From: Eledone cirrhosa
Taxonomy: Eukaryota
DNA: 64,000 nt
Assembly (NCBI GenBank): GCA_964016885.1
Contig: OZ024740.1
Location: 128,836,001-128,900,000, forward strand
Direction: 5' to 3'
Of this stretch, positions 1 through 64,000 are shown in pieces; position 1 is the first letter of the stretch; every line of letters starts with the position of its first letter. The position numbers and the translations under genes were made by a program. Under the pieces are notes generated by a model. The model had not been told where the DNA came from and searched no databases. It worked only from the letters and a program-made list of their open reading frames with translations.

Positions 1-1164
1 GTGTAATGATTTATTTATAAACCACAGATGGTTTCACACGAAGAAAACATTAAGTACACCACTAATAATAAGTACACCACTAATAATAAGTAAATCTGGG
101 ACTAGAAAAAAAGCTGGTTGGCAGCAAGTGGTACATAAATGTGTTTCTTGCGCAGGATGAATAAACTAAACCTTGTTGATAGTCCTTCTACAGTCGATAT
201 CCCGAACAAAATTATCCCATACCGGTAAAGGGTACACCACAAAAAGAAACATTTAAAAACAAACATCACAATGTCACATACAAAACTACATATCGCATCA
301 GTCCTCACCCAATGCTATTAGCAGAGCATCCCTCAGGGAGGAATTAGCCTAGGGTCGAACCGTCCGCATCTGAAACGGTCTTCAATGTTCACTTGAATGA
401 GAATTATCTCAAGCCAAACACTTCATGTTCTGCAGCACAATAAGGCACACATTTCAACCTATCAAATGCACTCGAGAAGAGTATAAAGAAGTTATATACG
501 CATTGAAAGATTTATTGGGCAAGCCATCATAATTAAAATCAATAGCAAATTATTTTAGGGTATAGAGGGAAAGAAAACCAGAAGTGTGACCAAACATAGA
601 CGAAACCAAACTTACAAAAGTAAAACATGAGTCTAACTGATGTAGATTTGAATGAAATTAATACGAATGCTGAAATGATTTGAGAATACGAATATCAGAA
701 AGGGTTGGAAGTAGATACGTGACAGAATAGAAACCGCAAAACATATTGACTATTTTAATACTAGAAATTTCGCAGAAAATTGAAAGTATCAGAAACAACA
801 CAGCACGGACAAGCTGGAAGCAGATTGACAACATAGATGATTATATTTCTACTCATGACTTTATAAGCCAGACAGAAAAGAAACAAGAAATTCTAAATAA
901 ACCTTAAAAAGGAAAATTAGTATGGGAGAAAGAGAGTCCTTGCAAAAATTGACAAATAAGAAGCAGAACAAAAGACACATAAGAACTGGATATCAGGTTG
1001 CTAAAGGAATAATAGAAGTGATGGAACCTGATATATAAGAATTGCCTCAGTTTTCGATGTGACTATGGGATGTTAGTTTTATTTACCTGTGGCCAGCAGG
1101 AGTCTCACAACTGTTTTAATGTTATTGCTTACTCTTTGTTTGTAGAATTTATTTACTGACATAT

Positions 1165-1315
1165 AGGTTCTGATTTCAAATCCCGCCGAGGCAAATTTGC
1201 TTTTAATCATTCTGGGGTCAATAAATTAAATTACCACTCAAGTACTGGTGTCGATTCATTCGACTTTCCACTTTACTTCAAATTGCTGGCCTTGTGCCAA
1301 AAGCAGAAACAATTA
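1165..1315 (+). mobile_element. SINE family 1 (tRNA-derived, Deu/Nin-like core), 5'-truncated copy
   Basis: TTCAAATCCCGCCGAGG...TTGCTTTTAATC...GGGGTCAATAAA...GGCCTTGTGCCAAAAGCAGAAACAATTA matches the complete copy at 23309-23496. Confidence 0.8.
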
Positions 1316-2122
1316 TTATATATATAATTCATCATCATCGTCATCATCATCATCATCATGGCATCATTCTCGTCAGCATCATCATCGTTGACGCTGTTGG
1401 TTTTCGATGTCTGTCATTTTTGCTTGCTTTGAGGTTATTGTTGTCCTTATTGTGGTTTGTTCTTGTTGCTTTCATTCAGATTCAGACAATAGAAATGTGG
1501 CTAATTATTAAAGATCTCGAGTTAACCATAGTTTCGCTTTTTAGCAGAAAATGTTATCTTTTAAGTAGAAAGTATCAGATGTTATTAAAACAGAACAAAG
1601 TAGTAAAGGAGTACTAATAACAAAACAGTACTAGAATATACAACAAAACCATACAAAAAACAAACAAAACAGATTTACGCTTTCAGACAAATAGCATCGT
1701 TATTAATGTCCCCCGTTCTTATTATTTCATTGGAATTATTATTTGGAACATTGATTTAGATATTTTTTAATTATATTTTAAAGCTTTTATTGTTTCTTTT
1801 CCGTATTTGTTTTTCAATTTCTAATGAAATATTATGAAAATCTGTTTTGCTTTGCTTTATTAGTTTATATGTTTATTAACTTCTGACAATATATGTTTGG
1901 GCCTGTATGGGTGTGTTTGCATTCGTGTAGTAGTAGACATCACATTTTTCAGAATGCGTACAAGAATGCGAACTGCATGTATAAACATACCGGTTACCTA
2001 ATTAGAATAACTAACACATACAGACAATTAAACGTACATACACGCAAACTGATGCACACACGTGTATATCATATATATATAAAATATTAAATAAACCCTT
2101 CGTTTATATATATATATATATA

Positions 2123-4600
2123 TTAATTAAAATAACAGATTAAAGTTTAAGCAAAGAATCGCTGCTTTCAACCTTAACGGGATATTCTGAAACTAAAAAA
2201 GTCAATCTGTGAACGCAGAAGTAAATATTTCAAAAAACGTTGCAACCGAAGGAAGACAGGAAGACGATACTTTGGTTCGTGGAAACGTTCCTTGGCAAAG
2301 AACGGAACAGAAACGAAGATAATACGTCATTATTTGTTGCGGTGAAAACAATTACACACACAAAGACAAAACCACGTTTATGGTATAAATGAAGTCGTAG
2401 ACTAATATTCTTTTAGGTGGTTCATGGAGACGTTCTCTGGCAATGAACGAAAAAAACGAATATAATACGTCATTATGTGGGGTGAGAGAATAATTACACG
2501 CAAATACAAAACCACGTAAATGGTATAACCGAAGTCGTAGACAAAAATTCCATTTAGGAAGCTGAATGATTCTCGACTTCAAAGTTAATAATAATGTAAA
2601 TACAAACACGGATAATTAAAATTAAACATATACATACCCGCATCCATATACGTACATACACAAGCATACGCGAAATCATTCGCCATAGTTATGCAAATAC
2701 AAGTTCGTACACAAACATACAACAAAACGCACGCACACACATAACCCATGCGACGCCTGTACCCGCACACATACGAACGTATACACCAAATACACATAAA
2801 AATATATATTAAAAAAAATATATATATATGTGTGTGTGTGCGTGTATACATAATTAAATAAACGTATATAAATATACACACATAAAGACGTATATAACGC
2901 GCGCACACACATACCTACATGTAAATACACATATATTCACGGAATCGTCAACCGAAACACAACGTACATATATACACACACCCTACATGCGTACGAACAC
3001 TCATACTCACACATACGCAAAAATCACGTATACACATAACCAAATGCACATGTACCAGTATATATAATATATACGCCATATGATATACAAGCAAATATAC
3101 GTACGAGAAAGTATACGTACCTTCACAAAACATACAGGTAATATATACTTACCTATACAAATAAGTAATGGTATAAACATAACATATACTTCGCTACCAC
3201 ATCAAGACGTAAACTATCCGCGTATAGTTCGTACTCTCCGTTAGGGTATAATGTGGGGCTGTAATACAGGAAAGTTTTGTGCAATTTATATTTACAAGCC
3301 GAAATTGCCTCAGATTCTTTGTTTAAGATGTGGTCTTTGGCGTAGAGTATTTCCAGGGCCTCAGCGGCGCATAGGTCACATGATATTTTATTTCCCTTAT
3401 ACGATTTAGCCCTAGCTAGGATCTCCCAGTGTAACTTATATTGGGTGTGGTTGTCTTTTAAACTCTAGATATAAGCTGAAAATGACGTCATATTCCTTCT
3501 TAAAGGGTTAAGAAAAGAATGGGTATGCCTGTAAAGACGCTGCTTGAATCTATTGGCGGTTCACCCTATGTAGGCCCTACGGGTCGGGGTGTTTCAACCT
3601 TACATTTGTACACAATGTTACTAGAGAGGCATTTCCCGGATAGTGGGCAGTCAACCCGATTCCTACAATTACAGTTAGTACTAACTACAGGGTTGCACGT
3701 GTTCCTACGGCTAGGTAATTTAGCTAAATTTGAAGCTACGATGTTATGTGCAAGGTTAGGAGTCGTAGAGTAAACATTTTTAATGGTATTTCTATTAAAA
3801 AGTTTACTATATTTATGTGCTGGGGGAAAATCCTTCATAAAAACGCATAGAAGGATCTTATCTAATGGTGTGGCCACCTCCATATTATATTGTGGGTTAT
3901 ACTATATAATGCGCCAGGATCTATTTTTCCTAGGGTTATTCTCGTACTCTGTATATGCTAACTTATCGACAAATCCTGTCCGAGCAAGAGCTTCACTGTA
4001 ATATGTGGAAGGGTCCTTGAAAGTATGCTCGTTTGTAGATAGACGGGAACGCCTTAAAGAAACGTTTCTTACCAGGTTCTTGGTTATGCTGGCAGGGTGG
4101 TTAGAATGCTTACTTATGTAATTAAGCGAATCATTCGGCCTCCTATACGGGTAGTGCAAGCCATTCGACAAATTGAGGGTAACGTCGAGGTACTTAACGA
4201 CCAAGAGGTTGGCCTAAATCTGTATGGAGAGGTTGAAGCCTTTAAAGAAGGCTGTGAATTCTTTTCGGAACTTGTGGCAAGCACGTGGGCCGCACTTTGT
4301 CATGGTCAAAAGACCGTCTTCACGGTACAAACCACCGCCCACGTTGGGGAATTCTTCCTTGATAGAGAAAAAAAGGAAAAGCCGATCAGATCAGTAACCT
4401 CCGCAGAATCGCTGGCGCCCATACTCACGCCGAATGGGGTACTATTAGATGTTTTAATCCAAATAGAGTCGTAGAAATTAATCGCTGACTTACGGGCATT
4501 GGGGGTGACATCAAGTTCGAAATCCTTAACCACTGTGAGTGTTTTAGCGAAATTGATAGCTCTAAGAAGAAGTGGTAATGTCATGGAGGAAACGTTCATA
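2123..4600 (-). mobile_element. Penelope-like retroelement, Naiad-type, 5'-truncated and frameshifted: RT fragment, GIY-YIG endonuclease and ~1.1-kb 3' UTR
   Basis: Minus-strand peptides FGVSMGASDSAEVTDLIG, GGLYREDGL (~4311-4340; YRDDG-type catalytic motif), VKYLDVTLNL...YISKHSNHP and CNCRNRVDCPLSGKCLSSNIVYKCKV. The UTR holds two ~140-bp direct repeats (~2280-2570) and ends at a (TA)n tract. Confidence 0.9.
2144..2194 (-). ncRNA. Hammerhead ribozyme motif, family A (Naiad-type 3' UTR); core mutated in this copy
   Basis: Reverse complement AGTTT CAGAATA TCCC GTTAA GGTT GAAA GCA GCGATTCTT TGC TT AAACT. Confidence 0.6.
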
Positions 4601-4699
4601 GGTTCGGAGAGCCCTTTCGTTCAATCAAGAGGTCAATGAGACCATGGAAATAGGTCTACATAGCTCGACTTAGAAATAAGTCCTCCTTCTCCATGCGTT

Positions 4700-5550
4700 A
4701 CAAGCAGTAACGAAATGTCGCAGCAGAGACATTAAAAACATCGAAAGATGTGTTATGGAGGATGGTGATGTTAATCTAGAAGCCAACTTCGGATCTATAA
4801 ATAAAGTACGTAGCAAGAAGTCTTCTCTCACATATTCTACCGAGAACGCGCCAACAGTAAATCATGTGTCAGAGAGATGCATCCTCGTGATGTGGAGAGA
4901 CTAATTTGCTGATCACTGAAACCCGATCGACTTAGCATATTTTGATGTACACGAGGTGCATCAGACAGAAAGGAATAATCTCTCGGATCCTGAGGTCACA
5001 GTTGTAATTAAAGAGATTTAATGTGGCAAAGCCACTAGAGAAAAAGAACTTCGACTCGAAATTTTAAAAGACGTAAAAACAGAAGATATTCACATGCTGA
5101 CTCGTGTGTACTGGGTGACCTACATTTCTGGAAAAGCACCTAAGCAATGGCAATCATAAGTGAATCTCGATATTAAAAAAAGAGACAAGATAGATTGCTC
5201 GTTTTACAGAGGGTACACCTTTTTAAGCTTTCTCGATAAAATCTATGCCAAGTTTTTGGCAAACAGATGTCGGGAGATTGTCACGTACAAGCTAGCCGAG
5301 TAAAATGTGGTTTTCGCCCTGGAAGAGGCTAGCTGAACAAATATTCTTATTGTGGCAGGTTTTGAAAAATCATAGGAGATGTATTCCTGCTTTAGCATTC
5401 GAAAAGGTATATGACCGCATTCCATGGGACCTGCTGAGGACGGTTTTACAGAAGTATTGGATCGATGGTTAGCTTCTTTTTGCCCTAATATCTCGGTACG
5501 AATGTCCAATGATTTGTGTTCGGATAAATGGTGCTAAATCAAAACCATCT
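4700..5550 (+). mobile_element. Decayed RTE-clade LINE, reverse-transcriptase fragment
   Basis: Interrupted + strand translation GKAPKQWQS...KKRDKIDCSFYRGYTFLSFLDKIYAKFLANRCREIV...CGFRPG, typical of N-terminal non-LTR RT motifs; stops and frameshifts present. Confidence 0.75.
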
Positions 5551-5593
5551 AATATGTGTGTACACACGCACGCACACGCACACACACCAACAC

Positions 5594-5641
<48 letters not shown>

Positions 5642-7680
5642 TGTGTGTGTGTGTGTGTGTGTGTGCGTGCGTGTGTGTGTATGTATGTGTGTGTGTGAGT
5701 TTGTGTGCGTTTGTGTGTGTGTAAGTGATTCCCTATCTGAGGTTCTACAATGAGTGTTTCTGATGATCTAAGAACGGAACAACAAATATCCTGATATTCT
5801 ACAGAGGAGTGTTCCCTTAATTCTCTTCCGAGAGAGATTCGCTGCAATACAACTCGACAATGCTGACCATTTGAATTAAAAATAAATTGTAAATAAATTG
5901 CTGATTTTAAATAGTTTCCTTTAACACAATTTTTCTCATATATCTTGAGGCAGCCATATAATAAAATCATATCTGCATGTGGAAAATGTTGCATACATAA
6001 TTAACATTATACACACTTTATAATGCATATTTAAAGTGAATATGATGGTGTAAGAAAATATACCATACTAATGCCGCTTCAGTAGTTCATATTATGCTCA
6101 ATTGATTTTTGGCTAACATATTCTGTTAAATATCTCCAATTGTCAATCATTCAGTTCATTATGAATACAACATTCAATGAAATACATATGTTGATATCTT
6201 ATTACATTGTAACCACGAAATATCATTACTTCAATGCCCCCTCATAGGTTACGGCATTAATGCTCCAAATTATTCTAAAGTCAAATTGCATTCCAAGGCA
6301 AGGAAGTACGATGTTAGCTCCCCAAACATCCGACGAATCAAGGTATGTTGAATCGAATGGAATACATGTTTACCGGTCCAAGTGTTAACGCATGGAATAA
6401 CATCAATGCCACAGCTTTAACTGAATTCCATAGCCAAAAACAAACAGCGATATTGTATTCACAAAATAAGATGAATAGATATAGTTGACTACTCTAAGAA
6501 GCAACATTATTTTACTTTTAATGTGCATTATTACTTTGGAAGTTCAAAATCTGTTTTAGACGTAGGTTCTCTTATATTTGTTCATACTGTGAGCACATTC
6601 CATCATGCCAAAGTTGACTCGATATTTATAAATTTCATTATGCAACATCTAAATCCTGTAAAACAAGGTGCAATTATATTACACTCAGATGATATAATAT
6701 ATAACTAAATCCAATTATCACATGGCAAAGGCATATCCTGCTCTGCAATCATGTTCACATACTCTATCCGATTATGACCTACTACGATAAATCATAAACA
6801 TCATTACGTCTTTACTGAATTTTAAAACTAGAAAATCAATTCACGAGGAAACCGCAATGCCTGATAATATGGTTTCAGTAAATTATATTAAGATAAAACA
6901 ATACTCCTATTGTAAGTAGTAACATATATAACATACTACAGAAATTTAGCGAATGTATGAGTAACAATAGGATTATTTGACGCTAGTCATTATTCTTACG
7001 ACACTACTCAGTTATCAATGCAGATCATACATATAAAGTTTATCAATGATTAGTCACTGACAAATGTTGATTTCATATCATAAAAATGGATACACGTAAT
7101 GGTAGTAGAGCACATCGCTCCATGGAGACCATGGACAAATTGACTTCAGTATCAACTGAATGGCAATTCACATCCGGAGATTGGTTCTACATATTAATAT
7201 TTTCATTTTCGATGCATGTATGTATAATTGCTTATCCAATATGCAAGTGAAACATATCTAGTCCAATTACTTAACATTTCCTATCAATGATTCAGTATTA
7301 CCGTTGGTTATTTTACAAGGAGGTTGATAAGCAACTTATCGAAATCATGATTTTCGCTTAGTTAAGAAATACCAACTGAAAGAAATAACTACAATGCGAA
7401 TGAAATTTGGTTGAACATTTATTTTGTCACAACAATAGCATTCACTGTTAACTATGCACGTTAATACTGTTAACTATGCACAAAGAGCCAAATACACACA
7501 ATCAACTCCATATAATTGTGTTCCTGTCTGTGTGTTATGAGCATGTGTATTATGAGCATGTGTATGTAAGAATATATAGCTATACGTGCTTGCAAGCGCA
7601 CACATATATCAAACACAAACAACCACTCACATGCACACGCACACATACACCCACACAAATACCTATATACATTCATATAT

Positions 7681-7870
7681 ATAACGAAGGAGTTGTGGTA
7701 AGGAACCAGATGGACCATAACGCACCAGACAACTCAATACTTAGGGTTGTAGAGTGTGTAATAGGAAAATGTATGACCCCGACGGCAGAGCTAAAGCCGT
7801 TTCGACGGCTATTTCTTCAGAAATAGCCGTCGAAACGGCTTGAGATCTGTCGTCGGGGTCATACATTTTG

Positions 7871-7874
<4 letters not shown>
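7681..7874 (-). mobile_element. Short TA-embedded repeat, family B (3' half of a hammerhead), with ~55-bp-arm palindrome at 7761-7874
   Basis: Near-identical sequence at 20523, 50531, 55072 and 58787; contains AATAGCCGTC GAAA CGGC...GCCG TC GGGG. Confidence 0.8.
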
Positions 7875-7941
<67 letters not shown>

Positions 7942-7947
7942 TATATA

Positions 7948-8601
7948 CAGGGTGCGGATGATATTTGTTCGCAATTTTCAACTTCTAATATTATGCAAAA
8001 TGTTTTACTTCCGTTGTCACTCTTGTCTTCATAAAAACAGTGACTATATTTCCATTATTTATTTTGAGGGCATCAAGCTGAACACTGATGGCTACATCCG
8101 CGTTCTGAGCGAGGTAGTAAATCTCTGGATCGACCAGGTAGGATAGCTGCAGGTAGGCCGTACGTGTGGCACCAAGAGCAGCGCCCTGCCATAACAGCCG
8201 AAAGACCCAAGCCTGGCTGTCAGAGAAATTCGTAGAACACACTTCACCTGACATCTGGGCTCCCAGCTCGCCTGACTGCAACCCCCTGGAATTCTCTGTG
8301 TGGGGCGCAGTGGAACGAGACACCAACAGATGTAGTTGCAATACGAAAGACGATCTGAAGGCCAGGATCACAAGTGCCTTTAGGAGCCTAAGTCGGGGGA
8401 CAGTGACGAAGGCCTGTAGCCGGTTCCGAGGCCGCCTTGAGGCCGTCGTCAAAGCCAATAGCGGGTTTATCAAGTGGGATAGAAAGAACAAGACATGAAG
8501 AAAAACTGACCCATGTTTGATAAATACATCTTAAAAAATAAAACTACTGTGTTAAACTTTCCCAGACAGTAATCTTGCGAACAAATATCGTCCGCAGCCT
8601 G
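7948..8601 (+). mobile_element. Internally deleted Tc1/mariner transposon (maT/DD37D-like)
   Basis: 27-bp TIRs CAGGGTGCGGATGATATTTGTTCGCAA / TTGCGAACAAATATCGTCCGCAGCCTG, TA on both flanks, and transposase C-terminus APCHNSRKTQAWL...WAPSSPDCNPLEFSVWG (ORF 8166-8498). Confidence 0.92.
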
Positions 8602-8741
8602 TATTTATATATATATATATATATATATATAGTAATAATAATAAATTTGAAGACTAAAATCCAAAGAGGGCTCGATAAGGATAAATATATATCAGATATA
8701 TAAGAACCGTAGAGCAAATATTTATTAAAATAACAGATTAA

Positions 8742-8792
8742 ATGTTAAGCAAAGAATCGCTGCTTTCACCCTTAACGGGATCTTCTGAAACT
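8742..8792 (-). ncRNA. Hammerhead ribozyme motif, family A (CAGAAGA core)
   Basis: Reverse complement AGTTT CAGAAGA TCCC GTTAA GGGT GAAA GCA GCGATTCTT TGC TT AACAT; stems II and III intact. Confidence 0.7.
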
Positions 8793-9732
8793 AAAAAAGT
8801 CAAGCTGAGAACGCAGAAGTAAATATTAAAAAAACGCTGCAACCGAAGGAAGACAGGAAGACGATACTTTGGTTCGTGGAAACGTTCCCTGGCAAAGAAC
8901 GCAAAAAAACGAAGATAATACGTCATTATTTAGTACGGTGAAAACAATTACACGCAAAGACAAAACCACGTTTATGGTATGAATGAAGTCGTAGACTAAT
9001 ATTCTATTAGGTGGTTCATGGAGACGTTCTCTGGCAATGAACGGAAAAGACGAAGAAAATGCATCATTATGTGGTGCAAAGAGGACTATTACACGTAAAG
9101 ACAAAAGCACGTAAATGGTATAACTGAAGTCGTAGACTAAAATTCTATTCAGGAAACCGAATGATTCTCGGCTTCAGAGTTAAGAATAAAGTAAATAATA
9201 TACAGCGGTAATTGAAATTTATACATACACGCATCCATATACATACAATCACAAGCATACGCGAAAACACTAGCCATGGGTATGCAAATACAAGCACGTA
9301 CAAAAAAAACCAAAAACATGTGTGTGTGTGTGTGCGTGCATACACAACGAAATAAACGTATATAAATATACACACATAAATACGTATATAGCGCATGTAC
9401 AAACACACACCTACATGTAAATACAAATATCTTAGCGGACGCACGTCAACCAAAACACAAAGTACACATATACACACATCCTACATACGTACGAACCAGC
9501 ATACTCACACGGGCGCAAAACTCACTTATACACATAACCAAATGCACATGTACCAGCATATATAATATATACGCCAATAACATTTACAAGCAAATATACG
9601 TACGAGAAAGTATACGTACCTTCACAAAACATACAGGCAATATATACTTACCTATACGAATAAGTAATGGTATTAACATAACATATACTTAGCTACCACA
9701 TCAAGACGTACATTATCCGCGTATAGTTCGTA

Positions 9733-10365
9733 CTATCCGCTAGGGTATAATGTGGGGCTGTAATACTGCAATTTATGATTACAAGCCGAAATTGTCTCAG
9801 ATTTTTGGTTTAAGAAGTGGTCTTTGGTGTAGAGTATTTTCAGAGCCTCAGCGGCGCAGATGTCACATGATATTTTATTTACGTTATACGATCTAGCCCT
9901 AGCTAGGATCTCCCAGTGTAAATTATATTGGGTGTGGTTGTCTTTTAGACTCAAGATATAAGCTGAAAGTGACGTCATATTCCTTCTTAAAGGGTTAAGA
10001 AAAGAATGGGTATGCATGTAAAGACGCAGCTTGAATCTATTCGCGGTTAACCCTATGTAGGCACTACGGGACGTTGGTGTTTCAACCTTACATTTGTAGA
10101 CAATGTTACTAGAGAGGCATTTCCCGGATAGAAGGCAGTCAACCCGATTCCTACAATTACAGTTAGTACTAACTACAGGGTTGCACGTGTTCCTACGGCT
10201 AGTTAATTTAGCTAAATTTGAAGCAGTGATGTTATATGCAAGGTTAGGAGTCGTACAGTGAGACATTTTAATGGTATTTCTATTAAAAAGGTTACTATAT
10301 TTATATGCTCTGGTGAAATGCTTCATAATAAGGGAGAGAAATATCTTAGCTAATGGTGTGGCCAC
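9733..10365 (-). pseudogene. GIY-YIG endonuclease domain of the Penelope-like element (open 210-aa frame, no RT upstream)
   Basis: CNCRNRVDCLLSGKCLSSNIVYKCKV...AYIGLTANRFKLRLYMHTHSF...WEILARARSY...CDICAAEALKI...LNQKSETISACNH. Confidence 0.88.
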
Positions 10366-10549
10366 CTCTCTATCGGTATGTTTTTGTTCTGTTTATTTTC
10401 ATTTACAGTCGTTCTTTCGCTATCGTCTATGGTTTTTTTTCTTCCTTCATAACTATTCCTCTTTGTTATAACGCACTGTGGTCAGGTGTACAGTCTTCAA
10501 TGCGTTGAAACATCAGCGACCCACAACAGACAATGTCTTATGTTTCCCG

Positions 10550-10628
<79 letters not shown>

Positions 10629-10630
10629 AG

Positions 10631-10883
10631 TCATCCCAAAAGTGACACAGAGGAGACTGAGGTTAGCTGGGCATGCTCAACGACATCCATAGTTGACATT
10701 GCACTCAGTGCTCCTGTGGGAGTCCCAACATGGACACACTGGAAGAGGAAGACCAAGGTTAACGCATGTTGATGCCCTAAGGACAGACACTGGTCTGTTG
10801 GAAACGCTGGACATGGCAGCGATAATGGGACAGAGACCGCTGGAAAGACCTCGTCCATGGATCTCGGGAATTTTACCCGCCCT

Positions 10884-10885
<2 letters not shown>
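10631..10885 (+). mobile_element. 3' end of an RTE-clade LINE
   Basis: [54 protein letters not shown], the RTE C-terminal signature; bounded by (TA)n on both sides. Confidence 0.8.
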
Positions 10886-10920
<35 letters not shown>

Positions 10921-10924
<4 letters not shown>

Positions 10925-11068
10925 CATTACAAAAGCTGACGTCCGACGAGCTTTTGATTCCAGAGTTGGGCCAGATCGATACAGATAAAGCCTTGAGCTG
11001 ATCAATAGCAAAACGCGTGTTAGCAAACAATAAACGTAATGAAGGCTTAACAAATCGTCCTTGCATTA
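10921..11068 (+). mobile_element. Short TA-embedded repeat, family C, with decayed hammerhead and AATAAA
   Basis: CCGACGA GCTTTTGAT...ATCAATAGC AAAAC GCGT GTT; homologous to 21525-21645, which keeps GAAACGCGCGTC. Confidence 0.65.
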
Positions 11069-11129
11069 TATACATACATACACACACATTTACACACACA
11101 TACATACATATATATATACATATATATAC

Positions 11130-11168
<39 letters not shown>

Positions 11169-11169
11169 C

Positions 11170-11272
<103 letters not shown>

Positions 11273-11291
11273 TATATATATTTATATCTTT

Positions 11292-11850
11292 ATTTATTAA
11301 AATAACAGATTATAGTTTAAGCAAATAATCGGTGCTTTCACTCTTAACAGGATCTTCTGAAAGTAAAAAAAATCAATCTGTGAACGCAGAAGTAAATATT
11401 TCAAAAAACGATGCAACCGAAAGAAGACAGGTAGACGATACTTCGGTTCGTGGAAACGTTCTCTGACAAAGATAATACGTCATAATTTGGCGCGGTGAAA
11501 ACAATTTCAAGCAAAGTCAAAACCACATTTATGGTATAAATGAAGTCGTAGACTAATACTCTTCTCTGCTAATGAACGAGAAAAAAACGAAGATAATACG
11601 TCATTATGTGGAGCGTCGATAACAATTACACGCAAAGACAAAACCACATAAATGGTATAACTGAAGTCGTATACTAAAATTCTATTAGGAAACCGAATGA
11701 TTCCCGGCTTCAGAGTTAAGAATAAAGTAAATAAATTACAGAGGTAATTGAAATTAAATATATACATGCACGCAACCATATACGTACATACACAGGTATA
11801 CGCGAAAACACCCGCAATGGGTATGCCAATACAAGCACGTACACGAAAAA
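11292..11850 (-). mobile_element. Naiad-type Penelope-like 3' UTR fragment (family A hammerhead at 11314-11364)
   Basis: Direct similarity to 2123-2710 and 8720-9305. Confidence 0.85.
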
Positions 11851-11894
11851 ACAAGTTTTGATTATGTCGATCGATTGGTTATTGATTAGGCGAT

Positions 11895-12006
11895 ACCCGC
11901 TGATGAAGCCGCATAAGCCGATTGTGCATGTTTGCATAATATATGTAGACAGATGGTGTAGTGCACCTTACTGCTGCATTAGTGCGGCAGAAACTCGAGT
12001 CTTGGA
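11895..12006 (+). ncRNA. Hammerhead ribozyme motif, family D
   Basis: CTGATGA (11900-11906) A GCCGCA...TGCGGC A GAAA C TCGA G TC (12001); palindromic minimal stem III; stem I weak. Confidence 0.65.
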
Positions 12007-12150
12007 ACCTTATAGTCACCCGTTTTACTTGTGTTGTGTTGAGGCAAATAACTATGTGTATACTCTGGTAACATATCTTACATTGCCCATTTAGTGCGCT
12101 GAGATACAACCGGTACTGGCATTGATAAATATGCTGGGTCCGTCAACCCC

Positions 12151-12185
<35 letters not shown>

Positions 12186-12188
<3 letters not shown>

Positions 12189-12261
12189 GTGTCCTCCGCT
12201 GTTCAACCCCTATAATATATATATATATATATAATAGGGGTTGAACAGCGGAGGACACGTT
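12186..12261. repeat. Palindrome AAACGTGTCCTCCGCTGTTCAACCCCTAT-(TA)n-ATAGGGGTTGAACAGCGGAGGACACGTTT; terminus of a repeat extending to ~12525
   Basis: Perfect 29-bp inverted arms around a TA tract; the same CAACCCCTATTA terminus ends the family D element at ~12155. Confidence 0.8.
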
Positions 12262-13695
12262 TCGCACCTTTCCGACAGACAACCTCCCCCGCCCCCCGGA
12301 ACAAGCCCCCATTTGATGGATGTGAATCCGAAATATATAGGGCAATTAAATCTCTCCCAAGGTAACTCTTTCTCGTGTTGTTATTTTCTTCATTCCTCTA
12401 CACGCTACAGTCTTATACACGCCACGCATCTCAACTTACACCCACTTACATCTCTCTCTCCACCACCGGATCTTGTTACCCGGAGATTTACCCATCTGCA
12501 TTGTCGAGGCTTCCAAACTACTTAAAGAAATATATATATATTTATATATATATTTATATATATATATTTATATATATATTTATATATATATATTTATATA
12601 TATGTACATTTATATATAACATTTATATATAACTTTATTATATTTTAGCAAGAAAGTATATTTAGAGCGCCGCATAAAAAGTTGAGGCATATAGTTTCAA
12701 TCCTGATTGAAAGCCTACTATGGTCTATAAGATAAAGTACCAGTAACACACTGGATCGATTCAATCGATTTTACTTTTACTCTTCAAGATGCTTGACATG
12801 TGCCAAATTAGCAACATTTATATTTCATGTTCTATCTCATTGATGAACTGCTATGGAACCATTAAATCCGCTAGACACAACAGGAAATTTCCTTCAAATA
12901 ACATTCCACTATTTCAAAATGCAATATGTAATAATGTCTGATATACCGCCTCAGGAAAAAAAAACAAAGATGGCCACGGCATAGATGCCTTTCATAATAT
13001 GAATGCATGCACAAGCAGGCTAATTGCTGCTAGAGCGCTAAGAACAACATCAGTATTAGGAGACGATAAAACAGTTTCTACACGAGAGTTTGATCGGCAA
13101 GGGAGGGCTGCCAAGGTTTTCTCAAATCTCTCGCTTCTGCCATAAATGACATATTGCATCTGAAAGGAAGTGCAGGCACTTTTAATCCAAATAACACACT
13201 ATATAATATAAGACTCAAAAGGTTTATCTGATAATCATCTCATGGATAGAAAATGCCTGGAAAAATGAAAGGATGTTAACGCTTGGAATGCCTTCTATAA
13301 TGTGCATGCTGGATCACTTGAAGACATGTTTCGAACCAACAACAATAACCACCACCCAGATATTTACACCGTTCTTACTACTAAAAGAGACCGTTGTTAC
13401 TACTAAAAGAGACTCAACTGCCAAGTCATCGGCAAAATATTTCCGTCGGCATATGAAATGTTCTGAGAGAATCCTCATTTGCACGAGTAACAAGTAGAGA
13501 ATCAAATACAATATAAAAAAAAACATACTACTAGAATGTACTACATTTGAGAATATTATCGTTTCGTATATCAAAGAAAGGAATATTACCCTCAGTCTGA
13601 ATCAAACATGAATAATTTCGCTCTATCACATATAACCTACTCTACTGTTTCTTTTCTCAAGGAAGCTATTAATAAATAGTATATTGGCTCATGCG

Positions 13696-13827
<132 letters not shown>

Positions 13828-13886
13828 CAAGGCTCTGGTACCATCAACACTATACACGCAGAGCTGGCATATCTAAGGACATACTA

Positions 13887-13942
13887 ACTGCCTGATGAGG
13901 TCATATCCATTCAATGGCTATCATCGAAATATATATGGCAGT
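13887..13942 (+). ncRNA. Hammerhead ribozyme motif, family E (cleavage-site nucleotide mutated to G)
   Basis: ACTGC CTGATGA GGT...ATC GAAA T ATAT A TG GCAGT AATAAA, inside a TA-flanked ~165-bp insert (13823-13987). Confidence 0.65.
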
Positions 13943-13982
13943 AATAAAGGATAATGAATTCATGCAATTGACTTATGAATCG

Positions 13983-14027
<45 letters not shown>

Positions 14028-14040
14028 GTGTATATATATA

Positions 14041-14072
<32 letters not shown>

Positions 14073-14117
14073 CGTGTATATATATATATTTATATATATA
14101 TATATATATATATATAC

Positions 14118-14172
<55 letters not shown>

Positions 14173-14175
14173 CAT

Positions 14176-14213
<38 letters not shown>

Positions 14214-14257
14214 AAGTTAAATAAAAGTCAAATGATTAAAATTTAGCTTCGTTTATT

Positions 14258-14312
14258 ACTGCTATATATATTTCAGTGACAGCCATCTTTGGCTGTGACC
14301 TCTTCAGGCAGT
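14258..14312 (-). ncRNA. Hammerhead ribozyme motif, family E (intact)
   Basis: Reverse complement ACTGC CTGAAGA GGTCACAGCCA AAGA TGGCTGTCACT GAAA T ATAT A TA GCAGT AATAAA; lies in a TA-flanked insert ~14208-14682. Confidence 0.8.
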
Positions 14313-14679
14313 TTGAATTAGTATGGTATAGACAAGTACATATGTTGTTTAGGTGTATGATATTGTCAATACTCTGATATGCCCAGTTCCTTGTTGGGTT
14401 GTTAATTCACTGGGGAACTGGAGTCATATGAATTCAAACAAACGAATTTTCGTGTCACAGGTCCCCTTCTCCTCTCATTGGTCAGTTATTAGTGTGGTCA
14501 TTGTTGGAGTTAGCTTAAAAATTGATAAAATGGTAGAAGGGACAAAGTGTTGAAGGAACAAAATATCAAAAAATGTGTCAAGCTTCCCATTGTTCAGTTC
14601 TGAGAGCATTCCTCAGTCAGAAGTCTATAGAATTCTTTCTGGGGTGAGGCTCCCTGCTATTGTTCAGTACATTTGACCT

Positions 14680-14762
<83 letters not shown>

Positions 14763-14765
14763 TAC

Positions 14766-15226
<461 letters not shown>

Positions 15227-15960
15227 ACGGATGGTTCCTCGCACTGGCTCTACGTACTCACGCATGCGTCGTACGAGTTGTATGTATTTTCGAACGCATC
15301 GACCCATGTACGTATCGCACATGTGCCTGGGTGGCCGCATATGTACACGCCGACGAGATGAGGTTGCTCACAGGCTGGGGACCCATACTATTTTAAGGTT
15401 GTCCAGGGGTGTATTCAAGCACGCATTGACATCTACACGTGCCTATATACACATCCGTACATAAACCTACATATATACATGCGTGTGCATGAGACATGTG
15501 CATGTCTGCACGCATCGGCGTTGCATGTTGATTATATCTCGTGGGATTAAACATTTGGTAGAAAGGATATAAGAAGGGATGTTGAATAGTGATGGTGAAA
15601 TTACTGATACAAATGTGGTGATGTAAACAGTTGTGTTGAAGTGTATGGTGCTAGTGGTTTGTGTGTGCCTCAATGGTATGTGGTATGTGTTGGTGCGGGT
15701 GAAGGTGATGGATGTATGGTGATGTGTTTAGTGGTGAGGGCATTGTAATGAATGCGACCAAGCATTTATTCAACATCACGTCTTACAACTCGCACAGCGC
15801 GTGCATGGGCCCATGGGGCCAGTGCGTGTGTCCAAGATGACCGCACGAAAACTACATAACCCCTGCAAAAGAGCAGACTCATATAACAAGGCACTCATAT
15901 CGTATTCCTTGTACTCCCGCCCCACGCGTGCCAATGTGGGGGTGATGTATGTATGGGCGG

Positions 15961-16602
<642 letters not shown>

Positions 16603-16603
16603 C

Positions 16604-16806
<203 letters not shown>

Positions 16807-17011
16807 GCTGAGTGGGTAGAGAATTGAATTCACAATCTTGAGGTTGTGAGTTCAACTTCTGGACCAGGCGATGCGTTATGTCCTTGAGCAAGACACTTTA
16901 TTTCAAGTTGTTCCTTCTACCTGGAGTTGCGACCGATAGATAGTATTAGCAACTGGAAAGACCGACGGAACATTGTTTCTTCGGTCCGATTTGACGAAAG
17001 TCGATCGACTG

Positions 17012-17042
<31 letters not shown>

Positions 17043-17778
17043 GGACGGATGGTTCCTCGCACTGGCTCTACGTACTCACGCACGCGTCGTACGAGTTGTA
17101 TGTATTTTCGAACGCATCGACCCATGTACGTATCGCACATGTGCCTGGGTGGCCGCATATGTACACGCCGACGAGATGAGGTTGCTCACAGGCTGGGGAC
17201 CCATACTATTATAAGGTTGTCCAGGGGTGTATTCAAGCACGCATTGACATCTACACGTGCCTATATACACATCCGTACATAAACCTACATATATACATGC
17301 GTGTGCACGAGACATGTGCATGTCTGCACGCATCGGCGTTGCATGTTGATTATATCTCGTGGGATTAAACATTTGGTAGAAAGGATATAAGAAGGGATGT
17401 TGAATAGTGATGGTGAAATTACTGATACAAATGTGGTGATGTAAACAGTTGTGTTGAAGTGTATGGTGCTAGTGGTTTGTGTGTGCCTCAATGGTATGTG
17501 GTATGTGTTGGTGCGGGTGAAGGTGATGGATGTATGGTGATGTGTTTAGTGGTGAGGGCATTGTAATGAATGCGACCAAGCATTTATTCAACATCACGTC
17601 TTACAACTCGCACAGCGCGTGCATGGGCCCATGGGGCCAGTGCGTGTGTCCAAGATGACCGCACGAAAACTACATAACCCCTGCAAAAGAGCAGACTCAT
17701 ATAACAAGGCACTCATATCGTATTCCTTGTACTCCCGCCCCACGCGTGCCAATGTGGGGGTGATGTATGTATGGGCGG

Positions 17779-17823
<45 letters not shown>

Positions 17824-18164
17824 ATATAGAAAGGCTTCAACAGCACAAGAACTGTTTCATTCGGGAGAAATCATCATGAAGCTGGCTGTCCAGTAATATG
17901 TTGGTATTCACATCTTTTCTGGTGGTAGGAGAGGGTGGTGATTAGGATGGGTGGAGGCCATTGGTTGATGGGTTTAAAGGAAAAGGAATTTTTGGCACCC
18001 CCAGAGCGAGCGAACCTGTCAATAGAATTATTTCTGGTAAATATAGTTTTTAAAGAATACCCTTTTCTTTAAACCCATCATCCAATGACCTCCATCCATC
18101 CCAATCAGCATCCTCTCCTATCACCAGAAAATATATAAATACCACCATATTACATGGACAGCCA

Positions 18165-18213
18165 GCTTCCTGATGATTCCTCCCGAATGAAACAGTTTGT
18201 GTCCTGTAGAAGC
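18165..18213 (+). ncRNA. Hammerhead ribozyme motif, family F (duplicate)
   Basis: Identical to 16361-16409. Confidence 0.8.
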
Positions 18214-18299
18214 CTTTGTATACTAAATATGTATACTCTGCTCTGTATTGAGTACCTTACTTACTGTGGTTGCCCCCGATTGAACCGGGGATAAACTTT

Positions 18300-18361
<62 letters not shown>

Positions 18362-18363
18362 AG

Positions 18364-18397
<34 letters not shown>

Positions 18398-18402
<5 letters not shown>

Positions 18403-19290
18403 CTATAAAGTTGACGGCCGTATGTAGGTAACAACCTTTCCGCCAAACGGCTGGACCAAACAGCACCAAATTTGCCCCATAGATGTAACTTTTTCCAAGT
18501 AAAACTGACGGAATTTTTGTCTACTGAATGTTGTTAAAAGATTAAAGACATTATTTAAATATTCAATTCTTTAACATTTTCAAATGTCAACGCTTCCGGC
18601 TATACGGCATTCCTAACGTCTTCCCTAACCAAAGTATCATCTTCCTGTTTTCTTTCGGTTGCAACGTTTTTCGAAATATTTACTTGTGCGTTCACAGATT
18701 GGGTTTTTTAGTTTCAGAAGATCGCGTTAAAGGTGAAAACAGCGATTCTTTGCTTAAACTTTAAACTGTAATGTTAATATATATATATATAAATATAATT
18801 ATATATTTGTGTACAGATATTTTTGCATACACAAAAACAAAATATAAACAAACGTATTCATTTCACAAAAGCACAGACGGCTTATCGTCCTTGTTAATGC
18901 CGATATGCCACACAAAAAGTCCTAGCCTGGCCGCAAGATCAGATTTTCCAGAAGAAAAAATGTTACTAGAGCAACAGAGAGACTAAGCTTCGCGATTACC
19001 TTCAACAAAGCTCAGGGTCAAACCCTAAAAGTGGCAATCTGGGAAAACCATGGTCAATTGCATACAGGATGCTCTAGGGTGAGCTCGCCAAACAATCTCT
19101 TCATCTTTGTTCCCGAGGGCCGAACAAAAATATTGTATACTCTGAGGCTGTAACAATGTAATTTATGTATTTTCTGTTACTTGGAATTTCAATTATGGTT
19201 GTACAAATTATTGTAAAGTTTGTTAAAAAATGTGTGTGTTCTCTATTCAACCTTTATTGTTGTAACTATCAAATTGTTTTAACCTACTGG
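18398..19290 (+). mobile_element. Non-autonomous Helitron remnant carrying the PIF1-type helicase C-terminus (18980-19152)
   Basis: RLSFAITFNKAQGQTLKVA...HGQLHTGCSRVSSPNNLFIFVPEGRTK/NIVYSEAV (helicase motifs V-VI). The 5' part TACTATAAAG...AAACGGCTGGACCAAA...AAATTTG resembles invertebrate Helitron 5' ends. The 3' end is not resolved. Confidence 0.75.
18620..18778 (+). mobile_element. Naiad-type 3' terminal fragment (family A hammerhead at 18710-18760) inside the Helitron remnant
   Basis: Reverse complement of 2125-2285; AGTTT CAGAAGA TCGCGTTAAAGGT GAAA ACA...TGC TT AAACT. Confidence 0.8.
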
Positions 19291-19438
19291 CTGCTGAACT
19301 GGGAATCCTAAAATCTATTCAAACCCACCATCAGAGAACGTTAACCCTCTCCCCATCGCTGACTTGGAGGGCGTGCGATATCTTTGCACTGGAGTGGAGG
19401 GGGATTCCTGAAAAGATAAAATGCTGGTAAACCTAGCC

Positions 19439-19534
<96 letters not shown>

Positions 19535-19658
19535 TTACACACGGCACTAGACAAAATTGTTTCTTCATCATACACTCTCATCTCGGGAACAGTTCTGTAT
19601 GGCGCCAGTTCGTGATTTGAACTCGAGAATTTTATATTCTCCGAGCGACAAGAACCTT

Positions 19659-19730
19659 CTGACGAAAGTCTTCTTCTCAATGGATTTCCGCATGGATTAT
19701 CCATTTATTTTGAGACTTGAAACTTTTAAA
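19659..19730 (+). ncRNA. Partial hammerhead motif, family G
   Basis: CTGACGA AAGTCT...AGACTT GAAA C; stems I and III not recoverable; lies in a TA-flanked insert 19533-19775. Confidence 0.45.
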
Positions 19731-20477
19731 AATTTATTTTAAAACTTTATCTTATTTGCTAAACCTTGATTATCTATATATATATATATAGAGAGAGAGA
19801 GAGCGAGAGAGGGGTGGGGGGAGGGATAAACAAGGAAGAAGAGAGGAAGGAGAGAAGGAGAATTGAAAGAACATATTAAAGTTTACCCAAGCCAAATGTT
19901 GTATTTATTAACATTTCTATCTGCAGGTCTTAGCAAGCTTACTGGCGCTTTAGTAAGGTATTCAATTCTCACATCGTTTTGATTGATATGGTGCATATAT
20001 CGCATCTATTAATGTTTTAAACATTAGATAACGATTGCTGATGTATATTGTACGACAGAATTAGCTGAAAAATATTTTGAATGAAGAAATAAAAGAGATA
20101 TAGTACCCTATACATAATATAACAGAGAGATGTTTGTTGGTTGGTTCCTTCGCGTATCACCCGAAAAAAAAAGTGACGATCGGAAAGTATGTACAGGATT
20201 GGGATAAGAGTATATCCAGGAAACTTTATTGATACTAATGTTATAACACCAAAGAAGAAGCAATACATACACGTATGCTAACCAACCTTACTGCTATTTC
20301 TAGTAGGTTGGGAAACAAATATAAGGAATTCTCTCTCGAGTTCTTTGACAGTGATGATCGTGTTTCGCAGCCTATGACTCCGATTCCAACGGTGGTTTAC
20401 ACACACACACACACACACACACACCCGTACGCACACGCACACACACAGACATATATATATACACACATACGAACACT

Positions 20478-20521
<44 letters not shown>

Positions 20522-20522
20522 A

Positions 20523-20663
20523 ATAACGAAGGAAATGTGGTAAGGAACCAGGTGGACCATAACGCACCAAAGTACTCATTACTTGAGGTAGTAGAGTGGG
20601 TAATAGGAACCAGTAAGACCCCGACAGCTGAGCTCAAGCCGTTTCGACGGCTAATTCTGGACT
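20523..20663 (-). mobile_element. Family B repeat, non-palindromic copy
   Basis: Almost identical to 55072-55213; both stop at CTAATTCTGGACTA next to a TA tract. Confidence 0.85.
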
Positions 20664-20758
20664 ATATATATAAATATATATAAATAAGTATATATAAATA
20701 TATATATACTTTCAAACACACACAAACATACACACACGCACAATACACACACAGGTAG

Positions 20759-20790
<32 letters not shown>

Positions 20791-20815
20791 TATACATACA
20801 TATAAGCACACAAAA

Positions 20816-20849
<34 letters not shown>

Positions 20850-21524
20850 GTGTGGTGTGTGTGTATATATAAATATATATACTTGCATCCATGCTCGTCT
20901 GGATCTGAAGGCAGGGACATATGCCTCTGGGTGAGTGCGCTATAGGTTCACTTATTTATTTTCCTATTTTATACTCTCTCACACTAAATGTTATTAGGCT
21001 TCTCTACTTTTTACAGTTATCACAAAATCAACTTCACACCATATTTACTCATTTGTGTATATATAAATATTATATATATATATTTATATATATATATATA
21101 TATTTTATATTTTTTTTATATTTTTATATATATATATTTTATACATATGCCTTCACCTCATTAATTGCTTGTTGTGCATGTCCCCATTAACGATGCTTAA
21201 ATAGAACTCCTACCCCCTACCCAATACTAAAACACCGCAATCTTTCATCTCATACCATACACCGCACCACCACCAAATCAACACCGCACACAGCACCTCA
21301 GCCTCAACATATATATGCCAATATGTCTAAGGATAGCTAAAACCTCACACCCCGCTACTCACATCAAGCTTTGCTCCTCACCACTAACACATCACTACGG
21401 TCACCCCCCCCTCCCCATCTATATTACAGGCCAAATCATTCCTCCTAATTTATACACGAATAAAAACAACATAAACTGACCAACATAGGAACGTTATACT
21501 TTTGTATGCCATGTATAATCATTC

Positions 21525-21645
21525 TGTCATTACTACTACTGAGGTCTATTGATTCCAGATCGAACCTGCAGCTGATCCGTAGCGAAACGCGCGTCACCAA
21601 CCAATAAACGTAATGAAGAATTAACCATTCGTCCTTCTATTATTA
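21525..21645 (+). mobile_element. Family C repeat with the hammerhead 5' core deleted
   Basis: GGTC TATTGAT...GATCCGTAGC GAAAC GCGC GTC ACC AACCAATAAACGTAATGAAG. Confidence 0.65.
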
Positions 21646-21730
21646 TATTCCACTCTGACTACACCTCGATACTGACGTTAACCTAAACATCGAGGGCTCA
21701 ACCGGGAGAACCTGCAGTAACACTCCCTGG

Positions 21731-21824
<94 letters not shown>

Positions 21825-21839
21825 TATATATATATAAAC

Positions 21840-22323
21840 GGAAAAAATGAAACGAAATTTCATTTCCCACTCTTAGAACGGCTGTTACTTAAATATAAGT
21901 ATGTACACGTACATACATATATGTATACAGACGTACAGTAGTATGTATATATATATACATACACGCACACATATATATATATAAATGTACGTATGGATTC
22001 ACCGAACATTTATTATAATGCTCGTGGTGTTTGTAAACAAACATCCCGTATTAAGCCGTAGTGTCCAGCAACCATCGTTGCTCGTTTGTTCAACACCGAC
22101 AAAAGAACAGCGTTCTTTTGTCGGTGTTGAACAAACGAGCAACGATGGTTGCTGGACACTACGGCTTAATACAGGATGTTTGTTTACAAACAGCACGAGC
22201 ATTATAATAAATGTTCGGTGAATCCATACGTACATATATATATGTGTGCGTGTATGTATATATATATACATACTACTGTACGTATGTATACATATATGTA
22301 TTTTACGTGTACATACTTATATT

Positions 22324-22325
<2 letters not shown>
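21840..22325. mobile_element. Family J repeat in near-perfect palindromic form (arms ~215 bp, 3-nt loop at 22109-22111)
   Basis: 21890-22108 is the reverse complement of 22112-22325; homologous to 41625-41815 and 62417-63385. Confidence 0.92.
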
Positions 22326-22411
<86 letters not shown>

Positions 22412-22420
22412 GGTGTGTGT

Positions 22421-22495
<75 letters not shown>

Positions 22496-22632
22496 TGGTA
22501 GCTAAGATGCTTCCATATGCGGTATGCTGGTTGACCAATCTATGCTCTTACAGAGCAGAGTATGATATAATATAAAATGAAAAATCGGAGCATGTTCTCT
22601 CACTGAGAAAATTTGCTCCGAAATCATTAGAC

Positions 22633-22720
22633 GTGTCCGTCGAACCTGCGGATCCAGAATCAGACAGATCCACACAATGAACGTGTCTCGAGCTGTCCGG
22701 CGGCGAAACAATTGTAACAC
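22633..22720 (+). ncRNA. Decayed hammerhead motif, family H
   Basis: GTGT CCGTCGA ACCTGCGGA...TCCGGCGGC GAAA C AATT G TA ACAC, then AATAAA and a TA tract; the core differs from CTGACGA at two positions. Confidence 0.55.
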
Positions 22721-23308
22721 ACAATAAATTGAGTTCAGATGCATCACTGACTTTACGTTTTATATTATATTGTATATATATATATATATAAACTTGAAAT
22801 CAGTAACATAATATTTTACTTATTCATAATATTCCTCTCTTAATCTATATACTCATCAAAGTTAAATGGTTGTACCGAAGCATCAAATGAGATTTTCTTT
22901 TCTTTCCGTGTTGACAGAGAGTAGATATGCATAGTACGTATGCCGACTTCTAATTCGCTTCTAACTGATGTTGAAAATGTCATTCAGTTTTATGCAAACA
23001 AATTTGGATTAGATTGCTATATGTTTCAAGTGCAATTCGTTATGTTGAGGAAAATCACGTGATTAGGTATGAAATTATTTGGTAATTTGGCTCCCAAAAT
23101 CGGAAGAGACGTTGTTTTTATGCACACAAGTGACTCAAGCTTAACGAATAATTTGATAGACCGAGCTTCATCTCTTTTATTTGACACCGAATTTGGTGTT
23201 ACTATCGCGTAAAATAACAGAGCGACGTGGTTTAGGGAATATGGACTGAACATCCATGCCTGTTGTGTTCAAGAGACAAAGAAAGCTGTTATTATCTTTG
23301 TGACAATA

Positions 23309-23496
23309 GGGCGGTGTATTGGCAGTATCGGTAGAGGGTCAGACGCCGTGCTTTGCAGCAAAGAGTTACGGCCCTTTATGGTCTGAGTTCAAATCCCGCC
23401 GAGGTTAACTTTGCCTTTCATCCCTACGGGGTCGATAAAATAAAGTACCAGTAATACACTGGGATAATTTCTGGCCTTGTGCCAAAAGTAGAAACA
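23309..23496 (+). mobile_element. SINE family 1, full-length, with 17-bp target-site duplication
   Basis: A-box TGGCAGTATCGG, B-box GTTCAAATCC, Deu/Nin-like core GCCTTTCATCC...GGGGTCGATAAAATAAAGTACCAG; TSD ATTATCTTTGTGACAAT at 23291-23307 and 23497-23513. Confidence 0.92.
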
Positions 23497-24601
23497 ATTA
23501 TCTTTGTGACAATCCCTAAAAGGTGTTGTTGTTTCTTGTTACGTCCAAATGACTCTAGCAATAATAGGTAATAATAATAATCAGTATTATTAACATTAAT
23601 ATCACAATCATCATGACAACTATGATAATAATGATTCTATCACCAGAATGAACAAGTATTGCACGTGACTCTTTTGTTCTCTCTCTCTCACACACTCTAT
23701 CGCTCTCTGTGTTTATAGGACGTATATTATAAAAGCACAGCCTATTGTCGTTACTGCTTACTAGCTCAATATTCTCATATAATGTCCATTAGGTCCATTA
23801 GAAAGGAGTTTAAGAGTCGAAATTACTAAGCCATTTGGGACAATAATTTTCGTCCTCAAACCATTTCCTTATAGCAGAATTACCTTTTAAAATAACATTT
23901 TTGTTTTGGTGGTTAAGTCTACTTACATTTATTGTAAGTGTTTTATCTATATTTACGTCAATATAACTAATTTACATTGAGGATAATAGAAGCTATGATG
24001 TTGCTTTCATGTTAATATGGGCTTCAATAGCTTAAGTTTAGCATTAATTCGTCATCAACTATTCACAGCACAAACACAGGCCCTAATAAAAGTAGATGAA
24101 TTGCAAACGATTTGAACACCCTTCAAACTAATTGCGTCTATGTGGTGCAAATTTGTTTGTGATAATAATGAGTATATTATTACTACAAAGGTTTCCTTTT
24201 ATTATCAAGCTTGTTACTATAACTGATATCCAAGTCATATTCCCAAATGAATCGAAAGTTTGCTGCCAAAATAAGAGATCGGATCTCACAACATAAATTC
24301 TGATAATCAGAAACAGAGCAACTTGACAAACAACTTTTATATGTACAACCCTCCTCCCGAATAAACATATTTTACGACCAGTGGTTTTTTAAATATACCA
24401 GGAAGAAAATATACAGCCGGGCGATTTTCTCTCGTGGTAAGTAATGTATTTGTTAATGTCTTATATATATTAAACCCAAGTTTGCCTATTGTTAATTTGA
24501 AGTCTCCTATGTGTACTCGCACAGTCATGTGACGACACGTTTAATCTCTACTATCGTATTGAATAATAATTCAAGCGATTGTCAAACGTATACATACATA
24601 G

Positions 24602-24661
<60 letters not shown>

Positions 24662-24910
24662 TTGTCTCTGTGTGTGTATGCATATGTTCTCTCAATTTTC
24701 AATATTTGAGATATTTTCAATTTCATAAGTTTACGTTGATTTAACAGCGAAACCGCGGTCGGGACTTTCGAAGTAAGAAGGTAACTTTTTATCTCGCCTT
24801 TTCCCCACTTGTAAATTGATAATGCTTTGCTCTAATTCCTTGTGCTAACATTGTAACTGATGGGAACCCTTTATATGTATATCTATGCCTATATATATCT
24901 CATTAATAAT

Positions 24911-25124
24911 GGTTTCTTATATAGGCACAAGGCCAATGATTTGGGGGAGGGGAAAGTCGATTAAATCGATCCGAGTGCGTGACTGGTACTTTATTTTATC
25001 GACCCCATAAGGATGAAAGACAAAGTTAACCTCGGCGGGATTTGAGATCAGATCATAAAGAGCCGTAACTCTATGCTGCAAAGCATGGCGTCCGACCCTC
25101 TACCGATACTGCTAATCCACCGCC
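24911..25124 (-). mobile_element. SINE family 1, full-length
   Basis: Reverse-complement match; TSD TATATATCTCATTAATAAT on both sides. Confidence 0.9.
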
Positions 25125-25519
25125 TTATATATCTCATTAATAATATGTTGTATATTCTGCCCAGTGGTCGGGTAAATCTAGGTTGGAACGTGAGCTATTT
25201 CTAGCAATTATTCATACTTTCCGATTCTTCATTTATTACTACCTGACATGCCGACTGCCTACCACGTCAAACTTTCCCCTTTCGAAAGAATCCTTACGTA
25301 GCTTTCACTTGAAGACATACATCGTTCTGAGAAGGTACCTCGAGGAATCGATGTTCTTTCAATTTTGGACATCCTAGCTCATTAGATTTTCTTATATTAA
25401 TCTTGCAATGCAAAATTAGGGTCAGTACTTATGATGTATGCAGTTAACTTTTTATCTCGACGACATTTTCCATGAATTATACACACACACATATACATAA
25501 TAATAATAATAATAATAAT

Positions 25520-25706
25520 TGTTTCTACTTTAGGCACAAGGCCAGCAATTAACCAGTGCATTACTGGTACTTTATTTTAGGCAAAGTCAACCTCGGTGGG
25601 ATTTGAACTCAGATCGTAAAGGGACGTAACTATGCTGGAAAGCATGGCGTCCGTTCCTCTACCGATACTCCCAATCCACCGATACTTGCAATCTAACGAT
25701 ACTGCC
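25520..25706 (-). mobile_element. SINE family 1 with internal deletion and (ATT)n tail
   Basis: Reverse-complement match to 23309-23496. Confidence 0.88.
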
Positions 25707-25727
25707 AATAATAATAATAATAATAAT

Positions 25728-27139
25728 TTGGTATTAGTAAGTGTGGAGTCCTTACGATGAAGAGAGGTAAATTGAGCAGACGCAACGGAATCCAGGTACC
25801 AACAGGTGAGATGATAAAGGAAATTGACACTAAAGAAGGATACAAATATTTAGGTGTTCTGGAGGCTGATGACATCAAGAACAAAAAAAATGAAGGAATT
25901 GATAAGATCTGAATACATTCGGAGAGTAAGGAGCGTATTAAAGTCACATCTGAACAGTAGTAATGCCATAAGTACAGTCAATTCCCGAGCTGTGTCTATT
26001 ATTAGGTACAGTGCGGGAATTCTGAGATGGAATGTTGCTGAACAAAAAGAAATGGATAGGAAGACTAGGAAGCTATTGACTATCTACAACATGTTCCACA
26101 AGAGGAGTGATGTCGATAGACTCTACTTAAGGATATCTGAATGTGGAAGAAGTATTATCAGCATAGAGGAATGTGTTCAGATGGAGAAAAACAACCTACA
26201 CAAATACGTAACTGATAGTAAGGAGCCAATGCTCAGAACTGTACTGGACGAGAGGACAAGAGACCAGGGGATGTCCAAGGAGGAAATAACAAGGAGAATG
26301 AGCAACCTTCATGAAAAATCCCTTCATAGTACCTTCTTTGAGAAAACTGAATTCAGAGATCCACAGACATGGAACTGGTTGAAAAGAGGAGACCTTAAAA
26401 GGCAACAGAAGGAATGCTAATGGCTGCGCAAGAGCAGGCCCTCAAAACGAAGTGGCTGAAACACCATATTTACAAGGAGGAGGGTAGCCCACTGTGCAGG
26501 ATCTGTGGAGAGAGGTGACTGTGGCTCACATTGTATTCGAGTGTAAACATCTAGCCCATACTCACTATAAAGGCTGGAGACATGATGTGATGGGCAGGGT
26601 GATCCACTGGCACCTATGCAAAGTAAACAATTTACCACATTCTGAGAAGTGGTATGAGCATAAGCCAGAGTCGGTGATAGAAATCGATCAGGTGAAGGAG
26701 CTGTGGGATTTTAGGATACAGACGGACAAGAAACTGGAACACAATAGACCTGACCTATTGGTTTTGGACAAGGAAAAAAATCGTGCCTGGTTGTGGATGT
26801 GGCCTGAACATTCGACACAAGTGTGCAAGAGAAGGAGAGGGAGACATTAACCGGTAACAGGACTTAAAGTGGGAGATGAAAAGGATTTGGAACTGCCATG
26901 AAATCAAAGTGGTCCCGATTGTCATAGGTGCACTAGGTACTATCTCAACAAGTTTCCAGGGATGGTTAAAGAAATATGGCCCCGCCCCGCTTTTTGGAAT
27001 ACTGCAAATAGCATGCTTGCTGGGAACAACAATCACCCTCCGATACGTCCTGAATATCTGAGGCTGCAGGTAGTGGCTTGATATTCATTTCATCAAACTT
27101 TCCAGTTAACTCACATCAATGACTGTGACTCAAAGAACT
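25728..27139 (+). mobile_element. 5'-truncated R4/Dong-type non-LTR retrotransposon (RT thumb, CCHC finger, restriction-like endonuclease) inserted in (TAA)n
   Basis: FGISKCGVL...YKYLGVLE, TVAHIVFECKHLAHTHYKGWRHD, WDFRIQTDKKLEHNRPDLLVLDK and VVPIVIGALG...LQIACLLGT; frameshifted; (TAA)n at 25707-25727 and 27139-27160. Confidence 0.9.
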
Positions 27140-27161
27140 ATAATAATAATAATAATAATAT

Positions 27162-27348
27162 TTGCTTCTACGTTAGGCACAAGGCCAGCAATTACCCAGT
27201 GCATTACTGGTACTTGATTTTATCGACCCCGTAAGGATGAAAGGCAAAGTTAACCTCGGCGGGATTTGAACTCAGAATGGAAAGGGTTGTAACTCTTTGC
27301 GGCAAAGCATGGCGTGCGACCCTCTACCGATACTGACAATCCACCGCC
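27162..27348 (-). mobile_element. SINE family 1, full-length
   Basis: Reverse-complement match; (TAA)n on both sides. Confidence 0.9.
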
Positions 27349-27349
27349 T

Positions 27350-27397
<48 letters not shown>

Positions 27398-27402
27398 ATA
27401 AT

Positions 27403-27665
27403 GATTTCTTTATTAACCACAAGGGTTTACATAAAGTAGACATTAAGGACAGTGCAGGACAATGCAGGACGGTACAAATGGGCATTTCTGCGTGTAAAAA
27501 AAACAAAAACAGAGGATGTAACAAAAATAACAATGAAAATAACAATGTTTTCTTTATTGAACACAAGGGTTTACACAAAGTAGGATATTAAGAACAGTAC
27601 AGGACAATACAGGACAATACAGGACGGTACAAATAGGCGTGTGTGTGAGTGTGTGTATATAAAGA
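27403..27665 (-). mobile_element. Two tandem 3'-UTR fragments of the Tx1-like LINE
   Basis: TTTCTTTATTAACCACAAGGGT...CATAAAGTAGACATTAAGGACAGT is the reverse complement of 48095-48150; repeated at 27550. Confidence 0.85.
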
Positions 27666-28873
27666 CCCCTTTCTGTCACAAATAACCCTGTGATTTGAAT
27701 CTAGAAAATTCCACCTCTTATGAACAAATTCCTCCTCTTATGCACAGTGGTCAGTCAAGGCTATCGGTATCCCCTCTACATGCCACCGTAGAGTAATGAG
27801 TATGTGACACCAGTGATGTCACATACTCATTACTATGTGAGATAAAATATCTTGTTTAAGTACACGACATACCACACGTTCCGCGAATTGAAGTCACAAT
27901 CTAACAATTGTATGCCCAACTCTCTAACTACTAAGCCATGCGACTTCATTGATATATAAGAAGATAGATGGATTATTGTTTTACTATCACTTTTCCTTTT
28001 CTTATTGTAAAGTGTTTGGCGTTTATTTGAACGAAATAGGGAGGCTATTTTTAAAAGATCGAGCGATCAGGAAGACACCTTTAGTCCTCTCAAAACAAGC
28101 TTTTTGGTTGTTTTTGTATCACCAAATCGGTCTCGATTGAATATTCATTTGATAAATATCATCCCAATACTGCGTGGTAAAACATCCTGTATGTTATCTA
28201 CTACATTGTACAATGTACCTTATAAACAAGATGATAGGTCGTGACTTGTAAGAAATCGGGATGATATTCTACATATACTGTGTGAAGATGGAGGTAAACT
28301 TCGCAGAACACAACAAAGAGTCACCATAAATCGACCCGCTCAAGGAATTAGCCCCATGAGGTGTGAGTTGCAGTGGGTGTCTCTGGACATTTTCGACGGT
28401 AATGTTTTTGCCGTTTTGTCGACGTGGTGCGTACATTCTGTTCCTCCCCATCTCCATTTCTTTCATTGCTTGATATTTTGTTGGGGCTCTTTTTCGTTTC
28501 CTTTTTTTATCACTTTTGCTCCCTTCAATATTGTGTTTTGTTTTGGTATAGATAGATTTGTAAAATAAAATAATATAGACTTCTCATGGTAAAATATATC
28601 CTCATACCTGTTACGGAAAACACCTACATTTTCAGGTAACGCTCTATAAAGGAGCATATTTTTATATCTCGCTATTTCTCTCTCTTACACATCCTATTGC
28701 ACAATTTCAATGAATTGTCTAGTATGAGGGACATTGGTGGCGTGAGTCATTTAGGGCGGGCATGATAGACAATGATAACAAGCGGTTAAAACGTTTATGC
28801 AATACACACACACACAAATCTCTCGGTCTCTCTCTCTCTCACTCTCTTACTCTCTCTCTCTCTCTCTCTCTCT

Positions 28874-28910
<37 letters not shown>

Positions 28911-29038
28911 TATATACAGAGATACATACAAAATCACATGCATACTGAGAGGCATACAACCGGCATGTAAATGCAGACACCTTATACTCTATATCACATA
29001 TATAAACTTGCAAATGTGTGTGTTTATGTTTATATATA

Positions 29039-29120
<82 letters not shown>

Positions 29121-32029
29121 TGGGCATTTCTCTAATATTTACCTATGGAATTAACCTCTGTAAGATTTCATTCTACGAAATACAAAATCATACATGAATA
29201 AATAATTGGAAATAAGATCTCTATCTTGGCAGGTATACTACGTACACTATAAGTGGAAAGAAACAAAGGAAAACAATCTAAAATATCAAAAAAAAAAGTA
29301 TGACATAAATAGCATGAAATGAATATTCCAGGTCATCAAGTTCTAGGTAAGATTTAGTTACATACGCTACTTCGTTTCTTTTTATCTTTTGTGACAGTTA
29401 GAAATAAAGCTGGAATAAGTATTGATAATTTCTTTTTGTTTTGTTTTCTTCCCTTTGATATGGGAAATATTGACTTCTATAGATCTCATTTTCTATTATA
29501 ATGATATATAATAGAAGGAAAGCGAGAGGAAGGGGAATAAAAAATAATTTTGTTTCTGGATAGAAAATGATGTCAATATTTGTCATATCATTATACTAGA
29601 ATGGAGTTTGAGGGACGGAACGGCAAAAAGAATGATATTATTGTAGCTTTTTACGTAAGAAAAGATCTGACATGAAACAAAATTAAACACTTTAATGAAC
29701 CACCCTACATGTAGAACCACCAAATATTAATTGTGTTTGTTATTTTATTGTATGAAACGTTACACGATTACTCACACTGTTTTTTTTTTTAGAAATTGCT
29801 ACGTATAAAAAAATCATACCATTAATAAAAGAAGATATATTCAAAGATTGCGATATTCTCTGAATGTCGATATATTAAGTATCAGTCAAGTGACCGAGTT
29901 TTGGTGGAAATGTTAAAGTATTGGACAGGGTGCTTTGTGGCAATTTCTGGTATTTTTCTGCTTTTCGCCTTCTGCACCCGGACTTTACCTCATATAATCG
30001 AAAAATATCCGACGATTCTGAGTATGGCAGAAGGTATTATTAAGAAAAATACCCATTGATACATTATTTTCTTGGTATACTGTGATAATCGAATTATTTC
30101 TATCTTTTATTGATCAAAATGAAAAATAGATGTATTTTCATGTATTATTATTGGCTTATTATTAGCGAGCTACAGGTATACAAAATCTAAAATCTTATAC
30201 AGTGATGCAACTACTAAATAAGAAATAACTATGAGGAAATACCATTACTAGAAATTAAAATTCCAGGCGAAATAAAATATCTGCAATCCAGAATCTTTTT
30301 CATATACAGGTGTCTATAAGATTAAGCACACAACATTTACAAGTACCCCCACTATCACACACAAACATTTATACACTCGCACAAACAAAAACGTACATCC
30401 TCCCATACACATACGTACATATACACACACACATATATGTAGGTGGGTTACTGATGTATATTGGGAGGCGACCAGAGTTAGAAAAGGTACTTAATACATT
30501 AGTAGTGCATAGGTATCTTAATTTTATGATAGAAATAGCTTCAATGGGATTAGAACTGTTTCATTCGCATGTTTACAGAAAAGTGACTTTGCAAGTGAAT
30601 TGTTACTAACGGAAGAGTTCTATTCCTGTAGAAACCATATCTGTAACAAATCATAGATGCATTTATCTATATCTATATGTATCGGTGGAATATATTGAAT
30701 AGAAGTCGAATTTGTTGAGTGTCCCTACTCGTTGACGTCAAATAATCATTGTTCGGTGATGTCAAACATTGTAATAATCTCTTGGAAACATTGGGTTAAG
30801 GAATGACTTCTTGCCGATTTTTAAATATCACCTTGATGGGCTGAATTTCCTCTTAATTTTGAAAGTTCTTATATTAGGGTTCACCAGAGAGAATGTTTAA
30901 AACACATTATATACCTTAAAAAATTGCCACTTTAAAACAATGTGTATTCGTTACGCATAGCATGAAAGCAATACATCATGGCTTACACTTGCCAGAAAAT
31001 AGACGTTAACATTTTTTAAACCTTTGCTCAACGCAAACTATTTAAAATGTTTACGTTTACTGAAATTAATATAACGGCGATGAATTAGTTTTGCGAAGTT
31101 TTTGATATGAAATCGTGTGTTGAAACAAATATTGTTATACTTGGGGAGGGTCATATTTGTGTAATATTGCAAGAATTAATAACAGAACACACTCAACTAA
31201 ATAAAGATGGCGTAGAAAATACAATGCAACGGGAGGAAACAATAGCACCACTGACGATGTTGCAGATGTGCAACGAAAGAACTTTGATAAACTATATATA
31301 TGTGTTTGTGTCTATATTGTATCTGTATTATTTTTGGCCGTTGATCAGTCAATGGGAACATTGAGAACCGAATAAATTAGATTACCGATATAAAAGACAC
31401 AGAAGCCAAAAGCAGTGTGTGTGTTCTGTTATTAATTCTGGCAATATTACACAAATATGACCCTCCCCAAGTATAACGAAATTAATATATATATACATAT
31501 ATATGAATAAGCCCAACATAATAAAAATCTCTAATGTTTAACCAAAGAAACACAAGAACAGCAATAATAAAAATAATAATAATACAATGAAAAAGAATAT
31601 TAATAATAAACAAATATTCAACTAAACAATAAGCTAAATATTCATTATGCATATGTTGGGCCAAAACAATGAAATAATAAAGAAAAATAACAAATATAAA
31701 AAAATGTGAAAATGCGATACTTAGCGATCAAAGAGTTATTTAATGATGAAAACTAGGAAGACGTAAACATCTGTTCTCAGTTAAAAAGTTTATACCCAAG
31801 TCACGAAGATATTTAAAGTTATAAACGCATTCATAGAAAGAGAAGGATTAATTAACTAAATTGAAAATACACAGACACGCGCAGAGAAGCTCACATCCAT
31901 ACACACCTATAAACCAACATACACATGCAAATATACATAGATGCACACAAATGCGCCCCCACGCCCCCATATATAACTATATATATGCATACACACACAT
32001 ACATATATATATATATAAATATATTCATT

Positions 32030-32062
<33 letters not shown>

Positions 32063-32236
32063 CTGTAAACAACACCGTGTAATATTCGTAAGTGATGGGC
32101 ACACAGTGTAATCAATATTTTATTTATGCATTGTTTAGGCACCTGTCAAACATATTTTCCTAAAATTTCAAGAATCTTCCAACTTGTTTCGCATTGCACA
32201 AATCTGAAAAAAATGTTTAAATATAATTGTATTTAC

Positions 32237-32441
32237 CTTGCACATAAAGAACGACTTGCTTAATCTTTACAGGATCTGTGTTGATTTGACACATATATAA
32301 GCCTTGATCTTCCGAAGTTACATCTCGTATGTGCAAATTCCAATTAGCGACATAGGGTCTTTCGACACTAACGCGAGCATCATCGATTACCCTTCTGTTT
32401 TCTAATGTAAGTAGGGACAGTTTTTTATCCATCCAAACAAC
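32237..32441 (-). CDS. Internal exon of an immunoglobulin-superfamily cell-adhesion gene (lachesin/DIP/IgLON-like, second half of the first V-set domain)
   Basis: Acceptor TTTTATTCGCAG| at 32442 and donor CAAG|GTAAAT at 32236. Encodes VVWMDKKLSLLTLENRRVIDDARVSVERPYVANWNLHIRDVTSEDQGLYMCQINTDPVKIKQVVLYVQ, with the Ig C-strand W and the DxGxYxC motif; phase 0/1. Confidence 0.92.
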
Positions 32442-32659
32442 CTGCGAATAAAATTAAATATTAATGTATAAATGATGGTAACAATAATCATTTCAAATAT
32501 CGGAACATTTTCATACAAGCATAGATGTATAGATGAATAAGGTCATTCCTATTACATATCAACTTTGAAATCGAGGGAGATAATGTTTACGCTGACCAGA
32601 CAAAATAACAAAGATTTCAATTCAATCTGTCTGTCTAATATGTGTGATCTATACCATGT

Positions 32660-32660
32660 T

Positions 32661-32696
<36 letters not shown>

Positions 32697-32713
32697 CATT
32701 ACTACTACTATTG

Positions 32714-32772
<59 letters not shown>

Positions 32773-32818
32773 GCTGCTGCTGCTACTACTGCTACTACTA
32801 CTGCTGCTGCTGCTGCTG

Positions 32819-32885
<67 letters not shown>

Positions 32886-32900
32886 GAATAATAATAATAA
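32660..32900. repeat. Compound (TAC)n/(TGC)n/(TAA)n microsatellite
   Basis: Directly visible; similar tracts at 38498-38720, 39755-39838 and 51267-51441. Confidence 0.95.
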
Positions 32901-35896
32901 TGCTAATAACTGTATCGTAAAAAGTAATAATTTCTAGAATAAACACTAGAATGGATATCTTGCACCATAGATATATGTTACAGATGGTACTAGGATTTAT
33001 TAAAACACTGGTCTTTCAACTGTTTACACAATGTACCAAGTGCACTTTCAAAAGAAAAACACGATTTTGAAAACTCAGTATAATGTGAAATGAAATACAT
33101 ATGAGAATTGAACGAGACAACTTTCATGATAGCGCTAGATTAATCTCGTAGATAGAATTACAAAAAAAGAGAAATCAATATTATATTAGGAAAGAAGATT
33201 ATAAAAAATTGTTGTAATGGAGTACAAAATAATAACAAATTAAAATAATATGTGCAAATTGTACTATCGAAGCATCCTTTAAAAAGAGAAATAAGTGAAA
33301 AAGATAACAAAACAAGATTAAGAGCAAGTGTTTTCCAGCGTTGGTACAAATACGGAAAAATATTTTGGTTGCAAGGAAATTGGAGAACCAAAATTGTGAG
33401 ATATGTCTCTTTAACAAATCTAAAAAAATATATATCAAACAAGAAAATTCCAGATTAATATCTTTCATGGATTCTATACTTAACTGTCTATCATAGCTAA
33501 GATGAAATTGAAAATATAAAACATCGGCAGTGGTGCCCAGCACTCAATGCTGTTGAAGACAGTTCTTAAATCGTTGCAAATTCCCAAAGCCATTACATCA
33601 GAAACTTTTCAGAATAGAACAAAACAACAATATGTAACTATTGGATAGGTGGTGACCGTAAAAATATAATAAATGATTCTGACCATCAGCTCCTATATAG
33701 AAATACACATTTCTGGAAAAATGTATCAGAAATAAGCAGTGGCAGAAAAGTACATTTCGGATGGCCTCAAAGAAAGAAAAAAAAAACATTATGTGGGAAT
33801 TGTTGTTTCATATGCCTAAGGAGATTAGGAAAAATGGTTTGCACGTTATTGGAAAAGCAAACGAGCAGAAACTATCTCCAACTCGACGCCTTAATTGCAA
33901 CAAATGGCAATATATCTTCTAAAGAAATCGAGAAATACAAATGTATGGTGATAAATATATTCAGAATATGAGGATTGAAAATAAGCAATTGTTATAATAT
34001 ATAATGATATTGCCATGAGGATGATTATAAAATGTGCAAACATATAAATAACTAAAGTATCAGACCTTATACAAGCACGGCATTTATAAATCTTCATCAC
34101 GGCATTGTAAAGAACTTTCAATACATATAAATATATTAAGACAGAAAAAGGAACTAAAACAAACATTATACATTCGTACCCAATACGCACGGAATTGTGG
34201 TCGTTTATGCAGTAAAAGCACGCAATAACACTAGATTACTGGAAAAAAACAAGACACAACTTTATGCTCTCATGAAACTTTGGTAAATTTAAATAAATTT
34301 AGCTTTCGTTCAATTCGCAATAAATTTTAAGTTGTCAGTTTAATTAATATAAATGACTTTATTCTTAACCGAATTTAGTTTAGAAAATACATTTTTTTAG
34401 TTTGCTTTAAATATAGTGCATATGCAGAAATATGTATAAGATTTGTATACAAATAGTGTTAGATAGATTTCTTTCATTATTTACAACGTGAACGAGAACG
34501 TGTAAAAGCCATGAATATTTCAACTGTTCATTGTGTTGTAAACATGAATTGGTGGTGGTGGTGGTGGTGGTAGGGTTCAATTTGAATTTTGATACATCGA
34601 GGCTAGTAAGAATCTTGAAGAAAGAGAATATATTAAAGAAAGTTAGTTATATAAGTGTTATATTTAGGGTGGTTAAATGGGACATTTGGCTAGGATACGA
34701 GACAGGTGCTCTAAGCAGCTGTGATCGGGCAACGTGATTAGGAATTAACTGCTATAATGAGGATAATGGACAGTGGACGAAATTGTTTCAGAATCACTCT
34801 AACAAGGCTGACATATCAAAGAATTCCATCGATGACCATCTTATCATTTTTCTCTGCCATCCATCCTGAGATATTATACTCAACTCAGATTTTAATGCTA
34901 TGTAGTATATCGGTGAATATTTGGCGGTGATGTATAGAATACCAATGATTTGGAGATTTGTCTGGAGGTAAAAGCGATACAACAATACCGTACAACATGT
35001 ATACGTGGCCTTTAGTCAATCAGTTTAAGGTAAATCACTGACTGTACCAATGGTGTCGATACACACAATTTCAATGAGGATTCTACTTTTAATGGATGGA
35101 AAGTAGAAACAAGTGTCTTTTGGTTTACACCATTTCACCCAGCCTCTCATTAAATTGATCTTATCCGAAAGGATAGTAATCTTAGGAAATACGCACCAGC
35201 ATCGCCTCTATAACAATGGCTATTTACCTTCTCTTAGTATATAGCATTGGATCTTAAGGCTTTCCGTTAGGGATGCAACGGTCAGATCTATCCAGTCAAT
35301 CTGCAAAGGTAGTATTCCTCACCTCTTCCTTTTCTTACACACGGGATAACACATCAGTTGTGGTAAAGTTGATATGAATAATATGGTTGCATTTTTGTTG
35401 CAGTTGCATTTAAAACATGCAGTCATGAAATGAACCACAATTATAAAATAATTTATTTACTAGCTACTGTAATACCAATTGAAATGATATAAACATTTAT
35501 AGACCCACCATCCACAAATGTGAGTGGCTCCATTAGTTATAAACACACAGTCCTGTCTGCACCACTGTAAGCAGTTTTATTTTGTATGCGGATATTATCA
35601 AGCTTTGCATTTTTATCTTGGACACATAATTTTCTATGGTCTTGTAATTACTAATTTAGCGTCATTACTTTCCTCTCGGCGGAATCTTTCTTATATTTTC
35701 TTAGCCACGGCCTATGGGCTTAATTCTGGAAGCCACGTAATATTTGTTTAATAAAAACAACACAAACTTGTTATGTTGACGCCGATGGGAAATGTTTCAC
35801 AATATCTCTATTTGAAACATAAAAATCAACAGGTCTGTTATGGTCGCATTATGAAATAATACTCAATGTTATGGTCGCATTATGAAATAATACTCA

Positions 35897-36007
35897 AAGT
35901 CAAATCCCGCCGAGGTTGACTTTGCCTTTCATCCTTACGGGGTCGATAAAATAAAGTACCAGTAATGCACTGGGTAATTGCTGGCCTTGTGCCTAAAGTA
36001 GAAACAA
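35897..36007 (+). mobile_element. SINE family 1, 5'-truncated, with TSD ATTATGAAATAATACTCA
   Basis: TSD at 35879-35896 and after 36007; a 30-bp local tandem duplication lies just upstream. Confidence 0.88.
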
Positions 36008-37048
36008 TTATGAAATAATACTCAGTACGGTTTATTGTTCTTCAAAGGAAATGAAATGTAGGATAATTACGAGGTAATTGTACTTAAAATTTGTCAATCA
36101 ATCGTCTTATATGTAAGGATAGACTAAAATATTGTAATGTTTAATCAATTTTTATTTCACGATAATGATATATGACAATTTACGAATGTTTAAATTAGTA
36201 ACAAACAAAGATTAAAATAAAATAAAAACACGAACAATATAAAAAGCAAAAGGAGTGATTACACCATGACAAAACCAGGAAGAAGAAGGTACTGGTAAAA
36301 TTATGCAAAATTGTCTGGGTGGCATATCACTGCTTTTCGAGAAAAAAGGTAAAAGCATTGACGTGCATAAGAGCCAGCGATAATTTGTGCACAAACCATT
36401 CCATTACATGAGGCTCCCTTCGCAGTCGAGGTGCATGTTTTCCGATTTTTGCGGTGCAAAGTCGCAGTAAACAGTTATGATAATGGACCATACGATGGTG
36501 TTCGGCAAGAATAGGGAATCTCGGTCAAATCCTTGTACTGCATATTTATATCAAGTTTGTTGTATTCATTATTATTCCTACAACGAAAGTTAGTGTTTTT
36601 TATTTAATCCAGCGTTTATTTAGGCGTATAATAATAGGCCTTTGAGAACAGAATATTAAAAAAAAACATCTCCGAATAGCATTTGGTAAACGATCAGATT
36701 CTCATCAGTATTAGTTGTAAACGTTTGATTCATTGTTTATATTTACTAATGCAGCACTTAACGGTATATAAACAATTGTTGAGATTAAAAATGAATTTGG
36801 ATTAGCAAACTTGGTTTAATTTTTATTAAATATTTATGCTCCACCGATTTTCACTCTCTTGCAAGCGATGCAGGTATTCATAGCAGGAAATACTTTTTAT
36901 TAGGCTCGGATTCCTGCTTATTCTTGACCACAATTACGCAACGAAATTTACGAACCTTCTCCGAAATGATAGTGAATTAATCCACTATAATTACTTATCT
37001 ATATGTATGTCTGTCAATCTATCTATCTATATATCTATCTATCTACCC

Positions 37049-37169
<121 letters not shown>

Positions 37170-38075
37170 CAATAAAGTATGTCCAGAGAATCATTTGATA
37201 AAATATATACATAATCACCTCTCCCAATCAGCATAATCAACCACACAAAAAAAAACAAAACAATTAAACAAGGCTATAGGATTAAAGGCATCTATGAAGA
37301 AATAATAGATAAATAAACGACAGCTATCTATCCGCGATCAACAGCTATTGAATATTTACCCACCATTTTTAATAGCACGTGGAAATTGTTTAAATATATC
37401 GTCAACCATACACAATTAGGTATAAAATCAAAGTTAGAAGAAAAAATGTATATAAGCATACCAAATATATATATATATATCACAAACTTTCTGCCTTTAC
37501 CACTGGCCACTTGATGGTTCTTAGCCATTTTTATTTCATTTCTGGCGGGGATCATTGTAGAAAAATCTTAGTCTAATTGAGGTATCTCCTGATGAGTTCC
37601 GAGCCTCGTGGATTAATCCAAGACCGGATATATCCAAAAAAGTGGAACGAAACCGCAGGGTGGTAGAGATTATGAGGATTCTGATAAAATGTATGTACAT
37701 TTTTTCTTCTAACTTCGATTTTATACCTAATTACGTGTAGTTAACTATATGTCTAGTCAATTTCTACAGGCTAGTAGAATTATTAGGTATATATCATGTA
37801 GCTGTACGTCGCGGAAAGGAAGCTATATCATTTGTCTATTATTTCTTCATAAGTACATTTTAAACTTATAGCCTCGTTTAAATGATTTTTTTGTACGGTT
37901 GATTTATACTGATTGGGAGAGGAAATACTGTATATATTTTATCTAATGATTCTTTGGACTTACTTTTTTATATATTACTCTGATTAGTAATTATTTAATT
38001 AATTCTTCATTGAGCCACACCGTGAATGGTTGCCAAAAACATATATATGTATCTATGTCTTTGTCTAATTTATAT
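37170..38075 (+). mobile_element. Fold-back element, family I: ~290-bp imperfect inverted arms (37170-37455 / 37690-37972), central hammerhead and ~100-bp tail
   Basis: For example, AATTAGGTATAAAATCAAAGTTAGAAGAAAAAATGTA pairs with TACATTTTTTCTTCTAACTTCGATTTTATACCTAATT; TA-flanked; deleted copy at 56418-56640. Confidence 0.85.
37584..37670 (+). ncRNA. Hammerhead ribozyme, family I (canonical type I)
   Basis: ATCTC CTGATGA GTTCC...GGAAC GAAA CCGC AGG GTGG TA GAGAT; all three stems and the core are intact; predicted GUA cleavage after 37665. Confidence 0.9.
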
Positions 38076-38587
38076 ATATATACCCTTTAAATTTTATATA
38101 TATATACATATATATATCATCGTTATCGTTCAACGTCCATTTTCCACGCTACCATGGGTCATAATACATATGCATACACACACACACACACGCGCACACA
38201 TACACACACACACACGTGCACACACACACACACATACACGCACACACATACACGCACACGCACACACATATATATGATCAAGGTAGATGAAGCGAACGGG
38301 ACCGCTCGAGAAAGGTAAAAAATAAATGAGATGAGATCAAAGACAGATGATTGAATTATTAGGATACTTGGGAAAATATATCAGACGTATATGTGTGAAG
38401 GGTGAACCGTATAAGAATATTATAATGATGACATATGTGATAAATAGCAACCACAACTACTATATCTACATAAAAAACAACTGCTATGTACAGCTATCTA
38501 CTACTACTACTACTACTACTGCTACTACTTCTGCTGCTACTATTACTACTATTACTACTGCTACTACTACTACTGCTGCTACTACCA

Positions 38588-38618
<31 letters not shown>

Positions 38619-38747
38619 CACTGCTATTACACTGCTACGACTACTACTACTACTGCTACTACTACTGTTATTGATGCTGCCTCTTTTACTACTACTGCTA
38701 CTACTGCAATTATTGCTACTGCGAATAATAACAAAAGTAACAATAAT

Positions 38748-39338
38748 TTTTTCTACTTTAGGCACAAGGCCAGCAATTACCCAGTGCATTACTGGTACTT
38801 TATTTTATCGACCCTGTAAGAATGAAAGGCAAAGTCAACCTCGGCGGGATTTGAACTCAGATCGTAAAGGGACGTAACTATGCTGGAAAGCATGGCGTCC
38901 GACCCTCTACCGATACTGCCAATCCACCGCCCTAAAAGTAATAATGATAATCATTTTGATAATAATTGTGATAATGACAATCCCTTATTTATTTCCTTTA
39001 AAAATAACTGTTTCTACTTTTGGCACAATACCAGTAATTATCCAATACATTACTGGTACTTTATTTTATCGACCCAGTAAGGATGAAAGGCAAAGTTAAC
39101 GTCGACGGGTTTTGAAATCAGACCGTAATGGGACGTAACTATACTAGAAAGCATGGCGTCCAACACTCTACCGATACTGCCAATTGACCGCCCTTAGTAA
39201 ATTTCCTTAAAAAATAATTGTTTCTACTTTAGGCACAAGGCTAGCAATCACCCAGTGCATTACTGGTACTTTATTTTATCGACCCCGTAAGGATGAAAGG
39301 CAAAGTCAACCTCGGCGGGATTTGAACTCAGATCGTAA
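38748..39338 (-). mobile_element. Cluster of three SINE family 1 copies (38748-38932, 39009-39194, 39219-39334)
   Basis: Reverse-complement matches; the third copy is flanked by TSD GTAAATTTCCTTAAAAAATAAT. Confidence 0.9.
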
Positions 39339-40171
39339 ATTTCCTTAAAAAATAATGATGTTAAAACTATTCCTTTCATTGATCCCTTGAGGCAAAGACG
39401 TTTGGGAATGGATGGTTGTAAAATAGAAAAGAAAATCTAACATCAACAAAGAAGCAACGTTGGATATATATCGAATAAAGTGTGTGAGATCAACTATAAC
39501 CCTAAAGCCACATTAATAAAGTGATTGCTATTAAGACATAGAAATATTAGAAGGGAAAAACGAACTAATAAGAAAATAACTCCAATATAGGACAGCTGTA
39601 GGCATTAGTTAATTCGGGTACACATAAAACACGAGATTACTTTGACAAAAGAATCCTTTCTTAATTATTGCCTCCAGCCAACAGTTGTACGATTACACTA
39701 GCCCCATTAGACTACACCTATTTTGCTACAATCACATACATTTTTTTGTTATTGTAGTAGTAGTAGTAGTAGTAGTAGTAGTACTAGTAGTAGTAGTAGA
39801 AGAAGAAGAAGAAGAAGAAGAAGAAGAAGAGGAAGAAATGAATAATAGGAATAACAATAGTAAAGATTAATGCTATTTGGCACACTGCTAGAAGGTCAGA
39901 CAAGGATCTTCAATAGTAAGTAGTCTTCATTGACCGATTTCATAGAAGACTTGACAAAATCATATCGATTAATGACATCATTAAAGCGTATGAATCAGAG
40001 AAGGAGGCAAGTTCATCTGAATGATAGATAACACAGACAGCAGTCCATTTCGACAATATTTTCTGTAAATTAGCGAGATGTAATATATCTTGAAAATGAG
40101 AATATTGTTATTCTTGATATTATACATAGCAACTATCCTTCAGTATACCTTTTTCACACACAAACACACTG

Positions 40172-40202
<31 letters not shown>

Positions 40203-40405
40203 CGAAAGGTAGCTAGTTAACTAGATAGATAGATATATAGATGATAGATAGATAGCTAGCTAAATAAACATATACATAGATAGATGGATAGATAGATACA
40301 TTTCTTTATTAGCCACAAGGGCACAAAAGAAGGGGACAAATACAAATGGGGAGTTTACATACAGGTATATGAAAATAAAACTATTATAGATAGATTGATA
40401 AATAT

Positions 40406-40590
40406 AGTTTCTACTTTTAGCACAAGGCCAGCGATTACCCTAGTGCACCACTGGTACTTTATTTTATCGACCTCGTAAGCATGAAAGGCAAAGTTAACCT
40501 CGGTGGATTTGAACTCAGAACGCAAAAGGCCATATCTATGCTGGAAAGCATGGTGTCTGACGCTCTACCGATACTGCCAAACCACCGACC
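40406..40590 (-). mobile_element. SINE family 1
   Basis: Reverse-complement match; another partial + strand copy at ~41030-41160. Confidence 0.85.
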
Positions 40591-41524
40591 TTAGATATCT
40601 TTCTCTATAGATAGATAGATATAAATATTTCCTATAACGAAGAACAAGGAAAAAACAAATAGGCAGGCAGGTAGGCTGAGTGAGATATATGCAACACCGA
40701 AAGGAACAAAGTAAGAAAGAAGAGGTTAATGAAACCTGAAACATCCCAAATGTGTGAATGGTTTCATATAGATATGGTCACATGAGGCCGAATGCATCAT
40801 TTATATCTGCGTTTCCTTCCTCAGTATACATCCTCCTCCCTTTATTAGTAAGGGCATTTCTTCACTATCAGAAACATACTTCTTCAATTTCTCTCCAATC
40901 TATCCAGTTTTCTTCAAACGTCTCTTGTGTTGAAATCTGTTGTTATCTGCTTATGGGTGTAAGATTACGTAAATCGTTTACCATCCTCGTTTTGTTTCTA
41001 TCTAACGTATCAAGGTTTTCTTGTCAGGTTGAAAGGTTGGCTTTGCCGTTCATCCTAACGGGGTCGATAAAATAAAGCGCCAGTAAGGCACTGAGGTCGA
41101 TTTAATCGACTTTCCTATCCTCTTCAAATTGATTGCATTAATTCTCAACTAGAAACCATTATTGCTATAGATTGTGTTCTTGAGTTCATCGCATTAATAC
41201 TGTTTATGCCTCTGAGTTTGTAGTTTCATGAATTCTTATTTCTTGAGAGATATTCTCTCCTGCATTTAGTTTTCATTAATAAATCTTTTATATTAGCGGT
41301 TTCCTAAATTCCATATATATATATTTATATTTTTATGGAACGATCGACTTTCGTCAAATGGGACCGAGGAAAAAAAAGTTTCCAATGGTCTTTCCAATTG
41401 CTAATACTATCTATCGGTCGCAACTCCAGGTAGAAGGAGCAACGTGAAATAAAGTGTCTTGTTCAGTGACATGACGCATCACCCGGTCCGGGAATCGAAC
41501 TCACAACCTCATGGTTGCGAATAT

Positions 41525-42270
<746 letters not shown>

Positions 42271-42320
42271 TTAAAAACTTACGGGGGCGATTCCATAACG
42301 ATATATCCACCATGTGCGTT

Positions 42321-42378
<58 letters not shown>

Positions 42379-42593
42379 GGTGACCTATGTAGTAAATCGT
42401 ATCATCGTGAGCTCCGCAAATGTTTGTTATTTTCAGTTGTTTAAAATTGCTATTTATGGAATATCTTTATTGTTAACTGTATATAAGTGCACATACATTG
42501 ATTTCTGAAAAGGACACTCAAAAATATTGGGGCCTTGAGCCCAAAATTTAAACTTTTTATAATTATCAAACAGAAATCTTTCTTTGAAAAATC

Positions 42594-44521
42594 ATGGATG
42601 ACTCAGAGTCACTACTTCCTCACAATCTAACACCTCACACCGACACCACCATTGTAAATATTGCTACGTTTGCCAACACTGGAAATGTAAGCAGTAGCAA
42701 TATTTTAAATTTGTCTCAGGCAGAGGTTCATTTCCCGCCATTACCAATGACTGCAGGTGTTAAAGCCGCCACGCCACCACCACCACAGCGACAACAGAAA
42801 CAAAAGAAAAAAATAAATTAACTCGTGATATCGAAATTAATTCAACCAAAATGAACTCTTCCACACCGAACACCACTGACGCCACCACCACCACAACTGA
42901 AACTAAAATTAACAATAGCAAAAATAACGACAACAACAACAGCAACAATGAAATTAAGAAAACTACCCTGAGTTTTGCCAGAGTAGCAAAAACGTGCGAA
43001 GCGATCCAGGTAACTCAGGAGGAATTAGAAGAAGCCAAAGGAATGGTAAAGAAAGATGGGTACAGGATCAGCCCCCCCCCCCACACCTAATAAAATGGAG
43101 AAACGTCGCCTATGCACCGTATCTTATCGGATAATTAACATAAAATCGCGCCGAGTGGAACGGGCATCCGAGTCCCAAATCCAAAAAGCTTTGGGACATG
43201 TGTGGGCCAAAAAAACCCACATCAGACGTGGGCAGAAGTATGGAACCGTGGACGTGTTCTTTGAAACATCACAGGAGGCCAGAGAACACTCCATGGCCGC
43301 ATTAAGAAGTGACGACTTCACACTCGTCCCAAATTATTGTGGCCAGAGTCTTGTGAAGATCAGGGTGACCCACGTTCTACCGGCCATCGAGATTCCCTGG
43401 CTAATGGCTGTCGTCCTCGCCAGCATCGAGGCCAACACCAAAATATAGAAATTGCTAAAGAAAAGCAGGAGAACTGGTCCAGATCTGGGATGGAGCTCCT
43501 GATCCAAGCGGACCATAAAAGCATTGAGAAGATCCCAGAGGTAATAGACCTCACTGACGGCAGCCACCTCACCGTAATCGTCGAGGGCAGAAGACCAAGG
43601 TGTGTCGTTTGTGGTGAAGGAACCCACCTAAGGGCTTTCTGCTCTCAGGCTAAAGGGTTGAGGCCACCTCTCTTACCCACCCCAGTGACTCAACCATCAA
43701 CACCACCAGCAGCAGAAATGGCAGCAACAACTGTAGTAGCAACAACAGAAGCAACTATAACCGCAACAACCCCAGCAACAGTAGCAAAAACAACACCACC
43801 ACCACCAAACGCGCCAGAACTAGCACTAGCGCCTACACCATCCACCACGCCACAACCAAAACCAACGTCTGTGTAGGATTTTTCACTCCCCGGCTTATCG
43901 CAACTGGAGACAGATTGTGACGACGAGGAGTGGGAAACGGTATCAGGAAAAAAAAAGAAAAAAGAAACCAAAAAAGAAAAAAATTATCTTCCTTCCCCCT
44001 CCAAACACCAAATACAGAGGGAAACAAATAAATTAACAAACAAAAAAATTGGGACAGATATGCCACCATCCACACCAGCATCACCAACCCCATCACCACA
44101 AACAGCAACACAATCACCATCATTAACCCCAACACCACCATCACTAACACCACAAAAGTACCCAAATAGCGTAACAGAAACAAACCCACAACAAACGCAA
44201 ACAAAACAAAACAACCAAAACGATACACACTACACAGCATTAAATTTGAACAACAACCAATTATTCCACTACATGCAACCCAACACCAGCATCACAGAAA
44301 AAGACTACACAACAACCCAAATGTCCACACCACCTCCACACATACAAATCACTCGCATCACACAGAAAACGTACACGACACTAAAACAAAACTGCCCCAA
44401 AGACATCGGAGACTTCCGACAAACACTCTCCAGGAGGATTTATAAGGACATCCTTCCGGAGGAGGCCACAAGTAGTGAAAAGGATGGGCAAACCGTCCTT
44501 GCTCTGCGAGAAGTAAGGTAA
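42594..44521 (+). pseudogene. LINE ORF1 (gag-like; CX2CX4HX4C knuckle and Pro/Thr-rich region), frameshifted
   Basis: SFARVAK, RPRCVVCGEGTHLRAFC (43601-43642), EWETVSGKKKK and an acidic C-terminus; split over ORFs 42851, 43056, 43337 and 44060. Confidence 0.8.
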
Positions 44522-44554
44522 GTGGTCTTTCCAACTTTTCCACACCATTTCAAC

Positions 44555-47500
44555 ATGACCTCTCTCAGAATAGGCAGCAAAAATGCACGTGGATTGGGGT
44601 CATCATGGAAGAAGGGCCACCTGCTCAACGACCTCAGGTCACTAAACATAGATGTAGTGGCCATCAGCAAGACCAGTATCTCCGAAGCACGGGCCGTCGC
44701 ACCGATCTTCGGCGGCTACGTTGTGTACGCATCTCCCAGCCGTCCGGCATCGGGGGGAGGATTTGCTGTTCTTTTTCGGAGAGGTTTGGAACTCGCAATA
44801 TGGGCCATCTTCCTGGGCCCAGAAGGTAAGTTGGTGGTGCTAGACGTGACCAGCGGAGACGGGCAAGTTTTCAGGCTAGTGGCCGTCTATGAACCGACAG
44901 GAGCAGGGCGGCCTGATTTCTTCCGGCGTCTTTAGTGTTAGTGGCCGACTGGAACGGGATCTTAGATGCCCGCTGGGACTGTGTGGGATTAGCGGATAGG
45001 CGAGGAGGGTGCAAGAGCCTCACCAACCTGCTTAGGCGTTTTGAACTGTCTGACAGGCAGCGATTGGATTTCCAGAATGTGCCAATGTGGACTTGGACTA
45101 ATCGTATAGGGTCATCCAGATCATATCTAGATAGAGTAGTTTGTAGAGAAATAGATAGGGTTAGCATAGGCTGTCCACAATTCAAGATAGTCAGCTACAC
45201 GGACCACAAATTCGTGATCTGTGTGCTTGACTTAGATAGGCTTCATACACGAGGACCCGGCTACTGGAAGCTAAACGCGTCCTTACCAGCGCGCAAGGCC
45301 TACAGAGACCGGATTAGCGAACTAGTTAAGCGGGCGTTGACGGGGGCCATCGTCAACAACAAGTGGTGGTTTGCTCTGAAAAGAACAATTATAATAGAGA
45401 CCATTAGGTTTAGTAAGGCTTTAGAGGGAGGGAGAATTAGTTAGAAAATTAGACGAGGCGCTTAGTCTAAGACATGAGCGACCGACGTACTTGCGGCGAA
45501 ATTGGCCCTTGACCAATTATTCAATGTAAAGCACGAAGGCTGTGTTGTCAGAGCTAGGGTGCGTGCTCTCAGACACGAGGGGACGAAAGCCGTTCAATGG
45601 GCCCGAGTGGCGGAGGCGCGTCTTGGCAACAAAGCCACGATCCGGTCTTTGGTGGACCACGACGAGCGCTTGCTACTCGATCCCGGGCAAATGTGTGAAG
45701 CTTTTCAGCGACACCGCGCCAGTTGTTCGGGGGTAGCGGTGGGCCGGATCGAGGGATGGACTTTAGTGTCTACCTCGACGGACTGCCGCTGCTCTCGGCC
45801 ACTGAGGTGGAGTGTTCCGAAAAGCCGATAACAGCCGCTGAAGTACGGGAGGCAATGACTAGCTGCACAAGGGGTAAATCGCCTGGTTTGGATGGTCTGC
45901 CTTATGAACTTTACGTACAGATGCCAGACTTGTTCGGAGGCCTCTTGGCGGACGTCTACTGCAACTGGCAACAGAACCGCAGAATTCCCAGCTCTGTGAG
46001 CCGAGGAGCTGTGGCGCTACTGAGAAAGGATCCGAACAAGGGGGATAACATAGATAATGTTTGGCCCATAACTCTGCTAAACACAGAGGTCAAGATTTTG
46101 GCCAAGGTGCTAGCAAAGAGGTTGGCGCTTGTCGTTGGTGGTCTGGTGGGAGAGGCGCAGACATGCGCCATTCCCGACAGATCCATCCACGACAACCTCC
46201 ACCTCATGCGATACATCGTAGAGAGGGTAGCTAGGGAACTTGGCACGGGTGGGTCCTTGATCAATTTAGAACAGTCGAAATCTTTTGATAGGGTCGACCA
46301 TCGTTACCTAGCGGCAGTCCAGAGGGCGGCTGGCTTTGGGCCCGTCTTCAGAAGCTGGATCGCTGCCATGCACAGCTACATCTGCTCTGTGGTGAGAGTG
46401 AAAGGTCACCTTTCGGAACCGTTTAACATCATGCGCTCGGTCCGCCAAGAATGTCCCCTCTCGTCCCTCTTGTACGTATTGACTCTCGAGCCATTACTGC
46501 ACAAACTGGAGACTTTGAAGGGAGTCCCGCGCGAACTAGGATGCGGAAGATCCGTGTCAGCATATGCGGACGATGTCACCGAAGTCGTGTCGAACGCCAA
46601 ACACATGGAGGCGATCGGCACTCCACTAAGAGAATACGAAGCGGTGACAGGAGCAATGATCAACCAGGAAAAGTCAGTAGGCCTGCAGCTCGGCACCTGG
46701 AGAGGCAGGTCCATGCCGTCCAACAGCGTCGTCGGGCCCTGGACGGACGGACCAGTTAAATTGCTCGGGTTCTGGTTCGGTCCGGATCTCTAGACGGACA
46801 AAATCTGGGACGAGGCGACGAGCAGGGTGCCTTCTCTCAACCAGAAATGGGCGGAGAGGAAGCTATCCCTGAAAGGTCGAGCAGAGGTGGCTAACGCGTA
46901 TATCGCGTCCGTCATCTACTACCGCCTGACCGTCGTACCGTGTCCTAAGCCCCGCCTGACTGCGCTGGAGCGTTTGCTCTTTCGCATTTTGTGGAAGGGA
47001 CGCGCTCCGATGACAGGCGGTCCATCTTCTGTCAACACACGCTACGTGGAGGGCTGGGCATGCCTCAGGCTACGACATCTCCATCTCTTCCTCGACGGTG
47101 ATCAGGTGTTGTCGCCGTTTGCTAGACACGTCTTTCCCCAGCTCGTCTCCTTGGCGGAGCTGCAGTCCTGGGTCAAGCGAAGATCGAGAGGGAGCGCTTG
47201 GAGACTGGAATGTCTTCAGGCGCTCACAGCCCTCGACCAATCGGGCAATGTGATCGGTGGAAACTCCACCTTGGATTTCTATAGAGGATTAGTGGAGGGG
47301 AAGAGCGACGACGTACTTGGGGAAACTCTAGGCGTCGACGAAAATCAACTAGCCAATCTCTTCGGAAGAACTTTCCGGCCAGGGCCTATGGACAACTTCC
47401 AGAAATCCCTGGCCTGGCAGTTTACTGAGGAGCTTTCCCAGTTCGGGATAAACCCTAGAGGCATGGAGATGCCGTCAGCCGGGCATGTCCGAGATGCGCG

Positions 47501-47902
47501 CAGGGCGACGAAACCGACCTGCACGCACTCGTTCAGTGTCCGAAAATTGCTGACTTGTGAGTTTATGTCGAACACCTGCTGTCGCGTGTAGGACAGATCT
47601 GGCTATCAGCTGAGTCCATCGTGAGGATTTCCCCGCCCTATTCCTTTAGCCGGGAAGTGCAGGTAGTTTTTATATGTCTGGTGGCTATGGCGAAAGAGAT
47701 AGTATGGTGGTCACGTTTGAAAGGGATGAAGACGAGCACCTACCTCTTCGGTGATGCCCTGATTAACTTTTTCAAATTTCATTTGAAAAGGAAAATCAGG
47801 GTAGAAAGGGAAGTGCTCTCTTCCCAGAATGTTGTTGAAAGATGGGTGAGAGAAGCAAGTATGGCCCGAGTGAATGGGCCTACTCTGAGTATGTGTCTGT
47901 AA
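44555..47902 (+). pseudogene. LINE ORF2 (AP endonuclease + reverse transcriptase), disrupted
   Basis: SKNARGL, ADWNGIL, SYLDRV, YTDHK, GPGYWKLN, KSPGLDGLPYELY, WPITLLNTEVKILAK, KSFDRVDH, VRQECPLS, AYADD (46563) and LSLKGRA. Confidence 0.92.
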
Positions 47903-48154
47903 ATTAAAGGTGGAAAACTGGGAGAGGGCACTTGCCCTGGTGGTCAGGGTCACTGTGGCTTTTTAATGGGCTTTCTCCACGAATGTCCATCGGAAGTCTC
48001 CCCCCTATTGGGGAATTTTTTCATTGTTCTATTATTACATCCTCTGTTTCTTGTTGTTTACACACAAAAATACCCATTTGTCCCGCCCTGTATTGTCCTG
48101 TACTGTCCTTAATGTCTACTTTATGTAGACCCTTGTGGTTAATAAAGAAAGCAA

Positions 48155-48199
<45 letters not shown>

Positions 48200-48207
48200 G
48201 GTGGTGG

Positions 48208-48396
48208 GTTGCGGTGGATTGGCTGTATCGGTAGAGGGTCGGACGCCATGCTTTGGCGCATAGAGTTACAGCCCTTGCCCTTCTGAGTTCAAATCCCGCC
48301 GAGGTTAACTTTGCCTTTCATCCTTACGGTGCCGATAAAATAAAGTACCAGTAATGCCCTGTGAAATTCCTGGCCTTATGCCCATAACAGTAACAA
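48208..48396 (+). mobile_element. SINE family 1, full-length, with (ATT)n tail
   Basis: Match to 23309-23496. Confidence 0.9.
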
Positions 48397-48410
48397 TTAT
48401 TATTATTATT

Positions 48411-48843
48411 ACTACAGTTGCATTTATCTTGCTTTATGTTCATACGAGTTATCAGCAAGTCACAACCAGTGTCCTCAAGATACAACAAGGTCCGCACATG
48501 TGCAAGAAAGAACATACATAAACACACACAAACAGCCTCAGATATTCAACACGTATCGGAGGGTTCTTGATGTTCCCAGCAAGCATGCGTTTTGAAGTGT
48601 TCCAAAATGCGTGGCTGGACTAATCTTCTTTAACCATCTTTGGAAACTTTTTGAGATAGTACCTAGTGCACTTATAACAATCGGGACGGCCTTGATTTCA
48701 TGGCAGTTCCAAATACTTTTTAACTCACACTTTAAGTCCTTGTATCGGATAATTTTCTCCCTCTCTTTTTCTTGCACTCTCGTGTCAAATGGGCAGGCTA
48801 CATCTACAATCAGGCACGATCTGTTTTCCTTGTCCCAATCCAC
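48411..48843 (-). mobile_element. 3' end of a second R4/Dong-type RLE retrotransposon in (TAA)n
   Basis: MVDWDKENRSCLIVDVACPFDTRVQEKEREKIIRYKDLK...VPIVISALG...LQNACLLGT; TAA-type repeats on both sides; the 3' UTR differs from the 25728 copy. Confidence 0.88.
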
Positions 48844-50530
48844 CATTATTAGTATTATTATTATTAATATTATTATACTTTTTCTTCTTCTTCTTTCCTG
48901 CATCTAGCATCCGAAGAAACTGTTGGACGGCATAGATACACTTCTCCAGGTACCGAATTACAAACCCAGTGATTTATACTGGCGGACTTTTGCTCCAAAC
49001 AAACTTTAATATTCCTTTAAGTAGTTGTCGACCACCTCGATATCCGATGTGTTTAACACCATCAGGTTACCGTCATCCGCATATGGTGACACAGTTCTTC
49101 TGTGTGCCGGTTCGAGCTGGATGCCCTGCAAAATCTTTTGGTGCTGCTGTTAGTGTTGTCTATTGCAGTAACTATTTTTACTCTGTCTGTAGCTTAAGAT
49201 GTTCCGGCTACCAGTGTGTTGTTTCGCTTTTGATAGCGATGTTTGCTGGTGATATAGTCGTTTGGGGTTTGGAGGTATTGGAGTTATCAGCAAGGTCACT
49301 CTGTAGTTCCCTGTCTTCTGTTGAGGATATAATGGTCTTAAGCGGCCAGTTTCCCTAAACAGATGGCAACGTGCCTTTCAGCTCTGAACAATGCCATAAA
49401 ACTCCATCAGACATAGAGGATTCAGATCATGGGGACTTTATCTGGTTTGATACAGGATCACCTCAATAATCATCCCTGAAAAGGATTCTCGTTGCGATCG
49501 TTTCAAAACCATGTCAATAACTACCAGATATTCACTTCTGATGGGATCCCGGAACTTCTTCCTAAATATGATGGGTAGCCCACATTCTTGTCGTTCTAGA
49601 GGATACCAACTGAGTGTGCGACGACACTGCTTTGCCCTAAAAGAGCACGGGAATACCATTGGAGTTGGTGGAAATACAATTGCAGGTAGTGGTTAAGGTA
49701 GTGACAGTGTTCGTGCTAGTGTTCTTGTTGATTGTTGTTGTGTTCGTTTTATTTTGTAGTTCTTGTGATGGTGACGTTGTTGCAGTATTTTTTGCTTGTT
49801 AGAATGTAGAAGTTCGCTTAACAAAAATTACGTCCTACCTTCTATCCCAAGCCGTCGTTTTATTGCAATGTATAATTTTAGAAAACACTGCCCCAACTCA
49901 AACTTTTGTGTGAAATTGTGTAACGGATCTTTTGCTAGTATGTAAGGTAGATAGCAGCGGAAAACCAAGGCCTCCGGCTGCGTAACGCTAGAATTCCCTG
50001 AAATTTAGATTATGGTGAAAAGATGTCCTTAGATTGCTCAAGCATATACAGGGTAATTTCAAATGCAAGCTGTTCATGTCATCAAATATTTGCAACAGTC
50101 ATTGTCGAAATCGATGTTGATCTATTCTCCATTTTTTCCAATGCTCCTACACGATCAGGATTTAAGTTGGGTTGCAGAAAAATGACAATGTGAATGTTAC
50201 GATGTATTCACTGTCAAATATAATTTGGTGTGTAAATATGTCCAGCGAAATTCCTCCATGAGTTAGCATGGCTACCACCGCACGTCTTTATTTACAATGC
50301 AATCAAAAGTGAGAAAGCTTGAAACGAAAATCGAAACAAACTTTCAGAGAGAGTTCAATCTAAAGAACACTGGATGAAATTCCATCTGATTACAAACACA
50401 ATGAATATGAATATGTGCGGATTCAATAATTGTGCATTGTATTGCATTGTATTGTCTTCATCAAAAATGCGAATCAATCAATTTGTTTGCATTATTCAAA
50501 TTATTACCCATTTTATATATATATATATAT

Positions 50531-50724
50531 ATAACGAAGGAATTGTGGTAAGGAACCAGATTGACCATAACGCACCAGAGTACTCAATACTTAGGGTAGT
50601 AGAGTGGGAAATAGGAAAAAGTATGACCCCGACGCAGAGCTCAAGCCGTTTCGACGGGTATTTCTGAGACTGAAATAGTCGTCGAAAAGGTTGAGCTCTG
50701 CCGTCGGGGTCATAGTTTTTCATA
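50531..50724 (-). mobile_element. Family B repeat, palindromic copy
   Basis: Same structure as 7681-7874 (palindrome 50611-50724). Confidence 0.85.
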
Positions 50725-50727
50725 TTA

Positions 50728-50775
<48 letters not shown>

Positions 50776-50805
50776 TTTAAATACGTATATATATATATAT
50801 GTATA

Positions 50806-50869
<64 letters not shown>

Positions 50870-50880
50870 TATATATATAT

Positions 50881-51100
<220 letters not shown>

Positions 51101-51302
51101 CACTTGTATATGTTTCCTTCACAATATTTTGTTCTGATAAAGAATTCCTATGAAATGAAATATAAAAAAAATATGCTGGATAATGATTTTTGCTAACTTC
51201 AGTTTGAGTCACTGAAGACGTACACAGACGTGGTTGTTTCATTCAACAGAAGAAAAGAATATACGTCAACAACAACAACAACAACAGCAATAACAAGAAC
51301 GA

Positions 51303-51395
<93 letters not shown>

Positions 51396-51813
51396 CAATA
51401 ATAATAATAATAATAATGATGATGATGATGATAATAATAATACTAGCCTAATTACACTTTCAATGATTTGTTGGAAAACTAACAAAAGTTTAAAGTGTGA
51501 AAAGAAATTGAACGGAGAGAATAGATCGTCTTAACAAAGAAATATCATTAACACTTTTCTTATTTAATATTTTACGTTTTTCTTCTCTTACTTTTCATGG
51601 CTGATTTTATTCTGCATGTTTCTTGCAGCAACAAAAGTTTCTGTTAAAGAAGGTTAATAAAGAAATTCACATAATAGCTAATTAATTCGGTATGATCCCT
51701 TTAAGTAGAATACAGGCATACATACGCGCGCACATATATGTTTAATGCATGTATCTTCGATTAATATTATATATGCGTGTATACAAATACATATATATAT
51801 ATATATATATTTA

Positions 51814-51883
<70 letters not shown>

Positions 51884-51920
51884 TATATATATATATTTAT
51901 ATATATATAGAAACACACAA

Positions 51921-51954
<34 letters not shown>

Positions 51955-52063
51955 GCGTATGCGCGAATGTGTGCTGCGTTTGCACTTGTGTGAGTGAGTG
52001 TGTGTGTTGTTGGCCTGTGTATGAAGTGAAGATATACAATGAAAAAACAAAAAAACACACACA

Positions 52064-52099
<36 letters not shown>

Positions 52100-52464
52100 A
52101 TGGAAGAAATATAAAATGCCTTGTGTTTTGTAATCAATTAGCTTAAGGTTATTTTTTATTCCTTTTAATTGTACCCAATTTCAGTGCGTAAATTGATTGC
52201 TAGCTGACATAATATCTAAAATTAGTGAGTTACATGGAATGGAAAAAAAAAGGCATAAATTGTCTATTTCTTTCAGATAATAAAAAGATTTCAGTTTCTT
52301 TTAAATCTACTCCCACTAACAGAAACAAACGAGAGACACATCTTCTGGTTTTTCCCAACGAAAAATAAACATAGTATGGTCTATTTTATATTATATATAC
52401 CTAATGATATAGTAGAACCTATCTAAAACAGTATCATGAATTGTAATGTGTAAAGCCACATTAT

Positions 52465-52640
52465 TGAAGTATCGGTAGTGAGTCGGAGGCCATGCTTTCC
52501 AGCATAGTTACGTCTCATTACATCTGAGTTCAAATCCCGCCGAGGTTAACTTTGCCTTTTATCCTTAAGGGGTCGATAAAATAAAGTACCAGTAATGTAC
52601 TGTGTAATTACCGGCCTTGTGCCAAAAGTAGAAACAATTA
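52465..52640 (+). mobile_element. SINE family 1
   Basis: Match to 23309-23496; further copies at ~57672-57880 (decayed), 57890-58052 (+) and 59735-59920 (-). Confidence 0.88.
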
Positions 52641-53468
52641 TTATTGGACAGATCCTTTGTATACTTCCATGTGAATTAACGATTTTAAATTTGAAATGTA
52701 GTGGTTCCACACTAGAGTTATGTAAATGATTATAACAGTAGTCAGATCATATAAACAATAGCTAAGGTTACCGCCTGGATTAACTCTGGAACCAGAAAAA
52801 ATAGTCATTGGCGTATCTGTCTACTTTCTTCCATTATCAAGACTAATTTACACGAACGTCTCAGTTATAGTCATTGACTATTTTTTCATTTCTGTTCCTC
52901 TTCATTTTTTTTTAAATTTTACAACTTTCCCACTTTTCCAATGCTTCTTAATTCAACCGGGTGAAAGGACTTTACATTTTCATTTCATGTAATTAGTGTT
53001 ATGTTGTCCCATCTTAGAATATTTTGCTAATGTAGTTTTATGTTCTGCAGGACATTAAGTGCAGCACAATATTCCTTACAAAATAATTTATAAAATATAT
53101 TTGAATATCAATTATACCTTTCAGAGTAATATTATTTCCATCTAGACGACTTTCATTTCTAACCATATTTCTGACAATAATATATTGCTTTTGTATTTTC
53201 GTTTTTAAAGAGTCAAGAATTATGAGTGGTTTAGATCAATAATTAACTTTCATTTTAAAGATGGATATTAAACAACTAAACGCAAATATTATCTGTCACG
53301 CAATAATGAAAATTCCGACCAAGATTTTAAATTAAATTTGAATGATTTAATAACGGGGCGTTTGGTTATGTATGAGTTTAAAATGTTAATATATTTCGAT
53401 ATAATCTGTGACGAAAACGGACTTTGTTTTAGCTTTGATAGTATATACTGCACACACACACACACACG

Positions 53469-53500
<32 letters not shown>

Positions 53501-53504
53501 GTAA

Positions 53505-56322
<2,818 letters not shown>

Positions 56323-56417
56323 TATATACATATATATGTATATATATATATATGTACATAAATATAAATATATATATATATATGTATTTAAATATATATA
56401 TATATATATATATACTA

Positions 56418-56640
56418 TAAATGATGTCCATAGAATCATTTGATAAGATATATACTCCATTTCCTTTCACAATTAGCATAATCAACCACATAAAAATACA
56501 ATTAAACCCTGCTATAAGATTAAAAGGCACCTATGAAGAAACAATAGATAAATAATTATTAATAAATATTAATTCATCATTGAGCTACATCGTGAATGGT
56601 TGCTAAAAACATATCTATGACTTTGTCTAGTTTGTGTATA
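56418..56640 (+). mobile_element. Internally deleted family I element
   Basis: The left-arm start (as 37175-37316) is joined directly to the tail (as 37988-38072). Confidence 0.8.
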
Positions 56641-56647
56641 TGTAAAT

Positions 56648-56757
<110 letters not shown>

Positions 56758-58294
56758 CAGATTCAATGGACTGTCAGTTAAAAAGTTGAATTTGGAAGGA
56801 GTGTGCTTGAGCAAACTACAACTGTTCAGTCGGAAAGAATATTTGATTGTCAACATTTATATAGGGAAGCTGCTAAAAATTCATATTAAATTCAAAGAAT
56901 GGTGGGATATTTAATATATAATGTGTAATATTGTATTAGTTACATTTTAATGATTGTTACTTAGTTTAATCTTGGGGAAACATTTGATGGTTCAACTAAT
57001 GGAGGAAATGAGAGCTATAAATGTGTGTCTATTCATTTGATTTGTATAATGTGCAATGGTATCGACTAAATGGGAATAAAGAATAGTGTTGTAAAAATAA
57101 TCTTGATGAGTATTTCTGAAACGGTTACGTGTCGATCTTAGTAAATCTCATCCCTCTCACTATTTGGCCGCTGTAATCTACACAAATTGGTAAGTGAATA
57201 TACTCACTTCAGAATCAAGTCGTTTCCAATTGACCCACCACTACGTGCCATGAAACATGCTTTTTACCTTAACTTCGGAAATACTTAAGAGATGTTAACG
57301 AAATTGACCCAACCCAACTTGGGAATCTGTCACATAACTTAATTTCGTCGAAGACAGAACGATACAGTTACATATGAATACTAATACGAGAGCCGGGGGG
57401 ATTGAATCGACCTAAGACTCTGGATTGGCTATAATGCATACTTCACACTTTCTTCTTTTTTCTGAATCATAATATCCTGTTATTTACTTCGGTGCAAAAG
57501 AAAAACAACCACAGTAATATTTAAAGTGAGATCGTAACAAGAAATACAATAAATTCCATTGATGTATTAAACAATATCTCACAAGATTTGAAATGCTTTA
57601 TTCATATGAGTTTTGAAGCCGTTTAAATAATTCTTAATTATTATTTGGTCTTACGATATAAAGCTGAGGGAAGGTGGTAAATTGGCAGTATCGGTAAATC
57701 TTGGACACCGTGTTTTGCAATATTTTATCATAACTAACTTTGAAATCAGGTCAAATCCTGCCAAACTAAAGTTTGCTTCTCATATATTCTGGGTTGCTAA
57801 ATTAACTTCCAGTAGTATACTGGCGACGATATATTCATATAACCCCTTTCAGTAATCTTTGGTCATGTTTCTATATGAGAAACAGTTGGGTTGGCAATAT
57901 CAGCTTTGCAGCATAGAGTTACGCCCCTTTATGATCTGAGTTCAAATCCCGCCGAGGTTTATTTTGCCTTTCAACTTTACGGGGTCGATAAAATAAAGTA
58001 CCAGTAATGTACTGGAGTAATTGCTGGCCTTTAGCCAACAATAAAAACAATTATTAAAATACGTGGAAATACAAAGTAAAGAACATAGAATTAGTATAGA
58101 ATAACAATGAAATAAGTCTTTCAATGATTTTACATATATTTATTACAACCTCTTTCCTTTATGTCGTTTGTACACACAACGTATAATATGACATTTTAAA
58201 GAGAATTGTCTAGACATATTTTCATTCGTGTAATGTATGTGGCACAAGTAATACTCAATATACAATGTATGTGCATTCAATGCTTACCATGCAG

Positions 58295-58343
<49 letters not shown>

Positions 58344-58355
58344 ATATATATATAC

Positions 58356-58400
<45 letters not shown>

Positions 58401-58405
<5 letters not shown>

Positions 58406-58666
58406 TGACATTTGGTGGGAGGTAGGGGTGGCTGAACTTGCCTGTAGAACAATAGGGGTGTGAGTAGAGCCGGTCAAGTGTTGAAAGTTATTGTCTCCTA
58501 CTCCCATTCGAATTACCTATTCTATAACCCCTCTCCTCCACTTCATACACTATCCTTAGAATCTGCTGTATACATATCACTTTCAACGCTTGACCGGCTC
58601 CACTCCTTCCCCTATTGTTCTACAGGCAAGTTCAGCCACCCCTACCTCCCACCAAATGCCATGATA
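58401..58666. mobile_element. MITE-like fold-back with ~85-bp terminal inverted repeats
   Basis: CATTTGGTGGGAGGTAGGGGTGGCTGAACTTGCCTGTAGAACAATAGGGG / CCCCTATTGTTCTACAGGCAAGTTCAGCCACCCCTACCTCCCACCAAATG; TA at both ends. Confidence 0.85.
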
Positions 58667-60200
58667 GACTTATTTGTGTTTACAACAAATTTTAACCAAT
58701 CCTCTTGACAACTACAATCTTGCCATATAAGGAAGTACCCCCTTGACAAGTTCGGCTATTTATTCACCAGGCTAAAAGTTCTAATTTAGTCCAGAAATAG
58801 CCGTCGAAACGGCTTGAGGTCTGCCGTCGGGGTCATACTTTTTCCTATATATATATATATATATATATAAACACACACTCACACACACAGACACACACAC
58901 ACACACACATTTATATATATATATATATATAACAACACAAAAACAAAACCACATAAGAATTATTTCACGATATACAGACAGATGCTCAAATTGGATCAGT
59001 AGGAATAGTAACTTCTTCAGTGTAATTTTAATACAACAACATTGCACTTATCCTCAATAGAGAGTGTGGTGGTGCTCATTTCTACAGTGAAAGCTGGTAA
59101 TTGAGAAATATATTAATGACAAATATATTTACAATATGAGTATTGTTGAAATTGTCGACTATGCTAATATGTTACGCTGTTGAAGATACAATTCGTAGGC
59201 CGTGTCTGAGGAAATTCACCGATAAGAATAAACACCATATCTTATTCTAAAATGAAATTGTTTGGAATTTACACGAAATGTCCGTGATGCAATTGTTTTC
59301 ACGAGGCGTTTCTATTTTTTTCTTCACACTTAATCTTTTTTTTTTTTATTTTTCTCCCTTGTATTACTTTTTGTCTAATCAGCAATGATGGCTAGAGGTG
59401 GATTTATAATTACAAAATAAACACATTCCCGCTGGTTTTGTAGAAACAAATGCAGATATCAGATATATCACATATATGACACGATAATATTAATTAATAT
59501 TATAGCCTCAGTCTAAATAGAAAATGCGAACTCAACATATTTTTTACATAGCAAGATATATTTAATTATTCTTATCAGAACCATACCGTTGAGCTGATAG
59601 GAAAAAAAACAAAAAAACAATCTGGATATCGTTAATAGTTATTAATAATTTTGGGCGAGAATCGCAAGTTACAAGATGAATTTAACAGATATTTTTCAAT
59701 ATGACGTAATGCTTAGGAAATATAACCTAATAATTGTTTCTACTTTTGGCACAAGCCACCAATTACCCAGTGTATTACTGGTACTTTATTTTATCGACCC
59801 CGTATGGATGAAAGGCAAAGTTAACCTCGGCGGGATTTGAACTCAGAATGGCAAGGGCCGTAACTCTATAGGTCAAAGCATGGCGTCCGACCCTCTACCG
59901 ATACTGCCAATCCACCGCCCTAATATAACCTAATATAACCTAATAAGATGGAAGTGATATTGAGGTAAATACAAGTTGCATGCTGTCTGATAGAAGAAAT
60001 TGTCCAAGTATCATAGGAGTTATGGCTTTTTTAAAAATAGAAACTTAGACACATATACACGCTTAATAACTACGTTCAACAAACAATAACAGAACAGGTA
60101 TATGTGCATATATATATATATACATACATTCACGCATATATACACATATATATATAATTATATATATATGTGTGTGTGTGTGTGTCTGTGTGCATATCTG

Positions 60201-60231
<31 letters not shown>

Positions 60232-60235
60232 ATGC

Positions 60236-60276
<41 letters not shown>

Positions 60277-60550
60277 CAGAATAGTCTCTTACAATAAAAT
60301 AAACCTGTGTGCTATTTTTAGTAACGTAAGTTCAGATACCATGTGCGCTATTATATATAGCACACTATTCAGTTCCTTAATATACTTAGAAGTGTCTAGG
60401 ATACTAATTATTCACCGACTGATGAACAAGAAGAGGCATTCCTATTCACAATTAATTTTGCGAAACACCAGTACCAAAACTGCCTGGGTGATTGGTGGTT
60501 ACGACAATTCCGGTTTGTATTTATTTTCTTGATTTATTCCTAAATGGAGT

Positions 60551-60643
60551 CAGGCAAACCCTATTGTCTATAGTTAGTATTCAGGCAAAACCTATTGCCA
60601 ATAGTTAGTATTCAGGCAAACCCTATTGCCTATAGTTAATATT
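60551..60643. repeat. Minisatellite, 3 x 31 bp
   Basis: CAGGCAAACCCTATTGCCTATAGTTAGTATT repeated three times with 1-2 changes. Confidence 0.9.
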
Positions 60644-60751
60644 CTTTTCACCTTAGCGAATCTGGTCCCTTGCGATTTGAACACATATATGTATATATCT
60701 GTGTTCGTCTTTCTTTTATATTCAATTATAATATATTTACACATATATATT

Positions 60752-60911
<160 letters not shown>

Positions 60912-60920
60912 CATACATAC

Positions 60921-61016
<96 letters not shown>

Positions 61017-61774
61017 AATTTGCGTTTAATTGCCGATATTATTTTTTTCGCTCTAGCAAAGGCTTTTGACCCTGTCAATCACGATAGTTTCTGATCGCCA
61101 GTCGTGATACAACATCGAACCCGGCTGCATATGTTAATCCCCTTCATGAAAATAATGAATAGATGTGACAGTACTCACCGTTGGGGAGTCCGACATCCAC
61201 ATTGGATGGTTTTGAAATAGTAACATTTATTCGAACTCATATACGCGGGATTTCATATAGATTCATCGGTTAACTAGTAGCTGATCATCGATCCCATGAC
61301 CCTCCAGAACTGTCCACAGCACGTCCTCTGTAACGCGGTCATATGCCATTTTCTAGGTGTCGGAAGCAGGAAGACGCCTATTGGGAGTACTGCCGCTATT
61401 TCTCGCGGACCAGCCGCAGTGTGAATGTTTGAAGCTATACTGCCTCGAGGCGAAAACCAAGCTACTCATCAGCTAGCTTGGACTCGACTATATCACTACA
61501 TCTTTTGGCCAGACACTAAGTATATTCTTTACCGAGGAAAATTAACGTGGACATCTATCTATAGTTGGAGCCATCTAACTCATCCGCTTCTGAAAATTGT
61601 GATTATCATTCTCAGTCGCCATAGTTTAGGGGTCTTTCTAGAGACCCAGGTTACAAGGCACCCACGCCGCAGCCAGGGAACATATTCTTTCTTCAAGCCT
61701 TTAACATCCCGGGCTGAATGTTATTCTCCCCAGGGCCATTGCCACATTCAAACTGGAAGAGATAAGTCATGCCA

Positions 61775-61854
<80 letters not shown>

Positions 61855-61857
<3 letters not shown>

Positions 61858-62007
61858 ATGGAAAAAATGAAATGAAATTTCATTTCGTATTCATACTTAT
61901 ATATATACGTATACATACTTATATATATATATATATATATATATATAAGTATGTATACGTATATATATAAGTATGAATACGAAATGAAATTTCATTTCAT
62001 TTTTTCC

Positions 62008-62013
<6 letters not shown>
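61855..62013. repeat. Perfect palindrome built from a family J-like terminus around a (TA)n centre
   Basis: AAATGGAAAAAATGAAATGAAATTTCATTTCGTATTCATAC...GTATGAATACGAAATGAAATTTCATTTCATTTTTTCCATTT. Confidence 0.9.
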
Positions 62014-62094
<81 letters not shown>

Positions 62095-62515
62095 ATATTA
62101 AAGTTACTATTTATAGTCATGTATGTATATACTATAAACAACTATAAACAGGCAAGGTCAGTAATTTATTACTACCTTATTGCCAGTAAGAGAAATAGCT
62201 CAATGTAAGAACATCAGTTGTTTTACAGAGCAGTAATATAGATTACACAAGTATCAAAGTTATGTTTAAAATATTTAATCGCTGACAATTGTTTCTGCCA
62301 AACTTAGGCTTGGTTTGGAAGAAAAAATTATAAAAGTATAAAACTATAAGAAAAAATTATAAAAGTATAAAACAAGCACTTTGATACTTGTGTATTCTAT
62401 ATATATATATATATTTGGAAAAAATGAAACGAAATTTCATTTCTCACTCTTAGTACGACTGTTACTTAAATATAAGTATGTATACGTACATACATATATG
62501 TATACAGACGTACAG

Positions 62516-62579
<64 letters not shown>

Positions 62580-62722
62580 GCACACATATATATATATATG
62601 TACGTTTTGGGTTTACCGAACATTTATTATAATGCTCAGTTTGTTTGTAAACAAACAGTCCAAATTAAGCCCTACAGTGTTTAGTAACCATCGTTGCCCT
62701 TTTGTTCAACACTGACAAAGGA

Positions 62723-62765
62723 ACGATGTACTAGTTTCAAGCTTATTAGCTATCGTCAGCATCGT
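62723..62765 (-). ncRNA. Minimal hammerhead ribozyme, family J
   Basis: Reverse complement ACGATG CTGACGA T AGCT AATA AGCT T GAAA C TA G TA CATCGT. Confidence 0.85.
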
Positions 62766-63120
62766 ACACCTTCCTGCCAGATGATTAAACGTTTGAAAGT
62801 ATATACTTTCCTTATGCATATTAACGGCTGAGCAGCCTAATTTGTACATACGTACATACATATATATATGTGCATGTATGTATATATATACATACTACTG
62901 TACGTCTGTATACATATATGTATGTACGTATACATACTTATATTTAAGTAACAGCCGTACTAAGAGTGAGAAATGAAATTTCGTTCCATTTTTTCCATTT
63001 ATAGTTTTCGGTGCGCCCGGCCGACTAACTCTCTCGATATGCAAATTAGGTTGCTCAGCCGGTAATATGAATAAGGAAAGTATATACTTTCAGACGTTCA
63101 ATCATCTGGCAGGAGGGTAT

Positions 63121-63163
63121 ACGATGCTGATGATAGCTAATAAGCTTGAAACTAGTACATCGT
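63121..63163 (+). ncRNA. Minimal hammerhead ribozyme, family J
   Basis: ACGATG CTGATGA T AGCT AATA AGCT T GAAA C TA G TA CATCGT; palindromic ACTAGT stem III; predicted cleavage after 63157. Confidence 0.88.
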
Positions 63164-64000
63164 TCCTTTGTCAGTGTTGAACAAAAGGGAAACGATGGTT
63201 GCTAAACACAGTATGGCTTAATTCTGGCTGTTTGTTTACAAACATACAGAGCATTATATAAATGATCCGTAAACCCATACGTTCATATATATATATATAT
63301 GTGTGCATGTATGTATATATTTATATATACATACTACTGTACGTCTGTATACATATATATATGTACGTATACATACTTATATATATAGCTTATTCAATTT
63401 TACAGTTTGACTCAACGCCAGAGTGTGTTCCACGTGAAATGTCAGGCATGGCTTAACTACACTATCATGTGAATTCTCGCGTCACTGAAAGTTGAGGATT
63501 TATACCTCACAGCCTTGTGCACTTCAACGTGATGTACGGATACCACACTCAGAGCAGAATTATAGAAATTGGTGCAACGGACCAGGTATCTGCAAGTTCC
63601 TAAATACACGAAGTCGTTTCCCTCACGGATTGATTTATAAGTGTACACTAATTGTTTGGGTTTGTATTTTAATAATACATAATTAATTGAATTATTGAGG
63701 GAGTAAGAAAACAACCGATCCTATGTCCATTCTATGGGATAAGCTTCGTTTCATAATTATTTTTAACACACAGTGGAGGGAAAGTGCGAGTGAGTGACTG
63801 CAAATATTTGTGTTTAAGAGCACACAGATACTGACTATGTGCGGGTTTCTCAGTGAAATTAAAATTGTTTTAATTGACATAAATCCTATATCAAGCTTTA
63901 CAACCTTCATTTATTATTTACTGAATATTGAAATTTTGCAGGTATTTCATTTTTACCAGACATAAATAAATCAATATAAATGTTATAACTATCAAATATG

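Follow-up and report, generated by a model that had tools for sequence, protein, structure and literature searches.

Predicted hammerhead ribozymes in TA-inserted Hydra-clade Penelope-like elements and putative non-coding retrozymes of Eledone cirrhosa

The hammerhead ribozymes found among the TA tracts of the Eledone cirrhosa genome are likely to belong to two kinds of TA-inserted element: the pseudo-LTRs (pLTRs) of Hydra-clade Penelope-like elements (families A, B, E, H and probably C), and non-coding retrozymes (families D, G, I and J) that would be mobilised in trans by the reverse transcriptase (RT) and GIY-YIG enzymes of Hydra elements. The window analysed is a stretch of 64,000 nt (contig OZ024740.1), in which a sequence-only reading had listed 24 hammerhead loci and taken them for a guild of non-coding retroelements moved by TA-targeting GIY-YIG Penelope enzymes. 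Those enzymes stand as the likely movers, but the islands are not all non-coding. D, G, I and J fit that description. About half of the families (A, B, E, H, probably C) are linked to RT/GIY-YIG ORFs and represent autonomous Hydra elements that have been truncated at the 5' side.

All 24 loci align to a hammerhead-bearing family copy at the expected positions, and all could be assigned among ten repeat families, A to J (Table 1), as the sequence-only reading had it. At 58797, read as a family B 3' half, it was mistaken: this is a complete B hammerhead. Self-cleavage is predicted at the NUH sites. A strict descriptor passes four window sites as complete motifs (14312-14258 and 62765-62723 on the minus strand, 37584-37670 and 63121-63163), compared with none in 30 local dinucleotide shuffles; it replaced an earlier descriptor that missed motifs with a 10.1/11.1 mismatch or a palindromic helix III. 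Most window copies are damaged or partial. Across the families, an intact type I hammerhead (core and stem I) is present in 54-91% of fetched copies (A 30/41, B 40/50, C 20/37, D 29/32, E 45/60, F 40/53, G 26/36, H 31/40, I 27/31, J 46/54), a set that is not a random sample because the copies were picked by likeness to the window copy.

Table 1. Hammerhead-bearing repeats and associated ORFs in the window
Feature	Positions	Strand	Remarks
Family A hammerhead, Hydra-type element 3' end	2144..2194	-	family core U4A, this copy G8U; same strand as ORF fragments
Broken RT/GIY-YIG ORF, family A	3153..4620	-	CxCX5C linker, YIG, CxxC-E
Family A hammerhead	8742..8792	-	intact core, weakened stem I
GIY-YIG ORF fragment, family A	9733..10392	-	
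Family A hammerhead	11314..11364	-	weakened stems
Family A hammerhead	18710..18760	+	weakened stem II
Family A hammerhead	53611..53660	-	stem II with 1-nt deletion
Family A hammerhead	54698..54747	+	core and GAAA broken
Family A ORF fragments, 5'-truncated	55265..56248	-	inverted end at 56189-56340
Family A hammerhead	56251..56301	+	within inverted 5' piece
Family B hammerhead, two inverted 3' halves	7767..7874	.	fold-back insertion
Family B 3' half	20612..20665	-	
Family B, two inverted 3' halves	50617..50727	.	
Family B 3' half	55161..55215	-	
Family B hammerhead, complete	58739..58832	+	compensated U3-A8; pLTR of ~3.1-kb Hydra element (full element: L159)
Family C hammerhead	10940..11024	+	family core U4C, broken here; motif at 10943 has AAAA instead of GAAA and a broken stem I
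Family C 3' half	21548..21608	+	motif at 21584 lacks the 5' core
Family D retrozyme fragment (putative)	11855..12153	+	unit 842 nt; hammerhead 11896-12005, stem I mismatch
Family E (E1) hammerhead	13887..13942	+	G17; pLTR of Hydra element
Family E sister (E2) hammerhead	14258..14312	-	strict descriptor passed; predicted cut after 14263
Family F hammerhead	16361..16409	+	one stem II mismatch; predicted cut after 16404; inverted partner 16031-16088
Family F hammerhead	18165..18213	+	same insertion as 16361, copied by a 1.9-kb tandem duplication; one stem II mismatch; inverted partner 17831-17892
Family G retrozyme fragment (putative)	19533..19774	+	unit ~480 nt; hammerhead 19654-19723 lacks stem III, NUH and 3' strand of stem I
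Family H hammerhead	22633..22720	+	family core U4C+A6U; pLTR of Hydra element
Family I retrozyme (putative)	37481..37975	+	unit ~698 nt; intact hammerhead 37584-37670, predicted cut after 37665
Family J inverted 5' piece	62410..62844	-	intact hammerhead 62723-62765
Family J retrozyme (putative), >1 unit	62845..63385	+	unit ~430 nt; intact hammerhead 63121-63163, predicted cut after 63157

An Rfam search of the window returned no hammerhead at gathering score, and at E<=1 none among the matches listed (150 of 217). Together with the strict descriptor passing at only 4 of 24 loci, this would suit a reading of the motifs as chance matches in AT-rich repeats, which has next to no probability: 760 kb sampled across the genome contain 76 motifs, falling into 26 clusters, against about 1.5 in shuffles, an excess that refutes it, and the motifs are conserved family-wide. 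Real motifs thus lie far above chance, in the comparison with shuffled sequence on which the sequence-only reading had staked itself. They comprise 58 canonical, 9 U3-A8, 8 U4A and 1 U4C cores (0-2 per class in six shuffles). One-sided C3 and G8 swaps number 0 and 0, so that the core swap is compensated only pairwise. The density is about one motif per 10 kb, or roughly 2-3x10^5 genome-wide. A genome search with RF00163 scored 74 matches, 18 of them above cut-off; an assignment of some to family F was rejected, as these form a separate canonical family.

Covariation of the stems is seen in stem I of family F (GCTTC/GAAGC in 42 copies vs GATTC/GAATC in 7), in stem I and loop III of family G, where the loop III palindrome is CCGCGCGG in 15 copies and CCGTACGG in 11, in stem II between E1 and E2, where the change is compensatory, and in the C3-G8 pairs; these are few events, judged without a formal statistic. 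Helix III is palindromic in families C, D, E, G, H and J, which fits dimeric cleavage (PMC4209133). The core is canonical in D, E, F, G, I and J and carries the compensated U3-A8 in B. Families A, C and H depart from the canonical U4 and A6 and have fixed cores of their own: CAGAAGA in A (37/41), CCGACGA in C (24/37) and CCGUCGA (CCGTCGA in DNA) in H (33/40). U4C is known to lower hammerhead activity (PMC3088659), and ribozymes with a U4A, U4C or U4C+A6U core may be weakly active or inactive.

Judged by their ORFs, families A, B, E and H are pLTRs of Hydra-clade Penelope-like elements. Only family A had been linked to an ORF in the window; elsewhere in the genome B, E and H are linked to RT/GIY-YIG ORFs as well, and C probably is. 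Family B occurs as a 3.1-kb pLTR-ORF-pLTR element (L159), and its read-through enters the ORF. The family E hammerhead lies 0.7-1.1 kb downstream of an ORF end in 25 of 30 loci, and that of family H is linked to an ORF in L299-L301. Further copies of family E came from a genome search with the E1 copy as query; the E2 copy retrieved none. In all four families an RT is followed by a C-terminal GIY-YIG domain, and all four show (TA)n insertion, a pLTR, 5' inversion and a tail. CxCX5C and CxxC-E are present in A, B, E and H, DKT and CxH in B, E and H, and RWR in B; the family A sequence lacks the 5' part of the RT, where DKT would lie, and the RW pattern was matched only in B. These are the Hydra-clade motifs as defined in section 11 of PMC8557442. 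The assignment comes from the motifs, with likeness to Hydra-1_Obim judged by eye; a Neptune-like assignment was rejected, since the motifs show Hydra. Pfam recognised none of the Penelope fragments in the window and matched GIY-YIG in family H weakly (E 0.0049, below cut-off), while the homologue P0009 scored above cut-off. Homologues numbered 323, with lengths of about 700 aa and nearly all without a name.

Family C is probably a pLTR of the same clade, as one sister copy with 76% identity lies 1 kb below an ORF end. Family F has one candidate ORF link, with another repeat lying between. Upstream extension of F and C met no ORF in L408-L410, and no family F copy was found downstream of the related ORF in L406.

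Families D, G, I and J, as far as genomic sequence can tell, are ORF-free, circularly permuted non-LTR retrozymes dispersed as 0.4-1.7-mers. In each, the sequence upstream returns to the downstream end, giving a head-to-tail non-coding unit with one type I hammerhead. Unit lengths are 842 nt in D, ~480 nt in G, ~698 nt in I and ~430 nt in J, and the longest ATG ORF is 48-75 aa. Copies longer than one unit make up 3/30 in D, 15/30 in G (two loci counted twice), 13/30 in I and 26/30 in J. Tandem copies with two ribozymes were found at three distinct loci in G, once in D, once in I (a row with two cores) and in 0/30 in J. Long tandem arrays of 150-450 nt units were not seen, the maximum being 1.7 units in 120 loci. 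Folded as circles, the units are predicted to be stable (z of -5.6 for D, -6.1 for G, -3.1 for I and -8.1 for J, compared with -1.5 to +1.4 for the ends of A, B, C, E, F and H), values that lie within the range of random genome segments, 8/20 of which fall below -3.5.

In principle, all ten families could derive by truncation from autonomous Penelope elements, the copies with an ORF having escaped sampling. A, B, E and H are of this kind, C probably is, and only about 30 of the 1,000-4,000 candidates per family were examined. For the whole set it is nevertheless very improbable: D, G, I and J close on themselves within 430-842 nt with no ORF, whereas read-through of B reaches one. Among 100 endonuclease ends, the first hammerhead downstream was never of D, G, I or J.

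The two kinds of element share their ends. The adjacency to TA that had been noticed in the window holds widely, with (TA)4 within -8 to +30 nt of 336 of 466 3' ends vs a background of 10%. In Hydra families and in D, G, I and J alike, the 3' ends cluster and the 5' ends are scattered; in the latter, the fixed 3' ends are internal to the unit, past the ribozyme. An inverted 5' partner is common in J (30/53), I (8/30), G (8/31), A (15/52), B (13/41) and H (15/40) and scarce in D (0/32) and E (2/49). At 111 of 133 3' junctions, which represent about a dozen sites rather than independent events, template and target overlap by at least three TA-phase bases (3-8 nt), vs 3-12% of template positions; under that filter the fit is poor in I (1/7) and C (2/6). 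This shared signature is taken as anatomical evidence for the previously proposed partnership of Penelope elements and retrozymes.

D, G, I and J show no sequence homology to the five pLTRs at E<1e-3, so that no partner element can be named. This, the presence of LINE-like RT ORFs in the window and the lack of inversions in D could point to a microsatellite-targeting LINE as the mover instead of Hydra elements, an alternative that is unlikely. The combination of partial tandems, two 3' end sites and 5' inversions is what section 6 of PMC8557442 describes for Penelope elements, the ends of D, G, I and J lie inside the unit at TA runs just as in A and B, and the SINE-like and LINE controls of the window avoid TA (11/139 vs 20 expected).

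It had also been suggested that the elements may drive the abundance of TA tracts, by creating or lengthening them through telomerase-like addition or slippage at insertion. Recognised families touch 147 of 591 TA islands, four times the chance expectation of 38, the repeat library is incomplete, and the RT is related to telomerase according to PMC8557442 in its account of these elements. However, the touched islands are barely longer than the untouched ones (median 41 vs 35 nt), three quarters of the islands have no recognised neighbour, and the association is explained by TA targeting alone. The suggestion is thus not supported and looks improbable. The window itself is ordinary (1.95 TA tracts per kb vs 2.0 in the genome sample), and a search for empty sites gave 2 of 270 cases, neither with a usable comparison.

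In the mechanism that we propose, the Hydra endonuclease would nick (TA)n, and the nicked TA end would pair with a 3-8 nt UA run in the RNA and prime reverse transcription there. Such runs would lie inside the element at one or two fixed positions, 25-450 nt downstream of the ribozyme. With a Poseidon element, reverse transcription in vitro was shown to start at two internal sites of the unprocessed RNA (PMC11167929). The RT would then travel upstream across the uncleaved ribozyme and stop at random, often with a 5' inversion. In D, G, I and J it could pass its own starting point; copies longer than one unit imply a template that is either circular or a tandem precursor. From the few copies that hold two ribozymes, self-cleavage, probably dimeric, would free a monomer, which host ligase would circularise to renew the template.

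The same enzymes might, however, act with no circle and little role for the ribozyme, if D, G, I and J arose from uncleaved read-through of tandem sources and their hammerheads are passengers from Penelope pLTRs. This account is the less probable one, though it has some weight. No copy begins at the cleavage site, which leaves no genomic trace of cleaved RNA, and the maximum length is 1.7 units. The two repeats within a single copy resemble each other no more closely than separate copies do (17/35), so that a circle is not favoured over a tandem precursor. Ribozyme mutants had no effect on insertion in vitro (PMC11167929), and A, C and H have spread widely despite non-canonical cores. Yet canonical cores and compensated stems are kept in all four non-coding families, these are predicted to fold stably as circles, circles of related units are abundant in coral, mussel and axolotl (PMC7229834), and a purely linear lineage would be expected to shorten by repeated 5' truncation.

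The enzyme that moves animal non-LTR retrozymes, and priming on circles, were put forward as a hypothesis in PMC7229834 and left open in a 2026 preprint (10.64898/2026.07.22.740005). Here one genome contains both autonomous and non-coding families, in thousands of dispersed copies whose ends share one signature. This points to a candidate enzyme clade, priming sites and a target for reconstitution. Tentatively, and at somewhat less than an even chance, this may be the densest hammerhead population yet described (~2-3x10^5 motifs, at least 26 families) and the first direct footprint of animal retrozyme integration, in which Hydra enzymes would prime on ribozyme-made circles through pairing of nicked (TA)n with internal UA runs, by a rule common to autonomous and passenger elements. 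The U4A, U4C, U4C+A6U and U3-A8 cores are natural variants that have spread successfully and offer a way to examine whether cleavage is necessary to Penelope elements in the first place. A large ribozyme-bearing fraction of repeats is probably misfiled by annotation pipelines; neither ribozymes nor Hydra appear in the main text of an octopus repeat annotation from 2026 (PMC13282606). A literature search for cephalopod retrozymes found only PMC8557442, and the supplements of PMC7229834 and of the preprint may list some.

Among known systems, the animal non-LTR retrozymes (PMC7229834; the 2026 preprint) share with D, G, I and J the head-to-tail arrangement of non-coding units, a single type I hammerhead per unit, low GC, a weak or palindromic helix III, a stable predicted circle and co-occurrence with Penelope elements. 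The units here reach 842 nt, compared with 170-400 nt in published ones, and are dispersed in (TA)n as 0.4-1.7-mers that have 5' inversions and 3' ends fixed at internal positions, whereas the published ones form tandem arrays. Published retrozymes include units with RNA circles, while D, G, I and J are known from genomic sequence. Of the 9 dimers tested in the preprint, 8 stayed uncleaved. D, G, I and J have no detectable pLTR homology, whereas 24 of 57 Xenopus families in the preprint are homologous to a known element. The PAc Poseidon element of Anolis (PMC11167929) likewise has two internal RT starts downstream of the hammerhead that give a tail, an AT-rich target and no ends at the cleavage site, but primes at a site non-homologous to its target, unlike the TA overlap seen here. 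Metazoan Penelope-like hammerheads (PMC4209133) also come in many consensus families per genome, mostly as single motifs from truncated elements, and include the U3-A8 core variant and palindromic helix III. Published counts per genome, obtained with other descriptors, are 4,000-9,000 in coelacanth and Xenopus, >6,000 in coral and 126,247 in axolotl; the density here is about 100 per Mb. TA-targeting, hammerhead-bearing Hydra elements are already known, including Hydra-1_Obim of Octopus bimaculoides. As PMC8557442 describes the clade, they share with A, B, E and H the C-terminal GIY-YIG domain, the DKT and RW motifs, the CxCX5C linker, CxxC and CxH around E/N, (TA)n insertion, a sense-strand hammerhead near the 3' end, 5' truncation, an inverted 5' copy and an optional tail. 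That description gives one octopus family with a canonical core; E. cirrhosa has at least five families, with 3' UTRs of 0.7-1.5 kb, tens of copies per Mb and U4A, U3-A8, U4C and U4C+A6U as family-fixed cores.

The hammerhead motifs are real. All 24 loci picked out by the sequence-only reading align to hammerhead-bearing members of ten repeat families (A–J), although as complete motifs only 4 of them pass a strict type I descriptor, the rest being damaged, partial or non-canonical in the core. The 4 strict matches in the window compare with 0 in 30 local dinucleotide shuffles, and an Rfam search of the window gave no hammerhead at gathering score. A B locus first read as a 3′ half at 58797 is instead a whole hammerhead (58739–58832) with the UUGANAA, or U3-A8, core. 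Among the best-matching fetched copies (the best ~30 of 900–4,000 candidates per family), core and stem I are intact in 20/37 to 29/32, depending on the family. The expected stem covariation was found as a few compensatory changes between subfamilies in stem I of F, stem I and loop III of G and stem II of E1/E2. Variation of at least 10% inside the J hammerhead is confined to N7, loop II and a single base pair of stem I in contigs from three runs of unspecified kind, which may represent the assembled sample itself. C, D, E, G, H and J have a palindromic helix III, a design that cleaves as a dimer (PMC4209133).

Motif density also exceeds that of shuffled sequence, as had been anticipated. In a 760-kb sample of the 2,996-Mb assembly (76 stretches of 10 kb each, spread across the genome at round coordinates), descriptors found 76 motifs (58 canonical CUGANGA, 9 U3-A8, 8 CAGANGA and 1 CCGANGA), whereas six shuffles gave 0–2 per core class. 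Neither of the one-sided swaps, UUGANGA or CUGANAA, had a match in this sample. Scaling gives roughly 100 hammerheads per Mb, or 2–3 × 10^5 genome-wide, a rough count because inverted pairs cluster and the descriptors differ from published ones. The sampled motifs form 26 clusters, 4 of which are window families. The 22 further clusters absent from the window (fetched stretches L139–L158, L162–L178 and L307–L345) include abundant ones, with 13 and 8 matches; five of their copies lie 0.8–1.5 kb downstream of a GIY-YIG end, and several unrelated ones share the U3-A8 core. In a separate family (L001–L018), the Rfam Hammerhead_1 motif is fully canonical and passes the gathering score.

The islands had been read as a non-coding guild with only A linked to an ORF in the window. 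The non-coding reading holds for D, G, I and J, but B, E and H, and probably C, are also ORF-linked elsewhere in the genome. The A link lies within the window, on the same strand as the hammerhead. B is the pseudo-LTR (pLTR) of a 3.1-kb pLTR-ORF-pLTR element (L159). The E hammerhead lies 0.7–1.1 kb downstream of an ORF end on the same strand in 25 of 30 loci chosen by that ORF end, and that of H about 1.4–1.5 kb past a GIY-YIG ORF in two stretches (L299, L300), a third (L301) adding the RT. For C, a single sister copy (76% identity, canonical core) sits 1 kb downstream of an ORF end. The proteins contain DKT, RWR, CxCX5C, YIG, CxxC-E and CxH motifs, which point to the Hydra clade of Penelope-like elements; (TA)n insertion, hammerheads and the same protein marks are described for this clade in PMC8557442. 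The paper lists Hydra-1_Obim of Octopus bimaculoides, and this half of the finding is therefore of a known kind. In E and H, and in C with its probable ORF link, AATAAA lies within 8 nt 3′ of stem I, a possible poly(A) signal beside the predicted cleavage site. Short B copies begin within or close to the long loop of stem II, and many form fold-back pairs; both RT stalling at the hairpin and a diverged subfamily are possible.

By the usage of PMC7229834, D, G, I and J count as non-LTR retrozymes. Sequence upstream of the ribozyme rejoins downstream sequence after 842 (D), ~480 (G), ~698 (I) and ~430 nt (J), and the longest ATG ORF is 48–75 aa. Copies span 0.35–1.7 units and exceed one unit in 3/30 (D), 15/30 (G, two loci seen twice), 13/30 (I) and 26/30 (J), with queries that favour long copies. 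None was the first hammerhead downstream of any of 100 endonuclease ends (1.9 Mb, a set enriched for B and E). Predicted circular folding z is −5.6 (D), −6.1 (G), −3.1 (I) and −8.1 (J), against −1.5 to +1.4 for the ends of A, B, C, E, F and H; of 20 segments drawn at random from this repeat-rich genome, 8 also lie below −3.5. Family F, present at about 28 copies per Mb and recovered over ~525 nt, showed neither self-closure on extension nor a clean ORF link, and its weak predicted folding resembles that of a pLTR.

Both groups share an insertion signature. Downstream of the predicted cut, their 3′ ends gather at a single site or at two (see table), while 5′ ends are scattered. The claimed TA adjacency was upheld, with 336 of 466 3′ ends adjoining TA against a 10% background. 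The J +307 end is followed by TA in 55–70 contigs per run (the same three runs). Copies of J, F, I, G, A, B, C and H often have an inverted 5′ partner; such partners are rare in D (0/32) and E (2/49). For the eight families with a read-through template, tract and template overlap by at least 3 bases at 111 of 133 element-(TA)7+ junctions, concentrated on about a dozen sites, against 3–12% of template positions. G, D, J, A, B and F fit this pattern well, I and C poorly.

Sites of 3′ ends relative to the predicted hammerhead cut, and positions of other features in the window
Feature	Window position (strand)	3′ ends (nt)	Remarks
A		+69/+109	
B		+105 and a second site ~80 nt further	
F		+65/+136	
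J		+251/+307	
I		+383/+523	
G		+155–180	
D		+270–290	
Short B copies	7767–7874, 50617–50727		start 38–66 nt after core start, as do ~90 other matches
Third J copy	21890–22327		no ribozyme; truncated and inverted directly beyond the ribozyme position
Tandem duplication	14682–18407		1.9 kb, 97% identity; two F loci are one insertion
Degraded non-LTR retrotransposon	42764–47902 (+)		upstream ORF, endonuclease-like part, RT (Pfam RVT_1, E 6e-19)
Second non-LTR family, two fragments	25854–27539 (+), 48018–48903 (−)		no Pfam match; C-terminus presumably of restriction-like endonuclease type, by look
Transposase-like fragment	8157–8498 (+)		presumably Tc1/mariner C-terminus, by motif; no Pfam match
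SINE-like repeat (~190 nt, very abundant)	23306–23505		at least 12 other places

The most likely model is nicking and internal priming by a Hydra enzyme. The endonuclease would nick (TA)n, the nicked end would pair with an internal UA run and prime RT, and RT would read through the uncleaved ribozyme. For copies of more than one unit, the model needs a circle or a tandem precursor as template. No 5′ end among the family copies mapped to the predicted cleavage site, inner repeats of one copy were not more alike than separate copies (17/35), and no homology was found between any retrozyme and a given pLTR. PMC3088659 and PMC7151607 report reduced activity for the core change U4C and for changes at A6, respectively, and a preprint on Xenopus dimers (10.64898/2026.07.22.740005) no cleavage in 8 of 9. 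Median pairwise identity among fetched copies, biased to best matches, makes B and E youngest (98.9%), followed by D and H (96.8%), J (95.3%), G (94.7%) and F, C and I (90–93%); overlap in family age could point to partners.

TA tracts of at least 12 nt cover 6% of the window; over the 76 sampled stretches the figure is 5%, so the window is typical. A recognised family touches 147 of 591 TA islands (38 expected), while the pooled SINE-like and LINE controls adjoin TA below chance. The suggestion that the elements drive TA abundance was not sustained: the islands in contact with a family hardly differ in median length from the rest (41 against 35 nt), and TA targeting suffices to explain the association.

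No report was found, in literature whose supplementary material may bear on the point, of cephalopod retrozymes, of such hammerhead density (~100 per Mb) or of TA-overlap priming common to retrozymes and Penelope elements. Already published are TA-inserted Hydra elements with hammerheads, animal retrozymes, the U3-A8 core and many families per genome, with 16 counted in coral. A Poseidon element (PMC11167929) initiates internally at two sites on unprocessed RNA, with a ribozyme dispensable in vitro, and primes without target homology, whereas most junctions here show TA overlap with the template. D, G, I and J differ from the non-LTR retrozymes of PMC7229834 in their dispersed copies, greater length and insertion in TA.
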